A DNA stretch of 64,000 bases from an uncultured Bacteroidales bacterium. Its GTDB lineage: Bacteria > Bacteroidota > Bacteroidia > Bacteroidales > FEN-979. The translations under genes and the position numbers were made by a program. Below are positions 1 to 64,000 of this stretch, piece by piece (within the stretch, counting starts at the first letter, position 1; the number at the start of each line of letters is the position of its first letter). Where the stretch lies: NCBI GenBank assembly GCA_903887775.1, contig CAISRB010000011.1:259664-323663 (forward strand), given 5' to 3'. The notes under the pieces were generated by a model. The model saw only the letters and a list, made by a program, of their open reading frames with translations, was not told the origin of the DNA and did no database searches.

Positions 1-1533
1 CTCTCCCCTGGGATCAACCCAGGCGGTGAGGTAAGCTATATACACGGGGATCTTCTTTTTTAATGAATAGCTTGTTTCTTTTCCCGCTTGCATCGCAGCG
101 TCAATTTTTGCCGGGGTCCATTCCGGGTCATCCCTGAGAATTTCAATCGCAAAATCCCTGGGTTTCCCCACACGTATGCAGCCATGGCTGAATGCCCTGC
201 TTTCCTTTTCAAAAAGGCTTTTGGCAGGTGTATCATGCATATAGATATCATTTGAGTTCGGAAAGATGAACTTCACAAGCCCAAGCGAATTGTTCTTTCC
301 GGGCTTCTGGCGCACCTGCCCGTTGTTCCACTCCATGTTGTGGGCTGCCAGGTAATTCTTATTCTTTTTTATTCCTGGCTTAACCTCTTTATCGATGATG
401 CTTTTCGGCAGGTTCCAGTATGGGCTGAATACGATATAGCTCAGCATCCCGTTGAAAATTACCGTCTTTGTTGTATTCTTTCCGACTACCACAGGGGATT
501 CAAATGCACTTTTTCCCCCGCGTATAAAGTTTAAACGGTATGAGGGAATGTTAACGACGATATACTCCCTGGCTTTTGCAAATTCGGGTGAGATCCAACG
601 GCATCGTTCCATGTTTACGATGATCTGTTTGATGCGTTCACCAACCGCAACATTCATTGATCTGATGAGATCAGGACTTATATCCATATCCTGTATCTTC
701 CCGTTATGAAGCTGATACGCAGTCACAGCAATAAGCAATTCAGGATCATATTTCTCGCTCTTATTGTTGCTCTTTAAATCACCTGTTATAAAAAGCCTTT
801 CTCTTATCTGCCGGATCGCTTTTGCCGAGTCGCCCGGCTTGTAGGATCTGTTCCCCGGATCCGGGTCAATGGGTTTCCATCCCCCCTTTTTCTCAATTTC
901 ACGATACTTTTGCAAAACATCCCTAAGCTTGTAGTACTGGTTGAATAAAACGCTGTCGTCGCGGTTGATAAGCGTCGGATCCGACATGACCGAATCCAGC
1001 AAAGCATTAAAGGAGACCTGTTTGCGGGGCAGCAGCCAGCCCATGGCCGTGGTGGTGGAATCATCGAGCCCTTTATAGACATTACCTGCATAAAAAAGAT
1101 AAAGGTTGGTCAGCATCAGTTCGGTTTCTATCGGTGAGAGGGAATTTTCCACTTCATTATCGAACACACCGTCAATTGTTTCATCATATGGAAATCTGGC
1201 TGAAACCCCCTCTGCTTCAAGGTCTTTAACCTTGCCATAAAGCGTCTGGCCAAACTCCACAACCCCATGCTTGTCAAACCAGATCTGGTTGAACCGGTGT
1301 TGCCTGTAAACCATTAAAACTTCATCTTCGTATTTGTCCAGTTTGGGATAGTTACGGTAGAAGGTGTTCAGCAGGTTACTGTCGAAAGGCATGTGACTGT
1401 GCTGGTTAATAGCACCGTGAAGCTGGATTTCGCTGCCTTTTACTGATTTTCTCTTTGAATGGGACATGCAGGAATTGCCGGCCAATACCAGGCAAAACCC
1501 TATGGCAATAAATACGGTGTAAATCGTTCTCAC
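1..1533 (-). CDS. L,D-transpeptidase family lipoprotein (YkuD/YcbB-like), 3' end cut by window edge
   Basis: Absent from the ORF track because no stop lies inside the window. My own minus-strand translation is one open frame from GTG at 1533 (VRTIYTVFIAIGFCLVLAGNSC, lipoprotein-type signal) to position 1. It ends ...IYMHDTPAKSLFEKESRAFSHGCIRVGKPRDFA...IPVYIAYLTAWVDPRGE; SHGCIRV is the YkuD catalytic motif. Listed ORFs 60..251 and 804..1091 are out-of-frame shadows. Start codon (GTG 1533 or an upstream TTG) is uncertain. Confidence 0.85.
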   Translation of the reverse strand, partial: MRTIYTVFIAIGFCLVLAGNSCMSHSKRKSVKGSEIQLHGAINQHSHMPFDSNLLNTFYRNYPKLDKYEDEVLMVYRQHRFNQIWFDKHGVVEFGQTLYGKVKDLEAEGVSARFPYDETIDGVFDNEVENSLSPIETELMLTNLYLFYAGNVYKGLDDSTTTAMGWLLPRKQVSFNALLDSVMSDPTLINRDDSVLFNQYYKLRDVLQKYREIEKKGGWKPIDPDPGNRSYKPGDSAKAIRQIRERLFITGDLKSNNKSEKYDPELLIAVTAYQLHNGKIQDMDISPDLIRSMNVAVGERIKQIIVNMERCRWISPEFAKAREYIVVNIPSYRLNFIRGGKSAFESPVVVGKNTTKTVIFNGMLSYIVFSPYWNLPKSIIDKEVKPGIKKNKNYLAAHNMEWNNGQVRQKPGKNNSLGLVKFIFPNSNDIYMHDTPAKSLFEKESRAFSHGCIRVGKPRDFAIEILRDDPEWTPAKIDAAMQAGKETSYSLKKKIPVYIAYLTAWVDPRGE

Positions 1534-1643
1534 TTCAGCAAAGTTCTTCAATTTTTTGGAAACAGCAATGGGATCAACATATCCACTTTTAACTATCCGA
1601 TATGGGAAGATTAATCCAGAATCCCATAGTTTTTTAAGTTCTG

Positions 1644-1829
1644 TTAGAAATCACAGACCAGTAAAGTTTTTTCGCTCTTCTGCAAGGCCTCTTCTGCAAG
1701 CTTTTGTGCGGTTATGTCCTGCAATGTACCATGCAATCCGAAAATATTACCATTGTCATCATAATCAATTACAAAGATTATAAATATAAACATAAAAAAC
1801 GGAAAATCAACATCAGCCGGAAATTTCAT
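1644..1829 (-). pseudogene. Orphan PAS-domain C-terminal fragment (probable remnant of a sensor-kinase gene)
   Basis: 61-aa ORF. VIDYDDNGNIFGLHGTLQDITAQKLAEEALQKSEKT resembles the last strands of a PAS fold plus the DIT..K.AEE linker. There is no PAS core upstream and no kinase downstream. Its ATG lies inside a TAGTTTTG box serving the opposite strand. Confidence 0.3.
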
Positions 1830-1836
1830 AGTTTTG
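1829..1836 (+). promoter_or_regulatory. Bacteroidota-type -7 box TAGTTTTG (TAnnTTTG) upstream of the 1880 gene
   Basis: Exact match to the TAnnTTTG consensus, 44 nt upstream of the ATG at 1880. Confidence 0.35.
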
Positions 1837-1879
1837 ACAATTCATTTTTCGTTGTATTTCTTCAACCCTTGTCAGTGCA

Positions 1880-3151
1880 ATGAGAATATCGCCCGTGAAT
1901 GCCGGAATGATCGACCTGGTGATGTCAGATGATGATCACCTTGTCTATTATAATAACAAACCTTTACTAACAGCCGGAGGAAATGAGATCAAAACCGGGA
2001 ACCAGAGGGTTCTCAAGCAACTGATCATTGAATCCTGCCTGCTGAATATGATCACTGATGAGAAAATCTGCTTTTTCGCCCTTCAGTCGGCAAATACTGA
2101 TTTTCTTGGTTCGGGGAAGGATCCCTTTCTCGATCAGTTTGATGAACTGTGCAGCTGTGACCCCTTTATTCAGCTCAGGAAGGGAAGCATTACTGCAGGC
2201 GAGATCAGTTCCGGGGGGTCCCTGGAGTCGCTTCCGGATAAAGATCCTGTGCTTTTCAATATGATGTTCTGGGGTGTGAGCGGGGCGCTGGAGGCTTTTT
2301 CGCTCTTTTGCATTGATTTCAGGGAAACCACGCTGAATGGGAAAAAAATTACCGACTGGAATGGTTTTATAAAAAACGTTTATTCAGGGCTCCCTGATCA
2401 TCAGAGAACAATCGTCAACCTCCTTTCCTTAACTCATCATTCGGGAGTGGTTTTACCTATGTTACTTGTCTGCGGATATCTTAACGGAATGGAATATGTG
2501 AACGGGCTTTCATCGATTCATTTTCGGATGGCTGAGGCCACGGCCGTTTCGCCGTTTTCTGTTCCCCGGGTAAGTGCAGGACGTTCTGATTTTCTGACCA
2601 TTGTACCTTTGATCCTTGATGATGTACAGAAAGCCCTTCAATTTCTTGATTCATATAAACCTGTACGTTTGAAAGGCATTGCAGGCATTATCGGGAAGGG
2701 GGAAGGATATGATCTTGAATTTAAGTCCACATTGAGATGGGACCTGAAAGCCGGGAAAACAAACCAGCAGATAGAACGGGCCTGCCTGAAGACGATCTCT
2801 GCCTTTTTAAATTCAAGCGGCGGGATACTGCTCATCGGAGTAAGGGACGACGGGAGTGTCGAAGGGATTGAGAGTGACCGTTTCCCGAATACCGATAAAT
2901 TTCTACTTCACTTATGGACTCTCATCAGGACTTCCTTCGGCACCGACGTGAGCCCGAACATACAAACGAAGCTTGAACCTGCAGAAGGTAAGACAGTATG
3001 CACGGTCAGGTGCAACCGTTCAGGCAGGCCTGTATTCCTGAGACAACCAGGTTTCGAAGAGGAATTTTATGTGCGAGTAGGCCCCGGCACCATTGCCCTC
3101 GCAGTAAGCGAAGCCCTGAAATATATTTCAGATCATTTTACCGGGAAATAG
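1880..3151 (+). CDS. Uncharacterised ~270-aa N-terminal domain fused to a C-terminal AlbA_2 / Schlafen-type putative DNA-binding domain
   Basis: 423-aa ORF. The C-terminal third (GEGYDLEFKSTLRWDLKAGKTNQQIERACLKTISAFLNSSGGILLIGVRDDGSVEGIESD) matches the AlbA_2 signature (E.K... then GG.L.IGV.D.G...G). I do not recognise the N-terminal part. Confidence 0.6.
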   Translation: MRISPVNAGMIDLVMSDDDHLVYYNNKPLLTAGGNEIKTGNQRVLKQLIIESCLLNMITDEKICFFALQSANTDFLGSGKDPFLDQFDELCSCDPFIQLRKGSITAGEISSGGSLESLPDKDPVLFNMMFWGVSGALEAFSLFCIDFRETTLNGKKITDWNGFIKNVYSGLPDHQRTIVNLLSLTHHSGVVLPMLLVCGYLNGMEYVNGLSSIHFRMAEATAVSPFSVPRVSAGRSDFLTIVPLILDDVQKALQFLDSYKPVRLKGIAGIIGKGEGYDLEFKSTLRWDLKAGKTNQQIERACLKTISAFLNSSGGILLIGVRDDGSVEGIESDRFPNTDKFLLHLWTLIRTSFGTDVSPNIQTKLEPAEGKTVCTVRCNRSGRPVFLRQPGFEEEFYVRVGPGTIALAVSEALKYISDHFTGK

Positions 3152-3190
3152 CAAACTGCCCATGGCGGGAAGAAAAAAACAGCATATATT

Positions 3191-3883
3191 TCAGGGCTGG
3201 GGGGAAAAAATGTTGTACATGGTCTGAGGAAGCCCTCCCCAGTTGAGGCCTTCGATACCATGATTATGTGCAGGAGCGAATGGGTTGAGGTTGTATGGAT
3301 CCCGGCCCTGGTTCATCTCAAAACCAGCCTGTATAAATACATGCTTGCCCAACTTGTACTGGGCATTCACATTAAAACCCTGTGAACCCTGGCCTGCGTT
3401 ATAACTATAAGGCGCATAAGCGATCGATCTCCCGGCAAGCGGGATCTCCTTATAAAACGCGCCGCTGATCGTAAGGCGGTCGCTTACGAAATACGTTCCG
3501 GCAGCAAACACCGTAATACTCGTATAATTTCCACTGTATGGCTCAAAGATATCCCCGGAATAAAGAGGACGAGCATTGAAATAATTAGTGTTGGCAACGG
3601 AGATCCCTCCGCTCAAGATAAATCTCTTCCCAAGTGCATAACTGACGCTGGGGGTCACATATTCTGTAAACCCTGAGCCATAACCGGAAGCTGTAAAGAA
3701 ATCCATCCCGGCAGAGACATGATATTCAGGTTTTTTAATCTGATGAAATCCCCCGAACGGCTTTGATTTTTGTATGCCTGAAGTATCCTTTTCAACCGCA
3801 GCCTTTGGCATAATATCAACCGCCTGTCCGACACATTGGAGGATTATTGTCAGGGAGAACAAAAGAACCAAAAAAGGCTTCAT
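3191..3883 (-). CDS. Putative outer-membrane beta-barrel protein
   Basis: 230 aa. Signal peptide MKPFLVLLFSLTIILQCVGQA. Gly/Tyr/Ser-rich alternating pattern with aromatic strand ends, typical of small OM barrels. Confidence 0.5.
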   Translation of the reverse strand: MKPFLVLLFSLTIILQCVGQAVDIMPKAAVEKDTSGIQKSKPFGGFHQIKKPEYHVSAGMDFFTASGYGSGFTEYVTPSVSYALGKRFILSGGISVANTNYFNARPLYSGDIFEPYSGNYTSITVFAAGTYFVSDRLTISGAFYKEIPLAGRSIAYAPYSYNAGQGSQGFNVNAQYKLGKHVFIQAGFEMNQGRDPYNLNPFAPAHNHGIEGLNWGGLPQTMYNIFSPQP

Positions 3884-3896
3884 AACGAAAAAACGT

Positions 3897-4364
3897 TTAT
3901 TTGAATGCCATCGTATCTCTTGCTGTAATTTTTTCGCAATAATGGCAACGCAGCTTTAACTCATCCTTATTAACCACATCAAACCGGGTAATCACATCTT
4001 CGACATTGGTTATACAGTTGGGGTTAAAGCACTTGACTATTTTTTCCACTTTTGACGGGATCTCTACCTTCTTTTTCTCGCTAACACTGAAGTTCTTGAT
4101 AAGGATAAGAGTTGCAGAAGGGGCAACAAGGGCGATCTTATTGATTTCATCACTTTTGAAGAATTTGTTGCTGACCTTGATGATTCCTTTCTTACCCATT
4201 TTCTGGCTTTCAAGGTTAGTGCCAATCAGGATCTGATCGTTGTACTCCATCAGGTTGAGTATCCTCAGTACCTGGTAAACACTCTGAACAGGGATATGAT
4301 CTATTACGGTACCGTTTTCAATTGCCGATACTTTTAATTCTTTTCTTTGTTCTGTATTTTCCAT
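3897..4364 (-). CDS. pyrI: Aspartate carbamoyltransferase regulatory subunit
   Basis: 155 aa. LKVSAIENGTVIDHIP allosteric-domain motif and C-terminal zinc domain CFNPNCIT...CHYCEK. Lies directly downstream of pyrB. Confidence 0.9.
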   Translation of the reverse strand: MENTEQRKELKVSAIENGTVIDHIPVQSVYQVLRILNLMEYNDQILIGTNLESQKMGKKGIIKVSNKFFKSDEINKIALVAPSATLILIKNFSVSEKKKVEIPSKVEKIVKCFNPNCITNVEDVITRFDVVNKDELKLRCHYCEKITARDTMAFK

Positions 4365-4378
4365 AATTCCTGCTTTTA

Positions 4379-5290
4379 TTATTCAACCACTCCAAGTATA
4401 GCTGCCAGAATTGCCTGGCGTACAAAAACCCCGTTAAGGGCCTGCGTGAAATAATAGGCCTTTGGGTTGTCGTCAACATCATATGTGATCTCATTGACCC
4501 TTGGCAAAGGATGCAGTATCCTCAGGTTTGATTTTGCATTATCGAGAAGGTTGTTCCTGAGAATGTACGAATTCTTTACCTTTTCATATTCCATAGGATC
4601 CTGGAACCTTTCTTTCTGTATCCGGGTCATATACAAGATATCCACTTTCGGGATGACTTCGCTCATGTCGGTATACTGGTGATACGCAAGGTTACGCTCT
4701 TTGATATGAATTTTAACTGAACTGGGTAATTTCAGCTCAGCCGGTGAAACCAGGTGAAAGGTGGTATTATAATTGCAGAGCGCCATAGTAAGCGAATGAA
4801 CTGTACGTCCGTACTTAAGGTCTCCCACAAATGCTATGTTAAGATTATCGAGTGTCCCCTGGGTTTTCCTGATCGAATACAGGTCGAGCAGGGTTTGTGT
4901 CGGATGCTGGTTTGCCCCGTCGCCTGCATTGATCACCGGCACCCGGCTCACCTCGCTGGCAAACCTGGCGCTGCCTTCCCTGGGATGCCTCATGATAATA
5001 ATATCGGCATAATTACTTACGGTCCTTATGGTATCTCTGAGGGATTCGCCTTTTTGCACGCTTGAACTGCCCGGCTCGGAAAAACCGATCACCCGGGCTC
5101 CAAGCCTGGTTGCGGCGCTTTCGAAACTGAGCCGTGTACGTGTTGAAGGTTCGAAAAACAAGGTTGCAACAACGTAATCTTCGAGAATGTGCTGTTTGGG
5201 GCGCCGTTCAAAAGCTCCTGCCAGGTCCAGGATATGGATGTGTTCCTCCCTCGTGAAATCATTGATGGATACTAAACTTTTATTCTTCAT
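4379..5290 (-). CDS. pyrB: Aspartate carbamoyltransferase catalytic subunit
   Basis: 303 aa with the STRTRLSFE carbamoyl-phosphate motif, plus HPTQ and HPLPR motifs. Confidence 0.95.
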
Positions 5291-5321
5291 ACAATCGATG
5301 TTTAAGCATGAACAAATATCA

Positions 5322-5352
5322 AAAAAAAATCCCGTATGAACGGGATTTTTTT
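5322..5352 (-). terminator. Intrinsic terminator after the 5355..6695 gene
   Basis: The minus-strand RNA reads A7-AUCCCG-UUCAUA-CGGGAU-U9: a perfect stem followed by a U-run, 3 nt after the stop codon. Confidence 0.7.
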
Positions 5353-5354
5353 AA

Positions 5355-6695
5355 TTATTTGATTTTATTCTTCTTTAAAAAATCATTCAGGATTCCAACC
5401 ATATCGGGTTGGCCGATTTCCTGGAGATCATAATAAACCCTGGTATTGGGTTTCTTTATCTTGATCAGGCGGTTGAGATCAATAGGCGTGGCAATGATGA
5501 CCGAATCACACTTTGTTTTGTTGACTGTGGCTTCGAGGTCTTTGACCTGTTGTTCGCCATATCCCATGGCGGGCAGGAGAGTGCCTATATTCGGATAGAT
5601 ACGGAATGTTTCGGCCAGTTTGCCAACCACGAAAGGCCTCGGGTCAACGATCTCGGCAGCGCCGTATTTCTGGGCGGCAACTATGCCGGCGCCTATCTTC
5701 ATTTCGCCATGTGTCAGTGTAGGGCCATCCTCAATTACCAATACTCTTTTTCCGCGGATGATCTCCGGATTATCAACCCGTATCGGAGAAGCTCCGTCAA
5801 CCACGATAGCAAGAGGGTTGAGTTTCCTGATGTTATTACGAACTATTGTGATATTCTCGATGGAAGCTGAGTCAATCTTATTCAAAACAACCACATCGGC
5901 AATCCGGATATTCACTTCGCCCGGATAGTAACCAACTTCAGCGCCGGGGCGATGGGGGTCGGCGACAGTGACCATAAGGTCAGGCTTGTAAAAGGGAAAG
6001 TCGTTATTGCCGCCATCCCAGAGGATCACATCACATCCCTTCGGGTCTTTCTCAGCAGCGCGGAGAATAGCTTCGTAATCAACCCCGGCATAGATCACAT
6101 TGCCCCTGACAACATGGGGTTCATATTCTTCCATTTCCTCAATGGTGCATTTATGTTTTGCAAGATCTTTTACAGTAGCAAAACGCTGCACCTTCTGGGC
6201 AACAAGGTCTCCGTACGGCATAGGATGACGAATTGCTACTACTTTAAGCCCCTTCGCCATAAGGATCTCAATAATCCGGCGGGAAGTCTGGCTTTTTCCG
6301 CAACCTGTACGTGTGGCTCCGACAGCGATCACAGGTTTTGTGCTTTTAATCATGGTATCTTTGGGACCCAGCAGCAGGAAGTTGGCCCCGGCTGCGTTCA
6401 CAACTGCACTAATGTTCATAACCCTTGCATAGGGGACATCGCTGTATGCAAAATTGCAGATATCAACGTTGAATTTCCTGATGAGCGAGGGTAACTCAGC
6501 TTCTGCAAAGATCGGAATGCCTTTGGGATAAAGTTTTCCGGCCAGGGCAGCAGGATATTTCCTCCCGTCAATATCGGGGATCTGTGCAGCTGTAAAGGCT
6601 ACTACATTGAAATTCGCGTTGTCGCGATAATACGTGTTGAAATTGTGAAAATCTCTTCCGGCCGCGCCGATAATAATTACATTTTTTTTCGTCAT
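5355..6695 (-). CDS. COG2403-type P-loop protein (annotated in databases as GTPase / cyclic 2,3-diphosphoglycerate synthetase-like)
   Basis: MTKKNVIIIGAAGRDFHNFN..., Walker A GATRTGCGKSQT. Start moved to the ATG at 6695: the 496-aa track ORF extends over the argS promoter, and a TACCTTTG box lies at 6729-6736. Confidence 0.65.
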   Translation of the reverse strand: MTKKNVIIIGAAGRDFHNFNTYYRDNANFNVVAFTAAQIPDIDGRKYPAALAGKLYPKGIPIFAEAELPSLIRKFNVDICNFAYSDVPYARVMNISAVVNAAGANFLLLGPKDTMIKSTKPVIAVGATRTGCGKSQTSRRIIEILMAKGLKVVAIRHPMPYGDLVAQKVQRFATVKDLAKHKCTIEEMEEYEPHVVRGNVIYAGVDYEAILRAAEKDPKGCDVILWDGGNNDFPFYKPDLMVTVADPHRPGAEVGYYPGEVNIRIADVVVLNKIDSASIENITIVRNNIRKLNPLAIVVDGASPIRVDNPEIIRGKRVLVIEDGPTLTHGEMKIGAGIVAAQKYGAAEIVDPRPFVVGKLAETFRIYPNIGTLLPAMGYGEQQVKDLEATVNKTKCDSVIIATPIDLNRLIKIKKPNTRVYYDLQEIGQPDMVGILNDFLKKNKIK

Positions 6696-6728
6696 ATAGT
6701 GTGTGTTATAAAGTTGTCCCGCTTTTTG

Positions 6729-6736
6729 CAAAGGTA
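6729..6736 (-). promoter_or_regulatory. -7 box TACCTTTG for the 5355..6695 gene
   Basis: The reverse complement of caaaggta matches TAnnTTTG, 34 nt upstream of the ATG at 6695. Confidence 0.4.
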
Positions 6737-6772
6737 TTGATATTTGGGTAATTAAACAAAACCAAAAAACGC

Positions 6773-6780
6773 TACTTTTG
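6773..6780 (+). promoter_or_regulatory. -7 box TACTTTTG for argS
   Basis: Exact TAnnTTTG, 19 nt upstream of the ATG at 6799. The TTG used by the ORF track at 6778 lies inside this box. Confidence 0.45.
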
Positions 6781-6798
6781 CAAAAAATATTAAATCTG

Positions 6799-8589
6799 AT
6801 GTTCGAAAAACGCCTTCTTGCTGCCACTGACAATGCCATCAGCAAATTGTATGGACCGGGGTTTGATTTATCCCTTCTAACAATCGAAAGAACAAAGAAA
6901 GAGATAGAAGGCGACTACACCCTGGTTGTATTCCCTCTGCTGAAACTCTCCCGTAAGAGCCCTGAGCAAACTGCCTCGGAACTTGGCGGGATGCTCTTGA
7001 AAGAACTTTCCGAAATCAGCTCATACAAGGTCATTAAAGGTTTTCTTAATCTTATAATGTCTGATGAATTCTGGATCTCTTTCCTTTCAGAGAATTATAA
7101 CAGGGATGAGTTCGGTGTTTGTCCTGTCTTAAGCGAAGAAAAGGTGGTTTTTGAATACAGTTCACCCAACACGAATAAACCTCTCCACCTCGGGCATATC
7201 CGGAATAACCTGCTCGGACACTCATTGTCGCAGATCCTTACAGCCAGCGGTTTTCCTGTTATCAAAGTGAACCTGGTCAATGATCGAGGGATCCATATCT
7301 GTAAATCCATGCTGGCATACATGAAATGGGGAGAGGGCGAAACTCCGGCATCTTCAGGTATGAAGGGTGACAAGCTCATTGGTAAGTATTATGTGCTTTT
7401 CGATAAAAAATATAAGGAAGAGATCAAAGACCTCATTGAAAAAGGAATTACTGAGGATGAAGCCGGTCAGCTTTCACACCTGATGATTGAAGCAAGGGAG
7501 ATCCTGAGGAAATGGGAAGACGGGGACCGGGAGACTGTAAATCTTTGGAAACTCATGAACGGGTGGGCTTACGAGGGTTTTGAAGTAACTTATAATAGGC
7601 TGGGGGTTGAATTCGATCATATATATTATGAAAGCGACACTTACCTCTCGGGCAAGGAGCTCGTAGTTGAGGGTCTCGCAAAAGGAGTATTGCGAAAGCA
7701 TGAGGATCAAAGTATATGGATTGACCTGACTTCGGAAGGCCTGGATGAAAAACTGCTCTTGCGATCGGACGGCACATCGGTATATATGACCCAGGACCTG
7801 GGAACAGCCCAGATACGATATGATGATTATCATCCATCGCGGATGATCTATGTTGTAGGCAATGAACAGAATTACCATTTTGATGTGCTGAAAAGGATAC
7901 TGCTTAAGCTGAATAAGCCCTATGCCCCTTCGATCTATCATCTTTCTTACGGAATGGTTGAACTTCCTGAAGGCAGGATGAAATCAAGGGAAGGTACAGT
8001 AGTTGATGCCGATGACCTGATGGAAGAGATGTACACCACGGCGGCTGACATGACCATCAAGCTTGGCAAGGCCGGCGGTTTCCCCGGGAAGGAAGCTGAA
8101 AAACTATTTGAAGCCATCGGACTGGGAGCTTTGAAATATTATATTCTGAAGGTCGATCCCAGGAAAAATATGCTTTTCGATCCGAAAGAGTCAATTGATT
8201 TCAACGGCAATACCGGGCCTTTTATTCAGTATACTTATGCCCGGATCAATTCCCTTATTTCAAAAGCATCCGTGATGTCGCAACTGCCCGGGAAAGATAC
8301 GATTCTGACCGGCTTTTCACTGATGCCATCAGAAAAGGAAACCATAAAATCTCTGATGATCTATCCCCAGGTCGTCTCGCAGGCAGCTGATGAGCTGAAC
8401 CCGGCAATTGTTGCAAATTATGTTTATGAACTGGCAAAAAAGTATAATCAGTTTTATCAGGAGATCCCTGTATTGAAAGAGGAAAATCCCGGGCTCAGGC
8501 AGCTACGGCTTATGCTTTCGGTATTTACCGCTTCGGTGATCAGGAAGTCACTTAATTTACTGGGTATAGAAAGTCCTGAAAGAATGTAA
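6799..8589 (+). CDS. argS: Arginine--tRNA ligase
   Basis: HIGH-class motif SSPNTNKPLHLGHIRN, MKSREG (KMSKS-like) and the C-terminal anticodon-binding helical region. The ATG at 6799 is preferred over the TTG at 6778. Confidence 0.93.
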   Translation: MFEKRLLAATDNAISKLYGPGFDLSLLTIERTKKEIEGDYTLVVFPLLKLSRKSPEQTASELGGMLLKELSEISSYKVIKGFLNLIMSDEFWISFLSENYNRDEFGVCPVLSEEKVVFEYSSPNTNKPLHLGHIRNNLLGHSLSQILTASGFPVIKVNLVNDRGIHICKSMLAYMKWGEGETPASSGMKGDKLIGKYYVLFDKKYKEEIKDLIEKGITEDEAGQLSHLMIEAREILRKWEDGDRETVNLWKLMNGWAYEGFEVTYNRLGVEFDHIYYESDTYLSGKELVVEGLAKGVLRKHEDQSIWIDLTSEGLDEKLLLRSDGTSVYMTQDLGTAQIRYDDYHPSRMIYVVGNEQNYHFDVLKRILLKLNKPYAPSIYHLSYGMVELPEGRMKSREGTVVDADDLMEEMYTTAADMTIKLGKAGGFPGKEAEKLFEAIGLGALKYYILKVDPRKNMLFDPKESIDFNGNTGPFIQYTYARINSLISKASVMSQLPGKDTILTGFSLMPSEKETIKSLMIYPQVVSQAADELNPAIVANYVYELAKKYNQFYQEIPVLKEENPGLRQLRLMLSVFTASVIRKSLNLLGIESPERM

Positions 8590-8610
8590 TGCCCTCCGTG
8601 TAAAAAGCTC

Positions 8611-8638
8611 GCTTTTCGCTTTTCGCCTTTCGCTTTTT
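8611..8638. repeat. Heptanucleotide tandem array, 4 units (GCTTTTC GCTTTTC GCCTTTC GCTTTTT)
   Basis: Read directly. It abuts the ffh -7 box. Confidence 0.8.
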
Positions 8639-8642
8639 TTCA

Positions 8643-8650
8643 TACCTTTG
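8643..8650 (+). promoter_or_regulatory. -7 box TACCTTTG for ffh
   Basis: Exact TAnnTTTG, 20 nt upstream of the ATG at 8670. Followed by CACCCC, as at thrS. Confidence 0.45.
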
Positions 8651-8669
8651 CACCCCAAAAGTAATTCCG

Positions 8670-10004
8670 ATGTTTGAAGGACTAAGTGACAAACTCGAAA
8701 CGGCCTTTAAGGTCCTCAAAGGCCACGGGCATATCACGGAGATTAATGTTGCTGAGACTCTGAAAGATGTCCGTAAAGCCCTGCTTGACGCCGATGTCAG
8801 TTTTAAGATAGCCAAACAATTCACCGACCAGGTCAAAGAAAAGGCCCTTGGTGAGAATGTTCTTACCGCAGTATCTCCCGGTCAGCTTATGGTCAAGATT
8901 GTTCACGATGAACTCGTCGAACTGATGGGAGGCCAGAAAACCGAGATCAATCTGAAAGGCGACCCCGCTGTCTTCCTTATTGCCGGACTTCAGGGGTCAG
9001 GTAAAACGACATTCGCCGCCAAACTGGCAAATTACCTGAAAACGAAGATGGGCAGGACTCCTTTACTCATTGCCGGTGATGTTTACCGTCCGGCCGCTAT
9101 TGACCAGCTTAAAGTTCTGGGTGAACAGGTTGATGTGAAAGTATTTACCGAAGACGACAGCAAAGACCCTGTTAAAATTGCCAGGCATGGTATCTCCTAT
9201 GCAAAGGATTACGGCCATAATGTAGTCATCATTGATACTGCAGGGCGACTGGCAATTGATGAGGCCATGATGGATGAAATATTCAACATCAAACAAGCAG
9301 TTAATCCTCATGAGATCCTTTTCGTTGTCGACTCAATGACCGGCCAGGATGCAGTGAATACGGCGAAAGCCTTCAACGACCGACTTGATTTTGACGGGGT
9401 GGTGCTGACGAAACTTGACGGTGATACACGCGGCGGGGCAGCTCTCAGTATCAAATCGGTGGTTAACAAACCGATAAAATTCGTGGGTATCGGGGAGAAA
9501 ATGGATGCCCTGGATGTGTTCTATCCCGAACGAATGGCCGACCGTATCCTGGGAATGGGCGATATCGTATCCCTTGTCGAAAAAGCCCAGGAACAATTCG
9601 ACGAGGAAGAAGCGAAGAGACTTCAGAAAAAGATTGCCAGGAACCAGTTCAATTTTGATGATTTCCTTGCTCAGATCAAGCAGATCAAGAAGATGGGGAA
9701 TGTGAAAGACCTTCTGGGGATGTTGCCGGGAATGGGTAAAGCCATCCGCGACCTCGAAATCGACGATAATGCCTTCAAAGGTATCGAAGCGATCATTTGT
9801 TCGATGACTCCTTCCGAAAGGGCCGATCCGACTCTTCTGAACGGTGCCAGGCGAAAACGGATTGCAGCAGGGTCGGGCACTACGATACAGGATGTGAATA
9901 AGCTGATCAAGCAATTCGATGATACCCGTAAAATGATGAAAATGGTAACGGCGAACAAAGGCCGTAACATGGCTAATGTCATGCGGAATATGCGCCAAAA
10001 TTAA
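8670..10004 (+). CDS. ffh: Signal recognition particle protein
   Basis: 444 aa. NG domain with [15 protein letters not shown] and TKLDGD motifs, plus a Met-rich M domain. Confidence 0.95.
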
Positions 10005-10015
10005 ATTTCCACCCT

Positions 10016-10897
10016 ATGATCCTCCTCGACGGCAGAACATTATCGGAACAGATCAAATCGGAAATCGCCAGGGAAGTTAAAAAGGATTTCCTTGATAAAG
10101 GGAAACCTGCGCCTCACCTCGCCGCTGTGCTGGTAGGAGAAGATCCCGCCAGCCAGACTTATGTTACCAATAAGGAAAAATCCTGCAAAGAGGTCGGTTT
10201 TACATCTTCCGTTTACAGGTACCCCGCAAACTTCAGTGAGAAAAACCTGCTGGAAGTCGTCGATTTTCTGAACAATGACAATGATGTTGACGGTTTTATA
10301 GTTCAGTTGCCCCTTCCGAAGCATATCAGTGAACAGAAGATCATTGAAAGGATTAACCCTATGAAGGATGTAGATGGTTTTCATCCGGTCAACACAGGCC
10401 GCATGATGCTGAACCTTCCTGCTTTTCTTCCTGCAACGCCCCTTGGTATCATGACTTTGCTCGAACGATACAATATTGAAACCGAAGGGAAACATGTCGT
10501 TGTCCTTGGCCGAAGCAACATCGTAGGTACCCCGATCAGCCTGATGCTCTCAAGAAAAGCAAAAACTGCGAATGCCACTGTGACTCTTTGCCATAGCTAC
10601 ACAAAAAACATTAAAAAGTATGCACTTGATGCAGATATTTTAATCGTTGCCATGGGTAAATTAGGATTTGTGACTGCGGATATGGTGAAACAGGATGCAG
10701 TCGTTGTTGATGTGGGAATTCACCGGGTTCCGTCAAAGGATACAAAATCCGGCTTCAGGCTCAAGGGAGATGTACTGTTCGATGAGGTTTCGAAAAAATG
10801 TTCTGCCATAACTCCTGTGCCCGGCGGCGTGGGTTTGATGACCATCGTTTCACTGCTCATGAATACGCTGAAAGCTTCAAAAAAAGAAATCAGATAA
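10016..10897 (+). CDS. folD: Bifunctional methylenetetrahydrofolate dehydrogenase / methenyl-THF cyclohydrolase
   Basis: 293 aa. Motifs [21 protein letters not shown] and [10 protein letters not shown]. Confidence 0.95.
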
Positions 10898-10953
10898 ACC
10901 TTTTGGATAACACTGCTGATAGTTTATTGTCCGAGGGAAAACTCCTTCCCGTA

Positions 10954-11535
10954 ATGGAAGAATTTTACACTCTCCAGGGTGAAGGATTTAATACAGGGCA
11001 GGCAGCGTATTTCATTCGTATCGGAGGATGCGATGTAGGTTGCAGCTGGTGCGACATCAGGGAAAGCTGGGATGCACGGCTGTATCCCCCGGTTAACACA
11101 GATGAGGTTATTGCGAGGGCGGTTCAGTACCCTGCAAAAGCTGTTGTCATTACAGGAGGTGAACCCCTGAACTACAACCTCGGATATCTTTCGCAGGGAC
11201 TTAGAAAACGCGGTATAAAAATCTTTATTGAAACCTCCGGTTCACAGCCTTTAAGCGGAACCCCTGACTGGATATGTCTTTCTCCGAAAAAAAACAGCCC
11301 GCCTCTGGATGATTTTTTTTTAAAGGCTGATGAGCTAAAGGTGATCATCAGGGATGCTGATGATTTCATTTGGGCGGAAGAAAATATGAAAAAGGTGAGG
11401 ATGGGCTGCAGGTTATACCTTCAGCCGGAATGGAGCCAAAGAAATACAACAATGCCTTTGATCATCAGTTATATCAAGCAGAACCCCCGTTGGGTTATCT
11501 CATTGCAAAGCCATAAATACATGAGGATACCGTAA
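10954..11535 (+). CDS. queE: 7-carboxy-7-deazaguanine synthase (radical SAM)
   Basis: MEEFYTLQGEGFNTGQAAYFIRIGGCDVGCSWCD is the QueE N-terminal signature with the CxxxCxxC-type cluster. The track ORF start at 10798 overlaps folD by 100 nt, so the ATG at 10954 (or the in-frame TTG at 10927) is preferred. Confidence 0.85.
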   Translation: MEEFYTLQGEGFNTGQAAYFIRIGGCDVGCSWCDIRESWDARLYPPVNTDEVIARAVQYPAKAVVITGGEPLNYNLGYLSQGLRKRGIKIFIETSGSQPLSGTPDWICLSPKKNSPPLDDFFLKADELKVIIRDADDFIWAEENMKKVRMGCRLYLQPEWSQRNTTMPLIISYIKQNPRWVISLQSHKYMRIP

Positions 11536-11540
11536 AGTGG

Positions 11541-11561
11541 ATGTACAATGTACAATGTACA
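11541..11561. repeat. Heptanucleotide tandem array, 3 units (ATGTACA x3)
   Basis: Read directly. It sits between the queE stop and a TAAATTTG box. Confidence 0.8.
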
Positions 11562-11571
11562 AATGACGAGG

Positions 11572-11579
11572 TAAATTTG
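11572..11579 (+). promoter_or_regulatory. -7 box TAAATTTG for the OmpA-family gene
   Basis: Exact TAnnTTTG. It lies so close to the ATG at 11585 that the ATG at 11594 may be the real start. Confidence 0.4.
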
Positions 11580-11584
11580 GATGT

Positions 11585-13573
11585 ATGACCTACATGGTAA
11601 GATGTACCGAGTACGAAATACGAAGGAATGTCAGCTCCTGCATACTCCTGCTGTGTTTATTATTCCTTGCATGCGCCACTTCAGCCCAGACTCCCGGAAC
11701 CCAGCTATCCACAGTCAATAAAAAAGCTTTGAAGGCTTTCGATGAAGCGATGCAGGCATATCAGAAACGCGATTACCCAAGGGCTATTACAGAAGTCACC
11801 CTGGCTCTGCAGGCCGATTCGTTATTCTGTGAAGCCCTGATCCTTAAAGGCGACCTGTTTTCAGATTTAAAAAAGCCGGCAGAAGCGATCAGCTCTTATA
11901 AAAATGTACTCAGGATAAATCCTTCTTTTTCAAATAACCTTTATTTTATTATTGGCGGACTTGAGTTGTACCTCGGCCGCTATAAGGATTCCGAAGCTGA
12001 CTTTACGATTTACCTTGAAGGCAGGAATGTGCCTGATATAAAACGTAAAAAGGCGGTGGCTCAGCTTGCTAATGCCAGTTTCGGTTCAGTTGCCGTCGAA
12101 CATCCGGTCCCCTTTAATCCCGTAAACCTGGGTGACAGTATAAATACTTCTTTTGATGAATATGTAAATACGATCACCACGGATGAGGCGCTTCTCTATT
12201 TTACCCGCAAAGTTCCAAGAAATGAGAAGAATCAGGACCTGAAAGGGTATGAGGAAGATTTTTATATGGCAGTTAAAGCAGATTCAGCAACATGGAAAAG
12301 GGCGGTAAACCTGGGACCGCCTATCAACACTTCCGGAAACGAAGGGGCGCTTGATATTTCTCCCGACGGACAGTATCTTTTTTTTGCCGGATGCGAGAGG
12401 CCGGATGGCATTGGAAGTTGCGATATTTACTGGTCGAAAAAGAAAGGGGACAGCTGGTCAGAGCCTGAGAATCTTGGTCCTGTCGTGAATTCACCCAGCT
12501 GGGATTCACAGCCCAGCTTTTCTTCGGATGGAAAGACCTTGTATTTCGCGAGTAAACGCGGGGGCGGAAAAGGAAGCTCGGATATCTGGAAAACAGAGCT
12601 CCGGCCAGATCAAAGCTGGACTGAGCCTGTTAACCTGGGAGATTCCATTAATACAGCATTTGAGGAAATGACCCCTTTTATCCATGGTGACGGTCAGACT
12701 CTTTATTTTTCATCGAAGGGCCATCCGGGTATGGGGGGGTATGACTTGTTTTACTCGAGGATGAAGCCCGACAGCAGCTGGGGAACCCCTGTGAATCTCG
12801 GTTACCCTATCAACACTAATTCCGATGAAATAGTACTTGTTGTAAATTCAAAAGGCGATAAAGCCTATATTTCATCCGACAAATTCGGAGGAAAAGGCCG
12901 CCAGGATATTTATGAATTCTCCCTGTATAAGGAAGCCCGCCCCGTGAGTTCAACTTACTTCAAGGGAGTTGTTTCTGACAATGATACGAAGAAAATGCTG
13001 CAGGCCCGTTTCGAACTGACAAACCTCGAAGACGGGAAGACCGTTGCCAGGTCATTCTCGGATCCCGTAAGCGGGGAGTTCATGCTTGTTTTACCTTCCG
13101 ATAAGGATTACGGGCTTAATGTTTCAAAAGACGGTTATCTTTTTTATTCGGAAAACTTCTCGCTGAAAGGCGTGCATGGCATCGATAAACCCTTTATTAA
13201 AAATATAGCCCTGAAACCTGTAAAAGTAGGGGAGGTGGTCATCCTGAGAAATATCTTTTTCGATACCGACAAGTATATCCTGAAACCCGAATCAATGACC
13301 GAGCTTCAGAAGTTGCTTGCACTGATGAAAAAGAACCCAACCATCAAAGTGGAACTCGGGGGCCATACCGACAACGTCGGTACGGCTGCCTATAACGTCG
13401 AACTGTCTAAAAACAGGGCGAAAGCAGTCTGCGATTTTCTTATCCTGAATAGCATTGCTGCAAGCCGTCTCAGCTATGAAGGTTACGGGCTCACCCGTCC
13501 CATCGATACCAACGATACAGAGCAGGGCAGGGCGAATAACCGCAGGACTGAGTTCCGGATCTCGGGATTATAA
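11585..13573 (+). CDS. TPR / TolB-like beta-propeller repeat / OmpA-domain outer-membrane protein
   Basis: 662 aa. Signal peptide, TPR-like N-terminus and repeated LG..INT...E..P.IS.DG..LYF propeller motifs. C-terminal OmpA domain NIFFDTDKYIL...GHTDNVG...YN..LS..RA..V...NRRTEF. Confidence 0.8.
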   Translation: MTYMVRCTEYEIRRNVSSCILLLCLLFLACATSAQTPGTQLSTVNKKALKAFDEAMQAYQKRDYPRAITEVTLALQADSLFCEALILKGDLFSDLKKPAEAISSYKNVLRINPSFSNNLYFIIGGLELYLGRYKDSEADFTIYLEGRNVPDIKRKKAVAQLANASFGSVAVEHPVPFNPVNLGDSINTSFDEYVNTITTDEALLYFTRKVPRNEKNQDLKGYEEDFYMAVKADSATWKRAVNLGPPINTSGNEGALDISPDGQYLFFAGCERPDGIGSCDIYWSKKKGDSWSEPENLGPVVNSPSWDSQPSFSSDGKTLYFASKRGGGKGSSDIWKTELRPDQSWTEPVNLGDSINTAFEEMTPFIHGDGQTLYFSSKGHPGMGGYDLFYSRMKPDSSWGTPVNLGYPINTNSDEIVLVVNSKGDKAYISSDKFGGKGRQDIYEFSLYKEARPVSSTYFKGVVSDNDTKKMLQARFELTNLEDGKTVARSFSDPVSGEFMLVLPSDKDYGLNVSKDGYLFYSENFSLKGVHGIDKPFIKNIALKPVKVGEVVILRNIFFDTDKYILKPESMTELQKLLALMKKNPTIKVELGGHTDNVGTAAYNVELSKNRAKAVCDFLILNSIAASRLSYEGYGLTRPIDTNDTEQGRANNRRTEFRISGL

Positions 13574-13702
13574 GGGAGTGAGCAAAGCGAAACCAGGGAT
13601 GGATCAAATAAAATTTTGTCTTTTGAAAAGCCCGCAGAAGCCCCTGTATTTTGTCCATTGTACATTATTTCTTCAATCCTTTGCGTTCTTCGTTATTATT
13701 TG

Positions 13703-13710
13703 TAAATTTG
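13703..13710 (+). promoter_or_regulatory. -7 box TAAATTTG for thrS
   Basis: Exact TAnnTTTG, 27 nt upstream of the ATG at 13737. Followed by CACCCC. Confidence 0.45.
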
Positions 13711-13736
13711 CACCCCTAATTTGACAGAGGTATTCA

Positions 13737-15680
13737 ATGATCCGAATTACTTTGCCAGACGGTTCCGTAAAAGAACACCCCCAGGGTGTCACCGGGCTGG
13801 AAGTTGCGAAAAGTATTAGCGAAGGACTGGCGCGTAATGTGCTGGCTGCTAAAGTTAATGATGAGGTCTGGGACGCCACCAGGCCCATTACCTCCGATTC
13901 CACACTTAAACTCTTTACCTGGAACGATGCTGAAGGCAAATCCACGATGTGGCATTCCTCGGCTCACCTTATGGCTGAAGCCATCGAACAGCTTTATCCC
14001 GGGGTGAAGTTCGGAATCGGGCCTGATATCGAGAATGGGTTTTATTACGATATTGACTTTGGCGACCGCACGATCTCATCCGAAGACTTTCCTGAAATAG
14101 AAGCTAAGATCCTTGAACTTGCAAGGGGAAAACTGTCATTTATCCGTAAAGATGTTTCAAAGGCTGATGCCATCGCTTACTTCACGAAAAAGGGAGATGA
14201 GTACAAGGTGGAATTGCTGAATGACCTTCCCGACGGACAGATTACCTTTTACGAATCAGGTCGATTCACAGACCTTTGCCGCGGGCCTCATCTTCCTGAT
14301 ACAGGTTTTATCAAAGCTGTAAAGCTGCTTAATATTGCCGGCGCTTACTGGCGTGGTGATGAAACGCGGAAGCAGCTGACACGTATTTACGGCATTACCT
14401 TTCCAAAGCAGAAGGAACTCGATGAACACCTTGCCCTGCTTGAGGAAGCTAAAAAACGGGACCATCGCAAACTAGGAAAGGAACTTGAGCTCTTTACTTT
14501 CTCACAGAAAGTTGGCCTTGGTCTTCCTCTCTGGTTGCCCAGGGGCGCGATGCTTCGTGAGCGCCTTGAACAATTCCTGAAAAAAGTTCAGAAAAAAGCA
14601 GGGTATGAACCGGTAATTTGCCCGCATATTGGTAATGTTGAATTATACAAGACATCCGGACACTATCAGAAATATGGTGAAAGTTCTTTCAGGCCAATTT
14701 CCACTCCGGTCCCGGGTGAAGAGTTCTTCCTGAAACCAATGAACTGCCCTCACCATTGCGAGATATATAAACATGCTCCTCATTCCTACCGGGATTTGCC
14801 GGTAAGACTCGCCGAATTCGGCACAGTGTACCGTTACGAACAGAGCGGGGAACTGCATGGACTTACCAGGGTACGTGGCTTTACCCAGGATGATGCCCAT
14901 ATTTTCTGTACCCCTGAACAGGTTAAAGATGAATTCAAAGGCGTGATGGACATCGTAATGCTCATCTTCAGAGCCCTTGATTTTAAGGAATTTATTGTAC
15001 AAATTTCACTTCGCGATCCGAACAACAAAGAAAAATATATCGGATCTGATGAAAACTGGCAAAAAGCCGAGAGTGCTATCCTGGAAGTTGCTGCTGAATG
15101 TAATCTGAATACCGTCATCGTTCCTGGCGAAGCCGCCTTCTATGGGCCGAAGATGGATTTTATGGTTAAAGATGCCCTTGGAAGGAAATGGCAATTAGGA
15201 ACTATCCAGGTGGATTATAACCTCCCCGAACGATTTGAACTGGAATATATAGGAGCCGACAATCAAAAGCACCGCCCGGTAATGATTCACCGCGCACCTT
15301 TCGGATCGATGGAACGTTTCGTTGCAGTGCTGCTTGAACATACGGCCGGGAATTTTCCTCTTTGGCTTACTCCCGATCAGGCTATCATACTGCCAATCAG
15401 TGAGAAGTATCATGATTATGCAAATAAAGTTTTAAATTTGCTGAATAATTCCGAAATTCGCACGCGGATTGACAGCCGTAACGAAAAGACTGGCAAAAAG
15501 ATACGCGATGCGGAACTTTCAAAGATACCCTTTATGCTGGTAGTCGGAGAACGGGAGGAAATCGAAGGCAGCGTTTCGGTGCGCAGGCATCAACATGGAG
15601 ACCTGGGCCCACAGAAAATTGAGGAATTTATTAATTATATAAAAACTGAAGTCGAAAAGGAATTGGGAGGATTAAGTTAA
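13737..15680 (+). CDS. thrS: Threonine--tRNA ligase
   Basis: 647 aa. TGS domain at the N-terminus, a class II core (FRALDF..., HRAPFGS.ERF) and the anticodon-binding domain. Conserved thrS-infC-rpmI-rplT order. Confidence 0.95.
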
Positions 15681-15698
15681 TTTTTTAACCTGACCCCC

Positions 15699-15719
15699 AA
15701 TCCCTAATCCATAATCCCT
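15699..15719. repeat. Heptanucleotide tandem array, 3 units (AATCCCT AATCCAT AATCCCT)
   Basis: Read directly, in the thrS-infC spacer. Confidence 0.8.
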
Positions 15720-15734
15720 AAAAAAGGAGGACCT

Positions 15735-16289
15735 ATAGCAACACCTTATCAACATCCGAGGAGGTATGTAAGACCGCAAAAAAAGGAAGATCTCCACAGC
15801 ATCAACCAAAACATTAAATCGCCCGTAGTGCGGGTGGTTGGAGAGAATATTACCCCTGGTATTTATAACCTCAAAGAAGCGCTCATTATAGCGGAAAATC
15901 TTGGGCTTGACCTGGTTGAGATTTCACCAACCGCCAATCCGCCGGTCTGCAAAGTTGTGGATTATAAGAAATTCCTTTATGAGCTGAAGAAGAAACAAAA
16001 GGAAATGAAAGCCAAAACGGCGAAGATCGTAATTAAAGAGATTCGCCTGGGTCCGAACACCGATGATCACGATTTCAACTTTAAACTGAATCACTCGATC
16101 AAGTTTCTGAAGGATGGTGCAAAAGTGAAAGTAGACGTGTTCTTTAAAGGCCGTTCGATCATTTATAAGGAACAGGGCGAATTGATTCTCCTGAAGTTTG
16201 CGCAGGCGGTTGTCGATTATGGGAAAATTGAACAAATGCCCAGGCTTGAAGGTAAAAGAATGATAATGATCATAGCGCCAAAGAAGTGA
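15735..16289 (+). CDS. infC: Translation initiation factor IF-3, non-canonical ATA start
   Basis: The track ORF starts at GTG 15828, but the conserved IF-3 N-terminal segment (HSINQNIKSPVVRVVGENI) is encoded in-frame upstream. The frame is open from 15708 with no ATG/GTG/TTG/CTG. ATA at 15735 lies 4 nt after AGGAGG (15725-15730). Confidence 0.8.
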   Translation: MATPYQHPRRYVRPQKKEDLHSINQNIKSPVVRVVGENITPGIYNLKEALIIAENLGLDLVEISPTANPPVCKVVDYKKFLYELKKKQKEMKAKTAKIVIKEIRLGPNTDDHDFNFKLNHSIKFLKDGAKVKVDVFFKGRSIIYKEQGELILLKFAQAVVDYGKIEQMPRLEGKRMIMIIAPKK

Positions 16290-16330
16290 TTTAGCCATAA
16301 TGGGTTATAACGTTATTTCGTTCAGCGTTA

Positions 16331-16372
16331 AATCGTAAATCGTAATTTGTAAATTGTAAATCGTAAATATAA
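16331..16372. repeat. Heptanucleotide tandem array, 6 units (AATCGTA AATCGTA ATTTGTA AATTGTA AATCGTA AATATAA)
   Basis: Read directly. It ends 5 nt before the rpmI ATG. Confidence 0.8.
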
Positions 16373-16377
16373 TTGTC

Positions 16378-16572
16378 ATGCCAAAAATGAAGTCAAAATC
16401 CGGTGCAAAAAAACGGTTCACTCTGACCGGTACCGGAAAAATCAAGAGGAAGCATGCTTTCAAAAGCCACATTCTGACTAAAAAGTCGAAGAAACGCAAA
16501 CGCAATCTCACTTATTCAACCGTTGTTGATAAAGCTGATTCAGCGAATGTAAAGGAAATGCTTCAGAGTTAA
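16378..16572 (+). CDS. rpmI: 50S ribosomal protein L35
   Basis: 64 aa. [25 protein letters not shown]. Confidence 0.95.
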
Positions 16573-16642
16573 ATTATGTCGAACTTGTATTCAGCTTTAA
16601 GATCTCATTAACCAGGGGCGCTGATACAAAAAAAGTAAAACA

Positions 16643-16990
16643 ATGCCAAGATCAGTAAATGCAGTTGCCTCAAGGGCCAGAAGGAAAAAAGTCCTGAAAC
16701 AGGCCAAAGGGCAGTTTGGAAGAAGAAAAAATATTCTGACCGTAGCAAAAAACTCGGTTGAGAAGGGATTGGGCTACGCTTATCGCGACCGCCGTACGAA
16801 GAAAAGAAATTTTCGCGGTCTGTGGATCACCCGTATTAATGCCGGTGTGCGCCAGTTTGGATTATCGTACTCGGTTTTCATGGGAAAACTTGCTGAGCAA
16901 AACATTACCCTGAACCGCAAAACACTTGCCGACCTGGCGATGAATCATCCCGATGCTTTTAAAGCAATTGTGGATGAGATCAACAAGTAG
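16643..16990 (+). CDS. rplT: 50S ribosomal protein L20
   Basis: 115 aa. [22 protein letters not shown]...YAYRDRR..KR.FR.LWI.RINA. Confidence 0.95.
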
Positions 16991-17005
16991 GTAAGCCGCT
17001 TTTTT

Positions 17006-18427
17006 TTAATTCTTATCTCTTTTTCGGTAATAATTCTCGAGAAATTTCTCGATCTGGTCAACGGAAAGCCGCTTGGCGATAATCTCTTTCTGCTCATTCA
17101 GAATGTAGATGACCGGTGTTGATGTAATATCGTATTGCCCATGGTATTCGCCGGTAAGTGTCCTGGGCCCGTCAACGTTGATCCAGCTCAATTTCTTCTT
17201 TTTAATGTAATTCTTCATCTTTATCATCGAGGAGTCGGAACAAACAGCAAAGATTTCGAGATTGTATTTTCCCCGGTTGTTATCATAGAAGTTTTTAAGT
17301 TTGGGAATTTCCTGCTCGCAATGCCCGCATTCGGGATCCCAGAATAGTATCAGCAGGGTTTTTGCATTGATATCATACATTGACACAAGCCGCAGACTTG
17401 TATCCTGCATGATCATATTGGGAGGGCGCTTGCCGATTAGAAGCAACTCCATCTTAGCAGCTTTTTTAATGATCTCCTTTTTCACGGTCTCATTCACCCA
17501 GGGCGTCTGATTCGTAACATAATATTTGTTTACTATATGAACAAAGATCTTGTCAAATCCCATGATCTCGGAGTTTTCGTACTGACGGGTGAAAAACCAG
17601 ATCATATATTTGAACATTTCCGGGTTTATACGTGACTTCTCGATCATAAAATCAGCCTCACAAATTATTGTGTCGGGTGACTGCGGAAGGATTTTGTCGA
17701 AATACTTCACGAGCTTACTGTGAAATACCGGGGTGCGCAACGTACGGTCGTCAGTAAAATCCACATCATCCCAGAAATGATTCCTGTAATACCTGTAAGC
17801 AAAAGCAGAATCCTTGCGCCCATTTGGCAGGAGAGGAGACTCGGGGACTTGCGGTTCCTTCATGATATTGATCATAAAGGCAAGAAATGATCCGGGATAT
17901 TGTTTCACTATATTCAGTTTGTACTGGATAATGAGATGGTTTAGCTTACCTATGCTGTCGGCCAGCAGCCTGGCTGAATCTGCATTCTTTGAATGCTTGT
18001 CCAACTCTTTCTGAATGCGTTGGACAATATCGAATTCCTTCTTGCTGAATGCAAGATATTCATAGAACAGCTTGTTCTCAGGAGAGTTTTTAATGACCAT
18101 CGTATTCAGGGTATTGGCTGCTTCTGCATCCATGCTGAATTCCTTGTCGTTATTGATGATGAAGTCAAAGTAATTTTTATCGCTGATGATAAAAATATAC
18201 ATGCCCCTGGGCAGACCACCAGGGGCAGAAAACGTACACTTTCCTGTTTTATCAAGCTTCACAGTGTCTTTGACATAAGTGCCATTGCCGTAATAATTTG
18301 CAATCAGGCAAGTGCTGTCCTGCAACCCTCTGATGTGGAATTGAACTTTGTATCCCTTCTGGGCTGCTGCAGTGAATAAACAGCTGTATAAAAGCGCAAG
18401 CAAAATAGGTCTGTTAAAATATCCCAT
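17006..18427 (-). CDS. Thioredoxin-like (TlpA/AhpC-type) protein with a long N-terminal domain (DUF5106-like architecture)
   Basis: 473 aa. Signal peptide. C-terminal thioredoxin fold with LILFWDPECGHCEQEIPKL (CxxC). Confidence 0.7.
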   Translation of the reverse strand: MGYFNRPILLALLYSCLFTAAAQKGYKVQFHIRGLQDSTCLIANYYGNGTYVKDTVKLDKTGKCTFSAPGGLPRGMYIFIISDKNYFDFIINNDKEFSMDAEAANTLNTMVIKNSPENKLFYEYLAFSKKEFDIVQRIQKELDKHSKNADSARLLADSIGKLNHLIIQYKLNIVKQYPGSFLAFMINIMKEPQVPESPLLPNGRKDSAFAYRYYRNHFWDDVDFTDDRTLRTPVFHSKLVKYFDKILPQSPDTIICEADFMIEKSRINPEMFKYMIWFFTRQYENSEIMGFDKIFVHIVNKYYVTNQTPWVNETVKKEIIKKAAKMELLLIGKRPPNMIMQDTSLRLVSMYDINAKTLLILFWDPECGHCEQEIPKLKNFYDNNRGKYNLEIFAVCSDSSMIKMKNYIKKKKLSWINVDGPRTLTGEYHGQYDITSTPVIYILNEQKEIIAKRLSVDQIEKFLENYYRKRDKN

Positions 18428-18440
18428 CGGTATTCTTCAA

Positions 18441-19142
18441 TTACTTTTTTGTTTTTTTATTTTTCAGCTCAGTTTCATATGGCCGGAAAAACAGTTTCAC
18501 GTATATTAAGCCGATTGCTTCGTTCATGACTTCCCGAAATCCTTTACTTGAATGCCACCAGTCGACAGCGTTGTAAAACAAATTTGGAAGGGAAATGATC
18601 CCAACCCTTATGGAATCGCCCAAAGCTGATTGGAACAATATTCTGGAACGGGCACCGTGAACACTCGATGTCATCAGGTTAACGGCTTTTATATCAGGCC
18701 TGTGGATTCGCAGCCAGTATTTAAAAGCAAGGCCGGAATTGTAGGTCCGGTCATTCATGATTTCATCTGTTTCGACTACAACCAACCTGGTCGAATCGAA
18801 TCCAAGCTTCTTCAGGGATTCTGCTGCCACCCTGGCGGTGTTTTTATATTCCGACAATAAACCACCCGATTCGATAGGGGTTCCTGTAGTCACGAGCAAA
18901 GAATAATGGCCTTGCCTGAATTCACGGATTGCATCATCGAGGACATAATCGCTTACAAATCCTTCCAACGCCAGTATATCCGTCTTCTCTCGTTCAACAG
19001 GAGATAAAATCGAATACAGGTTCCTGAAAAAGAAAAAACCGGAGATGATAAATATAAGCAGCAATAAGGTCCATCCCCAAAAAGTCAGCCCCCATCTCAA
19101 TTTCCTGCTTAGCAGTATATAATTTTCTCTCGATTTTTCCAT
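18441..19142 (-). CDS. YdcF/ElyC/SanA (DUF218) family membrane-anchored protein
   Basis: 233 aa. N-terminal TM helix followed by a DUF218-like pattern (LLVTTGTP...EY...DRTYNSG...VNLMTSSVHGARSRILF). Confidence 0.55.
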   Translation of the reverse strand: MEKSRENYILLSRKLRWGLTFWGWTLLLLIFIISGFFFFRNLYSILSPVEREKTDILALEGFVSDYVLDDAIREFRQGHYSLLVTTGTPIESGGLLSEYKNTARVAAESLKKLGFDSTRLVVVETDEIMNDRTYNSGLAFKYWLRIHRPDIKAVNLMTSSVHGARSRILFQSALGDSIRVGIISLPNLFYNAVDWWHSSKGFREVMNEAIGLIYVKLFFRPYETELKNKKTKK

Positions 19143-19148
19143 ATGCTG

Positions 19149-20702
19149 CTATTCTCTGATGTGCTCTTTCCGTAACAGATCATTTACAGTCTTTACGGGG
19201 TTAAAGGTGATGATCGGTACTTCAATGAAAACCGTGATCCACTCTGCCATTGCCCCGTTCCATAAGCCCGGACGCTCAAGGGCTTTTAAATTTTTACCTC
19301 CGGATGACTTTATTGATATAAAGCCCGTTTCTTCATCAACATAACGGGAAAGATCAAATTTATTGCCCTCGTAATCACGGGTCGAGCACACAAGATCAAC
19401 TGGATTAAAATGTGTTGCTGATCGGAAAATGGATGCCTGTGCCGGATCCTTCATGTTTACCTGGGAAGATTCAACGATCTGGAGGGACGTCCCGCCCTGT
19501 TTATCCCTTACCCAGTATGGACCGCCTCCCGGCTCTCCTTCATTCTTTACCATTCCGCAAACTCTAATCGGCCTGTTTAATTTATTATACATCCATCCGA
19601 TCTGATCTTCTATGATCATGCCTGAAAAATCTGAGGGTAAGGTGATCAGAAGATGTTTCCTGGCAAATTCAGTAATCTTCGAAATATCATCTGAATTGCA
19701 ATTCCCGTTATGAACCTTAAGCAGGAATTCAAAACAATGTTTCCTTAACCATAGAAGATAACCCCCGATAAGTTTTTTATGTAAAACCGTTGGCTCTTTT
19801 AAACGGTCAGGAACAACATTGTCGATATTTTTCACAAAAATAATATCTGCATCAATATCATTCAGGTTCTGCAACAGAGCGCCATGGCCGCCAGGCCTGA
19901 ACAGAAGGCTGCCATCGGCATTTCTGAAAGGATTGTTCTCTTCATCAACAGCGAGGGTATCAGTTGAAAGCATTTGAAATGAATAACTTACATCAAATGT
20001 GACATTCAATTCAGATTCATGGAATGCCCTGACGTTGCTCACCATATATTCGAACCTTGACCTGTGTTCCGGAGAAATCGTAAAATGAAGCCTGGCAAGC
20101 CCGCTGCTGTCGCCTGCATATAACGCTGCTTCGACCATATGTTCCTCTGCCGAAGTCCTGGCGCTTTGACGGTAGTCATGGAAACGCACCAGCGCTTTCG
20201 GAAGGTTTGAATAATCAAGGCCCTTGTCTGTAAGGACATGATCAATTATTGTATTGTAATCATGGTTGTTGAGAAGTTGGTCAGGATCGAAGCCGCTACG
20301 CTCAAGCCTCAGTGATAATTCACTGTAGAATGCAATTTCTTTAAGGTGATTGATAAAATACCAGACTGAATTAAATCCTTTATCCCTATTAAAGAGTTCC
20401 TCTCCTGAAGAACCGTTACGGTATGTATTTCTGAACTCGAATAAATGCTTGAACATCCTGCTGGCAGCTCCGGAAGCCGGGACAAACTTCATGATCTTCA
20501 GATCTTTAATATCCTGCTCAAATAATTTGATGAATTTTTTCTTTTCTTCATCCCCGGGACAAACAATGCCATTCCCTGAAATGGCCGGGGCTGCAAGATC
20601 AATGAAAGGAAAACCCTGAATAAAATGGCTGATCTGCCTTTCAAGAGCTTCAACGCTCATTCCCCTCTCCTGAATTTGCCTGAGGTCGTAAGTGGAAAAC
20701 AT
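19149..20702 (-). CDS. DUF4301-like protein (nucleotidyltransferase-like fold family)
   Basis: About 517 aa from MFSTYDLRQIQERGMSVEALERQISHFIQGFPF, the N-terminus I associate with DUF4301. This is a call from memory, not a search. Confidence 0.5.
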   Translation of the reverse strand: MFSTYDLRQIQERGMSVEALERQISHFIQGFPFIDLAAPAISGNGIVCPGDEEKKKFIKLFEQDIKDLKIMKFVPASGAASRMFKHLFEFRNTYRNGSSGEELFNRDKGFNSVWYFINHLKEIAFYSELSLRLERSGFDPDQLLNNHDYNTIIDHVLTDKGLDYSNLPKALVRFHDYRQSARTSAEEHMVEAALYAGDSSGLARLHFTISPEHRSRFEYMVSNVRAFHESELNVTFDVSYSFQMLSTDTLAVDEENNPFRNADGSLLFRPGGHGALLQNLNDIDADIIFVKNIDNVVPDRLKEPTVLHKKLIGGYLLWLRKHCFEFLLKVHNGNCNSDDISKITEFARKHLLITLPSDFSGMIIEDQIGWMYNKLNRPIRVCGMVKNEGEPGGGPYWVRDKQGGTSLQIVESSQVNMKDPAQASIFRSATHFNPVDLVCSTRDYEGNKFDLSRYVDEETGFISIKSSGGKNLKALERPGLWNGAMAEWITVFIEVPIITFNPVKTVNDLLRKEHIRE

Positions 20703-20840
20703 GCAAATAAATTTATTGCGAAGATACAAAACGGCTTTAAACTGTTGGTGCCTTTGTAAAATACCGGAATTAAAATAGATTTTTTATCAAATCTGCAATA
20801 TCTCGCATGATTTTTGATGTTGTTTTACTTAAATTTTAAC

Positions 20841-20907
20841 ATGAAATACCCATAAGGACATGTTCATACAAACTCCGAATGTTAATTATGGGTATTCCAT
20901 TTGACCA
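20841..20907 (+). repeat. Copy 1 of a perfect 67-bp direct repeat with an internal 11-bp-stem hairpin
   Basis: Identical to 20930..20996. Arms AATACCCATAA (20845-20855) and TTATGGGTATT (20886-20896). Confidence 0.9.
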
Positions 20908-20929
20908 TTAAAAAACAAATTATTGACAC

Positions 20930-20996
20930 ATGAAATACCCATAAGGACATGTTCATACAAACTCCGAATGTTAATTATGGGTATTCCATTTGACCA
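20930..20996 (+). repeat. Copy 2 of the perfect 67-bp direct repeat
   Basis: Identical to 20841..20907, with an 89-bp period. It ends 25 nt before the S8 protease ATG at 21022. Confidence 0.9.
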
Positions 20997-21021
20997 ATTT
21001 GCAAAAAACAAATATCAACAA

Positions 21022-22698
21022 ATGAAACGAATAATTACCCTTGTCTTCTTAATAGCAGGATTCACAATATCCGCACAAATAGCCCCGCATAAATACTTTG
21101 TTGAGTTCAAGGATAAAAACCAGAATCCATGGTCGCTTGACCATCCCGAACAATTCCTTACGCCAAGGGCAATACAACGCCGTCAGGCGATGGGAATAGG
21201 GTATGAGCAAAATGACCTTCCGGTTACTCCTGTTTACCTGCAAACAATTCAAAACCTTGGCGCTCAAATTCTTAATCCAACAAAATGGCTCAATGGCACC
21301 ACGATATACCTTGCTGATACTTCCCTGATTGATACAATTAAAAAGCTGCTGTTTGTAAAATCGGTTGTGAATCATTCAGGGGTTTCTTTAAAGGTTTCGG
21401 CTCCATACGATAAATTTTATATTGAAAATCAGATTGTTCCGGTATCACGGCCATCATATTCGGTTAAAAACGCATCCGGGTTTGATTATGGTGAGTCATA
21501 TGCCCAGATTCACCAGGTTGACGGGGATGTCATGCACCAGAATGGTTTTCGGGGGCAGGGTATTGTTATCGCACAGTTGGATGCAGGCTTTTACCATGTT
21601 CCTCTTTTGCCTGCATTTGACAGCCTGAGAGCGAATAATCAGATACTTGGTTATAAAGATTTTGTTAAAAACGGCCTGCCGGTCTTTGACGATCCAAAGG
21701 ACGCGCATGGGATGTGGGTGCTTTCAATCATGGGAGGCTTGATTCCCGGACATTTGATTGGTTCTGCGCCTAAAGCCTGTTTTTGGCTTCTGAAAACCGA
21801 AGAGTATCAGCATGAGTATGAGACCGAGGAATATAATTGGGTATCAGGGGCTGAATTTGCCGACAGTGTCGGGGCTGATATAATAACATCATCTCTTGGT
21901 TACACTTTATTCGATTCAACGTTCAGGGACCATACCTGTGCTGATATGGATGGCCATACAACGGTTTGCAGCAGGGGTGCCAACACTGCTTTCAGCAAGG
22001 GTATAGTTGTAGTAGTTAGTGCTGGAAATGAGGGAGATAAGCCATACTGGAGATGTATAAGTGCACCTGCGGATGCAGATTTTGCGATAGCATGTGCTGC
22101 TGTTGATTCTGACGGAAAAAGAGTCTCTTTCAGCTCCTTGGGAGTTGATACCGGAGGCCGGGTTAAACCAAATGTTGCTGCAATGGGTTATCTCACGGTT
22201 ATACAGGATGTTGGAGGTAATATCACCAGGGGTAATGGCACATCGTTTTCTGCTCCTATTATTGCAGGCATGACAGCCTGCCTGCTGCAGTCGCGTCCCG
22301 CTTATGCCAATACATTTATTAAGAATGCCATTGAAAGGGCCGGCAACCATAGTTCAACACCTGACAGCCTTACAGGATACGGAATCCCTGATTTTGTTAA
22401 AGCAATGAATATTACAGGAATAAAAGAAGATAGCAGAAGCATTAATTTAAGTGCTTTTCCAAACCCCGTTTCCTCCGGGCTAAGCCTGAAGTTCAATTCA
22501 AGCCAGGCCGGGACTTCGGAAATTAAAATTATTGATGCCATCGGAAGGGCACATATGGTAAGAATTATCTCGGTAAGGGAAGGGGAGAACAGTCTGATCA
22601 TTAATAACCTGACAGGATTAAAGCCAGGTATGTATATTATAACACTGAATTCAGAGTTCCTGCATGCAACCTGCCAGATGATCAAATTGCCTGAGTAG
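21022..22698 (+). CDS. S8 (subtilisin) family serine peptidase with a T9SS type A C-terminal sorting domain
   Basis: Signal peptide MKRIITLVFLIAGFTISAQ. Catalytic triad contexts IAQLDAGF, DAHGMWV and GNGTSFSAPIIAG. C-terminal FPNPVSSGLSLKF...GMYIITL sorting domain. The track start at 20923 reads through repeat copy 2 and is rejected. Confidence 0.85.
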   Translation: MKRIITLVFLIAGFTISAQIAPHKYFVEFKDKNQNPWSLDHPEQFLTPRAIQRRQAMGIGYEQNDLPVTPVYLQTIQNLGAQILNPTKWLNGTTIYLADTSLIDTIKKLLFVKSVVNHSGVSLKVSAPYDKFYIENQIVPVSRPSYSVKNASGFDYGESYAQIHQVDGDVMHQNGFRGQGIVIAQLDAGFYHVPLLPAFDSLRANNQILGYKDFVKNGLPVFDDPKDAHGMWVLSIMGGLIPGHLIGSAPKACFWLLKTEEYQHEYETEEYNWVSGAEFADSVGADIITSSLGYTLFDSTFRDHTCADMDGHTTVCSRGANTAFSKGIVVVVSAGNEGDKPYWRCISAPADADFAIACAAVDSDGKRVSFSSLGVDTGGRVKPNVAAMGYLTVIQDVGGNITRGNGTSFSAPIIAGMTACLLQSRPAYANTFIKNAIERAGNHSSTPDSLTGYGIPDFVKAMNITGIKEDSRSINLSAFPNPVSSGLSLKFNSSQAGTSEIKIIDAIGRAHMVRIISVREGENSLIINNLTGLKPGMYIITLNSEFLHATCQMIKLPE

Positions 22699-22725
22699 GG
22701 ACTGGTCCTTTAAGGGTATATTTTT

Positions 22726-22766
22726 AAACCCGGTTGAAGATTTTTTCAGCTGGGTTTTATTTTTAT
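22726..22766 (+). terminator. Intrinsic terminator after the S8 protease gene
   Basis: 13-bp stem AAACCCGGUUGAA / UUCAGCUGGGUUU (two G-U pairs) with a 6-nt loop, followed by UUAUUUUUAUU. Confidence 0.65.
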
Positions 22767-22776
22767 TAAATGGTAT

Positions 22777-22846
22777 GAACCCTGTGGGAAGTCCCGGCCC
22801 CAGGTCAGGCATCAAGCTGAAGGGAATTTACCTGGATGGATTAAAT
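22777..22846 (+). repeat. Copy A of a GC-rich ~70-nt structured repeat family
   Basis: Shares CCCGGCCCCAGG and ACCTGG(A/T)TGGATTAAA with copy C. CCAGGT (22800-22805) pairs with ACCTGG (22830-22835). Confidence 0.7.
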
Positions 22847-22885
22847 GTTTACAGTTGAAATTACAATTGTAAACCAATTAGATGG

Positions 22886-22963
22886 TATTCACCGAGAGGC
22901 AAGCCCAGGCCCCAAGCTCGCCCGGTAGGCTGAGCGAAATTCAGGCGAAGAACGGATTAAATA
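22886..22963 (+). repeat. Copy B (more diverged) of the GC-rich repeat family
   Basis: GGCAAGCCCAGGCCCCAAG ... ACGGATTAAAT. The alternative stem TCGCC/GGCGA occupies the equivalent place. Confidence 0.55.
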
Positions 22964-23106
22964 AAAGGCAATTTGATACTTACAAAGAACGGACAAGTCT
23001 TTGTTTATGTTTTGTTTTATTCAATTCAGCGAATCATATCAGTAAACAAATAATTATAATGTTTACAATTCTAAATTATGTATATTTACAATACGATTTA
23101 ATAAGA

Positions 23107-23151
23107 TTACATATGTAAATCAATTATACTATTTAAAAGTTACAAATGTAA
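23107..23151. promoter_or_regulatory. Two operator-like sites TTACATATGTAA (perfect palindrome) and TTACAAATGTAA, 33 bp apart, upstream of the HTH gene
   Basis: Sites at 23107-23118 and 23140-23151. Each is followed by AT(C/T)AATT(-/T)ATA, so the direct repeat is about 22 bp. Confidence 0.35.
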
Positions 23152-23240
23152 ATTAATTTATATTTTGAATTAAATATTTTCTATAAGACAATAAACCAGT
23201 CAGTTAATGAAGATTAGTTAAACTTATAAATGAAGTAAGT

Positions 23241-23789
23241 ATGATTGAGAGGCTTAAGAGGTTAATGCAGATAAAAAACCTGTCACCTTCGCAATTTGCG
23301 GATGAAATCAAGGTGCAGCGTTCCGGGATTTCACATTTAATTTCAGGCCGGAATAAACCAAGCCTGGAATTCATTTTAAAAATTTTGAATCATTTTCCGG
23401 ATGTTAATCCTGATTGGCTGCTTTTTGGAAACGAACCTGTTTATCGGGACGGGACTTCAAATTTGTCTTTTGAAGAGAAACCTGAAATTTCAACAGACAG
23501 TACTAAGATATCCCGGAATGAAAATAATCCGGTTCCACAACCTTCATTCATGAATGGATTATTCAGTGAATCAGGCAAAGCGGGTTTTGATAATGAGAAA
23601 GCAATTATGCAAACACCTAAAGATCAGACGACCCGGCAACGGCAAACCCAACTGAAAGACACTGCAAACGGGAAAAAAGAAGCGTCAGGAGAGGGGCAAA
23701 CTGCGTCAAATCCTGGTAATGAGGAAGAAATTGAAAGGATTATCATATTTAATAAGAACAAGACCTTCGTCCAGTATTTTCCTCAGTAA
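23241..23789 (+). CDS. XRE-type helix-turn-helix protein with a low-complexity C-terminal tail
   Basis: 182 aa. The N-terminus LSPSQFADEIKVQRSGISHLISGRNKPSLEFILKIL is a Cro/C1-type HTH. The remainder is polar and looks disordered. Confidence 0.75.
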   Translation: MIERLKRLMQIKNLSPSQFADEIKVQRSGISHLISGRNKPSLEFILKILNHFPDVNPDWLLFGNEPVYRDGTSNLSFEEKPEISTDSTKISRNENNPVPQPSFMNGLFSESGKAGFDNEKAIMQTPKDQTTRQRQTQLKDTANGKKEASGEGQTASNPGNEEEIERIIIFNKNKTFVQYFPQ

Positions 23790-23796
23790 CATATTA

Positions 23797-24216
23797 TCAG
23801 ACGTTTTCAATCGAAGAGAAAAAGAAATTCCCTTCCCTTTCAGCAGTTGCATCGGCATCTGAGCCATGCACTGCATTTTCTGTAATACTTTTACCATAAA
23901 GGTTTCTCACAGTTCCTTTTTCGGCTTTTGCAGGATCCGTGGCACCGATCAGCTTACGGAATTCGGCAACTGCATCGTCCTTTGCAATTATTGCCGCGAT
24001 GATAGGGCCGGAAGACATAAACCGGGTGAGATCTTCGTAAAAGCTTTTGCCGTTGTGTTCTGCATAAAACAAGCCGGCCTGGTGTCTGCTCAAATGGATG
24101 AGTTTCATTGCAACTAACCTGAATCCGGCTTTCTCGATCATCGCAAGGATATCTCCTGCATGCCCGGCAGCTACGGCCGAAGGCTTTATCATTGTAAATG
24201 TGAGTTTCCCTGTCAT
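23797..24216 (-). CDS. ndk: Nucleoside-diphosphate kinase
   Basis: 140 aa from MTGKLTFTMIKPSAV, with NAVHGSD containing the active-site His. The track start at 24288 overruns the divergent promoter boxes. Confidence 0.9.
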   Translation of the reverse strand: MTGKLTFTMIKPSAVAAGHAGDILAMIEKAGFRLVAMKLIHLSRHQAGLFYAEHNGKSFYEDLTRFMSSGPIIAAIIAKDDAVAEFRKLIGATDPAKAEKGTVRNLYGKSITENAVHGSDADATAEREGNFFFSSIENV

Positions 24217-24243
24217 AGTGACATCTTTAAAATTAGGTGGCGG

Positions 24244-24251
24244 CAAAAGTA
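24244..24251 (-). promoter_or_regulatory. -7 box TACTTTTG for ndk
   Basis: The reverse complement of caaaagta matches TAnnTTTG, 28 nt upstream of the ATG at 24216. Confidence 0.4.
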
Positions 24252-24271
24252 AGACTATTTTTAAAAATATG

Positions 24272-24279
24272 TACTTTTG
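24272..24279 (+). promoter_or_regulatory. -7 box TACTTTTG for the DHH gene
   Basis: Exact TAnnTTTG, 12 nt upstream of the ATG at 24291. Confidence 0.4.
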
Positions 24280-24290
24280 TCCCTTCATTC

Positions 24291-25328
24291 ATGGAAAACT
24301 ATTTAGAAAACTCAGATTTCATTCAGGTTCGGGAAATCCTGGACAAATCAGGCAAGATAATTATCTCGACCCATACAAATCCCGACGGAGATGCGATAGG
24401 AGCGAGTCTTGCCCTGTTTTTGTATTTAAAAAAGCGGGGATTCGTCGTCACGGTTATAATTCCAGATCCCTACCCTGAATTTCTTGCATGGATGCCCGGT
24501 GCAAAAGAGATTAAGGTCTTTGAAAGTGATCAGGAAAGATGCAAGGAATTAATCGGGGAATCGGACCTGATTGTATGTGTTGATTTTAATAATTTAAGCA
24601 GGCTGAATGAACTTCAAACGGAAGTAAGGAATTCCGGTTCCGGGAAGGTGTTGATAGATCATCATTTAAATCCTGCTGATGAATTCGATTACAAAATATC
24701 ATTTAACAAGATATCATCCACCTCTGAAATGGTTTATGATTTTATCGGTGAATCGGGTTACAGGCACTTGATTGATAAAGAGATTGCGGAATGCTTATAC
24801 ACAGGTATTGCCACCGATACAGGATCGTTCAGTTACTCATGCAATTACGTTAAAACATACCTTATAACAGCTGAACTTTTCCGCCTGGGCATTGACGGGG
24901 AGCATATTCACCGTCTGATTTATGACACATATTCTGAAAGCCGTTTAAGGCTCCTGGGATATGCCGTCAGTGATGGTCTTATCGTTCTTCCTGAATATCA
25001 TACAGCATATATTGTTCTTACAAAAGACGATCTGATCCGATTTAACTACGAGGTTGGTGATACCGAAGGGGTTGTTAATTATGCTCTTTCAATCAGGGAC
25101 ATCAATCTTGCCGCTCTTTTTATGGAGAGGGATGACCAGGTGAAGGTTTCCTTCCGTTCGAAAGGAAATTTTTCCGTTGATCGCCTTGCACGTGAACATT
25201 TCGGAGGGGGAGGGCATCGTAATGCTTCCGGAGCAAATTGCTTTATGACCTTAACAGAGACTGTTGAGAGTTTTCTTAAACTGCTCCCGGAATTCAGGAT
25301 CAGCCTTAAAAATGTTTATAACGACTGA
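24291..25328 (+). CDS. DHH/DHHA1 family phosphoesterase (NrnA-like oligoribonuclease / pAp phosphatase)
   Basis: Motifs ISTHTNPDGDAIGAS, VDFN, IDHH, DTGSF and GGGGHRNASG. Confidence 0.8.
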   Translation: MENYLENSDFIQVREILDKSGKIIISTHTNPDGDAIGASLALFLYLKKRGFVVTVIIPDPYPEFLAWMPGAKEIKVFESDQERCKELIGESDLIVCVDFNNLSRLNELQTEVRNSGSGKVLIDHHLNPADEFDYKISFNKISSTSEMVYDFIGESGYRHLIDKEIAECLYTGIATDTGSFSYSCNYVKTYLITAELFRLGIDGEHIHRLIYDTYSESRLRLLGYAVSDGLIVLPEYHTAYIVLTKDDLIRFNYEVGDTEGVVNYALSIRDINLAALFMERDDQVKVSFRSKGNFSVDRLAREHFGGGGHRNASGANCFMTLTETVESFLKLLPEFRISLKNVYND

Positions 25329-25330
25329 GG

Positions 25331-25900
25331 ATGTCAGATTCCAATCATCCTTTACTTTCATCGGGTCGCAGGATGCTTCTCCTGGCTTTTTCAGCCATCT
25401 GTCTTTCCTTTGTACTCTTCTCATGTGAACCTGAAACAAGACGGGCCCGTTCAACAGACCATATCCTCATGATGGACGCTAAACTGATCGGGTATAATCA
25501 GCAGCTTGTAAAGTCAGAGAATAGTGAAATTGAGGATTATATCATCCGGCATCATTGGAAAATGCAAGAGACCTCTACAGGTTTGAGGTATATGGTCTAT
25601 AAGAAAGGAAACGGCAGAAAGATCATTTCAGGAGATGTAGTCAGACTGAAGTACAGCCTTTCCCTTCTTAATGGGAACACAGCCTACAGCTCCGATTCTC
25701 TCGGCCCGAAGATCATTTGCCCCGGAACCTCGGAAGGGGAAACCGGTTTACAGGAAGCGCTGTTACTTATGCAGCAGGGTGACTGTGCAAAACTGATAGT
25801 CCCATCGCACCTGGCATTCGGGCTGCTTGGAGACCTGAAAAACATACCTGCCGGCGCCGCCCTGGTCTATGATATTGAAATCCTTTTACCTGCCCGTTGA
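25331..25900 (+). CDS. FKBP-type peptidyl-prolyl isomerase lipoprotein
   Basis: 189 aa. Lipobox LFSC. FKBP core GDVVRLKYSLSLLNG...GL.EALLLM..GD.AKLIVPSHLAFG. Confidence 0.8.
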   Translation: MSDSNHPLLSSGRRMLLLAFSAICLSFVLFSCEPETRRARSTDHILMMDAKLIGYNQQLVKSENSEIEDYIIRHHWKMQETSTGLRYMVYKKGNGRKIISGDVVRLKYSLSLLNGNTAYSSDSLGPKIICPGTSEGETGLQEALLLMQQGDCAKLIVPSHLAFGLLGDLKNIPAGAALVYDIEILLPAR

Positions 25901-26052
25901 AATCGTTAATAACCTTTATAAAAGTGTTAATAAGTAGCCTTTTTTTTATGGACCCTGTTGTTACCAACTTTACTATCTTGTTCAATCGTTAAGAAGGGAT
26001 AGGAATACAATAATAAGTAAATTAAACTGTTAAAATAGAAGCAATTAGTTAA

Positions 26053-26130
26053 TTTTAATCCAACCAGGTTAATTCCCCCGCAGTCTGCTGCGAAACCTGG
26101 GGCCGGGGCTTGCCCCTGGGTTAACACCAT
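26053..26130 (-). repeat. Copy C (inverted) of the GC-rich repeat family
   Basis: The reverse complement reads CCCAGGGGCAAGCCCCGGCCCCAGGTTTCGCAGCAGACTGCGGGGGAATTAACCTGGTTGGATTAAAA. It has nested stems CCAGGTT/AACCTGG and CGCAG/CTGCG. Confidence 0.7.
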
Positions 26131-26187
26131 TCAATTGTTAAATATTTTTCTTTGTCTAAATAAATAAAAACCATTAAAAACAAACAC

Positions 26188-27516
26188 ATGAAAAACAATC
26201 TTTTTAAATCGTTGGTACTTTTATTACTGTTGGCCCTGACAACTTTTGCCTGTTCCTCGAAGTATTCAGGGTTTGATAAAACAGCTAATGGCTTGTATTA
26301 TAAAATTATTAAAGAATCGAAGGATACCATTAAACCTAAGTTAGGTGATTGGGTTTCCTTGCATATGAGCTGGCAGTACAAAGATTCTGTTATGTTTGAC
26401 AGTCGCAAAGCTCAGGGCGGCAGCCCAATCAGGTTCCAGTTGCCTGCTTCTGATTTCAAAGGCGATATTTACGAAGGCTTAAAACTGTTATCAGCAGGCG
26501 ACAGCGCAGTTCTCCTGGTAAATGCCGATTCACTGTTCCGGAAAACCTTCCGTCAGCCCAGTCGTCCTAAGTTCGTGGATACTAATGCTGTTATTACCTT
26601 TCATATTAAATTACTTACAATTGACAATCCGCAGAATCTCATGAAAAAAGAGCTTGAAGAACTTGCAAAATATATTAAAGAAAAGAACATTACAGTTCCG
26701 GCTGCTCCCTCAGGCATTTATTTTATCGAGACTGCTGCAGGAAAGGGAATGAAGATTGATACAGGCGCATGGGTCTCTGTCCATTTTAAAGTCTTCCTTA
26801 TCGAAGGGAAGCAGCTCTTTTCCTCGTATGACAGGGCAGAACCGATTACTTTCGAGTTCGGGAAGCATTTTGACACCCCGGGTGTTGAGCAAGCCATAGG
26901 GATGATGAAAAAAGGCGGTAAAGCTACAGTGATAGTTCCTTCGAAACTTGCTTTCGGAGAAGCAGGAAGAGGCGGTATCGTACCTCCCTACTCAACGATG
27001 ATTTATGAATTGGAAATCGTTAATGTGCAAACAAAGGCCGAGCATGAAAAATCCCTCGCAGCTGAAAAGAAGGCAGCCGAAGAAAAGCTGAAGAAAAACA
27101 AGAGTGAGGAAACTGCTAATCTCAGCAAATACCTGAAAGAGAAAAACATTACTGCCAAACCAACTCAAAGTGGAATCTACTATATTGAGAAAGTGAAAGG
27201 AAGCGGAGCGAAAGCAGCAGCCGGCAAAGTCGTGTCTGTTCATTATACTGGAACTTTGCTGAACGGGACCAAATTTGACTCAAGTCGTGACCGGAACAAA
27301 CCTTTTGAGTTTACTCTCGGCCAGGGACAGGTAATCAAAGGATGGGACGAGGGTGTCGCTCTGATGAACGTTGGCGGAAAAGCAACGCTGATCATTCCCT
27401 CCGGTATGGGATACGGCGAACGTGATATGGGAACAATCCCCCCATATTCAACATTGGTTTTCGATGTCGAACTTCTTGATGTAAAAGATTCAAAGCCTCC
27501 AACTCTTAAGAAGTAA
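26188..27516 (+). CDS. Multi-domain (three FKBP-like modules) peptidyl-prolyl isomerase lipoprotein
   Basis: 442 aa. Lipobox FACS. Three SGIYY/GLYYK...V.VHY...G..FDSS...P..F.LG...VI.G modules; the last is canonical (GWDEGV..M.VGGKATLIIP...YG). Confidence 0.85.
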   Translation: MKNNLFKSLVLLLLLALTTFACSSKYSGFDKTANGLYYKIIKESKDTIKPKLGDWVSLHMSWQYKDSVMFDSRKAQGGSPIRFQLPASDFKGDIYEGLKLLSAGDSAVLLVNADSLFRKTFRQPSRPKFVDTNAVITFHIKLLTIDNPQNLMKKELEELAKYIKEKNITVPAAPSGIYFIETAAGKGMKIDTGAWVSVHFKVFLIEGKQLFSSYDRAEPITFEFGKHFDTPGVEQAIGMMKKGGKATVIVPSKLAFGEAGRGGIVPPYSTMIYELEIVNVQTKAEHEKSLAAEKKAAEEKLKKNKSEETANLSKYLKEKNITAKPTQSGIYYIEKVKGSGAKAAAGKVVSVHYTGTLLNGTKFDSSRDRNKPFEFTLGQGQVIKGWDEGVALMNVGGKATLIIPSGMGYGERDMGTIPPYSTLVFDVELLDVKDSKPPTLKK

Positions 27517-27525
27517 GGTCCGGAG

Positions 27526-28596
27526 ATGAGGAAGATCCTGCTGGCAATCATAGCATTGGCCTGGTTCCTGCCCTCCCGTGGGCAGGAACTTGTGGTCAAC
27601 TTCACCTATGATACAGTATGCCTCGGAGACAGCACTCATCTGACAAGTAATTGCAGAATTATTGATACCCAGATTCCCCCGAGAGACGAGATAGTTGCGA
27701 TTGCCTGGGATGTGAATTGTGATGGAAAGTTTGATGAGGGAAAAGACACTGCCAATTATTCATTCCGTTTTAAAGATGCCGGATATCATTGTGTCGGATT
27801 AAAAGCAATCACAAAAAACGGCTTGGCAAAGGCAGCTTCCAATTTTATTCCTGTTAATTACCTTGAGCCATCTTTCTCAGCAAAGTCAGGATGCTTCCAG
27901 GATACGGTTGTCTTCACAAACGAGACGATAATTCAGGGTGATCCCCATGTCCTCTACGATTGGGATTTCGGTGACGGATCCGCAACTGATACCAATACTA
28001 ACCCTCATCATAAATTTATTGACTATGGCCAGTTTCAGGTTGGTTTAACTGCCCGGTTCAGTGTTAACTGTGGTACAAAAGTTTATAATTCATGGGTCAC
28101 TGTGAAAAACAAACCTGTTGTTGTTGTGAATTTCGCAGGGGATACGATCATGCATGCAGGTGACACTCTCATTGCAAGTGTCCAGGGAACCTATGACAGT
28201 ATACGCTGGTTACCGACAAAAGATACAACCTACACGATACTGATCACTCAGGGAGGTTATTATTCCGTCAAAGCCTATGACGGAGCTTGTCCTGGCCAGG
28301 CTGGTTTCAATGTAACTGTGAAAGAGCACGGCTCTGATCCTGTTGTCACTAACCTGGTCACACCAAACGGCGACGGGTTTAATGACCGCTGGAAAATTTT
28401 AAATCTCGCTGATATTAAACCCTGCCAGGTTAATGTCTTTAACCGATACGGGACACAGGTGTTTTCAAGCAGCGATTACAAGAACGACTGGGACGGTTCC
28501 TTTAACGGGAAACAGCTGGCCAATGATACATACTATTATTTTGCCCGCTGCTATAATCAGATTCTGTATAAAGGAAACGTAACTATATTAAAATGA
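27526..28596 (+). CDS. PKD-repeat protein with a T9SS type B (gliding-motility-associated) C-terminal domain
   Basis: 356 aa. YDWDFGDGS PKD motif. C-terminus VTPNGDGFNDRWKILNL...VNVFNRYGTQVF....Y.NDWDG..NGK.L...TYYYF. Confidence 0.8.
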   Translation: MRKILLAIIALAWFLPSRGQELVVNFTYDTVCLGDSTHLTSNCRIIDTQIPPRDEIVAIAWDVNCDGKFDEGKDTANYSFRFKDAGYHCVGLKAITKNGLAKAASNFIPVNYLEPSFSAKSGCFQDTVVFTNETIIQGDPHVLYDWDFGDGSATDTNTNPHHKFIDYGQFQVGLTARFSVNCGTKVYNSWVTVKNKPVVVVNFAGDTIMHAGDTLIASVQGTYDSIRWLPTKDTTYTILITQGGYYSVKAYDGACPGQAGFNVTVKEHGSDPVVTNLVTPNGDGFNDRWKILNLADIKPCQVNVFNRYGTQVFSSSDYKNDWDGSFNGKQLANDTYYYFARCYNQILYKGNVTILK

Positions 28597-28600
28597 TCAG

Positions 28601-29548
28601 ATGAATTCCCGAGCTATGAGTAAATGCCGGTTGTTGTTTCTTTTCTTACTGGTTACCCCGGGAATTATCATTGCCCAGCAATATCCGGTGTTGGATGAGT
28701 ACCGCATCAACCCGGGCATCCTTGCTCCGTCCTTTACAGGAAAGTCTTCTTTGTTCCAGGTATATTTAACCCAGCGGAATGAATGGACAGGCATCCCCGG
28801 TGCCCCGGTGACAGGAGCTGTCAATATTGAAGGTTCACCTTTTGAAAACATGGGGCTGGGAACAAATATAATGCTGAATAAAGCAGGAATAGTCAGGTAT
28901 TTCTCCTTCAGTATTAATTATGCTTATCACCTTCAATTAGCCACCTATCATTTTCTTCATTTCGGTGTCAGTCCCTGCCTGTACCAGAATTCAATTGACC
29001 TGTCAAACCTGGTTGTTGCTGATCAAAACGATCCTGTGCTCAATGCATCCGGAAAAATTACAGAAACATATATCAACTTCGGTGCAAGCCTTATGTATTC
29101 CTATAAAACACTTAATATTTGCTTTGCATTCCCGTACCTGTTTAACAACAGGTCGTTATATCAGGACCCTCAGTATTCAAACTACCTTACAATGGGGACC
29201 AACTTCCAGCTGTATTTGAATTATATGCTTCTATTTTCAAAAGACTGGGGTTTGCAATTTGATGTATTATACCGTAACATGCAATATACCCCCTGGCTTA
29301 TCGATGCGGGAGTCATGATCAAGTATAAAGAAAGTTACTGGCTGGGACTTTTGTACCGCAAAGGAAATACCTTTGCAGTGAACGCCGGATTCTGTGTTGC
29401 CAATACTTTTGTACTAGGATATAATTATGAGTTCTCGGGTAGCGCTATGATGGGAAAGAGCGGAGGAACCCATGAGGTGACGCTCGGATACTCTTATCAG
29501 GGGAAACATAAGAAGAAAGCCCTTCCTTTAAAGGTGAAAGACTATTGA
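28601..29548 (+). CDS. PorP/SprF family type IX secretion system membrane protein
   Basis: 315 aa. The N-terminal AQQYPVLDEYRINPGILAPSFTG signature, beta-barrel-like composition, and position directly after a type B CTD gene. Confidence 0.8.
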   Translation: MNSRAMSKCRLLFLFLLVTPGIIIAQQYPVLDEYRINPGILAPSFTGKSSLFQVYLTQRNEWTGIPGAPVTGAVNIEGSPFENMGLGTNIMLNKAGIVRYFSFSINYAYHLQLATYHFLHFGVSPCLYQNSIDLSNLVVADQNDPVLNASGKITETYINFGASLMYSYKTLNICFAFPYLFNNRSLYQDPQYSNYLTMGTNFQLYLNYMLLFSKDWGLQFDVLYRNMQYTPWLIDAGVMIKYKESYWLGLLYRKGNTFAVNAGFCVANTFVLGYNYEFSGSAMMGKSGGTHEVTLGYSYQGKHKKKALPLKVKDY

Positions 29549-32500
29549 AAATGAAGCTAAAGGAAAAAATATACAATATTCTTCTTATCCTTGTCCTGGG
29601 AGGGCTGATGCCAGCTGTTGCGTTCGGCCAGAACTCGAATAAGCGGGGAGGTATTGGGTTCAGGATCGATGAAAATCCACCTGTAAACAAAATACATTCC
29701 TATGATTCCGTTTTTTCGATTTTTGGCCAGAAATATTCATTTGCTGTAACTTCCTACGTACTGCCCCTGGTCCCTTCTTATACAGATACCTTAAAATCGC
29801 TTGCCCAAAGAGGTATCGAACTTATGGACAATACCCCCACCCATTCCACACAGTTTTTTAATGTTCTGAATTTATCCGAGCTCAATCAGTATATAAACAA
29901 TCCCGGGGTGGACCACTTCAACGGACAAAAAGTCTGCCTTAAATATGTTTCATGCGACACTGCAAATCCACATGGCGAAGGGTATGTAAATGTTTTTCAA
30001 AATAAGGTGATCAGCTATGAACCCGGTGAATTCCATGACCTGCTATCACCATCGCCCTATTTTGCTGTTTACCTGGATGTCCCGGTCAACCCTTTATGCC
30101 TGTTCTACGACATCCAGGCAGTCAATAGATCTGATCCTGATACACTCTATATCAAGTCTTTCTGGGATGAAACAATCAGCCTCACTGATAATTGGCATAT
30201 CCATTATCACAAGATTCAAAACAATGAGGTAGTCATGCATGATACAGCGGTTAAAATCCTTGGCCAAAGGTCATTACATGTCTTTGATTCTGTGAACCTT
30301 GCAAGACCATATACATGGATCCAACCAGAAGGTCCATATCCCTGGATTAACCCGGTTAAATTAAAATCAATCCTTGGAGATAAACTGAATTATAAGCAAT
30401 CAACCTCATTTATCACTCCTTCATGGTTTTGTTATAATGAATATAACCCACAAAAGATTAAGCAATTCGCAATCAACAGCGAAGTTCTTAATATGGAAAC
30501 AGGTACATTCACTTCAACTATCCATGTGATCGCGAAAGCTATTGCGAAACATTATGTGCTTTTTGATGTTGCAAGATTAGCAAATCCGACCGGAGGGTTT
30601 AATGCGTATCTTCAGAGGATGGACAGCCTGCTTTCGTGGTGTACTTCCAATAATATCCCGATTCGTACATATTCACAATGGAAATCAATATTATATGACA
30701 GCATTCCACAAAAAATCACGAATATTTTTCCACAACTGAATGTAGATCTGGACCAGGATAATTGGCCCGATGGTTTTAATTATGGTTTGGGTGGTGTATT
30801 TGATCAGACTGATGGTGTGGAGGAAAGCGGCAATAAGTGCTTCAGGCTGGATTCATTATCAGGCAATAATAAAATATGTTTTGTCGACAGCCTGGCTGGT
30901 CTTGAAAAAGGGAAAAACCTCTTTTCCATTTGGACGAAAGGCCTTGGGAAACCAGGAAGCAGGATTTTATGCCATATCAGGTTCCAGAATCAATTGCAGG
31001 ATATTTATATTCCTTCCGACAGCAGTGGATGGAAACAATATACCTATGTCATTTATGTTCCTGCTTCAACCAGCATTGCGGACTTTGAATTTTATGGAAA
31101 TATTCCCGATAACCATGATATTGTGAAAATCAGCGGAATGAATTTCCGTTCTGCCGGATTTCTTACAAGTACACCGATCCCCTTGCAAGTGGAAACTGCT
31201 AATGTGCTGTTTCCGAAAATCAACCTGAATAATCTTGTACTGGATACTACATATCCGCCTTCAAGTTTAATCTGGACCTTCAAACACAATCATCATATGC
31301 GGTTTTCGAAGGATTCGCTCGGCATGATGAAATCAAGCAGACCAACCTCCTTCTGGTTAGGAAAGGACAGTGTTTATGCGATTGCACGAAGGCCCGACAT
31401 GCTTACCGACAGCTGCTTTTTCAGGTTCAGGTCAGATTCCGTCCCTTCGGGTTGTACGGGTGAGAGTATCAACATTGCAATTCTTGACACCATTACAAGT
31501 TTAGACTATGTTGTGTGGACTTCCTCGCCCTATGACTCGACAATGAGCGATACCACGATCTTTAACCCGACAGTCTCTCCTAAGATCACAACGCATTATT
31601 ATGTCAAAGTATACAACCTGCTTGGAAATATATTTCATGACAGCATCGTGATCAGCCGTTATCCTTATCCGGTGCCCGGTCTTTTCAAAGACTCGACAAT
31701 CTGCTTTGGAGATTCAGTCGTCCTCACTGCCCATCAAGGAAATCATTACCTGTGGAGTACGGGCGATTCTACGGCTACAATAACGGTTCGACCGGATACA
31801 ACAACTGTGTATACGGTCCACGTTACAAACCAGGGGCATTGCTCGGCAGATGACACTTGCACAATCTCAGTTGATAAGATTCCGGATGTGAAAATTTCAG
31901 GACTGCTCACACATTACTGCGCGAATGATACTTGTATTCTGATGCAGGGTACTCCCTGGTATGGGCATTTCGGCGGCAGTCCGGGAATTGTCGGAAGCCA
32001 ATTCTGTCCCAAACAGGCCAGGATAGGCAGAGATACTGTGTGGTACGCGGTCACCACAACGCACGGATGTTACAAAGCCGATACGGTCTTTGTTAATGTC
32101 AATGCATCACCTGAACCTGGTCTTTTTAAAGACTCAACCATCTGCGAAGGCAAATCGGTAATTCTTACCGCGAAGGGAGGGACCAGTTATTTATGGAGCA
32201 CAATGGATACAACGGCATCAATTACTGTCAGCCCAGGTAAGGATTCCGTATATTCTGTCAAAGTAACAAATCAATGGGATTGTTCGGCAGGTGACACAAC
32301 CACTATCTTAGTTGAGAAAATCCCTGTCGTTAAAATTCAGGGTCTCCTTCCGCAATATTGTGCCATTGATACCTGTTACGGTATGCATGGAACTCCGGGG
32401 AACGGTTTGTTCGGGGGCAGTCCGGGGGTGGTAGACAGTACATTCTGCCCAAAGCTGGCCGGGCCAGGAAGAGACACAGTATGGTATCAGGTAACAACTC

Positions 32501-33042
32501 AGCATGGATGTTATAATGCTGATACGGCCCATGTCGTGGTTAACCTGCTTCCCGTTATTCCGAAATTACCGGATACTACCCTGTATGCCGATAAAACAAT
32601 ATTACTTGATGCAGGGCCAGGCGCTGATAACTACCTCTGGTCAAACGGGGATACAACCTATTATACCTCGGCAGATACTTTGCATCATGGCCTGGGTCTG
32701 CTGGAAGTTTGGGTCTATGTAACGAAGGAGGGTTGTGTTGCCACGGATACAGCCAGGATCATTTTTATTAAAAATCCGATCGGTATCAATGATATAGCTG
32801 CTGAAGACCTGTTTAAGATTTTTCCAGTTCCTTTCAATGAAAGTATAAATATAGTCATGAAAGAGAATCCGGCAACAGGCGATCAGGCAAGATTAACAGA
32901 CATGAAGGGAGAAATAATCGCTTCTGTTCAAATGGTGGAAAGGATCACGAAATTACCTGTGACAAATATTGCAAAGGGCGTTTATATATTACTCCTCAGG
33001 CATAACAACAGGGAGTATTACGTAAAGGTTGTCAGGCTCTGA
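29545..33042 (+). CDS. Large secreted protein with tandem Ig-like modules and a T9SS type A sorting domain
   Basis: 1165 aa. Signal peptide. Two ~147-aa tandem modules (GLFKDSTIC.G.SV.LTA..G..YLWST.D.TA.ITV...). C-terminus FKIFPVPFNESINIV...KGVYILLL...VKVVRL. Its start overlaps the PorP/SprF stop (ATGA). Confidence 0.7.
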   Translation: MKMKLKEKIYNILLILVLGGLMPAVAFGQNSNKRGGIGFRIDENPPVNKIHSYDSVFSIFGQKYSFAVTSYVLPLVPSYTDTLKSLAQRGIELMDNTPTHSTQFFNVLNLSELNQYINNPGVDHFNGQKVCLKYVSCDTANPHGEGYVNVFQNKVISYEPGEFHDLLSPSPYFAVYLDVPVNPLCLFYDIQAVNRSDPDTLYIKSFWDETISLTDNWHIHYHKIQNNEVVMHDTAVKILGQRSLHVFDSVNLARPYTWIQPEGPYPWINPVKLKSILGDKLNYKQSTSFITPSWFCYNEYNPQKIKQFAINSEVLNMETGTFTSTIHVIAKAIAKHYVLFDVARLANPTGGFNAYLQRMDSLLSWCTSNNIPIRTYSQWKSILYDSIPQKITNIFPQLNVDLDQDNWPDGFNYGLGGVFDQTDGVEESGNKCFRLDSLSGNNKICFVDSLAGLEKGKNLFSIWTKGLGKPGSRILCHIRFQNQLQDIYIPSDSSGWKQYTYVIYVPASTSIADFEFYGNIPDNHDIVKISGMNFRSAGFLTSTPIPLQVETANVLFPKINLNNLVLDTTYPPSSLIWTFKHNHHMRFSKDSLGMMKSSRPTSFWLGKDSVYAIARRPDMLTDSCFFRFRSDSVPSGCTGESINIAILDTITSLDYVVWTSSPYDSTMSDTTIFNPTVSPKITTHYYVKVYNLLGNIFHDSIVISRYPYPVPGLFKDSTICFGDSVVLTAHQGNHYLWSTGDSTATITVRPDTTTVYTVHVTNQGHCSADDTCTISVDKIPDVKISGLLTHYCANDTCILMQGTPWYGHFGGSPGIVGSQFCPKQARIGRDTVWYAVTTTHGCYKADTVFVNVNASPEPGLFKDSTICEGKSVILTAKGGTSYLWSTMDTTASITVSPGKDSVYSVKVTNQWDCSAGDTTTILVEKIPVVKIQGLLPQYCAIDTCYGMHGTPGNGLFGGSPGVVDSTFCPKLAGPGRDTVWYQVTTQHGCYNADTAHVVVNLLPVIPKLPDTTLYADKTILLDAGPGADNYLWSNGDTTYYTSADTLHHGLGLLEVWVYVTKEGCVATDTARIIFIKNPIGINDIAAEDLFKIFPVPFNESINIVMKENPATGDQARLTDMKGEIIASVQMVERITKLPVTNIAKGVYILLLRHNNREYYVKVVRL

Positions 33043-33043
33043 G

Positions 33044-34372
33044 CTATTGGATGGCCAGCGAATCGATGACATCGCTGAGTTCTTTCGGGCGATATGGCTT
33101 TGCAAGATATTCATCCATACCTGCTGACAGGCATTTTTCACGGTCAGTCATGATAACATGGGCTGTCACTGCAATAATTTTAACCGGAGGTTTGGCACTG
33201 GCAGGATCTTTTTTCATCTGCTCTTTCTCATAATTCCGGATCACATGGGTCGATTCTATCCCATCCATTATCGGCATTGCAATATCCATGATTATCAGGT
33301 CATATTGCGTTTCGCGAAATTTCTCAAATGCGATTTTTCCGTTTTCCGCGATTTCAACGTGGTGGCCTGACCTGCCCAGGGTAGTGGCTGCAAATTTCTG
33401 GTTAAGGATGTTATCCTCTACCAATAAAATGTTCAAAGGCCTGCTCTTCTTTATTACCTTTTGTTCCTGCTTGATGTTATTCCTGAATGCTTCTATATCG
33501 CCAACCGCATACAATAAAGTGAACCAGAAAGTCGAGCCGCTGTCTTTTTTACTGATCACTCCGATTTTACCATTCATCAGATCTATAAGATTCTTTGAGA
33601 TCGACAAACCCAGTCCGGTGCCTTCAAATTGTTTTATCAGGGGACTATCCAGCTGTGCATATTCCTTGAACAGATTTGGTTGTTCTTCTTCAGGAATTCC
33701 CACTCCGGTATCACTTACTTCAAATTTCAAGAGTACATGCCCCGGAGGAAGGCTTTGCATGGTCAGGATACTATCAGGTAAATATTCGGTAAGTCTGAGG
33801 TCATCAAGCCGGCTGGCGTCAAGGATCTCGACTGAAACTACTACAGATCCCTCAATGGTAAATTTCAATGCATTGTTTGTAAGGTTTACAAGGATCTGAT
33901 GCAAACGGACAGCATCACCGATTATACATTCCGGTACTGACGATTGTATCCTGTATGAAAGTTCTACACCTTTGCCTTTTGCCCTGAGAAATAACATCTT
34001 GATTATCTGGTGAATTTCTTCATGGAGCAGAAATGGCTTGCTTTCGAGTTTCAGCTGCCCGGCTTTGATCTTTGAGAAATCAAGAATATCATTTATTATC
34101 GCAAGCAGATTATGACTGGATATATTAATTACTTCAAGAAGTTCGCGCTGTTCCGGGCTGAGGTTGGTCTGGTCAAGGATATTGTAAATCCCGATAATAC
34201 TATTCATCGGGGTCCTGATTTCATGGCTCATATTGGCCAGAAATATTGTTTTCGTGCGTTCCGCATCGTAAGCTATTATCCTGGCTTTATCGAGATCTTT
34301 TAAAGCCCGGGTGTATTTGTTTTCAAGTTCCGTAATCTGGGACTCCAATTCCTGAATCTTCAACTCTTTCAT
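33044..34372 (-). CDS. Soluble hybrid sensor histidine kinase / response regulator (coiled coil-DHp-CA-REC)
   Basis: 442 aa. Intact H-box FLANMSHEIRTPMNSIIG; N box NLTNNALKFT; G boxes DTGVGI and GTGLGLSI. Receiver with IIMDIAMPIMDG and LAKPY. No TM or sensor domain seen. Confidence 0.9.
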   Translation of the reverse strand: MKELKIQELESQITELENKYTRALKDLDKARIIAYDAERTKTIFLANMSHEIRTPMNSIIGIYNILDQTNLSPEQRELLEVINISSHNLLAIINDILDFSKIKAGQLKLESKPFLLHEEIHQIIKMLFLRAKGKGVELSYRIQSSVPECIIGDAVRLHQILVNLTNNALKFTIEGSVVVSVEILDASRLDDLRLTEYLPDSILTMQSLPPGHVLLKFEVSDTGVGIPEEEQPNLFKEYAQLDSPLIKQFEGTGLGLSISKNLIDLMNGKIGVISKKDSGSTFWFTLLYAVGDIEAFRNNIKQEQKVIKKSRPLNILLVEDNILNQKFAATTLGRSGHHVEIAENGKIAFEKFRETQYDLIIMDIAMPIMDGIESTHVIRNYEKEQMKKDPASAKPPVKIIAVTAHVIMTDREKCLSAGMDEYLAKPYRPKELSDVIDSLAIQ

Positions 34373-34376
34373 AAAA

Positions 34377-35792
34377 TCAATACTTATTCAGCTGGTTTTT
34401 CATAATTGAATATAATTGCTGCTGGTTGATCGGTTTCGAAATATAATCGTCAAACCCCGCTTCCAGAAGGGTCTCACGGTCTCCTGCCATAGCATAAGCA
34501 GTTTGCGCAATAAAGGGCACTGACCTGTATTGCTTCCATTTTTTTCTGATCTCCTGCATCAGCTTTATCCCGTCCCAGGGAGGAGGGAGGTTGATATCGA
34601 AGAGCATGATATCGAAAAACTTGTCTGCGGCGGCTTTCTCATTGATGATCTTCAGGGTCTCGTCCCCGTTAACAGCTGCAACAACACGGCCCATCGCCTT
34701 CGTCATTTCAGTCAGAACGAGCTTGTTCATCATATCGTCTTCAACAATAAAAATATCAAGGTCGTGAAGGCCTTTTGCTTTTTTCTTTACTTCCTGAGGA
34801 GGATGCGCTGATTCTTCCACAACTGCGACAGAAGCGCGTATATAGAGTGTAACCGTAGTCCCGATTCCTCTTTCAGAATTGATCTCAAGCGATCCCTCCA
34901 TCATTTCGAGCAGACTTTTTGCAAGAGGAAGACCTAATCCGGAACCTTTCCCTTCTTTTGAAAATCCTGTAGTATCGCTTTTGAATGGAGCCAGTAGTTC
35001 AGGTAAAAACGCGGGGTCAATTCCAACCCCTGTATCTTTGATCCTGATGGATATCAGATGGGAATCTTTATTGTAATCCGTCGAAATATTGATAAAGCCC
35101 TGCTCGGTGAACTTTATTGAATTATCCAGAACGATACTCAAAGCTTTCGAGAATCCTGTTTCATCAGCCAAACCTTCAGGAACCTCACCTGGTTTGAAAT
35201 TCAATTTCAGTTTTTTCTTATTTGCCTGAAAGAGATATACCTGTATCGTGTTAGCGACGATCACATTCAAAGCGCAGGGTACAGGTTTCAAAGTAAAGTC
35301 ATTCGACTCAACCCTGCTGATATCTATGATGTTATTTAAAAGATGGAGCAGTCTGTCACCGCTTTCGAGTACCGCATGGGCATAGTCGAAAAGTTCCTTA
35401 TTTTCCAGAACAGAAAGCTCAGCCTCAAGCAGGCTCGCAAAACCGATGATGTTATTTAAAGGGGTTCGGATCTCGGAACTCACATTGGAAAGAAAAGAGT
35501 TCAGAAGGAAATTGGCATCTTCAGCTTTTTTTAATGCTTTTTTCAACATGATATCCCGATCCCGTTTCTCTTCATATTCCTCTTTTATAGCCATCATCCG
35601 GGTATTCACCTGCTTATCTACCTGCTGTTCATACTCTCTGATCTTTTCAGAGGCTTTGCTCAGTTCTTCTTCTTTCTCTTTCAGCAATATGATGTGTTTT
35701 GATGTATGTTGTCTGAATCTCAGAAATAAAAATGATGACAGGATCATCAGTAACAGTATCATCAAAATAAGGAAAACGCTCAGAGTAGTCAT
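34377..35792 (-). CDS. Membrane-anchored hybrid histidine-kinase-like protein with Ser in place of the phospho-accepting His
   Basis: Start set at MTTLSVFLILMILLL (35792), just after the stop of the upstream gene. The H-box reads FLSNVSSEIRTPLNNIIG (codon TCC at 35475-35477). The N/G boxes (VLDNSIKFT, DTGVGID, GSGLGLPLA) and the receiver (MLFDINLP, ISKPI) are intact. Confidence 0.85.
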   Translation of the reverse strand: MTTLSVFLILMILLLMILSSFLFLRFRQHTSKHIILLKEKEEELSKASEKIREYEQQVDKQVNTRMMAIKEEYEEKRDRDIMLKKALKKAEDANFLLNSFLSNVSSEIRTPLNNIIGFASLLEAELSVLENKELFDYAHAVLESGDRLLHLLNNIIDISRVESNDFTLKPVPCALNVIVANTIQVYLFQANKKKLKLNFKPGEVPEGLADETGFSKALSIVLDNSIKFTEQGFINISTDYNKDSHLISIRIKDTGVGIDPAFLPELLAPFKSDTTGFSKEGKGSGLGLPLAKSLLEMMEGSLEINSERGIGTTVTLYIRASVAVVEESAHPPQEVKKKAKGLHDLDIFIVEDDMMNKLVLTEMTKAMGRVVAAVNGDETLKIINEKAAADKFFDIMLFDINLPPPWDGIKLMQEIRKKWKQYRSVPFIAQTAYAMAGDRETLLEAGFDDYISKPINQQQLYSIMKNQLNKY

Positions 35793-35800
35793 ACCGGGAG

Positions 35801-36607
35801 TTATTTGTAAGCAATAAACAGATCTTCCAGTGGATTGATCGCAAATCTGTCCAGTTCCAAAGGCCAATTGTCTTTATAAGGGTTAAAACGTTTCACAACA
35901 AAACCACTGTACTCTAACCTGCCGGGGTAATCCTGTCCATAAATCCGGACATGATCAAACTGGCCGTATATTTTTTCCCTTTCTTCAGCTGTTGTCACTG
36001 AAGGATCTTCAAATGTCTTTTCAAGTATTCCGGAGATAGGAACCTGCAAAATTGCCCAGCCGCCTGGTTTAAGCACCCGGTAAAGTTCACTGATTGCTTT
36101 ATGATCGTCAGGAATATGCTCCAGGACGTGATTACAAATAACCACATCAAATGTGTTATCTTCAAACTCCAGTTTAGTGATATCAAGTACAGCGGTATTT
36201 TTATCATAATAAAATCCCTGATGATATTTCATCCCGGCCTCGTATGTAATGTTTGGAAGTTTCGAAAGCATTGCCCTGATACATCCTTCCGGAGCAATAT
36301 GAAAAACTTTAAGAGGTCCGCTGAAAATATTCGTTTTATGGCTAAGGAACAAATATATCAGCCTGTCCCTGTCCAAAGAATAACAGCGTGGACAAACATC
36401 ATTAAGCCTGTATCCTGCACCTATTATTTGCTTCTCATAAATCACCGGTAAATCAATGCCACCGGGACGGAACTTGCGGAAGGAATGATTGCAAAACGGG
36501 CAGGTATAAGCATCACCTTTGTGAATGAGAGCTGATAATTTCTGATAAATACCCCTTAATTTTGCAGCTAACCAGTAGGGGATCAGGTTTTTGAATGGAA
36601 AATTCAT
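35801..36607 (-). CDS. Class I SAM-dependent methyltransferase with an N-terminal Cys4 zinc-ribbon-like motif
   Basis: 268 aa. CPFCNHSF...CPRC, then FDVVICNHVLEHIPDDHKAISELYRVLKPGGWAILQVP (Methyltransf_11-like). Confidence 0.8.
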   Translation of the reverse strand: MNFPFKNLIPYWLAAKLRGIYQKLSALIHKGDAYTCPFCNHSFRKFRPGGIDLPVIYEKQIIGAGYRLNDVCPRCYSLDRDRLIYLFLSHKTNIFSGPLKVFHIAPEGCIRAMLSKLPNITYEAGMKYHQGFYYDKNTAVLDITKLEFEDNTFDVVICNHVLEHIPDDHKAISELYRVLKPGGWAILQVPISGILEKTFEDPSVTTAEEREKIYGQFDHVRIYGQDYPGRLEYSGFVVKRFNPYKDNWPLELDRFAINPLEDLFIAYK

Positions 36608-36610
36608 CGT

Positions 36611-38272
36611 TTATTTTTTTATTAAATCATTTCCTGATTGAAGAATGGGTATCTTTCGTGATACCGTATAAGCCTCAAACCGGAAAATACAAATATAGCA
36701 TGCTTCAGGAAGAGGGCCTAAATATTTTTCTATTTCTGTTTGCCCTGGCCCTTCTGCTGAATTGCTTATCGTTGCAATCTGAATGCCAAGCATTGAATAA
36801 AGGTCAATGTTAAGAACATTCCTTGCAGCCAGGTTTAAAGAGATCTTCAAATTCCCGTCTTTAAAAAGAATTTTAGTGATCAGCAAATCGCCGGTATTTG
36901 ATTTTTCAGGTATTTCAAGCAGTGAGGAGTCATGGCATTCATATGCGCCTATATCATATTTAACAGGCCATGGCCTGGTCCTTCCGGCAATATCTGAGTT
37001 TAATGAAAATCCGTCTATGGCTGAGCCTGTATTTACAGCGGGGGAGGAGGGCTGAAGGTCATATTTATCTTTGCCCGGATCAATGAATTTAACATCGCTG
37101 GTATCAGGAACCAACAAATTATCCTGCTGTGCGAGGGTTGTCCCTGCTGCTGTTTTAATATAGGATCCCCCGGGGTTAGCTATAATATTATCATATGCAA
37201 TACTATTTACGGCTGATGAGCTTCTGAAATCAATACCGTTTGTCAGGGGCGAAACGATAGTGTTAAATACCAGGTGATAACCTCTTCCTTCTGCAGGAGA
37301 TTGGGTGCCAATGAATATGCCGTGTTTCTGACCTGAGCCGGAAAAACTGTTACCCGGATTAACGATCAGGTTATTATAAATATAATTCCCTCCCTGTCCG
37401 AGTTCATCTATACCATCGCCTTTCCCCTCCTTAATAAAGTTTGAAAAACAATTGCAGGAAGACCCTCCTCCAAGTAGAAAACCGCTCATTTGCCCACTGA
37501 CTTCCGCCTGGCTGTCGTGAAAAATAGTATTATTATTAGTATAGCAGGCTGAGTCGGCGCAGGAAACCTGAATCCCGTCCCATCCGGTATTTTCGACCCT
37601 GTTATTGTAAACATTCAGGCCCCTGATAAAATGAGGGTAAACTACTGTGTCTTTTTGATCGCAGTGCAACGTATAACCGTAATAATAGGAATGCCCGATA
37701 TACATTCCTTCATTGGCAATTTCATGGAGGTAATTATCATGAATACTTATATTTCTCATAACAAAATTGTCCCTGGTCGACTTAAAGCTGCAATCAGGAT
37801 CTGTTTTGGCAACGATACCTGTCCAGCTTGCATTGTAAATCTCAACGCCTGCAAGCTCGATACACGTACTGAGCCCCCCTATACTCACACCGGCATTTGT
37901 CGTACTGATGATAAAACCATAGGTGTTACCTGAAGGATTTCCGATAACCCTGACCCATGAACAGGTATCAAACTTGATCCCATAACTGAAGTTACTGAAG
38001 CTCACCTGCCCCTGGTAATTCTGAACGAGAATAGGGTTTGATTCAGTCCCATGAAGGTTTCTGAGGATCAGGAACTGCCGGGAGGAGGCCGAAAGATAAA
38101 TAGTATCTCCTGGTTTCACCGCGGAGGCATTATTCCGGCCGTCAATAACCGATTTATCCGGCCCGAAAATAAATTGACTGGCCAATCCGGTAAACGGCAA
38201 CAGCAAGAGCCATGTCGTGGCCATCAGATATATATTGAAAATCCTTTTTCTCATAATCGGATTCATGATCAT
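36611..38272 (-). CDS. Secreted right-handed parallel beta-helix repeat protein (candidate glycan lyase/hydrolase/epimerase), possibly with a degenerate T9SS CTD
   Basis: 553 aa. Signal peptide. Repeated N..I.N/hydrophobic-G beta-helix rungs and a DIGAYE motif. The last ~90 aa loosely resemble a Por sorting domain. Confidence 0.65.
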   Translation of the reverse strand: MIMNPIMRKRIFNIYLMATTWLLLLPFTGLASQFIFGPDKSVIDGRNNASAVKPGDTIYLSASSRQFLILRNLHGTESNPILVQNYQGQVSFSNFSYGIKFDTCSWVRVIGNPSGNTYGFIISTTNAGVSIGGLSTCIELAGVEIYNASWTGIVAKTDPDCSFKSTRDNFVMRNISIHDNYLHEIANEGMYIGHSYYYGYTLHCDQKDTVVYPHFIRGLNVYNNRVENTGWDGIQVSCADSACYTNNNTIFHDSQAEVSGQMSGFLLGGGSSCNCFSNFIKEGKGDGIDELGQGGNYIYNNLIVNPGNSFSGSGQKHGIFIGTQSPAEGRGYHLVFNTIVSPLTNGIDFRSSSAVNSIAYDNIIANPGGSYIKTAAGTTLAQQDNLLVPDTSDVKFIDPGKDKYDLQPSSPAVNTGSAIDGFSLNSDIAGRTRPWPVKYDIGAYECHDSSLLEIPEKSNTGDLLITKILFKDGNLKISLNLAARNVLNIDLYSMLGIQIATISNSAEGPGQTEIEKYLGPLPEACYICIFRFEAYTVSRKIPILQSGNDLIKK

Positions 38273-39450
38273 CAGCTTCTTTTTGCTCTTTCCCAGTTTA
38301 CTGACTGTTGTTTCCTGATATACCTGGCAAATCCAAGGTAAACAGCAAGATTCATAATGAAAAAGTAATATGGTACAAAAAAGATCTTCAATTTGATTTT
38401 TCTCTCTTCAAGAAACCAGCCGAACAAAGCCACCATATAAAAGAGTATCTGACCCCAGAAAAGCCAGATGTATATATTCCGGAAATTGAAAAATCCCGCT
38501 TCAGCGGCAACAATTCCTGAACAAACCAGCATAATCAGTAAACCAAGAGGGGCCAGCGTCCATCGAAGCACGCGGTGTGAAATGTACTGGAATGAAAGCA
38601 GTCCGAATTTAAACGGATTAAGCAGTTCCTTCAGCCTGATCACCGACTGTATGCCTCCGGCAGAAATACGGATTTTTCGTTTCAGCTCCTCCCTTACACT
38701 GACTGATGGGTTCTCAATTGCATAGGCTTCAGGATCATACTGAATGGTATATCCCTGTTCAGCAATTCTTAAGGATATAATAAAATCATCAAGCAGGGTA
38801 TCAGGTTCAACAGGTCTGAACAGCTCCGTTCTTAGGGCAAACAGTTCTCCTGCTGCGCCGACAACTGAATATAGTTCAGCATCCCATCTTTTCAGCGTCG
38901 ATTCATATTTCCAGTATATCCCTTCTGTGGCGGCGACGGAATCCTTATTAAATATCCTTTTCTCACCAGACACACAACCAACTTTCAAATCGCTGAAAAG
39001 CGCGACAATCCTTCGTATTGATTCTTTTCCGAGCAGGGTGTTCCCATCTGAAAAGATTGCTATCGGTGTTTTTACAAACTGCATTCCTCTGTTCATTGCT
39101 GCAATCTTTCCTGCCCGAAGAGGCTGGTGATAGACTTCGATCCCTTCATATTCTTTTAATAGCTCGGGAGTCCCGTCGTCAGAACCGTCGGTAACCCATA
39201 CATGCCTGACTTTTTCTTTTGGATAATCAAGGGAGAGCGAATTTCTGATTTTAGCATCAATAAAATCCTTTTCATTATATGCTGTTACGAACAGCGTAAC
39301 TTCAGGTTCAAAGCCTTTCACTTCGAGCTTCTTTTTCTTCCCTGACAAGCGTTTTAACCGGATCAAAATGAACAGGAGTATCCCATATCCAAGGTAAGCA
39401 TAGAAGATTATGATGAAAAATATCCAGATAATAATTTTTAAGGCCAGCAT
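38272..39450 (-). CDS. Family 2 glycosyltransferase with flanking TM helices
   Basis: 392 aa. VTLFVTAYNE, FSDGNT (DxD-like). TM segments at both ends. The QxxRW position reads KRKIRISAG, so it is degenerate. Its stop overlaps the next start (TGATG at 38270-38274). Confidence 0.8.
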   Translation of the reverse strand: MLALKIIIWIFFIIIFYAYLGYGILLFILIRLKRLSGKKKKLEVKGFEPEVTLFVTAYNEKDFIDAKIRNSLSLDYPKEKVRHVWVTDGSDDGTPELLKEYEGIEVYHQPLRAGKIAAMNRGMQFVKTPIAIFSDGNTLLGKESIRRIVALFSDLKVGCVSGEKRIFNKDSVAATEGIYWKYESTLKRWDAELYSVVGAAGELFALRTELFRPVEPDTLLDDFIISLRIAEQGYTIQYDPEAYAIENPSVSVREELKRKIRISAGGIQSVIRLKELLNPFKFGLLSFQYISHRVLRWTLAPLGLLIMLVCSGIVAAEAGFFNFRNIYIWLFWGQILFYMVALFGWFLEERKIKLKIFFVPYYFFIMNLAVYLGFARYIRKQQSVNWERAKRS

Positions 39451-39473
39451 AAGAAGTATTTTACGATGAACAA

Positions 39474-41303
39474 TTAAACCTTACGTTCCCATTGCCTGGT
39501 TTCCTGATTATAGTATTTCAATACTTTGGCCGGATTACCGACTACGATTGAAAACGGGGGTACATCCTTGGTCACTACACTTCCGGCAGCGATCACTGAA
39601 TGCTTCCCCACGGTGACTCCGGCGACAATTACCACATTAGCGCCGATCCATACTTCGTCTTCAATGACTATCATAGAAGTTGATTGTTTCTGCCGGCTGA
39701 TGGGCAATGAAATATCCTCATAAGTATGGTTTAGCCCTGAAATGACGATATTCTGGGCAAACATCACATCGTTCCCGACCCTTACAGGCCCTATGACGGT
39801 GCACCCAATCCCGACCCTGGTATTATCGCCTATATAAACAGGGCCGGCTCCGTTATTCACAGTGGCAAAATCTTCAATGGTTGAATTTACCCCAAGCACA
39901 AAGGGATTCCAGGGAAACACGTCAATGCGGGTCCTCCTGCGTATCCGTGAATGACGGCCTCTTTTGTGTTTAAAGGGATTGTAGAAAAGTTTGACCCATA
40001 ACCTCGGCCTCGCCTGATTTTTGGGAGTGAGTAAATTAATTGCAAGCCTCTTAAGCCTTGGATTAGCCTTTATTTTACCTTCAATTGAATAGCTGTCTGT
40101 AATACCGGCAATCTTTGCTTTGTCTTTTGAAACAATCTCAATGGCCTTATAAATCTCATTTAAATTGGCTTCCCAGGAATGACTCCTTGCAAAAGCTTCC
40201 CTTGCCGTTTCTTTTTCAGGAGTGTTTTCTTTGAGGGCCAGTTCAACGAACTTGAGGTACTCTTCTTTTGAACCGGCCAGGTAGGTGTAGCCTTCAAAAA
40301 CCGACATTGCCTCCGTTCTTGTAGCTACAGTAGGTTTGCCCATTGCCAGATATTCATCAATTTTCCTCGGATAATTCCCGATAGTGACTTCATTAAGGAT
40401 CTGTGGGTTGATTGCCACATCGAAACAATTCAGATAAAAAGGAAGAGTATTGGGGGGCTTGCTGCCAAGAAAATGGACGTTCTGAAGTTTATGAAGGTCA
40501 GAGTTAATAAAAGCTTCATCTTCCGGGCCAATTAAAACGATGCTCCAGTCAGGTCTTTGACTGGCCAGATAAGATATAATCCCGATATCAAGCCTTAATT
40601 TGTACAGGGCTCCTATGTATCCGATGACTGGCCCCCTGATATTTTTAATGTCTTCGGGAATTTCATTTATAAGCTTTTTATTGAATGCAGTAACATCACA
40701 GCCCTGGCCGACATAATAGGAATGCGGGTTGAATTTCCGGCAATAATTTGAGAGGAATACGGAATTTGCAAGAGCAAGGTCAGATTTGTGGATCAGCGCC
40801 GCTTCAATTCTTATACCTTGCTTTTTCCACCAGTTCACCGCGATCAGGTTATCTCTCGAATAATAAATATACAGGGATGCGTTTAACATCTCTTTCAGGT
40901 AAAAACTCCTGAACATGTCGCTGTCGTTAAAGATAACAACATCGGTAAACCCAAGGACATCGGTCGCCTTTCTGATCTCCTTTGCCAAACGCTTGTTATT
41001 GATGCGGTTCAGAAAATCAAATAACCATGGGTTGCCGATCTGGCTTATTGATTCCAGAATTGTTGCCGGGTACAGGTTCCACATGCTTTCCTGGACCTTT
41101 ATCAGGCCATTCTCTTTTCCTTTTACAACGTTGACTCTCTTTATAATTTTCGGATCATTTCTCTCACGCCACATTGTAAAGCGGTCAACAGGGTAGTTGA
41201 CATATAAGACCCTGTGATGTTTTGCAAATTCATAGGCAATGTTGATTGAATTACTGCCGATATCACTATCAAGAGACTGTAATCCTGTTACGACTATATC
41301 CAT
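39474..41303 (-). CDS. Fusion protein: GT-B (family 1/4-like) glycosyltransferase + C-terminal hexapeptide-repeat (LbH) acetyltransferase
   Basis: 609 aa. The N-terminal ~400 aa are GT-B-like (FLGSKP...DVAINP...P.K..EYLAMGKP.V). The C-terminal ~150 aa carry hexapeptide repeats (IGDNTRVGIGCTVIGPVRVGNDVMF...VWIGANVVIVAGVTVGKHSVIAAGSVV). Confidence 0.75.
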   Translation of the reverse strand: MDIVVTGLQSLDSDIGSNSINIAYEFAKHHRVLYVNYPVDRFTMWRERNDPKIIKRVNVVKGKENGLIKVQESMWNLYPATILESISQIGNPWLFDFLNRINNKRLAKEIRKATDVLGFTDVVIFNDSDMFRSFYLKEMLNASLYIYYSRDNLIAVNWWKKQGIRIEAALIHKSDLALANSVFLSNYCRKFNPHSYYVGQGCDVTAFNKKLINEIPEDIKNIRGPVIGYIGALYKLRLDIGIISYLASQRPDWSIVLIGPEDEAFINSDLHKLQNVHFLGSKPPNTLPFYLNCFDVAINPQILNEVTIGNYPRKIDEYLAMGKPTVATRTEAMSVFEGYTYLAGSKEEYLKFVELALKENTPEKETAREAFARSHSWEANLNEIYKAIEIVSKDKAKIAGITDSYSIEGKIKANPRLKRLAINLLTPKNQARPRLWVKLFYNPFKHKRGRHSRIRRRTRIDVFPWNPFVLGVNSTIEDFATVNNGAGPVYIGDNTRVGIGCTVIGPVRVGNDVMFAQNIVISGLNHTYEDISLPISRQKQSTSMIVIEDEVWIGANVVIVAGVTVGKHSVIAAGSVVTKDVPPFSIVVGNPAKVLKYYNQETRQWERKV

Positions 41304-41311
41304 AATTAATA

Positions 41312-42457
41312 TTAATGAGTTTGGCTGGTTTCAATTTCTTTATAAATAGAAAGTACTTTCTCTGCCATGGCTTTCCATGAAAATTTCAATGCATTCTTAA
41401 ACCCTTTGTTAATCAGGTCTGATCTCAGGGATTCATCCCTGAGAAGTTTTTTCATGGCTTCGGTGATCTGCTCAGGTTTAAAGGGATCAATATATAATGC
41501 AGCATCACTGCCAACCTCAGGCATAGAAGATGTGTTTGATGTTATCACAGGAACACCGCAAGACATAGCTTCCAGCATAGGTATCCCGAAGCTTTCCCTT
41601 AGCGAAGGATACAGAAATATTATACAAAGGGAGTAGATGCCTGGTAATTCAGTATTTGGGACATACCCGGTAAGGGTAATATAATTAATGAGCGCCGGAT
41701 CGCCTGTTTCGTTAATCAATTTTGAAAGTTCCTTAATGTCGTAGTCCAGCATAACCAAATGAAGTTTTTCATCCATTTGTTTATTGAACAAAGAAAGAGC
41801 CTGAAGAACACCAATCGTATTCTTTTTAGGGTCTGTATTCCCGAAAAAGAATACAAACCTGTCGGGCAGATTATACTTAATTTTCAGGCCCGACAATTCG
41901 ACCGGGTCCGTTACCGGTTTAAAATGATCGCTCACCCCGTTGTAAACCGCGGAAAGCTTATGCTCATCAATGTGAAAGAAATCTGCAATACGCTGTTTCT
42001 CAAATTCCGATACAGTTATCAGCTTTTTGCATTTTCTGACGACCCTGGGAACAACCATTCTGCGGTACATATTCCCGAATTTCTGATAATTTGAAAACCC
42101 TTTCCCGAAAATACTCAGGCTTTCCATATAAATAATATCATGAAGGGTAACTACCAGGGGAATTGATGTAAAAACAGGGGCCGTATTGCTGGTACAATGC
42201 AGCAGGTCACAACCGGCCTTTCTTGCGGCAGAAGGAAGTGTTTTCTGCTCCCACAAAGGGTATGGCCGGCTTTCGAGTTCGATTACATGGAAGTTCCCCT
42301 CAGATGCAAGACAGGGAGATTCTCCTTTTTTAACAAAAATAAAATACTCATTGCTGTGATCAATCGCCCGAAGATTATTCACCAGTTCGAGAGCGACCAT
42401 ATCCATGCCATGTTTCTTCTTGCGGAATAGCCTTTGACCTTCAATCCCGATACGCAT
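41312..42457 (-). CDS. Family 4 (GT-B, group 1) glycosyltransferase
   Basis: 381 aa. C-terminal LYPSLRESFGIPMLEAMSCGVPVITSNTSSMPEV (E-x7-E region). Confidence 0.85.
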   Translation of the reverse strand: MRIGIEGQRLFRKKKHGMDMVALELVNNLRAIDHSNEYFIFVKKGESPCLASEGNFHVIELESRPYPLWEQKTLPSAARKAGCDLLHCTSNTAPVFTSIPLVVTLHDIIYMESLSIFGKGFSNYQKFGNMYRRMVVPRVVRKCKKLITVSEFEKQRIADFFHIDEHKLSAVYNGVSDHFKPVTDPVELSGLKIKYNLPDRFVFFFGNTDPKKNTIGVLQALSLFNKQMDEKLHLVMLDYDIKELSKLINETGDPALINYITLTGYVPNTELPGIYSLCIIFLYPSLRESFGIPMLEAMSCGVPVITSNTSSMPEVGSDAALYIDPFKPEQITEAMKKLLRDESLRSDLINKGFKNALKFSWKAMAEKVLSIYKEIETSQTH

Positions 42458-42465
42458 TTTCCGGT

Positions 42466-43653
42466 TTATAAATGTGACTGATAATGATGTTCAGTATGAA
42501 TAAACTGCTTATTGGCTTTCCTGATTTTAAAAAGGATAAAGAACATCAGAAGGAAAGCTTTAGGCAGTGAAAACAATGCTTTCAGCGTTTCTTTCGTATA
42601 AAAATAATAGGGTACTGAAAACAGGATAGCAAGAATACAAACGATAAATACAGAGAGCCATAAAATTGCAAATAATGGCGGGGCAAGAACGAAGTTTAGC
42701 AGGCTCATAAAGAAAAGGAATCCCAGTAACATAACCCTTGGAAATAATGAAAACTGCATCGTTTTATCAAAATAGTTAAAATTATTTTTTGAAATCAGGG
42801 CTCTGATGCTGGGAAAAATATCTTTTCCGAAATAAAACAACTGTGAGGCGATCCAGCGCCTGCGTTGTTTATAGAACACTTTTGAATTCTGGACCTTTTC
42901 ATCCAGAACATATGCGTCAGGAATATATTCAATTTCAACAGATGAACTTAACAGCTTTAACTCAAGTTCCTTATCAAAACCTCCTATAGCAGTCAGGCCG
43001 GGAATGAATTCTTTGAAGATATTCACATCAAAGGCCATAGCTGAACCAATCAAAGCAGAGGATAACCCAAGGGCCCTGTGGCCATCACGGAATATATTGT
43101 TGTTTACTTCTTCGCTGATCGCGTCGAGCAGAGCAAAGGAAGTATCTGTGTTTTTTGCTGAACGGTGACATTGGACAACTTTGAAACCGGATTCAAATGC
43201 AAGGTTGAGCTTCCGGAGGCAGTTTGTTTCCATTACGTTATCCGCATCCAGAACGATAACAATTTCGGTATATGAGGGCAGATGATCCATCGCAAGCTGC
43301 AACGAATGTACTTTAGTACTTTCAGCGAAATCAGCGATAACAAGGTTGATTGGATAGGCTTTGAGGGTATCAATGGTTTCGGAAGCAAACGAATCAGCAA
43401 TCAACAGAATATTGATGTTTTCTGCAGGATAGTCCTGCTGGAGTGCAGATTTGATAATGGCTTCAATAATTGAGTCCTCTTTGTAAGCAGTTATCAGAAG
43501 GGTGATGTGGCGGAACCTGGAGAAAGAGGCATAGGAAGGTTTTTTCCTGAAAATACCAGCGATAGCGAAAATAAAAATATATAAAGCATTTCCCGACAGG
43601 TAGACCAGAAAAATGATATCTATGACTTTTGCAATGGTATAAATTATCTGCAT
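42466..43653 (-). CDS. Membrane-embedded family 2 glycosyltransferase, synthase-like (QRRRW motif)
   Basis: 395 aa. TM-GT2-multiTM layout; LITAYKED, LDADN, QRRRW. Colinear paralog of 43673..44863. Confidence 0.8.
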   Translation of the reverse strand: MQIIYTIAKVIDIIFLVYLSGNALYIFIFAIAGIFRKKPSYASFSRFRHITLLITAYKEDSIIEAIIKSALQQDYPAENINILLIADSFASETIDTLKAYPINLVIADFAESTKVHSLQLAMDHLPSYTEIVIVLDADNVMETNCLRKLNLAFESGFKVVQCHRSAKNTDTSFALLDAISEEVNNNIFRDGHRALGLSSALIGSAMAFDVNIFKEFIPGLTAIGGFDKELELKLLSSSVEIEYIPDAYVLDEKVQNSKVFYKQRRRWIASQLFYFGKDIFPSIRALISKNNFNYFDKTMQFSLFPRVMLLGFLFFMSLLNFVLAPPLFAILWLSVFIVCILAILFSVPYYFYTKETLKALFSLPKAFLLMFFILFKIRKANKQFIHTEHHYQSHL

Positions 43654-43672
43654 GTCTCTGTGTTAATACGAT

Positions 43673-44863
43673 CTATCGTTTCTCTGTCTGGACACCATGC
43701 GTTGTATGACCCCAGCTTTTTTTTGCTTTATATATCCTGATAAGTGAAAAGAACATAAAAATAAAGCCTTTCGGCAGAAGGAAGATTGCTTTGAATGTGC
43801 TGTATGTATAATATTTTCGGGGTGTGGAGATCAGCAGGGTGATACCGCAAATCAGTGTCAGGGAGAGCCAGGCAAAGGTATAAATGAACGGATTGAATAA
43901 TATGGAGAGTACTGATGTAATAAACAGGAACCCGATTAAAAATATTCTGGGAGGAAGGAATTGCTGGATCACTTTGTCAAAAAGGTCAATATTTCCCTTC
44001 GTAATCAGTTGCCTGACACTCCATCCAAAGTACTTCCTGGCATAAATAAACTGATTGGCGAGCCATCTGGTTCTTTGAACCATAAAAACTTCTGATTTCT
44101 GTACCTTCTCATCATAAATATAGGCATCATTCAGATATTCAATTTTTATGCCGGCATTAATTAACCTGATCTCAAGTTCTTTATCTTCACCCGTTGAGTC
44201 TATTTCCGAAAGGGAATTTTTAAAAAGCAGGTAATCGAACGCCATGCCGGATCCAATAAGCGCGGAAGATAACCCCAGCACCCTGTGGCCTTTGCGAAAA
44301 ATATGATTATTAATCTCTTCACTCACTGAATCAAGAACAGCAAAAGCAGTATTCCTGTTCTTCGCAGTCCTGTGTCCCTGAATGGCTACATACCCATTAT
44401 TCATAGCTTCATTCATCCTTTTCAGACAATCATTGGCCATGATATTATCAGCATCAAGGATCATGGCCCCTTCATAATCGGGAAGTATCGACATCGCTTT
44501 ATTCAGGGCCCTCGATTTTGAGCTTCTTTCGAAAACCACCTCAATGACTTTGATCGGAAGTTCTTTTAACTTTCTTATCGTCTCTGGCTGAAATGAATCA
44601 GCAATGACGGCGACGTCATAACATTCTTTGGGATAATCCTGTTCGAGGGCCCTTTCTGCTACATTTACGATAACCAGATCTTCTTTGTATCCCGGGATAA
44701 GTACAACAAATCTTTTCGTTTTTTCAGTAAGGGGAGACGGTACATGATGTGTAAACAGGCCTGCGACCGAGAAAATAAGAAAGTATAAGGTTGAAAGGGC
44801 CAGGTAAATGAACACTATCGCCTCTGCGATGGTCAGAGCATATGTAAGGATTTCTTTAGCCAT
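43673..44863 (-). CDS. Membrane-embedded family 2 glycosyltransferase, synthase-like (QRTRW motif)
   Basis: 396 aa. Same layout as its neighbour; LIPGYKED, LDADN, QRTRW. Confidence 0.8.
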   Translation of the reverse strand: MAKEILTYALTIAEAIVFIYLALSTLYFLIFSVAGLFTHHVPSPLTEKTKRFVVLIPGYKEDLVIVNVAERALEQDYPKECYDVAVIADSFQPETIRKLKELPIKVIEVVFERSSKSRALNKAMSILPDYEGAMILDADNIMANDCLKRMNEAMNNGYVAIQGHRTAKNRNTAFAVLDSVSEEINNHIFRKGHRVLGLSSALIGSGMAFDYLLFKNSLSEIDSTGEDKELEIRLINAGIKIEYLNDAYIYDEKVQKSEVFMVQRTRWLANQFIYARKYFGWSVRQLITKGNIDLFDKVIQQFLPPRIFLIGFLFITSVLSILFNPFIYTFAWLSLTLICGITLLISTPRKYYTYSTFKAIFLLPKGFIFMFFSLIRIYKAKKSWGHTTHGVQTEKR

Positions 44864-44898
44864 ATCTGCCGTTCGTCTTTATCTGCTGCGTATCATTG

Positions 44899-44906
44899 CA
44901 AATATA
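44899..44906 (-). promoter_or_regulatory. Possible internal promoter, -7 box TATATTTG, with a TTTG 19 nt upstream
   Basis: It lies in the only sizeable gap (71 nt) inside the glycan locus and uses the same octamer as the box at 55017-55024. Confidence 0.35.
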
Positions 44907-44934
44907 GTCAAAGATGCTCCAAATTCAAAATTGA

Positions 44935-45858
44935 CTAAAGGTATGGGTTATCGTGAATATGATGGTTCAGCATGTTTTTAAAATGCCACCCAATTGCCCT
45001 GACATAGGCATAGAAATACTTCATCTTCCCTTTAATAAGGTATTTCAGGGCATTTTTTGGAATGGCAACGCAGAGCTGGTATAAGGTTCCGAGGTAAAAA
45101 TCTTTTCCCTGGATATTTCTCCTCATAAATACCAGCCTGTTACGGTTCTGATAATAGATTTTTAATGAACTGATCTTCCCGACGGCGATTGATTCTTTAT
45201 GATAAACCAGTGAATTATGGACATACCAGATGGTATAGCCGGCTCTGAGGATACGGTAACTCCAATCAGCTTCCTCATAATAAAGGAAAAAAATATATGA
45301 CATGATACCTACTTCCCTGATTGCTTTCATGGAAACCATCATCGCAGCCCCATGTGCATAAGGAGTTTCCATATCGGTATCATATTGCCCTTTGTCTTTT
45401 TCATTATATCCGATCGCAAAACTTCTCATAGTCCGGTGGTTGATCGGCGTATAGCCTGCGAACTGGATTACGGAACGGTCATAGTAGAACCGGAGCTTTG
45501 AACTGACTGCTCCAATCCTGGGATCTGACTGAAATTTCCGCACCAGGGGTTCCAGGAAATTTTTTTCAACGATCGTATCATTATTAAGCAAAAGAACATA
45601 TTCACCTCTGGCCCTCATAATACCCAGGTTATTCCCTCCGGCGAACCCCATGTTAATATTGCTTTCGTAGAGTACGACTGAAGGATATTTTTCCTTGATT
45701 ACCCTGGGGGTATCGTTTTCAGAGTGATTATCGATGACAATAATCTCAATATTGGGATAAGTAATGCGGGTCAGGGATTCGATAAGCTCAAGAGTGTCAA
45801 CAGAACCGTTGAAGTTAACTGTGATTATCGAAACAAGAGGATTCCCGTTGGTCTGCAC
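44935..45858 (-). CDS. Soluble family 2 glycosyltransferase (rhamnosyl/WbbL-like type)
   Basis: 307 aa. VSIITVNFNG, GFAGGNNLG, LLLNNDT, FFLYYEEADW. Colinear paralog of 45860..46780. Confidence 0.85.
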   Translation of the reverse strand: MQTNGNPLVSIITVNFNGSVDTLELIESLTRITYPNIEIIVIDNHSENDTPRVIKEKYPSVVLYESNINMGFAGGNNLGIMRARGEYVLLLNNDTIVEKNFLEPLVRKFQSDPRIGAVSSKLRFYYDRSVIQFAGYTPINHRTMRSFAIGYNEKDKGQYDTDMETPYAHGAAMMVSMKAIREVGIMSYIFFLYYEEADWSYRILRAGYTIWYVHNSLVYHKESIAVGKISSLKIYYQNRNRLVFMRRNIQGKDFYLGTLYQLCVAIPKNALKYLIKGKMKYFYAYVRAIGWHFKNMLNHHIHDNPYL

Positions 45859-45859
45859 T

Positions 45860-46780
45860 TCAATTTAATTTAGGGTTGACATGAAGAGCCCGGTTGAATG
45901 TATTCTTAACATGCCACCCAATGGCATTTTTATATGCTCTCAGCAAAGAAAACTGGCCTTTTAACAAAAACATCAGGGCATTTTTTGGTATGGCAATAAA
46001 TGACTGGTATATAAAAGCCGGGAGAAATGCAAGCCCATGTACATTTCTGCGCATGTATAAAATGCGGTTACGGTTAAGATAATAGATCTTAAGCGGACTC
46101 AGTGAGCCTGTGGTGATTGAATCTTTATGATAAACAACCGAGTTATGGACATATCCGATTTTATAACCTGCATCCTTGATCCTTTGGATCCAGTCCATTT
46201 CCTCATAATAGAGAAAGAAAATATCGGCCATCAGGCCGACCTGCTTCATAACTGAAACAGGAATCATCATGGCAGCGCCGAAAGCATATTCAGTGAAGTA
46301 GTCCCGGTCATACTGACCAGTATCAATTTCCTGAAATCCGATTCCTCTGTTTCTTGCTGTGAGTAGATGGATGGATGTAAACCCTGCATATTGAATAAGC
46401 TCAGGATGATGGAAATAACGAATCTTCGGGCTTACAACTCCCAATTCGGGATTCTCTTCAAGTTTCTTTACGAGGGGTTCTAAAAAACCCGGTTCGACCT
46501 CAGTATCATTATTAATCAGCAAATGATATTTCCCTTTCGCCGCAAAGATTCCAAGATTATTGCCACCTGCAAATCCGAGGTTTTTGTTGCTTTGGATAAA
46601 TGTAATATCGGGATGTTTTTCTTTGATGATAAGTGGATTGCGGGTGGGGGAGGCATTGTCGACCACGATGACCTCAAAATGCGGGTACGAGATTTTCTTT
46701 ATTGAATCGAGAAAAGCTATCGTTACTTCAGGCTGGTCATAATTCACAGTGATAACAGATACAAGAGGTAGTGGATCCAT
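45860..46780 (-). CDS. Soluble family 2 glycosyltransferase (paralog)
   Basis: 306 aa. VSVITVNYDQ, GFAGGNNLG, LLINNDT, FFLYYEEMDW. Confidence 0.85.
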   Translation of the reverse strand: MDPLPLVSVITVNYDQPEVTIAFLDSIKKISYPHFEVIVVDNASPTRNPLIIKEKHPDITFIQSNKNLGFAGGNNLGIFAAKGKYHLLINNDTEVEPGFLEPLVKKLEENPELGVVSPKIRYFHHPELIQYAGFTSIHLLTARNRGIGFQEIDTGQYDRDYFTEYAFGAAMMIPVSVMKQVGLMADIFFLYYEEMDWIQRIKDAGYKIGYVHNSVVYHKDSITTGSLSPLKIYYLNRNRILYMRRNVHGLAFLPAFIYQSFIAIPKNALMFLLKGQFSLLRAYKNAIGWHVKNTFNRALHVNPKLN

Positions 46781-46789
46781 ATTTAATCA

Positions 46790-46957
46790 TTAATCAGAAG
46801 ATGTTTCGTTCCTGTTTTCCCCGTGAGTAATTTCTTTCATTTGCTGTTCTTCCCGTTCCAGCTTCTGATCCCGTTGATCCTGTACAAAACCGGCAATAAA
46901 GCCAACAGGGATAAAAAGAACCATACCAATAAGTATATGTACAATAATTCCAGTCAT
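46790..46957 (-). CDS. Small (55-aa) single-TM protein, absent from the ORF track (below its size cutoff)
   Basis: My translation: MTGIIVHILIGMVLFIPVGFIAGFVQDQRDQKLEREEQQMKEITHGENRNETSSD. It starts 5 nt after the Wzy-like stop, ends 10 nt before the next start, and fills the gap exactly. Confidence 0.4.
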   Translation of the reverse strand: MTGIIVHILIGMVLFIPVGFIAGFVQDQRDQKLEREEQQMKEITHGENRNETSSD

Positions 46958-46961
46958 GGTT

Positions 46962-48452
46962 TTATACTATAATTTCCGGATCAGCTGTTACAATAAGATT
47001 CTTGCGGCTCAGGATCATTTTATCTAAGTAAGGCCCCATAAATACATATGCCATACTGGTATATACAACAAGCCCGGTGGGGAATTGCCCGAGGACTGCG
47101 TTACCATAACTGGCACCAAGTATACCAAAGATCCCGCAGTGGAGTGCCGCGATCTTGATCTGAAGGTCCGGGTCCCTGATCCGGAACATGCATATATACA
47201 GTCCTTTACCAACTATATAACCCAGAATGAAGAGATGCAGGTATAATCCCAGAATACCAGCTTCAGCCCATATCAGCACAAACCAGCTGTCGGTTGCAAC
47301 ACTTGAAAGAAAGGTGTTGCCTGTATATGCTAAAGCATGGCCACCTGCATGGCCAATTCCTCCACCAAATGGCCTGGTTTTCAAATATTCTTCGAAAATA
47401 GCCTGGTTCTTTAACCTTACCTGAAAGGATGCATCATCTTCCGGGGTAAATGCTGATCTCATTCGAAAAATCTGGTAACTGCTGTTCCCAATAGTCGTAT
47501 ACCTGAAAAAGCTGTAGACAAAGGTCAGCAGTATCAATCCCACAACAATGACCCGGACATTTTTCCTTATGATAACATATAAAGCAAGACCTGCAAAAGG
47601 CACGAAGATAGCGCCCCGCGTCCCGGAAGATGACATACCATAATACCCGGCAATCATGCATAACAACCAGAAAATACGCTGTTTAAACCGTTTCTCATAA
47701 AAGACCATGATCGTTGCGACAAGTCCGATCTGGCCCTGTGCCGCTCCAAACTGACCAGCATCGGTATAGAATGAAAAAGCCCTGAGGTTACCCCAAAGGA
47801 TATGTGTAACCGCACCTACTTCATCCAGCCATTTTTGCTCCCAGGGGTCGGGGCCTATATTCAATTGCATCCAGGCTTTAACAGAAGCCAGGATAGACAG
47901 GATTCCCCATATTTTCAGGAATTTGTCAAGGTGTTTCGGGTCATTATAAAGTAATTGAACAAGAGGAACAGCCAGTACCATATAAAAACCAATACCGCGC
48001 ATCGATGCAAACCAGGCTGTTTTGCTGATTGCCTCCGGATTAAAAAACTCAGCAAGAATATAAATAAACCAGATGGCCGACAGGTAAGTAAGATCATTAT
48101 TAACCGGGGTAAGGTCCAGTTTTTTATTAAAATAATGAAAGAATAAGGCAATATATATAGAAATCAGCAAAATATCCATGACATACCCCAATTTGATTGG
48201 AAGGTACCTCGTGAGTCCCATGATGATGAAATTCAGTATCAGGGCAATGGTATATCCTTTAGATGGATCCTGGATCAACTTGTAGAAAGCAAAAAAGAGT
48301 AAGGGAACAGTGATCACGATAGCTGCAACGATCAATCCGGCCTGGGCGATAGCATACCCTATAGCAATCGTGCCAACGAGAATAGTCCCGATGGCCAGCG
48401 GATTTCGCAATTGATCGGATCCTGTCGGAATATTAAAAGGATTCCCCATCAT
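46962..48452 (-). CDS. O-antigen ligase / polymerase (Wzy-like) family membrane protein
   Basis: 496 aa with about 10-12 predicted TM helices and a large loop containing GTRGAI...R..F (Wzy_C-like). Lies next to the flippase. Confidence 0.7.
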   Translation of the reverse strand: MMGNPFNIPTGSDQLRNPLAIGTILVGTIAIGYAIAQAGLIVAAIVITVPLLFFAFYKLIQDPSKGYTIALILNFIIMGLTRYLPIKLGYVMDILLISIYIALFFHYFNKKLDLTPVNNDLTYLSAIWFIYILAEFFNPEAISKTAWFASMRGIGFYMVLAVPLVQLLYNDPKHLDKFLKIWGILSILASVKAWMQLNIGPDPWEQKWLDEVGAVTHILWGNLRAFSFYTDAGQFGAAQGQIGLVATIMVFYEKRFKQRIFWLLCMIAGYYGMSSSGTRGAIFVPFAGLALYVIIRKNVRVIVVGLILLTFVYSFFRYTTIGNSSYQIFRMRSAFTPEDDASFQVRLKNQAIFEEYLKTRPFGGGIGHAGGHALAYTGNTFLSSVATDSWFVLIWAEAGILGLYLHLFILGYIVGKGLYICMFRIRDPDLQIKIAALHCGIFGILGASYGNAVLGQFPTGLVVYTSMAYVFMGPYLDKMILSRKNLIVTADPEIIV

Positions 48453-48459
48453 TTATCGG

Positions 48460-49851
48460 TCAAAACTTTTTTTGCCTTATTCGTATCAACAATCCCTTGT
48501 AGAAGTCAATCCCCTCAGAGAAAATTTTCGTAAACGAGATATCTATTTCCTTTTTCAGGAAATAATATCCTATGAAAAGTCCGATAAATGCAAAAATTAT
48601 AGAAGCAAGTGCAACGAAAAGCAATATTGTAGTGACTGACCAGGAAGGGAAAAAATGATGAAGGCCAAAAACGGCGAAGATATCTCCCAGAATGTTGGCA
48701 GTTGTCATGACGACTACTTTTTGAAAGTTTTTATCGGGCCGGTTCAAACTGTCCAGGGCTACGCCGGTAAACCGGTCCAAAGGAAGAAGAACACAATAAA
48801 TAATAAAAGAGATAAGTACAAATGAGATACCGGGATATAATGTGAGATACTTATGACCACCCATGATCAGAATAAAATAGTTGTGAAAGACAAGGCTGAT
48901 GATTGCAATAAAAAAGAAAAGAAACACCAGAGGTCCTGTATATGCATAATATATTCGTTTGAATTCTTCCCTGTTGCCTTCCATACTTGCCTTTGATAAT
49001 TTAGGGAAGGCAGTTGTTGCGAAACTCAGTAAAGGGATCTCGACCAGTTCAATGTATTTCAGCGGAATAGCGTACAAAGCTACACCCAGGGGGCCAAGAA
49101 AAGCGCTGAAGGAAATGATGAAGCTGTCAGCACCTTTTAAAAGGCTTGTACCAATCCTTGTTGCCATTGAGTACCTGCCATATTTAAGGATCTCAATCAC
49201 TTTTACTTTACTTACGCGCCTGATATACTGAAGCCCGGCCCATTTTTTAATTATACAAAATATTGAGGTTGCCAGGTTAGTTGCTATATAAAGGAAAACA
49301 ACCGTCTTGACATCAATTTTAATATATAAATATGCAACAAAAAGGATCACAAGGAAAGAGCAGAGGTTAAAGAACCTGATCCAGAATATTTTCCCAAAAT
49401 CAACTTCGGCCTGGAAAATTGACCAGGCATAATTCCATGGAAGCGTAACAAGGCCGAGCAAAGGGTACCAGATAAAGAAAAGTGAATAACCACTTGCACG
49501 CAATGGCTGAGGAATCGTTAACGCCAGAGTCCATAAGATAATTGTTATTCCTGCCAGGATCACCAGGCCCACGACCCATGCAGATCCCAGGTAATATTTT
49601 TTATCTTCCGAGGTACTCCCCGAAAGATATCTGACAAGCGCTTCTTTTGTAATTCCAAAACGAAGCATATCAATGAGAGACGATGGGGTGGTAAATAATA
49701 CCCAGACACCAAAATCAGGAATGGACAGCATCCTGAGCAGAATCATATAAGAAAACAAACTGGCAAGAGCAGTGGTCAGATTGCCTGCTAAGGAAAGAAA
49801 ATTGGCATCTTTAAGGATATTAACTATCGTTCGTTTTATTCCTGCCCACAT
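48460..49851 (-). CDS. Oligosaccharide flippase (Wzx, MOP superfamily)
   Basis: 463 aa, polytopic. N-terminal NFLSLAGNLTTALASLFSYMILLRML pattern typical of polysaccharide biosynthesis (Wzx) proteins. Confidence 0.8.
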   Translation of the reverse strand: MWAGIKRTIVNILKDANFLSLAGNLTTALASLFSYMILLRMLSIPDFGVWVLFTTPSSLIDMLRFGITKEALVRYLSGSTSEDKKYYLGSAWVVGLVILAGITIILWTLALTIPQPLRASGYSLFFIWYPLLGLVTLPWNYAWSIFQAEVDFGKIFWIRFFNLCSFLVILFVAYLYIKIDVKTVVFLYIATNLATSIFCIIKKWAGLQYIRRVSKVKVIEILKYGRYSMATRIGTSLLKGADSFIISFSAFLGPLGVALYAIPLKYIELVEIPLLSFATTAFPKLSKASMEGNREEFKRIYYAYTGPLVFLFFFIAIISLVFHNYFILIMGGHKYLTLYPGISFVLISFIIYCVLLPLDRFTGVALDSLNRPDKNFQKVVVMTTANILGDIFAVFGLHHFFPSWSVTTILLFVALASIIFAFIGLFIGYYFLKKEIDISFTKIFSEGIDFYKGLLIRIRQKKF

Positions 49852-49874
49852 GATAATACTCTTATGACGCCATG

Positions 49875-52565
49875 CTAAGAAATGACATTGTCCTCACGAA
49901 ATCTGAAAGTCAAAATTTTCTTGACAGTACGGCGAAATTTGGATCTTTGTTTTGGAATTTCCCCGAAAACTGAATCAAGAAACATCAATTCAACTCCGTT
50001 AAGAACAATCTGTGTAGGCTCTTTTGATAAGGACAGAAATCCATTTAAAGCTGTTTTATCAGCATCAGTCCAGGAACGGTTTGCTCTGACCACCAGCAAT
50101 GTATAATCAGACTTCTTGATAAGATCTATAGGATATGCGTTATTGATCAATGAAGGGATCTCAATAAAGATATAATCACAGGTTTCAATGTCGATATGTT
50201 CATATCCTTTAAGCAGATCCATCGTATCCTTTGTTTCAAAAAAGTTATCCTGGATAATATACTGCAGCTCGTCATCAGTAGGCGGGATCAGTTCTCCGCC
50301 AGGGAAATCTTCAGTAGGAGTGGCATTTTCTTTTAAGTAATTCAGGAACAGGGCATTTTCGCCAAAGGATCTGAACTTTCTAGTTAATTCCCTGCCAATT
50401 GTAGTCTTTCCTTCCGAATCCCGCGTACTTATAAAAAGAATGACTGCAGGTTTCTTTTCTGTACCGTCCAGGTTTTTATGTATGTTTAACTTAATATTCT
50501 GGGCAATTATTTCGACAAGCCTTGGCAGGATAAATCCGATATCCACGTTATATATTTGCTTTACGATCTTAGGATAAACTCCTGCAAGTTTAAGTTTGAT
50601 AAACCGCTCGGCTCTTTCAGGTGTTTTAATCGTGGTATCGAAAAATTCCATTGCAAGAAGGATGATAACAACCAGCAAAAATCCGAGCAAGGCAGCGGCA
50701 AGCACAAGCAACATAACTTTTGATCTTAATGGATGTAAAGGATAAAATGGTGAATCCACAATTTTCAGGTTTGTTGATAATTCATCATCCTGCTGCCTGA
50801 GTTTCGCGAGGTTCAAATCATGCAGCAGCTCAAGAAACTCACTTTCCGTAACACCGATCAGTCGTTCAAAACGTTTCTGCTGGGCTCCTAATGGTGCAAA
50901 AATTTCATAGACCTTCTGGAAATATATTTTGCGCGCTGAAAGGACTCTCAGTGCTGCTTTACTTTCTTCGTATGCCACAACATTAGTCAGCCAGGCGTTC
51001 AGCAGATCTTTTAAAGGAAGTCCTTCAACGGAATTAGTCACAAGGTACAGCTGGTCCAGGTTGTCCTTTAATGCCGCCTTGATCGATTCGACTTTCCCTT
51101 TTAAAACTGCAAGCGTTTCAATTGTAGCCGAATCATTTCCAAGATCGATCTCAAGATTGGCAATCTGCATGGTTGTGTTCGTCAGCTCATTTCTCAATCT
51201 CAGGATAGAGCTCGTATTGAGGGAAAGCTTCGCATGATTTTCAAGTTTTTTCTCAATAATTTTAATTGCGGCATCTGAAGATGCAAGGGCAATCTGTTTA
51301 TTCTGGAATTCAACATCAAGTTCTTCTTTTGTCGTAGCTATTACTTTAGTCTGCTCATAAAAGTTGATGATGTTGTTTTTTGAGTTAAAAACCAGCAGAG
51401 CCGATTCGGCTTTCTGAAGCCTTCCCATTGCATTGTCAAGCTCTCGCCTGAAATACGCAATAACAGCATCGGTCTGATTCTGCTTCAGTAATTTATATGA
51501 ACGTATGAATCCTTTAATGAGAAAAACAAGGGTTTGCTGTGCAATCCCGGGATCTGAAGTCTTATAAGACAATTTCAGCAGGTCACTACTCTGTATTCTT
51601 GTTATTTCTATAGTTGACAGGGCATTAAGGCTGTAAAAAGGGTCAGAAGTAGAATTCCACAGCTGATATATAAAATTGTAGTCATTCTGATGGCCATAAT
51701 TGATAAGCCGTTTGACCAGTTTGTCAAAAGCGGATGTATCGCCGATAGCATTGCGGATGGCAACTGTGCCGGTAGCTGTATCAAATTGGGAGTAAAAATC
51801 TGAAGGGAGCGAAGTTGAGTCCACAAGTCTCTCAGAGCCGGCAGTTCTGACAGGAGCCGGCTCAATGTTACCTGTTTCAGTCGGATATGCAGCAGGCTCA
51901 GGTACTTGTTCCGCTGCAGAGATTTTGAGTTTTTGCCCTGTAGAAATATGATTTGATCTCAGCCTGTTATAGCTCATCAGTTCACTAACAGTCATTCCAT
52001 AGGAACGTGCGATAGAGAACATGGTTTCACCCGGGGCGACTACATGGAATGATCTCCTTGAAGAAGGTGCCACATAAGCTGTTTTCTCCGAATTGATGCG
52101 GGAATCAGGCGAATTGAGTGAGGTGTCGGAGAAAGAAGTCCTTCTACCCGGGGATTTAAAAAATTTAGGGTTGGCATGTTTGGCTTTTCTGACAATATCC
52201 ATTACGTCAGGTGGAACTCTTGCAATAAGATCGTCCCAGTGTTCTTTTGATATATACCGGTCATCGTAATTATCAAGAAGAAGGTGTTGTGCAAGGAGGG
52301 AAGCCGAAACTTCTTCGAGGGTCTGACGGGAGCGGATCAGGTTTATCAGGTTATCATAGATTGTCGTTTTGAGCATGATATCAGAGAACGCTTGTTGCTG
52401 CACCGAATATCCCGATGTGACTCCTGTATAGATTGTTGCCTCCGAGACATAACTCCATTGATTCTTCCTTGTCAGGAAGAACACAATAGCTGCCAAAAGC
52501 AAGGGGACAAGTATCAGGAGTAACACATGGCGCTGCAGAATCTTGACAAAGTAGATAATCTTCAT
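49875..52565 (-). CDS. Polysaccharide co-polymerase / BY-kinase-like protein (Wzc/GumC type) with an embedded LysM domain
   Basis: 896 aa. TM1 plus a Wzz-like start. LysM FHVVAPGETMFSIARSYGMTVSELMSYNRLRSNHISTGQKLKI (aa ~173-216, nt 51918-52049). Long coiled-coil periplasmic region, then TM2. C-terminal P-loop domain ISTRDSEGKTT...YIFIEIPSL...LLVVRANRS. No C-terminal Tyr cluster. Confidence 0.75.
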   Translation of the reverse strand: MKIIYFVKILQRHVLLLILVPLLLAAIVFFLTRKNQWSYVSEATIYTGVTSGYSVQQQAFSDIMLKTTIYDNLINLIRSRQTLEEVSASLLAQHLLLDNYDDRYISKEHWDDLIARVPPDVMDIVRKAKHANPKFFKSPGRRTSFSDTSLNSPDSRINSEKTAYVAPSSRRSFHVVAPGETMFSIARSYGMTVSELMSYNRLRSNHISTGQKLKISAAEQVPEPAAYPTETGNIEPAPVRTAGSERLVDSTSLPSDFYSQFDTATGTVAIRNAIGDTSAFDKLVKRLINYGHQNDYNFIYQLWNSTSDPFYSLNALSTIEITRIQSSDLLKLSYKTSDPGIAQQTLVFLIKGFIRSYKLLKQNQTDAVIAYFRRELDNAMGRLQKAESALLVFNSKNNIINFYEQTKVIATTKEELDVEFQNKQIALASSDAAIKIIEKKLENHAKLSLNTSSILRLRNELTNTTMQIANLEIDLGNDSATIETLAVLKGKVESIKAALKDNLDQLYLVTNSVEGLPLKDLLNAWLTNVVAYEESKAALRVLSARKIYFQKVYEIFAPLGAQQKRFERLIGVTESEFLELLHDLNLAKLRQQDDELSTNLKIVDSPFYPLHPLRSKVMLLVLAAALLGFLLVVIILLAMEFFDTTIKTPERAERFIKLKLAGVYPKIVKQIYNVDIGFILPRLVEIIAQNIKLNIHKNLDGTEKKPAVILFISTRDSEGKTTIGRELTRKFRSFGENALFLNYLKENATPTEDFPGGELIPPTDDELQYIIQDNFFETKDTMDLLKGYEHIDIETCDYIFIEIPSLINNAYPIDLIKKSDYTLLVVRANRSWTDADKTALNGFLSLSKEPTQIVLNGVELMFLDSVFGEIPKQRSKFRRTVKKILTFRFREDNVIS

Positions 52566-53356
52566 TATTCTATTTTGTTGATTACGTTGAACTTAAATCC
52601 GCATAGCTCCTGAAGAATCATATAGGAGTTATAAAAAGCATTTCTTGATGTTTCGTAATTGTAAATGGCAACACGGTACATTTCCATAATATAAGCCAGG
52701 TCATACAAAGTATTCTGACCGTTTATAAATTCCTTATCGCCCATTTCCTTGTTCATTGCGCCGGCGATCACACTCTCGTTTGCATTTTTCAGAATTTTCT
52801 GATTGACGCTTAATTGATTATACTGGGTGATTATTTGCTGTCTCAGTTCAACGATCTGGTTTTCCTTCTGGGCCATTGACTTTTCAATTTCCTTCGTTGC
52901 CGTTTTGACCTGATTCTTTCTGTCCCAGAGATCTTCCATGGGGAGCCTGAGGCTTACACCGGCTATACCCCTGTAATTATTCTGGTTTGACCATTGGGGA
53001 TTCCAGTTTATTTTATCAGAGGAATTGTCGGTATAGGAATTCCAGAAATCATTCTGAATACTGGCATCAATGTAGAAGTTTCTCATCCAGAAACGGCTTG
53101 CTGTTTTGACTTTGTACCTCCATTCGGCAATGTCGGCATCATAATACTTTAATAAAGGTGCGTGGACGATGGCCGAATCGATAAGGTCTGAAAGCGGCGG
53201 AATGCGCTGTGTGATATCTTCGATGAGCGGGTTGAAATAGTATGTGGTATCTTTCTGCTGGCCAGAACACAGTAAGGGTGTTCCAAACACACAGATAAAC
53301 ACAAGGTTAAAAAACCAGTGTTTTCCTGTGAGTTCATAAGTGGCCAGAATTTTCAT
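52565..53356 (-). CDS. Secreted half-length TolC/OEP-like protein
   Basis: 263 aa. Signal peptide. LSDLIDSAIVHAPLLKYYDADIAEWRYKVKTA resembles the start of one OEP repeat, followed by a strand region and long helical heptads. Only one repeat is present. Its stop overlaps the PCP start. Confidence 0.45.
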   Translation of the reverse strand: MKILATYELTGKHWFFNLVFICVFGTPLLCSGQQKDTTYYFNPLIEDITQRIPPLSDLIDSAIVHAPLLKYYDADIAEWRYKVKTASRFWMRNFYIDASIQNDFWNSYTDNSSDKINWNPQWSNQNNYRGIAGVSLRLPMEDLWDRKNQVKTATKEIEKSMAQKENQIVELRQQIITQYNQLSVNQKILKNANESVIAGAMNKEMGDKEFINGQNTLYDLAYIMEMYRVAIYNYETSRNAFYNSYMILQELCGFKFNVINKIE

Positions 53357-54589
53357 TTAGACATTCTCCTTTTGAAATATTGCGCCGAAGGTTCTGAATA
53401 TTATTATAATGTCTCCCCAGAAGGAGTTATGTTCGGCATAATAGTTATCAAGTGCAAATCGTTCTTCTTCCGATATTGGTCCGCTTCTTCCTCTTTTTTC
53501 GACCTGCCATAAACCTGTTAACCCGGCAGCAGCCCTAAACCTGCGGCTCCATTTCTTTTTTGTCAGGGCTTCAGCTTCATTCAATGGTAACGGGCGGTTC
53601 CCGACAATAGACATATTTCCTTTAAGTACATTGATCAATTGTGGCAGTTCGTCAATGCTTGTCATACGGATTATCCTGCCGACTTTCGTAATTCTCGGAT
53701 CGTCTTTAATTTTAAGAAAAGCTTTTCTGGCGCTCCTTTGCTTGTTTGCGATTCTTTCGCACATCTGTTCGCCGTCATAATATACAAGGGGTGAACAGTA
53801 CTGGCCTTCAGGTAATTTAGCACATTCGGCGCATGTCACTTCCACCGTTTCACCAATATACTGGTTAAGATGCTCGACTTCCTTCAGCCTTTTGTCTGCA
53901 TCGGGATACATTGAGCGGAACTTGTAGAAATCAAAGATCTTGTAATTTGAACCCACACGTTTTGAAAAGTAATATACTTTTCCCTTCGATTCAAGCCTGA
54001 TCGCAATCATCGTAAGAAGCATCAATGGAGAAAGTACCAAAAGTGCTGTTGCAGCCAGGAGTATGTCAAAAGTTCTCTTGATGATCGGCGTTTTATATGC
54101 GTTAAAGCTGACATTTGTGTCTACCGATATTGTCTTATTCTCAAATTCCGATTTGAATTTCTTTAATAATTTTATCCTGTTGTAAATATTCTCAGGGTTA
54201 AGCCCCTTGTGATAGAAATCGTCAATGCCAAGCGAATAAGCATTCTTCTTCGAATTATAATCCATGAAAAAAGAAATTACCATGAACGGTGTCTTCTGGT
54301 AGAGCTTATTCAGCTTTAAACGCCTGAAAAACGAAAAAGCATTGATCCCGGGAAGAAGCAGTTCACAGATTATTGCGTCAATGGATTGCTTTTCTTCATA
54401 TTTGATGTCGAACCTGGTATCTTTATCGAGATCGAAAATTTTAAACTGATTGTCGGTCAGCCAGTATATTGCCGCAAGCGGGTTCCCCATGACCGTAACG
54501 TTAAAATAACCTGAACTACGGAACAGATCAGCCACTGACTGATCTTTGCCAATATAAAGGATATTCATAATCGGGATTTCTTTCTCCAT
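53357..54589 (-). CDS. Receiver-like domain fused to a bacterial sugar transferase (initiating phosphoglycosyl transferase)
   Basis: 410 aa. Residues ~8-145 have REC topology (ILYIGKDQ; DAIICELLLPG; PFMVISFF; GIDDFYHKG) with Glu76 at the acceptor position. Residues ~168-405 are Bac_transf-like (KRTFDILLA...KFRSM...DPRITKVG...DELPQLINVLKGNMSIVGNRP). There is an extra segment of ~35-40 aa with 4 Cys. Confidence 0.8.
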   Translation of the reverse strand: MEKEIPIMNILYIGKDQSVADLFRSSGYFNVTVMGNPLAAIYWLTDNQFKIFDLDKDTRFDIKYEEKQSIDAIICELLLPGINAFSFFRRLKLNKLYQKTPFMVISFFMDYNSKKNAYSLGIDDFYHKGLNPENIYNRIKLLKKFKSEFENKTISVDTNVSFNAYKTPIIKRTFDILLAATALLVLSPLMLLTMIAIRLESKGKVYYFSKRVGSNYKIFDFYKFRSMYPDADKRLKEVEHLNQYIGETVEVTCAECAKLPEGQYCSPLVYYDGEQMCERIANKQRSARKAFLKIKDDPRITKVGRIIRMTSIDELPQLINVLKGNMSIVGNRPLPLNEAEALTKKKWSRRFRAAAGLTGLWQVEKRGRSGPISEEERFALDNYYAEHNSFWGDIIIIFRTFGAIFQKENV

Positions 54590-54594
54590 CGGTC

Positions 54595-54996
54595 TTACTG
54601 ACTGTTTTTGCTGCCTGAGAAGGCTACGGATGTTTCAATCCGGCGTTTAACTCGTACTATCAGTTCCCTGGGATTAAATGGTTTTACAACGTAATCATCA
54701 GCTCCCATTTCAAAACATTTGATCTTATCAGCGCTTTCCTCTTTTCCCGACAGCATAACCAATGGGATTTCATCAAAAAATCCACTTTCACGAATGCGTT
54801 TGATAAACTCGAACCCGTTCATAACCGGCATTTCCACATCACAGATAATGACATCCGGCAGGTTTCCCGACTGGATATAGTATAAAGCATCCATCCCGTT
54901 ACTCAGGGTTGTCACTTCAAACTCCTTGTTAAAGGTATTTTCTATGATAAACCGGATACTCTTTTCATCGTCTATTGCGAGTATCTTTCTTTTCAT
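54595..54996 (-). CDS. Stand-alone response-regulator receiver (CheY-like), first gene of the glycan locus
   Basis: 133 aa. ILAIDDE, DVIICDVEMPVMNG, LVMLSG, DDYVVKPF: all canonical phospho-site residues are present. No output domain. Confidence 0.9.
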   Translation of the reverse strand: MKRKILAIDDEKSIRFIIENTFNKEFEVTTLSNGMDALYYIQSGNLPDVIICDVEMPVMNGFEFIKRIRESGFFDEIPLVMLSGKEESADKIKCFEMGADDYVVKPFNPRELIVRVKRRIETSVAFSGSKNSQ

Positions 54997-55016
54997 TCAT
55001 ATATAATTTTGGTAAG

Positions 55017-55024
55017 CAAATATA
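55017..55024 (-). promoter_or_regulatory. -7 box TATATTTG upstream of the receiver gene / glycan locus
   Basis: The reverse complement of caaatata matches TAnnTTTG, 20 nt upstream of the ATG at 54996. Confidence 0.45.
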
Positions 55025-55100
55025 TTCGAATTTGATCCAACCTCTAAAAATAGATATTAACAAAAAATCGAAAGTTATTAAGAGAAGGGCTGACGGCAGT

Positions 55101-57137
55101 TTACTGCTTGCCTCCCTCCGAAACTGCCTTTTTTAAAGCTACAAGCTCATCCCGTAACCTTGCAGCTTCAAGAAAATCAAGTTGTTTAACAGCCTCTTCC
55201 ATTGCTTTTCCTGTTTCTTTAATTAGTTTTTGGATTTTATCTTTTGGCAGATACGCAATCACCGGATCTGCGGCATGATCAAGATTTTCTTTTTCGATAT
55301 ACGGACGTCCGGTCCCTGATCCCTCGTAATCCCTGGCCCTCAGATCAAAAACTTTTCTCATATCCTTCGTGATCTGAACAGGAGTGATGTTGTTTTTCTC
55401 GTTGTAGGCCATTTGTTTCTCCCTTCTCCTGTTAGCTTCCGAAATCATTCTTTTCATTGAATCTGTGATCTTATCGGCATACAGGATTACCCTGCTGTTG
55501 ACATTCCTTGCAGCCCTTCCGGCTGTTTGGGTAAGGCTGCGTTCAGATCTCAGAAAGCCTTCTTTATCAGCATCAAGGATTGCAACAAGGGAAACTTCAG
55601 GAAGATCAAGCCCCTCCCTCAGAAGGTTCACTCCGATAAGCACGTCGATAGTGCCTGACCTCAGGTCCTGCAGGATATCCACCCGGTCCATCGTCACGAC
55701 ATCCGAATGAATATACCTGGTTTTAATATTGAGTTTGATGAAATACTTAGCCAACTCCTCGGCCATTCTTTTAGTCAGCGTAGTAACAAGTACTCTTTCG
55801 TTAACAGTCACCCGTTTATCGATCTCATCCAGAAGGTCATCGATCTGGTTCAGGCTCGGCCTGACTTCTACCATGGGATCAAGCAAACCCGTAGGGCGGA
55901 TAAGCTGCTCTACCACCACTCCTTCAGCTTTCTGAAGCTCAAAATCGGCAGGTGTGGCGCTTACGAACACAGTCTGCCCTACAATGGCTTCAAATTCATC
56001 AAATTTAAGAGGCCGGTTATCCATCGCCGAAGGGAGTCTGAACCCGTATTCGACAAGAGTCCTCTTACGGGAACGATCGCCACCGTACATTGCCCTGATC
56101 TGGGGAATAGTAACATGACTCTCATCAATGACCATCAGGAAGTCATCAGGAAAATAATCAAGAAGACAGAAAGGCCTGGAACCGGTAGTCCTTCCGTCGA
56201 AATATCTTGAGTAATTCTCAATGCCGGAACAATAACCCAGCTCCCTCATCATTTCCAAATCGTAAGTGACCCTGTCCTCAAGCCTTTTTGCCTCTAAGGC
56301 TTTCCCTTCATTTTTAAAATATTCGACCTGACGGAACATATCATCCTGGATGCCGGTCAGCGCTTCCCTCATTTTATCCTGTGAAGTAACAAAAATATTG
56401 GCAGGATAAACCTGTATAAATTCAAGAGGTTCGTAAGTTCTGCCGGTCAGAGGATCAAACGATTCCAGTTTCTCGATCTCATCTCCCCAGAAAATAATAC
56501 GGTAGGCAACATCAAGATAAGCCGGGAAAATATCAACAGCATCACCTTTAACACGAAACTTCCCCCTTGTAAATTCCGATTCTGTCCGTGAATAAAGGCT
56601 GTTGACAAATTTCAGTAACAGATTGTTCCTGCTTATCTGATCACCAAGTTTAAGTTTTACAATATTCCCCGTAAAATCATCCGGGTTGCCGATACCGTAA
56701 ATACAGGATACAGAGGAAATAACGATGACATCCCTTCTGCCTGACAGCAGGGCGGATGAAGCGCTTAGCCGGAGTTTCTCAATTTCAGCATTGATGGAAA
56801 GGTCTTTTTCGATGTAGGTATTTGTGACCGGTATGTACGCTTCCGGCTGATAATAATCATAATACGAAACAAAAAACTCAACCGCATTTTCCGGGAAAAA
56901 CTCACGGAATTCACCATATAACTGAGCTGCAAGAGTTTTATTATGACTCAATACAAGTGTGGGTCTCTGGATCCTTTGAACAACATTCGCAATAGTGAAG
57001 GTTTTCCCCGAACCTGTAACCCCTGCGAGTACCTGCGCCTTATCACCACGGTTCAACCCTTCCACAAGCTCCCTTATAGCCTCAGGCTGGTCTCCCGTGG
57101 GAACAAACTCCGTGGTAAGTCTGAATTCCATATTCAA
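55101..57137 (-). CDS. uvrB: Excinuclease ABC subunit B
   Basis: 678 aa. GVTGSGKTFT Walker A, DESH box and a C-terminal UVR domain (LEAARLRDEL). Confidence 0.97.
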   Translation of the reverse strand: MNMEFRLTTEFVPTGDQPEAIRELVEGLNRGDKAQVLAGVTGSGKTFTIANVVQRIQRPTLVLSHNKTLAAQLYGEFREFFPENAVEFFVSYYDYYQPEAYIPVTNTYIEKDLSINAEIEKLRLSASSALLSGRRDVIVISSVSCIYGIGNPDDFTGNIVKLKLGDQISRNNLLLKFVNSLYSRTESEFTRGKFRVKGDAVDIFPAYLDVAYRIIFWGDEIEKLESFDPLTGRTYEPLEFIQVYPANIFVTSQDKMREALTGIQDDMFRQVEYFKNEGKALEAKRLEDRVTYDLEMMRELGYCSGIENYSRYFDGRTTGSRPFCLLDYFPDDFLMVIDESHVTIPQIRAMYGGDRSRKRTLVEYGFRLPSAMDNRPLKFDEFEAIVGQTVFVSATPADFELQKAEGVVVEQLIRPTGLLDPMVEVRPSLNQIDDLLDEIDKRVTVNERVLVTTLTKRMAEELAKYFIKLNIKTRYIHSDVVTMDRVDILQDLRSGTIDVLIGVNLLREGLDLPEVSLVAILDADKEGFLRSERSLTQTAGRAARNVNSRVILYADKITDSMKRMISEANRRREKQMAYNEKNNITPVQITKDMRKVFDLRARDYEGSGTGRPYIEKENLDHAADPVIAYLPKDKIQKLIKETGKAMEEAVKQLDFLEAARLRDELVALKKAVSEGGKQ

Positions 57138-58258
57138 TGGTTAAACATAAATTCTGAAATAACCGGGTAATGATCTGAAAGATTTACTTCTCTCTTACGG
57201 TATGATAAGGCAGTAAAAAAATCATCATACAGCATATAGTCTATCCGGAAAGCGGGGAAACGTCCTGCATACGTGCTTCCGATCCAGTCATTTCCGGCTT
57301 TCACAAATGCATCATCCCTGTTCCTGGATAAAGTATGATAGGCATACGAAGAAGGCGTATCATTGAAATCCCCGCAGATCAGGACAGGGTAGGGGCAATA
57401 CTTCATATGAGACTCAAGCATATCTACTTCCATTGCTCTTAACACGAAGGCTTTTTTAAGTTTCCATATCATTTTCCTGGAACCTTTGGCCAGATTCTTT
57501 TCATCAGCTCCCGGGTCAGTAAGCTTCGAATAAAAAGAATAGTCATCGTTCCCGAGCCGGATCGATTCAAGATGCAGGTTGTATACCCTGATCGTATCGA
57601 GATGAACAGCTATATCAGTAAAAATGCAAAACGTACTCTTTTCCCCCAGCCTGAAAAATCCCTGGTTTACTATGGGGTATCGTGAAAAAGTTGTAATCGC
57701 ATTGATCTTCGTCTTTTGCCAGAAATCCCTGTAATTCTTAAAGAAAAAATATTCGAGCCTGATAGAACGGGAAAATTTATGCAATGTTTTCATGTATTCC
57801 TCGCCAATCGCGTAAAATTCCTGTACACATACAAGGTCTGCGCCTTCTGCTGCAAGGAAATCAGCCACCTGGCTCCTTGCCTCTGTTAATGAATTGTCAG
57901 GCTGGTTGCCATAAAGCCTGTCAACATTGAAGGTCACTACTTTTATCATTTGCCGGGTATGGGTTTTTGGAGAACCGGTCCGGATAGGGAACATTGTGGT
58001 TAAATTGCCAAATCCAAGGAGTATTGCGATCAATGAAAAATAAATGTATTTATTCCATAAAACCAGCCAGAGAAGAACGAATAGCAGGTTGATGATGAGA
58101 ATCACAGGATATGCGATCCCGAAGAATGCAAAAGGCCAGAAAGAAACAGGACTGATATACGCAGCTGCGCAGGAAGATAATAAGGCGACCACTGCAAAGC
58201 AGTTCAGGATCAGCAGAGAGATCTTCACCCATCGTCTATTTTTGCCCGTTTTAGTCAT
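57134..58258 (-). CDS. Endonuclease/exonuclease/phosphatase (EEP) family protein with N-terminal TM helices
   Basis: VVTFNV...CVQE...GDFNDTP...DH are EEP motifs. The start at MTKTGKNRRW (58258) is preferred because it avoids a 41-nt overlap with the rhomboid gene. Its stop overlaps the uvrB start (ATGA). Confidence 0.75.
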   Translation of the reverse strand: MTKTGKNRRWVKISLLILNCFAVVALLSSCAAAYISPVSFWPFAFFGIAYPVILIINLLFVLLWLVLWNKYIYFSLIAILLGFGNLTTMFPIRTGSPKTHTRQMIKVVTFNVDRLYGNQPDNSLTEARSQVADFLAAEGADLVCVQEFYAIGEEYMKTLHKFSRSIRLEYFFFKNYRDFWQKTKINAITTFSRYPIVNQGFFRLGEKSTFCIFTDIAVHLDTIRVYNLHLESIRLGNDDYSFYSKLTDPGADEKNLAKGSRKMIWKLKKAFVLRAMEVDMLESHMKYCPYPVLICGDFNDTPSSYAYHTLSRNRDDAFVKAGNDWIGSTYAGRFPAFRIDYMLYDDFFTALSYRKREVNLSDHYPVISEFMFNH

Positions 58259-58271
58259 GATCCCTGTAATA

Positions 58272-59186
58272 TCAACGTTTACCTGAAGATCTGAACAAGA
58301 AATCCTTTTCATCCTTGGTCAGGCTGTCGTATCCTCCTTTCGAGATTTTATCAAGGATATCGTCCATCCGCTTTTGCTTCTCGGCTTTTAGTAAATTATA
58401 TTCTTCGTCCCGCAAAGGACGGCTGCCGGGATCGTAAGAACCGGCCTGCATGGTTTTCTTTCGAAAGAACCCACTCTGTCTCTTACGTTCCCTGTTTCCG
58501 GTCCGAAAAGATTTTGCAGTCAGCTGAATATAAAGGAATCCGAATAATGCCCCGCCGATATGCGCAATATGCCCCCCTGCATTGCCTGTGGGTATCATAA
58601 AGAAATCGAATACAAACAAGGCAATCGCAAGATAAAGAATGCGAATTCTTCCAAAAAATAAGAGATAAACGGAATATTTTGGCACTTTGAAAGAGATCGC
58701 TGTAACTATTGCCATGACGGAAGCAGATGCTCCGAGAGCATAAGACTGGGGCAGGGCATAGGAAAAGACCGGGAATATATTGAATGCAAGGATATATACA
58801 AAAGCTCCCGAAATTCCTCCCAAAAGATATACTATCAACAACTTCCTGCTTCCGAGGTATTCCTGGAATATCTTTCCGAACCAGTAAAGCCAGAGCATGT
58901 TAAACAGTATATGCCATATGTCGATATGAAGAAACATATAGGTAACAACAGTCCATGGTTTATTAAGCAGGGAAGGGAGGGAAGCCGGGACCCCGAAGAT
59001 CCTGATGATGGAGGTTGTGGCCAGGGCAGCATCAGGCTGGTTATACAGGAAGAAAATGATCCGGAAACCCTGGATAAGTATCCAAACAGCTACATTAATG
59101 ATGATCAGGTTAGCCAGGACAGAACCTTCCCTGAAGAACCGTTTCAGATTATCAGCAAGGCTTGGTTCGGTTGCATTTGGATACAT
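58272..59186 (-). CDS. Rhomboid family intramembrane serine protease
   Basis: WHILFNMLWLYWFG, LGASASVMAI (Ser), HIAHIGGALFG (His). Start set at MYPNATEP (59186), 2 nt after the upstream stop. Confidence 0.85.
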   Translation of the reverse strand: MYPNATEPSLADNLKRFFREGSVLANLIIINVAVWILIQGFRIIFFLYNQPDAALATTSIIRIFGVPASLPSLLNKPWTVVTYMFLHIDIWHILFNMLWLYWFGKIFQEYLGSRKLLIVYLLGGISGAFVYILAFNIFPVFSYALPQSYALGASASVMAIVTAISFKVPKYSVYLLFFGRIRILYLAIALFVFDFFMIPTGNAGGHIAHIGGALFGFLYIQLTAKSFRTGNRERKRQSGFFRKKTMQAGSYDPGSRPLRDEEYNLLKAEKQKRMDDILDKISKGGYDSLTKDEKDFLFRSSGKR

Positions 59187-59187
59187 A

Positions 59188-60021
59188 TCAGTTAAATTTT
59201 GCTTTTCGTTTCCAGTACATAATAAGGAAAAATCCAAAAATCATACCACCAAGATGCGCAAAATGTGCGACATTGTCGCTGGGGTTATTCGAAATTCCAA
59301 GAAAAACTTCAATTGCTCCATAACCGATCACAAGCCATTTGGCTTTTATCGGGAATAAAAAGTAAAGAAATACAAGCATATTGGGGAACATCATTCCAAA
59401 AGCAAGCAATATTCCAAATACTGCTCCTGATGCGCCAATTGTTGATATATCCATTTGCTGCCTTATCAGGTCATAAACATAGACCACCGATTGTTGCTGG
59501 TAATTAACTTCGCCTGACGAACTCTGCCATTGAGAAAGAAGAGTATTCATATTGTCGAGAAGTTCCTGACTCCTTGGCGGGCATGTTTTTACGAAAGCCA
59601 GAAAGGCATCAGGAGAAGGAGCGGACGAATAGGCAAGAGCGGCGGCTTCATAGCCTGAAATATGCCAGTAATTGATTGCTGTCTGGACTAATGCAGCACC
59701 TATTCCTGTAATCATGTAATAGGTCAGAAACCGTTTTGGCCCCCAGACGTTTTCAAGCAGGTATCCGAACATCCATAAGGCAAACATATTATAAAGGATA
59801 TGCTGAAAATCTGCATGAAAAAACATATAGGTCACAAACTGGTATGATCTGAACAAATCCGATTTGAAATAATGCAAGCCGAAAATATTAGTGAGATCGA
59901 TCCTGAAAGCGCTTTCCAGCGACATCGTAGCAACAAAGCAGAGCAAATTGATGATCAGAAGGTTCTTGACAACCAGTGGAAGAAACTTGAAGCCTGAAGG
60001 ACTGTATTGTTCTAAGGTCAT
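59188..60021 (-). CDS. Rhomboid family intramembrane serine protease (second, tandem)
   Basis: 277 aa. HILYNMFALWMFG, GASGAVFGIL, HFAHLGGMIFG. Confidence 0.85.
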   Translation of the reverse strand: MTLEQYSPSGFKFLPLVVKNLLIINLLCFVATMSLESAFRIDLTNIFGLHYFKSDLFRSYQFVTYMFFHADFQHILYNMFALWMFGYLLENVWGPKRFLTYYMITGIGAALVQTAINYWHISGYEAAALAYSSAPSPDAFLAFVKTCPPRSQELLDNMNTLLSQWQSSSGEVNYQQQSVVYVYDLIRQQMDISTIGASGAVFGILLAFGMMFPNMLVFLYFLFPIKAKWLVIGYGAIEVFLGISNNPSDNVAHFAHLGGMIFGFFLIMYWKRKAKFN

Positions 60022-60029
60022 GTTGTAGT

Positions 60030-61889
60030 TTAGGTTTTAAATTTTTTAGAGAGTTCATCAAACGAAAGCATGAAAAACGCAGGTTTACCGTCGGGTGAAA
60101 ATTCAGGAACTTTACATTCAAACAACTTCTGATGGATGGCTTCCATTTCTTCCTTTTTGAGTGACTTCCCCCGCCTGACAGCTGAACTCTTTGCCAATGA
60201 TTTTGCGATGATCTGCTGTTTCCCTGCATGTTTCCCTGTAAAATCATTTTTCAGCGCTTCAAGCGCCTGTTCAACGGCTCCGTGATAATCGGTATTTGCC
60301 AGGTCGACGGGAATGGAATGAAGGACAAAATCATGATTTCCAAATTCCGAGATATCAAATCCCAGGGCATTAAAATCTTCGAGAAGATCTTTAATTAAAA
60401 CCGCGTCATCAGGTGAGAATGAAAGGGTCACGGGTATAATGCCTGACCTGGGGTTTTTATCCGTGGAACCCTGAGCGATAAACTTCTCATATAAAATTCT
60501 TTCATGAGCTGCCTGTTGGTCGATGATAAGCAAACCCCCGGAAGTTTCCTTAAGAATGTATGAATTTGAGATCTGGAATACCGCATGGGGTGTTTTATCA
60601 TGCTCAAGGTTAAGACTGAAGTTATTTTCAGCATTGAGATTGTCGATAAGTTCCGCAAGCGGGGCAGATGGGATGTTTCCCGGATGTATAAAGGACGACG
60701 GTATATTTTCCCTCCATTCGCCTACTTTTGATTTTGATCCCTGGTTTTCAAACCTGAGACTTGGCTGGAACTCCTTTTTCTTTTCAAATGGATTATAGTC
60801 CGGGTTTATAGTGATCTGAGGCTGGTTTATTGTTTGCCCGGGTTTCAGGGGTGGGATTTCCATACTTTGCTCCTGTTCGAAATCCAAAACGGTAGTCAGG
60901 TTATATTTCCCAAGAGCCTGTCTCACTGCAGCCTGAAGGATGGCATAAATACTCTTGCTGTCGGTAAAGTTGATTTCTGTTTTGGTAGGATGTATGTTGA
61001 CGTCAATATTTGCCGGATCCAGCTCAAGATAGAGGAAATATGTCGGGAAAGAATCCTTTGGTATAAGTTCCTGGAATGCTGCCTCTACAGCATGATGCAG
61101 GTAGGGGTTACGGATAAACCTGCTGTTTGCAAAGAAATATTGTTCACCTCTTGTTTTTTTAGCGAACTCAGGTTTACCAATAAAACCGCTGATGTTAACC
61201 ATTACTGTCTGCTGTTCAACCGGGATCAGTTTCTGATTGTAATTCGAACCAAAAAGAGCCACAATACGCTGACGCAGATTTGCCGATGCAAGCTGAAACA
61301 ACACTCTTTCCTGATTGAACATGGTAAATGTAATATCAGGATGGACCAACGTTATACGAAAAAACTCATCAAGTATATATTTCAGTTCGGATGAGTTTGA
61401 TTTCAGGAAATTCCTTCTCGCAGGTACATTGAAAAACAGGTTCTTCACCTGGATGTTTGTCCCGTTCGAGGTGTTGACGGCGCAATGGGTTTTGACCTCC
61501 GATCCTTCAATAATAAGCTGGGTGCCTATCTCATCTTCAACCTTCTTTGTCCTTAGTTCTAACTGAGCCACAGAAGCGACAGATGCCAGGGCTTCTCCCC
61601 GGAATCCAAGAGTCCGGATTGAAAGAAGGTCATTTGCCGTTTTTATTTTAGAAGTAGCATGTCGCTCAAAACACATCCTGGCATCCCTTTCCGACATTCC
61701 ACAACCATTATCCACGACCTGGATCAGGGTTTTGCCCGCATCTTTAATGATCAGCTTGACTTCAGTTGCTCCCGCGTCTATTGAATTTTCAAGCAATTCC
61801 TTAACTGCTGATGCGGGTCGTTGAACAACCTCCCCAGCAGCTATCTGGTTTGCAACTGATTCAGGCAGCATCCTGATGATATCCGGCAT
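60030..61889 (-). CDS. mutL: DNA mismatch repair protein MutL
   Basis: 619 aa. IAAGEVVQRPASAVKELLENSIDAG, DNGCGM, FRGEAL. Confidence 0.95.
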   Translation of the reverse strand: MPDIIRMLPESVANQIAAGEVVQRPASAVKELLENSIDAGATEVKLIIKDAGKTLIQVVDNGCGMSERDARMCFERHATSKIKTANDLLSIRTLGFRGEALASVASVAQLELRTKKVEDEIGTQLIIEGSEVKTHCAVNTSNGTNIQVKNLFFNVPARRNFLKSNSSELKYILDEFFRITLVHPDITFTMFNQERVLFQLASANLRQRIVALFGSNYNQKLIPVEQQTVMVNISGFIGKPEFAKKTRGEQYFFANSRFIRNPYLHHAVEAAFQELIPKDSFPTYFLYLELDPANIDVNIHPTKTEINFTDSKSIYAILQAAVRQALGKYNLTTVLDFEQEQSMEIPPLKPGQTINQPQITINPDYNPFEKKKEFQPSLRFENQGSKSKVGEWRENIPSSFIHPGNIPSAPLAELIDNLNAENNFSLNLEHDKTPHAVFQISNSYILKETSGGLLIIDQQAAHERILYEKFIAQGSTDKNPRSGIIPVTLSFSPDDAVLIKDLLEDFNALGFDISEFGNHDFVLHSIPVDLANTDYHGAVEQALEALKNDFTGKHAGKQQIIAKSLAKSSAVRRGKSLKKEEMEAIHQKLFECKVPEFSPDGKPAFFMLSFDELSKKFKT

Positions 61890-62081
61890 AAGTAAATAAT
61901 GTATCTGATCAGATATCTGAATAAAACAAAAACCGGCTTATTCCTCCCTTCAGGCGAAGAAAGGGGATCTGGCAATTTTTTTGCAAAATGCGGCCATTGA
62001 TACGGTCTTCAATGACGAGAAGTACGTTATTGTGTCTCAGAATTCCATCTTGCTCCTCGAAAGAAACGAGGAAAGTTGTCG

Positions 62082-62642
62082 CTAAAACCTTGACCTGTCA
62101 AGTACGGGAAACCTCATCTGCATCAGATAAAAGGCTCCGTATAATACGGCGCTGAAAAACGTTGTTCCGAGGAGGTCATTCACCAGGAATGAGAAGCCAT
62201 TTGATGTATCCCTGAAAAATGCCAGGCCTGCGGTGTAACATTCAAGAAGGCCCATTAAATTTTTAGGATATAAGCTCATGGCAAGCCATGAAGAGAAGTT
62301 TGTGATCAGGAAAAAGATCAGAGCTGAAGAAATAGAAGCCATGAATACTGATCCAACTGAAACTTTCTTCCGGATAGCCATACCCAGAACAACCGTAATG
62401 GCAAAACTAAGATAGACGGCAGGCATATTTGCGTGCAAACCTATAATGAGGTCGCTTATGAACATCGCGGCGACCGGAATGGCGAAAGCATATTGCTTTC
62501 TGTCGAAATAGGTACCTGCAAATAAAGCCATAGCTGCGATCGGTGTGAAGTTTGGCCAATGCGGCAGCAACCTTAACATGGCTGCAGTAAGAATTACTGA
62601 AAAAACAACAATAAACCTAGGTGTAATAGATTTATATAGCAT
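62082..62642 (-). CDS. DUF6580-like polytopic membrane protein (putative transporter component)
   Basis: 186 aa from MLYKSITPRF. RLLPHWPNFTPIAAMALFAGTYF is the signature I associate with DUF6580. The track start at 62741 adds an unlikely N-terminus. Confidence 0.5.
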   Translation of the reverse strand: MLYKSITPRFIVVFSVILTAAMLRLLPHWPNFTPIAAMALFAGTYFDRKQYAFAIPVAAMFISDLIIGLHANMPAVYLSFAITVVLGMAIRKKVSVGSVFMASISSALIFFLITNFSSWLAMSLYPKNLMGLLECYTAGLAFFRDTSNGFSFLVNDLLGTTFFSAVLYGAFYLMQMRFPVLDRSRF

Positions 62643-62758
62643 TAATATATCGGGTTTATAATAATACAAAAATATGAAATCCTTTGTATATAAGTCAAGT
62701 TTTGGAAAAAAATCTTTTCTACTTTTGAAAAGCTCAATCAAATTCAGACCTTTGGCCT

Positions 62759-64000
62759 ATGAAGAAAAAGTTATTAACACTGATTGTACCTCTCTTTTTT
62801 GTGTTTTATTCCTGCAGCCTTATGAAAACAAAAACCGACTTTGTCCTTTATAATGCAAGGATCTACACCCTTGATTCTGTGCTTACAGTCACAGAGGCAA
62901 TGGCGGTGAAAAACGGGAAGGTACTTGCAACAGGTACATCGAAGGAAATCCTTGCGAAGTACAAGCCTGGCAGGTTGCTGGATGCAGGGGGAAAGCCTGT
63001 TTATCCCGGATTCATTGATGCCCATTGCCATTTTTACAGCTATGCCTTAAGTTTCAGGCATATTGTTTTGAATGGATGCAGATCTTTTGATGAAGTCTTG
63101 AGTCGTATTAAAAGATCGGGGGAATATAAAACCGGAGACTGGATAGTGGGGCAGGGATGGGATCATAATCTCTGGAAAGAAAAAGTTTTTCCGGACTGTA
63201 AAGCCCTGGATGATCTTTATCCGGATAATCCTGTTGTTCTGTCACGGATTGACGGCCACGTTGTTCTTGCAAACAGCAAAGCTCTCCGGATTGCGGGAAT
63301 CGGTGTTCATCATGCGTTTAATCCCGCGGAGGTTGAAATAAAAAACGGCAGGCTTACCGGGATACTGAGTGAAATTGCTGCTGATCACATGAAGCAGGCG
63401 GTTCCGAAGCCTGGCCCCGGGGAACTTGGAAAACTCATCAGCAGGGCCAGGGAAGACTGTTTTTCGGTTGGGTTAACCACGGTCAGTGATGCAGGTCTTG
63501 ATTTGGCAACGGTTGGCGTGTTTGACAGCCTGTGTTCCGGTAAAGACTCAGCATCAATGATAAGGATTTATGCGATGCTTGAACCCAGCAGTGAAAATAT
63601 CATCAAATACGTCAGTAAGGGACCTTACCACACTCCCCGTTTGCTTATAAGTTCTGTGAAAGTCTATTCCGACGGCAGCCTCGGAAGCCGAACCGCTCTT
63701 TTAAAACAACCTTACCAAGATATGCCCGGACAGCAGGGCATCCGGGTGATATCGGCTGATTCGCTTCGGGAAATATGCAAGTTGTGCTTTGATCACGGCT
63801 ACCAGGTCAACACCCATGCCATCGGGGACTCTGCCAATAAATTCGTTCTCGATATTTATGGTGAATATCTCAAAGGGGAAAATGACCGGAGGTGGAGGAT
63901 TGAGCATTGCCAGGTTGTGGATCCTTCGGATCTGGGCAAGTTCAAAAAGTTTTCCGTTATTCCTTCGGTACAGGCTACGCATGCCACGTCAGACATGGGA
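62759..64000 (+). CDS. Amidohydrolase family lipoprotein (YtcJ / Amidohydro_3-like), 3' end cut by window edge
   Basis: Absent from the ORF track (no stop in the window). My translation: MKKKLLTLIVPLFFVFYSCS...VYPGFIDAHCHF...VKVYSDGSLGSRTA...NTHAIGD...RIEHCQ..., open to position 64000 in frame. Confidence 0.8.
   Translation, partial: MKKKLLTLIVPLFFVFYSCSLMKTKTDFVLYNARIYTLDSVLTVTEAMAVKNGKVLATGTSKEILAKYKPGRLLDAGGKPVYPGFIDAHCHFYSYALSFRHIVLNGCRSFDEVLSRIKRSGEYKTGDWIVGQGWDHNLWKEKVFPDCKALDDLYPDNPVVLSRIDGHVVLANSKALRIAGIGVHHAFNPAEVEIKNGRLTGILSEIAADHMKQAVPKPGPGELGKLISRAREDCFSVGLTTVSDAGLDLATVGVFDSLCSGKDSASMIRIYAMLEPSSENIIKYVSKGPYHTPRLLISSVKVYSDGSLGSRTALLKQPYQDMPGQQGIRVISADSLREICKLCFDHGYQVNTHAIGDSANKFVLDIYGEYLKGENDRRWRIEHCQVVDPSDLGKFKKFSVIPSVQATHATSDMG

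Follow-up and report, generated by a model that had tools for sequence, protein, structure and literature searches.

A receiver gene co-conserved with a receiver-like priming transferase and a half-size TolC-like protein in Wzx/Wzy-type glycan loci of Bacteroidota

Introduction

A 22-kb glycan locus of an uncultured Bacteroidales bacterium, in which two-component genes bracket the genes for polymer assembly, raises the question of how such a pathway might be switched on and how its product might leave the cell. An earlier note on this DNA had claimed that the locus involves no Wza, no Hpt domain and no DNA-binding output. Here, we analysed this locus together with the rest of the window (the whole stretch of DNA, 64 kb in length) and compared it with related genomes.

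Gene content of the locus

The locus (33044-54996) comprises 18 co-directional minus-strand open reading frames, which run from 54996 down to 33044. The gene run described in the earlier note was recovered, but its count of about twenty genes was slightly high. Gene order and domain calls were all reproduced with Pfam and NCBIfam, and the genes are listed here in the order of the run:

54595..54996, minus strand, stand-alone receiver, 133 aa (Pfam Response_reg, 99 bits)
53357..54589, minus strand, predicted pseudo-receiver fused to a small monotopic PglC-type phosphoglycosyl transferase (Bac_transf, 198 bits; partial Response_reg, 34.8 bits)
52565..53356, minus strand, half-size TolC-like outer-membrane protein, 263 aa, one OEP repeat (Pfam OEP, 43.6 bits)
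49875..52565, minus strand, PCP-2-like co-polymerase, 896 aa (LysM, 53 bits; weak Wzz and GNVR; P-loop)
48460..49851, minus strand, divergent Wzx-type flippase (assigned by orthology; multi-TM)
46962..48452, minus strand, Wzy-type polymerase (Wzy_C, 33.7 bits against a cutoff of 31.7)
46790..46957, minus strand, 55-aa single-TM protein, conserved, no role assigned
45860-46780 and 44935-45858, minus strand, two soluble GT2 paralogs (Pfam; 53% identical to each other in blastp)
43673-44863 and 42466-43653, minus strand, two membrane-embedded GT2 paralogs (Pfam, NCBIfam; 45% identical to each other)
41312..42457, minus strand, GT4 glycosyltransferase (Glycos_transf_1, 110 bits)
39474..41303, minus strand, GT1-like glycosyltransferase fused to a hexapeptide acetyltransferase (Pfam, NCBIfam)
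38272..39450, minus strand, membrane GT2, weakly PgaC-like (Pfam/NCBIfam)
36611..38272, minus strand, secreted beta-helix protein (weak Beta_helix and choice-of-anchor Q matches)
35801..36607, minus strand, SAM-dependent methyltransferase (Methyltransf_11, 61 bits)
34377..35792, minus strand, membrane-anchored hybrid kinase-like protein, His-less (Pfam HisKA-HATPase-REC)
33044..34372, minus strand, soluble hybrid histidine kinase (HisKA, 71 bits; HATPase, 81 bits; REC, 83 bits)

Two promoter-like boxes accompany these genes:

55017..55024, minus strand, TATATTTG box (read on the reverse complement; Bacteroidota -7 type, TAnnTTTG)
44899..44906, minus strand, second TATATTTG box (read from the sequence; within the 71-nt gap)

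The intergenic gaps range from -1 to 23 nt and the only long one (71 nt) is located at 44864-44934. At 38272 and 52565 the stop codon of one gene overlaps the start codon of the next, which bears out the overlaps previously seen in a TGATG region and at a shared base. When Met26 (35792) is taken as start of the His-less kinase-like gene, a gap of 8 nt to the methyltransferase gene remains. The first box lies 20 nt before the first ATG and is the probable promoter of the operon, a function inferred from the Bacteroidota promoter consensus. The second box precedes the next ATG by 36 nt and might be a possible internal promoter, but a chance match could also explain it.

When every open reading frame was searched with PF02563, no Poly_export/Wza gene was detected in the locus or in the rest of the 64-kb window. 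Similarly, no Hpt domain and no receiver-linked DNA-binding domain were detected, whether inside the locus or in the remainder of the window, and a six-frame search of the 64 kb with an Hpt profile built from relatives returned nothing (best E = 1.6). The three absences claimed before hold true for the locus and for the whole window.

Conservation across Bacteroidota

Our neighbourhood survey involved 80 species-level Bacteroidota genomes, with 78 loci for the receiver adjacency and 75 for the OEP gene. The core gene order (stand-alone receiver, receiver-like transferase, short OEP protein, PCP, Wzx, Wzy) recurs across several orders and was found in Bacteroidales, Marinilabiliales, Flavobacteriales, Chitinophagales and others. 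The stand-alone receiver gene lies directly upstream of the gene for the receiver-like PglC-type transferase in 77 of the 78 loci, and both kinases occur in relatives. This adjacency indicates that the signalling genes are not accidental neighbours; they are co-conserved with the glycan genes, and the earlier proposal, which accidental adjacency would have refuted, withstood this check. In the searchable literature we found no characterised system with this architecture, which is consistent with the earlier statement that none with this combination was known. Taken together, the locus represents a variant of the Wzx/Wzy pathway that occurs phylum-wide and is uncharacterised; its mechanism is inferred and not demonstrated.

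The stand-alone receiver and the receiver-like transferase

The phosphorylation residues of the stand-alone receiver (D9, D10, D53, S83, K105) are invariant in 77-78 of 78 orthologs. With the acidic pair, the acceptor Asp, the Ser/Thr and the Lys all present, it can be predicted from its sequence that this protein is phosphorylatable.

In the AlphaFold2 (AF2) model of the adjacent transferase, residues 8-148 adopt a receiver fold and residues 169-201 form a re-entrant helix; a PglC-like domain is also seen. Foldseek aligned the protein with PglC (1e-10, TM 0.79), and its catalytic domain carries a 4-Cys insertion. Bac_transf and PglC fold matches identify it as the priming polyprenyl-phosphate phosphoglycosyl transferase that a Wzx/Wzy pathway involves. 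The N-terminal domain resembles the PhoP/PmrA receivers (TM ~0.8), and thus the receiver-like assignment of the earlier note survives both HMM and fold checks. This domain lacks the residue set of a functional receiver, since Gly-Lys stands in place of Asp-Asp and Glu76 in place of the acceptor Asp. Of the 78 orthologs, 69 have Gly instead of the first acidic residue, 56 have Glu as acceptor residue and just 17 keep the Lys. Judged by these residues the fused domain is a pseudo-receiver, and because its acceptor pocket is degenerate, it should not itself be the phosphorylated element. However, an Asp occupies the acceptor position in 12 of 78 relatives and thus the domain might be phosphorylated in some lineages. 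Other positions of the fused domain, such as G14, D71, G121, D124, R138 and K146, are conserved across the phylum.

Kinases, Hpt proteins and varying inputs

The soluble kinase (33044-34372) has an intact H-box (NMSHEIRTP) and an intact receiver. In its membrane-anchored paralog (34377-35792) the H-box reads NVSSEIRTP, with Ser in place of the phospho-His; this protein retains the ExxT motif as well as an intact receiver. Both kinase receivers carry the full set of acidic pair, acceptor Asp, Ser/Thr and Lys. No recognisable sensor domain was found in either kinase of the locus. Comparison of 120 orthologs of the membrane-anchored protein indicated that Ser is present in all orthologs of at least 69% identity and again in one clade of ~50% identity, whereas a clade of 55-62% identity retains the His. 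Two separate clades have lost the His and a third shows Ala or Gln sporadically, and EIRTPLNNII is kept despite this loss. These patterns indicate repeated loss of the phospho-His.

Two relatives, L085 and L086, share the entire 22-kb layout including both kinases at 51-57% kinase identity. There, the ortholog of the soluble kinase adjoins its His-less paralog, and the two hybrid kinases again lie at the end of the operon-like run remote from the receiver gene.

In at least 10 loci a stand-alone Hpt gene is found directly upstream of the receiver gene (confirmed by Pfam in 6 of 8 tested), and one locus carries a REC-Hpt protein beside the module. This position of Hpt supports a phosphorelay that ends at the receiver. 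The inputs vary between lineages (hybrid kinases, PAS kinases, sigma54 or LytTR regulators) and the pair of receiver and transferase remains constant. In other lineages a sigma54 NtrC-type or LytTR regulator adjoins the module. On the evidence of these gene neighbourhoods, the lack of Hpt and of a DNA-binding output is a trait of this lineage and not of the system, and an unlinked Hpt is likely here. Counting against the proposed relay in this genome, both kinases are hybrid, yet the 64-kb window is devoid of Hpt.

The half-size TolC-like protein and its neighbours

The 263-aa protein combines an OEP domain with a TolC fold. Its AF2 model (pLDDT 80, monomer, low confidence in the 103-129 loop) consists of two strands and long helices, and its top 39 PDB fold matches are all TolC, OprM, CusC or VceC, with ~215 of ~430 residues aligned. 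These exclusively TolC-family matches uphold the earlier TolC-like assignment. The protein carries a signal peptide whose cleavage site is followed by an invariant Gln, and it has two amphipathic strands and the ~100-angstrom helices typical of TolC. It shares with the outer-membrane factor family (TolC, OprM, CusC, VceC) the OEP domain and the beta-hairpin with long antiparallel helices. However, the members of this family have two tandem repeats and cooperate with a membrane-fusion protein and a pump, whereas the locus protein has a single repeat with two strands and its partner is the PCP. With one structural repeat (~230 mature residues) a trimer cannot close the barrel. No characterised precedent for a single TolC repeat acting as a channel was found in the searchable literature.

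A single-repeat TolC-like gene (~250 aa) is located downstream of the transferase gene in 69 of 75 loci and immediately adjoins the PCP gene in at least 64. The place next to the PCP is the usual position of Wza. No Poly_export gene was present in six annotated relatives, and the OEP gene was undetectable in some Chitinophagales and Sphingobacteriales loci. The protein is a candidate for the polymer exit in place of Wza, its export function being inferred.

The PCP has the two TM segments expected for a co-polymerase, with a LysM insertion in the periplasmic part and a BY-kinase-like P-loop domain on the cytoplasmic side; profile matches include PslE (7e-11), Wzc (1e-8) and CapAB (1e-6). A Walker A motif is present (STRDSEGKT; T(Q/R)xxEGK(T/S) in most orthologs), but the C-terminal Tyr cluster is lacking, with 0-1 Tyr among the last 25 residues in most orthologs and a maximum of 3. 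LysM was found in just 25 of 64 PCP orthologs. The Wzx of the locus has no Pfam match itself. Its orthologs (37-62% identical) match Polysacc_synt in 12 of 24 cases (E down to 5e-15) and Polysacc_synt_3 in 9. The polymerase satisfies the Wzy_C cutoff and its position is conserved in relatives; the Wzy_C family also includes O-antigen ligases.

Comparison with characterised systems

The closest characterised analogue is the EpsW/EpsZ pair of Myxococcus xanthus, in which phosphorylated EpsW activates the transferase EpsZ post-translationally (Schwabe et al., mBio 2025, PMC12802240). Both systems are Wzx/Wzy-dependent loci with two-component genes, and in both a stand-alone receiver is encoded together with the priming transferase. 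However, the two belong to different phyla, and control of initiation by a phospho-receiver was demonstrated for EpsW/EpsZ and is inferred here. EpsZ is a large monotopic, WbaP-like transferase without dimerisation beta-hairpin and is thought to be activated by dimerisation, whereas the locus enzyme, with one re-entrant helix, is of the small PglC type and carries a predicted pseudo-receiver. Since small monotopic transferases act as monomers (PMC12802240), the dimerisation mechanism is not simply transferable. The kinase is the CheA-like DifE in Myxococcus, but the locus involves two hybrid HisKA kinases, one of them His-less. Export proceeds there via the OPX protein EpsY and the beta-barrel EpsX, and here no OPX is present and a half-size TolC-like protein is found instead.

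Receiver-fused small monotopic transferases, the same combination of receiver and PglC-type Bac_transf, have been reported (O'Toole, Imperiali & Allen, PNAS 2021, cited in PMC12802240), and according to the citing text this report was purely bioinformatic. As far as that text describes it, four features appear not to have been described: that a partner receiver is obligate, that the phospho-site is degenerate, that an Hpt may lie alongside, and that OEP and PCP form a conserved pair for export.

With the Wza-Wzc systems of E. coli K-12 and K30 the locus shares a two-TM PCP with helical periplasmic domain and P-loop, encoded next to an outer-membrane partner. In contrast to these group 1 systems, it has no Wza/Poly_export gene, its PCP clade has the LysM insertion, and a basic tail replaces the C-terminal Tyr cluster of Wzc, so that no Wzc-style autophosphorylation cycle is to be expected.

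Proposed mechanism and alternative explanations

As joint best explanation we favour, with some reservation, a Wzx/Wzy-dependent surface or exopolysaccharide pathway under receiver control with export through the half-TolC. Going by family roles, the PglC-type enzyme would prime undecaprenyl phosphate, eight glycosyltransferase domains, the acetyltransferase and the methyltransferase would build the repeat unit, and Wzx and Wzy would flip and polymerise it. The BY-kinase-like PCP without Tyr cluster would organise polymerisation and export, and the half-size TolC-like protein would replace Wza as outer-membrane conduit; six protomers would probably rebuild a TolC-like tube of 12 strands and 12 helices, for which only a monomer model is available. 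Outside the cell the polymer may be processed by the beta-helix enzyme, a probable cargo of the type IX secretion system (T9SS). For control, the intact soluble kinase would autophosphorylate, and an Hpt (unlinked here, directly upstream in other lineages) would carry the phosphoryl group to the stand-alone receiver. The phospho-receiver may then dock on the Glu-bearing pseudo-receiver, most plausibly as receiver-receiver heterodimer, a step without interaction data, and this docking would turn initiation on or off post-translationally. The His-less membrane paralog with its ExxT motif and receiver might tune the flux as phosphatase, phosphate sink or heterodimer partner. What has been established for the control part is co-conservation; its mechanism is inferred from sequence in the absence of interaction, phosphotransfer or phenotype data.

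The earlier note had proposed phosphorelay-type gating of initiation and export rather than transcriptional control. Gating of initiation is supported by the co-conservation and the EpsW/EpsZ precedent, but gating of export found no specific support. The exclusion of transcriptional control needs qualification, since the NtrC-type or LytTR regulators beside the module in other lineages mean that both modes may coexist. One might even suppose that control is mainly transcriptional, with the receiver as relay or sink, a DNA-binding output encoded elsewhere and the fused domain as a structural or dimerisation relic. Single-domain receivers often serve as sinks or connectors, and the degenerate fused domain and the regulators just mentioned fit this scenario. 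We nevertheless consider it unlikely: these regulators are lineage-specific and absent from this window, the receiver adjoins the transferase in 77 of 78 loci irrespective of the kinase or regulator in the vicinity, a relic would hardly persist phylum-wide with conserved positions such as those named above, and EpsW provides the precedent of a single-domain receiver acting directly on such a transferase (PMC12802240). Even more doubtful appears a DivL-DivK-like scaffold, in which the pseudo-receiver docks a kinase, either the His-less membrane protein or the intact one, at the initiation complex and the stand-alone receiver competes for the site. The contact between receiver and DHp domain is the canonical receiver interaction, the His-less kinase shares its membrane anchoring with the transferase, and the maintenance of this kinase without phospho-acceptor suggests a binding or phosphatase role; however, lineages differ widely in the type and position of their kinases, with receiver and pseudo-receiver constant, and the ortholog of the 55-62% identity clade keeps its His.

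For export, the TolC-like protein could be an accessory of the periplasm or outer membrane, for instance a PCP adaptor, with the polymer leaving via an unlinked Wza/OPX, a beta-barrel porin or the T9SS. The lack of a characterised single-repeat channel, the restriction to a monomer model, the T9SS genes flanking the locus and the relatives without TolC-like gene leave room for this explanation. Its location beside the PCP, where Wza usually sits, the signal peptide, invariant Gln, amphipathic strands and long helices, and the absence of Poly_export genes from the six annotated relatives make an accessory role somewhat unlikely. Receiver control with half-TolC export may also be put more boldly, as a Wzx/Wzy machine of the Bacteroidota's own, with two new parts: a relay from hybrid kinase via Hpt to receiver would end in a receiver/pseudo-receiver heterodimer that turns the small monotopic transferase on or off, and a hexameric half-TolC docked on a tyrosine-less PCP would replace Wza; we regard this version as possible but tentative. 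If true, the half-TolC would be an extant form of the single-repeat ancestor implied by the internal duplication of TolC.

Glycosyltransferases and remaining genes

The two membrane-embedded GT2 paralogs have one N-terminal and three C-terminal TM segments each and a weak EpsU-like match. Orthologs of the beta-helix protein carry Por_Secre_tail, and the C-terminus of the locus protein matches this domain at E = 0.12; it is probably T9SS cargo, as predicted from these tails, and a candidate for a polymer-processing enzyme, an activity that is inferred. T9SS components and cargo also flank the locus. In L085 and L086 the methyltransferase is conserved, and the GT1-like and acetyltransferase parts are encoded there by two separate genes. 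For the 55-aa TM protein, tblastn matches were obtained at the same position in seven relatives (L001-L006 and L009, E down to 5e-10).

Gene organization and conservation across Bacteroidota

Inspection of the window for open reading frames showed that the locus consists of 18 consecutive minus-strand ORFs, which run unbroken from 54996 to 33044. The intergenic gaps vary between -1 and 23 nt with the single exception of a 71-nt gap (44864-44934), and at 38272 and 52565 the stop codon of one gene overlaps the start codon of the next. All domain assignments of the earlier note were reproduced with Pfam and NCBIfam, which confirms what that note had observed. The following genes and boxes are referred to below:

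55017-55024, minus strand, TATATTTG box (reverse complement), which fits the Bacteroidota TAnnTTTG -7 element and lies 20 nt 5' of the first ATG
54595-54996, minus strand, stand-alone receiver
53357-54589, minus strand, fusion of a pseudo-receiver with a PglC-type transferase (PGT)
52565-53356, minus strand, half-TolC protein
49875-52565, minus strand, PCP
48460-49851, minus strand, 'Wzx'
46962-48452, minus strand, Wzy
44899-44906, minus strand, second exact TATATTTG box inside the sole long gap, 36 nt 5' of the membrane GT2 ATG at 44863
34377-35792, minus strand, first (His-less) hybrid kinase
33044-34372, minus strand, second (intact) hybrid kinase

The second box may be an internal promoter dividing the run into two transcription units, or a chance match. 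A search for sigma70 promoters and for terminators found numbers near those expected from shuffled sequence (promoters 63 vs. 49, terminators 21 vs. 17); such a search is unsuited to Bacteroidota promoters and its results were left out. As called, the first kinase ORF (34377-35867, TTG start) runs into the methyltransferase gene. Translation from Met26 (35792) leaves a gap of 8 nt and places a transmembrane helix at the N-terminus, which makes Met26 the more probable start.

Full-length relatives of the fusion protein number more than 100 in metagenomes, with identities down to 53%; at the 50% identity level, well over 100 clusters share its length and architecture. For the conservation analysis one genome per species was retained, which yielded 80 loci, and their ORFs were compared with the window proteins. 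These loci come from Bacteroidales, Lentimicrobiaceae, Marinilabiliales, Flavobacteriales, Chitinophagales, Sphingobacteriales and Cytophagales, cultured strains among them. Here, we found that, of the 78 loci with upstream sequence, 77 encode a receiver of about 125 aa immediately before the fusion gene. This finding rules out accidental adjacency, which the earlier note had named as a possible refutation, and indicates that the signalling genes are co-conserved with the glycan genes. A short OEP gene directly follows the fusion gene (69/75 loci), the PCP gene comes next in 64 loci, and Wzx, Wzy and GT2 genes usually come after; one relative consists of the six-gene core alone. The order at the far end (glycosyltransferases, beta-helix protein with T9SS tail, methyltransferase, kinase, kinase) was also detected on the contig of one relative (L001) and in a second genome, where the kinases share 57% and 51% identity with the window kinases. 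Since the module is present in cultured genera (Flavobacterium, Polaribacter, Marinifilum, Flagellimonas), some of which are genetically tractable, direct tests are possible.

An intact receiver is paired with a pseudo-receiver on the priming enzyme

The stand-alone receiver (133 aa) carries a complete catalytic set. In Pfam, the fusion protein (410 aa) matched Bac_transf with 198 bits and, partially, Response_reg with 34.8 bits. In its AlphaFold model (48 homologs, mean pLDDT 74), residues 8-148 adopt a (beta/alpha)5 receiver fold and residues 169-201 form a long re-entrant helix; the catalytic domain resembles PglC. With this model, Foldseek retrieved Campylobacter PglC (E = 1e-10, TM 0.79) and receiver domains including PhoP and PmrA (TM about 0.8).

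The catalytic residues (acidic pair, acceptor Asp, Ser and Lys) show virtually no variation among the 78 stand-alone receivers. The fused domain is different: Gly occupies the first acidic position in 69/78, the acceptor position holds Glu (56/78), Asp (12/78) or other residues (10/78), and only 17/78 retain the Lys. This degenerate pocket excludes the fused receiver as the phosphorylated element. Thus, the constant unit is a phosphorylatable receiver together with a non-phosphorylatable pseudo-receiver tethered to the priming enzyme.

Compared with the Pfam model Bac_transf, the catalytic domain of the transferase also contains an insertion of some 57 residues (protein residues about 246-290), which bears four cysteines (C253, C256, C265, C277; CxxC...C...C). 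These cysteines are invariant among close relatives and were found in 63/78 species loci. The insertion resembles a zinc ribbon, but its role is unknown; the structural model is of low confidence in this region.

Kinase inputs and phosphotransfer genes

The neighbors of the receiver gene vary by lineage and include a 402-aa hybrid kinase, PAS kinases, large multidomain kinases, a LytTR regulator and sigma54 NtrC-type regulators. An Hpt gene (111-127 aa where checked) was located immediately 5' of the receiver gene in at least 10 loci, and Pfam confirmed 6 of the 8 candidates tested:

L038, L050, L055, L056, L067, L072, L074, L076, L081, L083; about 9.1-9.9 kb in most; Flavobacteriales-type loci with a preceding Hpt gene

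As far as sequence alone can tell, this string of Hpt, receiver and transferase genes is what a multistep phosphorelay ending at a stand-alone receiver would look like. In one locus, the gene of a REC-Hpt protein is divergent from the receiver gene. Other loci have 105-aa Hpt-like ORFs 2-4 kb upstream; in the two tested (L049, L060), Pfam gave no confirmation.

Domain searches detected no Poly_export, Hpt or receiver-linked DNA-binding domain in the locus or the rest of the 64 kb, and a six-frame search of the window with an Hpt profile built from the relatives found nothing. The earlier note had stressed that Hpt and a DNA-binding output are missing. This holds for the locus and the window but not as a trait of the system: other lineages have Hpt, LytTR and sigma54 regulators, and the absence is a lineage trait. 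The simplest expectation is that Hpt is unlinked in the lineage of the window.

The H-box of the first kinase reads 'NVSSEIRTP' vs. 'NMSHEIRTP' in the second kinase. Among 120 orthologs of the first kinase (P0270-P0389), all those with at least 69% identity have Ser in place of His; in a clade of 55-62% identity the His is present, with sporadic Ala or Gln, and in a clade at about 50% identity Ser is found again. The phospho-accepting His has been replaced at least twice independently, by Ser in two clades and, in scattered members of a third, by Ala or Gln. All orthologs retain an intact 'EIRTPLNNII' sequence, ATPase domain and receiver. A decaying pseudogene can be excluded, since many clusters share the fixed substitution and yet keep an otherwise unchanged H-box and every domain intact. 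Instead, the repeated and maintained loss argues for a role without autophosphorylation. The ExxT sequence, which is the phosphatase motif of HisKA domains, is retained, and for both reasons we favor the first kinase as a phosphatase or flux-tuning partner of the second kinase; this assignment is an inference only.

Export and assembly proteins

Pfam detected a single OEP repeat (43.6 bits) in the 263-aa half-TolC protein. The predicted structure (pLDDT 80) consists of a signal helix, two short and two very long helices and a beta-hairpin. Its best 39 PDB matches were TolC-family channels only, and each alignment covered about half of the channel (about 215 of about 430 residues). The single repeat and the half-length alignments make the label 'half-TolC' accurate. 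Signal peptidase I substrates of Bacteroidota follow a 'Q-rule', to which Q33 conforms: this Gln directly follows the predicted cleavage site and is invariant across 40 orthologs. Its conservation supports the predicted export of the protein.

The 896-aa PCP has two transmembrane segments, with LysM on the periplasmic side and a P-loop domain on the cytoplasmic side, and a profile of its family matched PslE (7e-11), Wzc (1e-8) and CapA/CapB (1e-6). The PCP lacks a C-terminal tyrosine cluster; instead, its orthologs have a conserved basic tail ('PKKRSxxRKKLKxxFxFQFFSKNQI' in Flavobacteriales, 'KQRSKFRRTVKKILTFRFRE' in the window). LysM was ruled out as a defining feature because it is confined to a Bacteroidales-type clade (25/64). 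The window 'Wzx' has no Pfam match, half of its orthologs match Polysacc_synt, and comparison of the Wzx-like family profile with solved structures gave no match.

Several relatives share the 55-aa single-TM ORF behind Wzy (46790-46957, minus strand) at the equivalent position, with tblastn E values as low as 5e-10, and a 32-aa ORF takes its place in L087. The window ORF encodes a genuine small membrane protein whose function is unknown. A GT1-like glycosyltransferase and a hexapeptide acetyltransferase form a single 609-aa ORF in the window (39474-41303, minus strand) and two adjacent genes in L085 (4445-6243) and L086 (3665-5498), which implies that either the two genes fused in this lineage or a stop codon was lost.

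Proposed mechanism and relation to known systems

The best-supported reading, which rests on the observed anatomy and co-conservation, is a Wzx/Wzy pathway with post-translational gating of initiation. Phosphate would pass from kinase to Hpt to receiver, and the phosphorylated receiver would dock onto the pseudo-receiver of the PglC-type transferase as a heterodimer; this interaction is inferred, and whether it activates or inhibits is undecided. The polymer would exit via the PCP and the half-TolC protein, the latter putatively as a hexamer with an inferred channel function, and the beta-helix enzyme, probably T9SS-secreted, would process it at the surface. Post-translational gating of initiation, which the earlier note had suggested along with that of export, thus gains support from co-conservation, but its mechanism is inferred only.

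Surface glycans of Bacteroidota influence biofilms, colonization of marine particles and host interactions, and a shared switch of their production is therefore worth knowing. So far, a phosphorylated receiver has been shown to control priming only once, in Myxococcus in 2025: EpsW~P, a phosphorylated single-domain receiver, binds the large monotopic PGT EpsZ and activates it after translation, probably via dimerization (PMC12802240). Small monotopic PGTs are monomers and hence need a different regulation (PMC12802240); their fusions with receivers had been reported bioinformatically, according to the citation of a PNAS 2021 paper in that study. EpsW/EpsZ is the closest characterized case. The logic is shared, but the locus differs in PGT class, kinase type and export parts. 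Moreover, it does not satisfy the OPX criterion for a canonical Wzx/Wzy pathway, nor does its 263-aa protein satisfy the two-repeat criterion of TolC or its PCP the Tyr-cluster criterion of BY-kinases. The earlier note knew of no characterized system with this architecture, and our literature searches found no characterized Bacteroidota member either. Since receiver control of a PGT and receiver::PGT fusions are already published, the locus is not categorically new; it is an uncharacterized, phylum-wide variant within a known kind of system.

Most surprising are the obligate receiver/pseudo-receiver pair, the half-size TolC replacing Wza and the recurrent loss of the kinase His. The locus suggests that priming-step control is built in phylum-wide with different molecular parts: the pseudo-receiver is fused to the transferase, its partner receiver is obligate, and an Hpt gene often comes first. 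A single-repeat TolC-like protein consistently in Wza's place beside the PCP would, if true, be a new outer-membrane route for polymers and would bear on the evolution of TolC channels.

Flanking genes

The locus is flanked by the following genes:

55101-57137, UvrB
29545-33042, plus strand, T9SS cargo gene (1165 aa, Por_Secre_tail), convergent with the locus

A PorP/SprF gene and a CHU_C protein lie a little past the cargo gene, and together these neighbors assign the window to Bacteroidota. The stops of the second kinase and the cargo gene are one base apart (33042-33044), which leaves no space for an intergenic terminator; the convergent pair is also present in L085. The adjoining type IX secretion cluster (27526-33042) comprises the PKD/CHU_C protein, PorP/SprF and the 1165-aa protein, all syntenic in L085. 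The sorting tail Por_Secre_tail also occurs on orthologs of the locus beta-helix protein and, farther off, on an S8 peptidase (20923-22698). Elsewhere in the window, and unrelated to the locus, are a Schlafen/AlbA_2-domain protein (1880-3151) and a DUF4301 protein (19149-20729, 706 bits).

What the first reader, a model, noticed from the sequence alone, without database searches (positions are those of the whole stretch)
54140..54568. Priming sugar transferase carries an N-terminal receiver-like domain with Glu at the phospho-acceptor position
Residues ~8-145 of the 53357..54589 protein follow REC topology. The four diagnostic positions read: beta1 ILYIGKDQ, beta3 DAIICELLLPG, beta4 PFMVISFF (Ser), beta5 GIDDFYHKG (Lys). 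The residue aligned with the phosphorylated Asp is Glu76, and about 25 residues are inserted before beta3.

A Glu at this site is a classic phosphomimetic or pseudo-receiver feature. The domain is fused directly to the TM helix and Bac_transf catalytic domain, and sits immediately downstream of a canonical stand-alone receiver. The fused domain may work as a docking or dimerisation partner for that receiver and so switch the first committed step of polymer synthesis.
Basis: partly seen in the sequence, partly recalled or inferred. Interest (0 to 1): 0.68.

Follow-up and report, generated by a model that had tools for sequence, protein, structure and literature searches.

The report
Dead receiver domain on sugar-priming enzyme
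The enzyme that starts synthesis of a surface polysaccharide carries a receiver-type signalling domain that has lost its phosphorylation site, and across Bacteroidota such dead domains almost always come with an intact stand-alone receiver gene just upstream, which suggests the intact receiver switches the enzyme through the dead one.

Summary
ORF 53357..54589 (-) encodes 410 aa: a receiver (REC) fold at aa 8-148, a disordered linker, and a PglC-type small monotopic phosphoglycosyl transferase (PGT). Glu76 occupies the phospho-acceptor position.

The two metal-binding acidic residues are Gly14 and Lys15, with Gly invariant in close relatives. The beta5 Lys is not conserved in the family. It is an aspartate-less pseudo-receiver.

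The new result is a comparative rule. Among relatives with a degenerate fused REC, 95 of 96 informative loci have a canonical 120-135 aa stand-alone REC gene immediately upstream. This includes independent lineages whose acceptor is Gly, Ser or His. All 6 relatives with a fully canonical fused REC lack that gene.

Both pseudo-receiver lineages keep the equivalents of PhoB D101 and R115 on the alpha4-beta5-alpha5 dimer face.

Best reading, inferred and not shown: the stand-alone receiver is the phospho-switch, and it acts on the priming enzyme by docking on the pseudo-receiver. The cluster's own hybrid kinases probably phosphorylate it. The closest precedent is EpsW/EpsZ of Myxococcus (2025). 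Glu itself is probably not the key feature.

I rate it a new variant of known kinds, of moderate-to-good interest.

The parts
54595..54996 (-). Stand-alone single-domain response regulator (133 aa) with a canonical DD-D-S-K quintet; proposed phospho-switch
   Evidence: Response_reg 99.2 bits. Best NCBIfam matches are OmpR/PhoB-type receivers. The quintet is conserved in 74-77 of 77 orthologous neighbours.
53357..54589 (-). Pseudo-receiver::small monotopic phosphoglycosyl transferase fusion (410 aa)
   Evidence: More than 100 same-length homologues. At least 597 loci in species-representative genomes.
54146..54568 (-). Pseudo-receiver domain, aa 8-148, (beta-alpha)5 fold
   Evidence: AF2 pLDDT above 90 outside the insertion. 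Foldseek TM 0.82-0.84 to receiver structures. Coordinates checked.
54545..54550 (-). Gly14-Lys15 at the positions of the metal-binding acidic pair (CheY D12/D13)
   Evidence: Gly in 77 of 77 loci and 105 of 143 wider representatives. The second position is never acidic in the 77 loci.
54362..54364 (-). Glu76 codon at the phospho-acceptor position
   Evidence: Family counts: E 97, D 9, N 3, S 3 in 112 close homologues; E 68 of 77 loci; E 56 and D 46 of 143 representatives.
54383..54454 (-). Clade-specific 24-residue insertion between alpha2 and beta3 (aa 46-69), predicted disordered
   Evidence: Mean pLDDT about 58. Gapped in about 200 of 220 family members.
54176..54220 (-). beta5-alpha5 segment holding Asp124 (54218..54220) and Arg138 (54176..54178), equivalents of PhoB D101 and R115 on the alpha4-beta5-alpha5 dimer face
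   Evidence: With Gly14, these are the three most conserved positions over 220 fused domains. Kept in 72 and 75 of 77 Bacteroidales-type and 54 and 54 of 55 Cytophagales-type pseudo-receivers. PhoB R115D/D101R compensation is reported in PMC4511772.
54086..54145 (-). Flexible linker, aa 149-168
   Evidence: pLDDT below 50 at aa 152-161.
53987..54085 (-). Re-entrant membrane helix of the monotopic PGT (aa 169-201) with the Ser187-Pro188 break
   Evidence: Helix 169-201. Ser in 123 and Pro in 148 of 150 representatives. Single hydrophobic segment.
53375..54079 (-). Bac_transf catalytic domain (aa 171-405), including the Asp313-Glu314 dyad at 53648..53653
   Evidence: Pfam E 1e-58. Foldseek PglC 8e37 E 9e-13, TM 0.81. 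D and E present in 149 of 150.
52565..53356 (-). OEP/TolC-like 263-aa protein, conserved third gene of the cassette
   Evidence: Pfam OEP E 4e-11. Present downstream in nearly all 80 loci.
49875..52565 (-). Wzz/GNVR chain-length-determinant (PCP) protein with a LysM domain, conserved fourth gene of the cassette
33044..35867 (-). Two hybrid histidine kinases (HisKA-HATPase_c-REC) closing the same co-directional 22-kb cluster; candidate phosphodonors for the stand-alone receiver
   Evidence: Gene order and small gaps.
55017..55024 (-). TATATTTG, matching the Bacteroidota -7 promoter consensus TAnnTTTG, 21 nt upstream of the stand-alone receiver's ATG
   Evidence: Sequence read. The consensus is from my own knowledge. 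No well-spaced -33 element was seen.

Best explanation
The N-terminal 150 residues are a pseudo-receiver, specifically an aspartate-less receiver. It keeps the CheY fold but can no longer be phosphorylated in the canonical way, because the metal-binding pair and the acceptor Asp are gone. It is fused to a catalytically intact PglC-type small monotopic phosphoglycosyl transferase. That enzyme primes a Wzx/Wzy-type polysaccharide, which the following roughly 20 kb encodes.

The phospho-sensing job has been moved to the canonical single-domain response regulator encoded 5 nt upstream. That protein is probably phosphorylated by the two hybrid histidine kinases at the end of the same cluster. When phosphorylated, it binds the enzyme through the pseudo-receiver. 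The most likely contact is a receiver:pseudo-receiver pairing on the alpha4-beta5-alpha5 face. Through this contact it switches the first committed step post-translationally.

Shown: the fold, the residue losses, the intact catalytic motifs, and the conserved gene pairing with its anti-correlation to canonical fusions.

Inferred: the physical interaction, its interface, its sign (activation or inhibition), and the kinase-to-receiver link.
For: Fold and degeneracy.

The enzyme looks active. It has the Asp313-Glu314 dyad, the Ser-Pro re-entrant helix and a PglC fold match.

The cassette stand-alone REC / fusion / OEP-like / PCP is conserved in essentially all complete loci among 80 genomes. These span Bacteroidales, Marinilabiliales, Flavobacteriales and Saprospirales.

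The stand-alone REC keeps D12, D13, D57, S87 and K109 in 74-77 of 77 loci. The fused domain has G 77/77 at D12, no acid at D13, E 68/77 at D57 and K in only 19/77.

Partner rule:
- Canonical fused REC: six distinct loci (L082, L084, L085 Flammeovirga, L168 Emticicia, L169 Leadbetterella, L170 Algivirga). None has a stand-alone REC.
- Degenerate fused REC: 76 of 77 genome loci, 14 of 14 informative metagenome loci, and 5 of 5 look-ups have one. The look-ups are two intermediates, D-H-E-S-K and E-N-E-S-K, plus Arcicella (acceptor Gly), Flectobacillus (Ser) and Dyadobacter (His).
- Naive Fisher p = 5.5e-9, computed with 13 rather than 14 metagenome loci.
- Algivirga has the same PGT-OEP-Wzz-GT-Wzy cassette but no separate receiver.

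Both pseudo-receiver lineages keep the equivalents of PhoB D101 and R115 more strictly than genuine receivers do. Those residues form a dimer-interface pair in PhoB (PMC4511772).

Precedent: phosphorylated EpsW, a single-domain regulator, activates the PGT EpsZ by direct binding. The same paper notes receiver fusions to small monoPGTs (PMC12802240).

The cluster carries its own two hybrid kinases.
Against: There is no direct evidence of any protein-protein contact. Multimer modelling was not possible with the tools.

The model's pTM is 0.50, so the relative placement of the two domains is not defined.

The paired-locus covariation test was uninformative. In 12 of 76 pairs the stand-alone receiver lacks the R115 equivalent, and in 5 of those also the D101 equivalent, while the fused domain keeps both. 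A strictly symmetric cross-paired salt bridge does not predict this.

The D/R pair is also reported to stabilise beta5/alpha5 within one chain in RegX3. Its conservation could therefore be structural.

Small monoPGTs are described as functional monomers (PMC12802240 Discussion). A dimerisation-based switch like EpsZ's may not apply.

The hybrid kinases would normally need an Hpt step, and no Hpt was found.

The association counts are not phylogenetically independent. The six canonical loci fall into perhaps four context types.
Confidence: 0.55

Rival explanations
1. The pseudo-receiver is a constitutive homodimerisation or scaffold module for the enzyme, a functional stand-in for the cytoplasmic accessory domain of large monoPGTs such as WbaP. 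The upstream stand-alone receiver acts on something else, for example the chain-length determinant, or serves as a phosphate sink for the hybrid kinases.
For: D124 and R138 stay conserved even where the stand-alone receiver has lost its matching residues. That fits a fused:fused homodimer. The domain sits directly before the re-entrant helix, where WbaP has its accessory domain, and Foldseek aligns the whole model to WbaP 8t53. Many pseudo-receiver structures are dimers without phosphorylation (PMC12632262).
Against: It does not explain why the stand-alone receiver is present exactly when the fused receiver has lost its acceptor chemistry, and absent when it is canonical. This includes the otherwise identical Algivirga cassette. 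The two genes are 5 nt apart.
Confidence: 0.2
2. The pseudo-receiver works on the kinase side. It binds the cluster's hybrid kinase(s) as a decoy or anchor, recruiting them to the enzyme at the membrane or competing with the stand-alone receiver for phosphotransfer, without pairing with the stand-alone receiver itself.
For: Binding competitors of this type are among the models discussed for pseudo-receivers co-encoded with a kinase and a receiver, such as CmrRST (PMC12632262). The window cluster encodes two hybrid kinases, one soluble. Arcicella and the canonical loci share a FIST plus hybrid-kinase context.
Against: The alpha1 and beta-alpha loop surface that receivers present to kinases surrounds the active site, which is the least conserved part of this domain. 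The conserved residues lie on beta5/alpha5 instead. Whether the kinase genes are conserved next to the cassette could not be checked beyond the flanks.
Confidence: 0.12
3. The fused domain is still a signal acceptor through non-canonical chemistry, for example modification of Glu76 or phosphorylation of Ser/Thr. The Glu is the functional heart of the domain, acting as a phosphomimetic lock in the active state.
For: Glu is the commonest substitute for the acceptor Asp in aspartate-less receivers and can be partly activating in some regulators (PMC4395418, PMC12632262). It is conserved in 88% of close relatives.
Against: The Thr/Ser and Lys residues that a phosphomimetic Glu would engage are not conserved. 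Sister lineages carry Gly, Ser, Asn or His at this position with the same partner gene and the same D/R pair. The metal site is abolished by an invariant Gly.
Confidence: 0.06
4. The domain is an evolutionary relic with no remaining function.
For: Loss of four of the five catalytic residues, and low overall sequence identity between lineages (about 20%).
Against: The fold is retained at high confidence. It persists across at least 597 species-level genomes with specific invariant surface residues: G14, D124, R138 and L142.
Confidence: 0.03

Closest known systems
EpsW/EpsZ of Myxococcus xanthus (Schwabe et al., mBio 2025, PMC12802240)
   Same: A canonical single-domain response regulator is co-encoded with the priming phosphoglycosyl transferase of a Wzx/Wzy pathway. 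Regulation is proposed at the first committed step by direct protein contact. The regulator is modelled to touch the cytoplasmic accessory domain that precedes the catalytic domain.
   Different: EpsZ is a large monoPGT with a four-helix bundle and a non-receiver accessory domain, whereas this is a small monoPGT whose accessory domain is itself a dead receiver. Input there is the Dif chemosensory kinase, and here it is probably the hybrid kinases in the cluster. That mechanism is thought to promote dimerisation, which may not apply to small monoPGTs. Nothing has been tested experimentally here.
Aspartate-less receivers / bacterial pseudo-receivers (Maule et al. 2015, PMC4395418; J Bacteriol 2025 perspective, PMC12632262), e.g. 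ChxR; also plant PRRs and fungal Rim15p with Glu at the acceptor
   Same: Receiver fold, acceptor Asp replaced (Glu is the commonest replacement), second acidic residue lost, phosphorylation-independent.
   Different: Typical aspartate-less receivers keep the first acidic residue (65%) and the Lys, which pair with each other. Here the first acidic residue is an invariant Gly and the Lys is not conserved. The output is a membrane enzyme rather than a DNA-binding domain. A dedicated canonical receiver partner is nearly always encoded alongside.
Receiver:pseudo-receiver partnerships BldM-WhiI (Streptomyces) and CmrR/CmrT (C. difficile), as reviewed in PMC12632262
   Same: A pseudo-receiver protein is proposed or shown to act by pairing with a genuine receiver encoded in the same system.
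   Different: Those are transcription factors. Here the pseudo-receiver is tethered to an enzyme, and the genuine partner has no output domain of its own.
PglC (Campylobacter) small monotopic PGT and receiver-fused small monoPGTs noted by O'Toole, Imperiali and Allen, PNAS 2021 (cited in PMC12802240; that paper was not readable here)
   Same: Re-entrant helix with a Ser-Pro break, Asp-Glu dyad and the same fold (Foldseek TM 0.81). The existence of receiver::monoPGT fusions is already on record.
   Different: As far as the held literature shows, three points have not been reported. First, most such fusions in Bacteroidota are pseudo-receivers. Second, they pair with a stand-alone receiver. Third, canonical fusions lack that partner. 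The catalytic domain here also has a roughly 50-residue Cys4 insertion that PglC lacks.

Membership tests
Response regulator receiver domain (Pfam PF00072, CheY-like) | (beta-alpha)5 flavodoxin-like fold with a five-stranded parallel sheet | tested here: met
   AF2 secondary-structure order and pLDDT above 90. Foldseek TM 0.82-0.84 to many receiver structures.
Response regulator receiver domain (Pfam PF00072, CheY-like) | Profile score above the curated Pfam threshold | tested here: met
   34.8 bits against a cut-off of 30.2, covering profile positions 35-111 only.
Response regulator receiver domain (Pfam PF00072, CheY-like) | Phospho-acceptor Asp at the end of beta3 | tested here: not met
   Glu76.
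Response regulator receiver domain (Pfam PF00072, CheY-like) | Two acidic residues after beta1 that bind Mg2+ | tested here: not met
   Gly14-Lys15, with Gly invariant in 77 of 77 loci.
Response regulator receiver domain (Pfam PF00072, CheY-like) | Conserved Thr/Ser (beta4) and Lys (beta5) | tested here: inconclusive
   The window protein has Ser106 and Lys128. In the family these positions are not conserved: S/T in 30 of 77 and K in 19 of 77.
Pseudo-receiver / aspartate-less receiver (definitions in PMC12632262) | Recognised as a receiver by profile and fold, but lacking at least one of the five catalytic residues; lacking the acceptor Asp for the aspartate-less subset | tested here: met
   Definition quoted.
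Small monotopic phosphoglycosyl transferase (PglC-like, PF02397) | Bac_transf profile match and PglC-like fold | tested here: met
   E 1e-58. PglC 8e37 E 9e-13, TM 0.81.
Small monotopic phosphoglycosyl transferase (PglC-like, PF02397) | Single re-entrant membrane helix with a Ser-Pro break, and no N-terminal transmembrane bundle | tested here: met
   Helix 169-201 with S187-P188. There is no other genuine hydrophobic segment, since the one scored at aa 70-88 is beta3 of the receiver fold.
Small monotopic phosphoglycosyl transferase (PglC-like, PF02397) | Catalytic Asp-Glu dyad | tested here: met
   D313-E314, present in 149 of 150 representatives.
Small monotopic phosphoglycosyl transferase (PglC-like, PF02397) | Transfer of a sugar-1-phosphate to polyprenyl phosphate; substrate identity | not testable with these tools
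   Needs an enzyme assay. No NCBIfam equivalog threshold was reached.
[quoted passage not shown] | Canonical single-domain receiver co-encoded with the priming PGT | tested here: met
[quoted passage not shown] | Target is a large monoPGT whose accessory domain lacks the dimerising beta-hairpin | tested here: not met
   This is a small monoPGT with a receiver-fold accessory domain.
[quoted passage not shown] | Phosphorylation-enhanced direct interaction that raises PGT activity | not testable with these tools
   Only comparative support is available, from the partner rule.

The most novel reading that the evidence does not exclude
The stand-alone receiver and the enzyme-tethered pseudo-receiver together form a split receiver. 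Phosphorylation of the free half drives a receiver:pseudo-receiver heterodimer on the alpha4-beta5-alpha5 face, and that heterodimer switches a small monotopic PGT on or off. This outsourced-acceptor design would have arisen at least twice in Bacteroidota from ordinary REC::PGT fusions, once through Gly...Glu and once through Glu-Asn...Ser/Gly active-site decay. It would give a general, testable mechanism for how bacterial pseudo-receivers are regulated.
Probability: 0.4. Interest if true: 0.75.

Novelty: new variant of a known kind. Interest (0 to 1): 0.58.

Why it matters
Two recent threads meet here. A 2025 perspective says that how bacterial pseudo-receivers are switched "remains a mystery". 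[quoted passage not shown]

This locus belongs to a family present in at least about 600 species-level Bacteroidota genomes. In that family a pseudo-receiver is welded to the priming enzyme, and a genuine receiver is almost always encoded next to it. Relatives with a working fused receiver do without the extra gene. That natural contrast makes the hypothesis directly testable in cultured organisms:
- Pseudo-receiver type: Marinifilum, Flagellimonas, Algibacter, Arcicella, Flectobacillus, Dyadobacter.
- Canonical type: Emticicia, Flammeovirga, Algivirga.

It would extend post-translational control of the first committed step of polysaccharide synthesis to small monoPGTs and to a major phylum of gut and marine bacteria.

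If the link turns out to be false, the finding reduces to one more aspartate-less receiver, which is ordinary.

Tried and rejected
1. Covariation between the D/R pair of the fused domain and that of its partner over 76 paired loci. Both sides are too conserved and no compensatory pattern appeared, so the test is uninformative.

2. A metagenome scan seeded with canonical fusions, meant to enlarge the canonical sample. It returned mostly pseudo-receiver loci (L086-L102) and PGTs without the domain. A profile homologue search worked instead.

3. O'Toole et al. 2021 (PMC7848588), which reportedly lists receiver::monoPGT fusions, is not held. I rely on its citation in PMC12802240.

4. Modelling the receiver:pseudo-receiver complex. 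The structure tool takes single chains and only window or homologue sequences. I did not attempt it.

5. Origin of the stand-alone receiver. It groups with canonical fused receivers in a neighbour-joining tree, at 38% identity against 32-34% to PhoB. There is no bootstrap support and the pseudo-receivers sit on long branches, so I treat this as suggestive only.

6. Promoter. A -7 box is present, but I found no convincingly spaced -33 TTTG.

7. I considered that the N-terminal domain might really be the CoA-binding/Rossmann-like accessory domain of WbaP-type enzymes. I rejected this because sequence profiles and fold search both place it among receivers.

8. hmmalign to the full-length profile left most N-termini of distant representatives unaligned. 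I replaced it with a domain-only MAFFT alignment anchored on CheY and PhoB.
Full report
**1. The observation**

The window contains a 410-aa ORF at 53357..54589 on the minus strand. Pfam assigns Bac_transf to aa 171-405 (E 1e-58). It assigns Response_reg to aa 62-140 at 34.8 bits, above the 30.2-bit gathering score, but only for the second two-thirds of the profile.

I predicted the structure from a 67-sequence family alignment (mean pLDDT 81, above 90 over the domain). It gives a textbook (beta-alpha)5 order, with Glu76 at the C-terminal end of beta3. Foldseek matches receiver structures at TM 0.82-0.84 and about 2 A rmsd. It matches the C-terminal half to PglC at TM 0.81. The 24-residue stretch at aa 46-69 is an insertion of low confidence, limited to the window's near relatives.

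**2.

The beta1 motif does not carry the acidic pair. CheY D12 and D13 correspond to Gly14 and Lys15. The table gives the quintet positions across 77 orthologous loci.

| CheY position | Fused domain | Stand-alone receiver upstream |
|---|---|---|
| D12 | Gly 77/77 | Asp 74/77 |
| D13 | never acidic | Asp 75/77 |
| D57 (acceptor) | Glu 68, Asp 5, other 4 | Asp 76/77 |
| T87 | Ser or Thr in 30 | Ser 77/77 |
| K109 | Lys in 19 | Lys 77/77 |

By the definitions in the 2025 perspective (PMC12632262) the fused domain is a pseudo-receiver of the aspartate-less subset. It is atypical even for that class. The 2015 survey found that aspartate-less receivers usually retain the first acidic residue and the Lys (PMC4395418).

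**3. The enzyme and its setting**

The catalytic half keeps the features that I know to define small monotopic PGTs from the PglC literature:
- one re-entrant helix (aa 169-201) with a Ser187-Pro188 break;
- the Asp313-Glu314 dyad, present in 149 of 150 family representatives;
- no N-terminal transmembrane bundle.

The gene is the second of a co-directional run of about 17 genes from 54996 down to 33044, with gaps of 0-181 nt. In order, the run holds:
- the stand-alone receiver and the fusion;
- an OEP/TolC-like protein;
- a Wzz/GNVR chain-length protein with a LysM domain;
- a multi-span protein with a faint Wzx-like match;
- a Wzy_C protein;
- seven glycosyltransferases, one of which also carries a hexapeptide-repeat acyltransferase domain;
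- a secreted-type 553-aa protein and a methyltransferase;
- two hybrid histidine kinases.

A TATATTTG box matching the Bacteroidota -7 consensus lies 21 nt before the stand-alone receiver's start.

**4. Distribution**

A homologue search found more than 100 same-length fusions down to 53% identity, all from Bacteroidota metagenome-assembled genomes where named. The best 80 include Bacteroidales, Lentimicrobiaceae, Prolixibacteraceae, Marinifilum, Draconibacterium, Flagellimonas, Algibacter, Phaeodactylibacter and Owenweeksia.

In those loci the four-gene cassette of stand-alone receiver, fusion, OEP-like protein and chain-length protein is present in essentially every complete case.

**5. The partner rule**

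A profile search of 1.8 billion representatives, clustered at 50% identity, gave 143 fusions with an N-terminal domain. The acceptor position reads Glu 56, Asp 46, Asn 12 and others. Position D12 is Gly in 105. Only four have the full canonical quintet.

A second homologue search, seeded with those four, uncovered a Cytophagales group. In it, 46 of 114 members are fully canonical. Most of the rest have lost the acceptor, and in a different way from the window's lineage: they keep Glu at D12, have Asn at D13, and carry Ser, Gly, Asn or His at the acceptor.

Gene contexts split cleanly.

| Fused receiver type | Loci examined | With stand-alone REC upstream |
|---|---|---|
| Canonical quintet | L082, L084, L085 (Flammeovirga), L168 (Emticicia), L169 (Leadbetterella), L170 (Algivirga) | 0 of 6 |
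| Degenerate, genome loci | 77 | 76 |
| Degenerate, informative metagenome loci | 14 | 14 |
| Degenerate, direct look-ups | 5 | 5 |

The five look-ups comprise two intermediates that keep Ser, Lys and one acid but already have Glu at the acceptor, plus Arcicella (Gly), Flectobacillus (Ser) and Dyadobacter (His). The stand-alone receiver in these loci is 120-135 aa and lies directly upstream.

The Algivirga locus carries the same PGT-OEP-Wzz-GT-Wzy arrangement as the window, only without the separate receiver. A naive Fisher test gives p = 5.5e-9 (computed with 13 metagenome loci). The loci are not phylogenetically independent. However, the rule holds across at least two independent routes of active-site decay and inside one phylum.

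**6. Which surface is kept**

Over 220 fused domains the three most conserved positions are Gly14, Asp124 and Arg138. Asp124 and Arg138 align with PhoB D101 and R115. The loss of PhoB function in R115D is partly rescued by D101R, which marks them as an alpha4-beta5-alpha5 dimer-interface pair (PMC4511772).

| Group | D101 equivalent kept | R115 equivalent kept |
|---|---|---|
| Bacteroidales-type pseudo-receivers | 72/77 | 75/77 |
| Cytophagales-type pseudo-receivers | 54/55 | 54/55 |
| Stand-alone receivers | 72/77 | 64/77 |
| Canonical fused receivers | 44/46 | 34/46 |

The pseudo-receivers keep the pair more strictly than the genuine receivers do. The stand-alone receivers are OmpR/PhoB-like by their best family matches and also carry the R91 and E111 equivalents.

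**7. Mechanism**

The simplest reading is that phospho-acceptance has been handed to the free receiver. The dead, tethered receiver remains as the surface through which the free one acts on the enzyme, most likely by a receiver:pseudo-receiver pairing on the alpha4-beta5-alpha5 face. The cluster's hybrid kinases are the obvious phosphodonors.

The precedent is EpsW~P, which activates the large monoPGT EpsZ by contacting its accessory and catalytic domains. That paper's Discussion anticipates that receiver domains fused to small monoPGTs may be regulatory (PMC12802240). Pairing of a pseudo-receiver with a genuine receiver is known for WhiI/BldM and has been hypothesised for CmrT/CmrR (PMC12632262).

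I put this reading at 0.55. The interaction, its interface, its sign and the kinase link are all inferred.

**8. Weak points and rivals**

- A paired-locus covariation test showed nothing.
- In 12 pairs the free receiver lacks the R115 equivalent while the fused domain keeps D and R. This fits a fused:fused homodimer or an intramolecular role at least as well as a heterodimer.
- The D/R pair is also reported to stabilise beta5/alpha5 within a chain.
- Small monoPGTs are described as active monomers.
- No Hpt domain was found for the hybrid kinases.

The main rival (0.20) is a constitutive dimerisation or scaffold role, with the free receiver acting elsewhere. It fails to explain the partner rule. 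A kinase-side decoy or anchor role (0.12) is possible. A special phosphomimetic role for Glu76 (0.06) is weakened because sister lineages use Gly, Ser, Asn or His there with the same partner, and because the Thr and Lys that Glu would engage are not conserved. A functionless relic (0.03) is contradicted by the conservation.

**9. Origin**

Stand-alone receivers are somewhat closer to canonical fused receivers (38% identity) than either is to PhoB (32-34%). They group with them in a neighbour-joining tree, while both pseudo-receiver types sit on long branches. This fits duplication or fission of an ancestral REC::PGT receiver followed by decay of the tethered copy. The tree is unsupported by resampling, so I treat it only as a lead.

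**10. Novelty and verdict**

Several elements are already known:
- receiver fusions to small monoPGTs (O'Toole et al. 2021, as cited; not readable here);
- Glu-type aspartate-less receivers;
- control of a PGT by a single-domain regulator.

What I did not find in the held literature is threefold. The Bacteroidota fusions are overwhelmingly pseudo-receivers. They come with a dedicated canonical receiver. Canonical fusions lack that partner. I therefore rate this a new variant of known kinds, with interest 0.58. The bare Glu observation is ordinary, but the family offers a clean and widespread test bed for pseudo-receiver regulation and for post-translational control of polysaccharide priming.

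Noticed in passing
window 53759..53833 (-), aa 253-277 of the fusion: The catalytic domain carries a roughly 50-residue insertion relative to PglC, with four Cys (C253, C256, C265, C277) invariant in the 67-sequence alignment. Cys occupies each of these four positions in 47-67 of the 150 wider representatives. The model shows a short helix and a small hairpin at moderate confidence. It may be a metal-binding knuckle.
   Followed up: partly
window 52565..53356 (-); L001-L080 downstream of the PGT: A short (about 250 aa) OEP/TolC-like protein always follows the PGT, including in canonical-receiver loci L084 and L170. No Wza/Poly_export gene was seen in the window cluster, so this may be the outer-membrane export component.
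   Followed up: partly
window 49875..52565 (-): The chain-length-determinant protein (896 aa) has a LysM domain in its periplasmic part (aa 174-215). Its C-terminal region has a P-loop-like SEGKTT motif but no Tyr-rich tail, so any tyrosine-kinase module looks degenerate.
   Followed up: no
window 33044..35867 (-): Two adjacent hybrid histidine kinases close the polysaccharide cluster. One has a single N-terminal membrane anchor and no recognised sensor domain, and the other is soluble. No Hpt domain was detected in the cluster.
   Followed up: partly
window 36611..38272 (-) and 48460..49851 (-): Two cluster genes have no Pfam match. A 553-aa protein has a choice-of-anchor Q domain (NCBIfam). 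A 463-aa protein has at least 8 hydrophobic segments and only a faint Wzx-like match, so it is probably the flippase.
   Followed up: partly
window 27526..33042 (+): A convergent block of type IX secretion-related genes abuts the cluster: a CHU_C/PKD protein, PorP/SprF, and a 1165-aa protein with a Por_Secre_tail sorting domain.
   Followed up: no
window 55017..55024 (-): TATATTTG, a match to the Bacteroidota -7 promoter consensus, lies 21 nt upstream of the stand-alone receiver's ATG in the 104-nt gap after uvrB. No well-spaced -33 element was seen.
   Followed up: partly
window 54383..54454 (-), aa 46-69: A clade-specific, charged, predicted-disordered insertion between alpha2 and beta3 has Phe49 and Phe52 conserved within the clade. 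Its function is unknown.
   Followed up: no
P0304 versus P0349/P0351 (Emticicia); L171 versus L082, L168, L169: The genus Emticicia has both a canonical and a pseudo-receiver REC::PGT. The Arcicella pseudo-receiver locus shares a FIST plus hybrid-kinase neighbourhood with canonical loci, differing by the added stand-alone receiver. Canonical loci instead show a divergent NtrC-type regulator.
   Followed up: partly
L081 and L084: Two canonical-receiver loci carry a DUF4114/DUF4842 protein next to the PGT, which the Bacteroidales-type cassette does not have.
   Followed up: no
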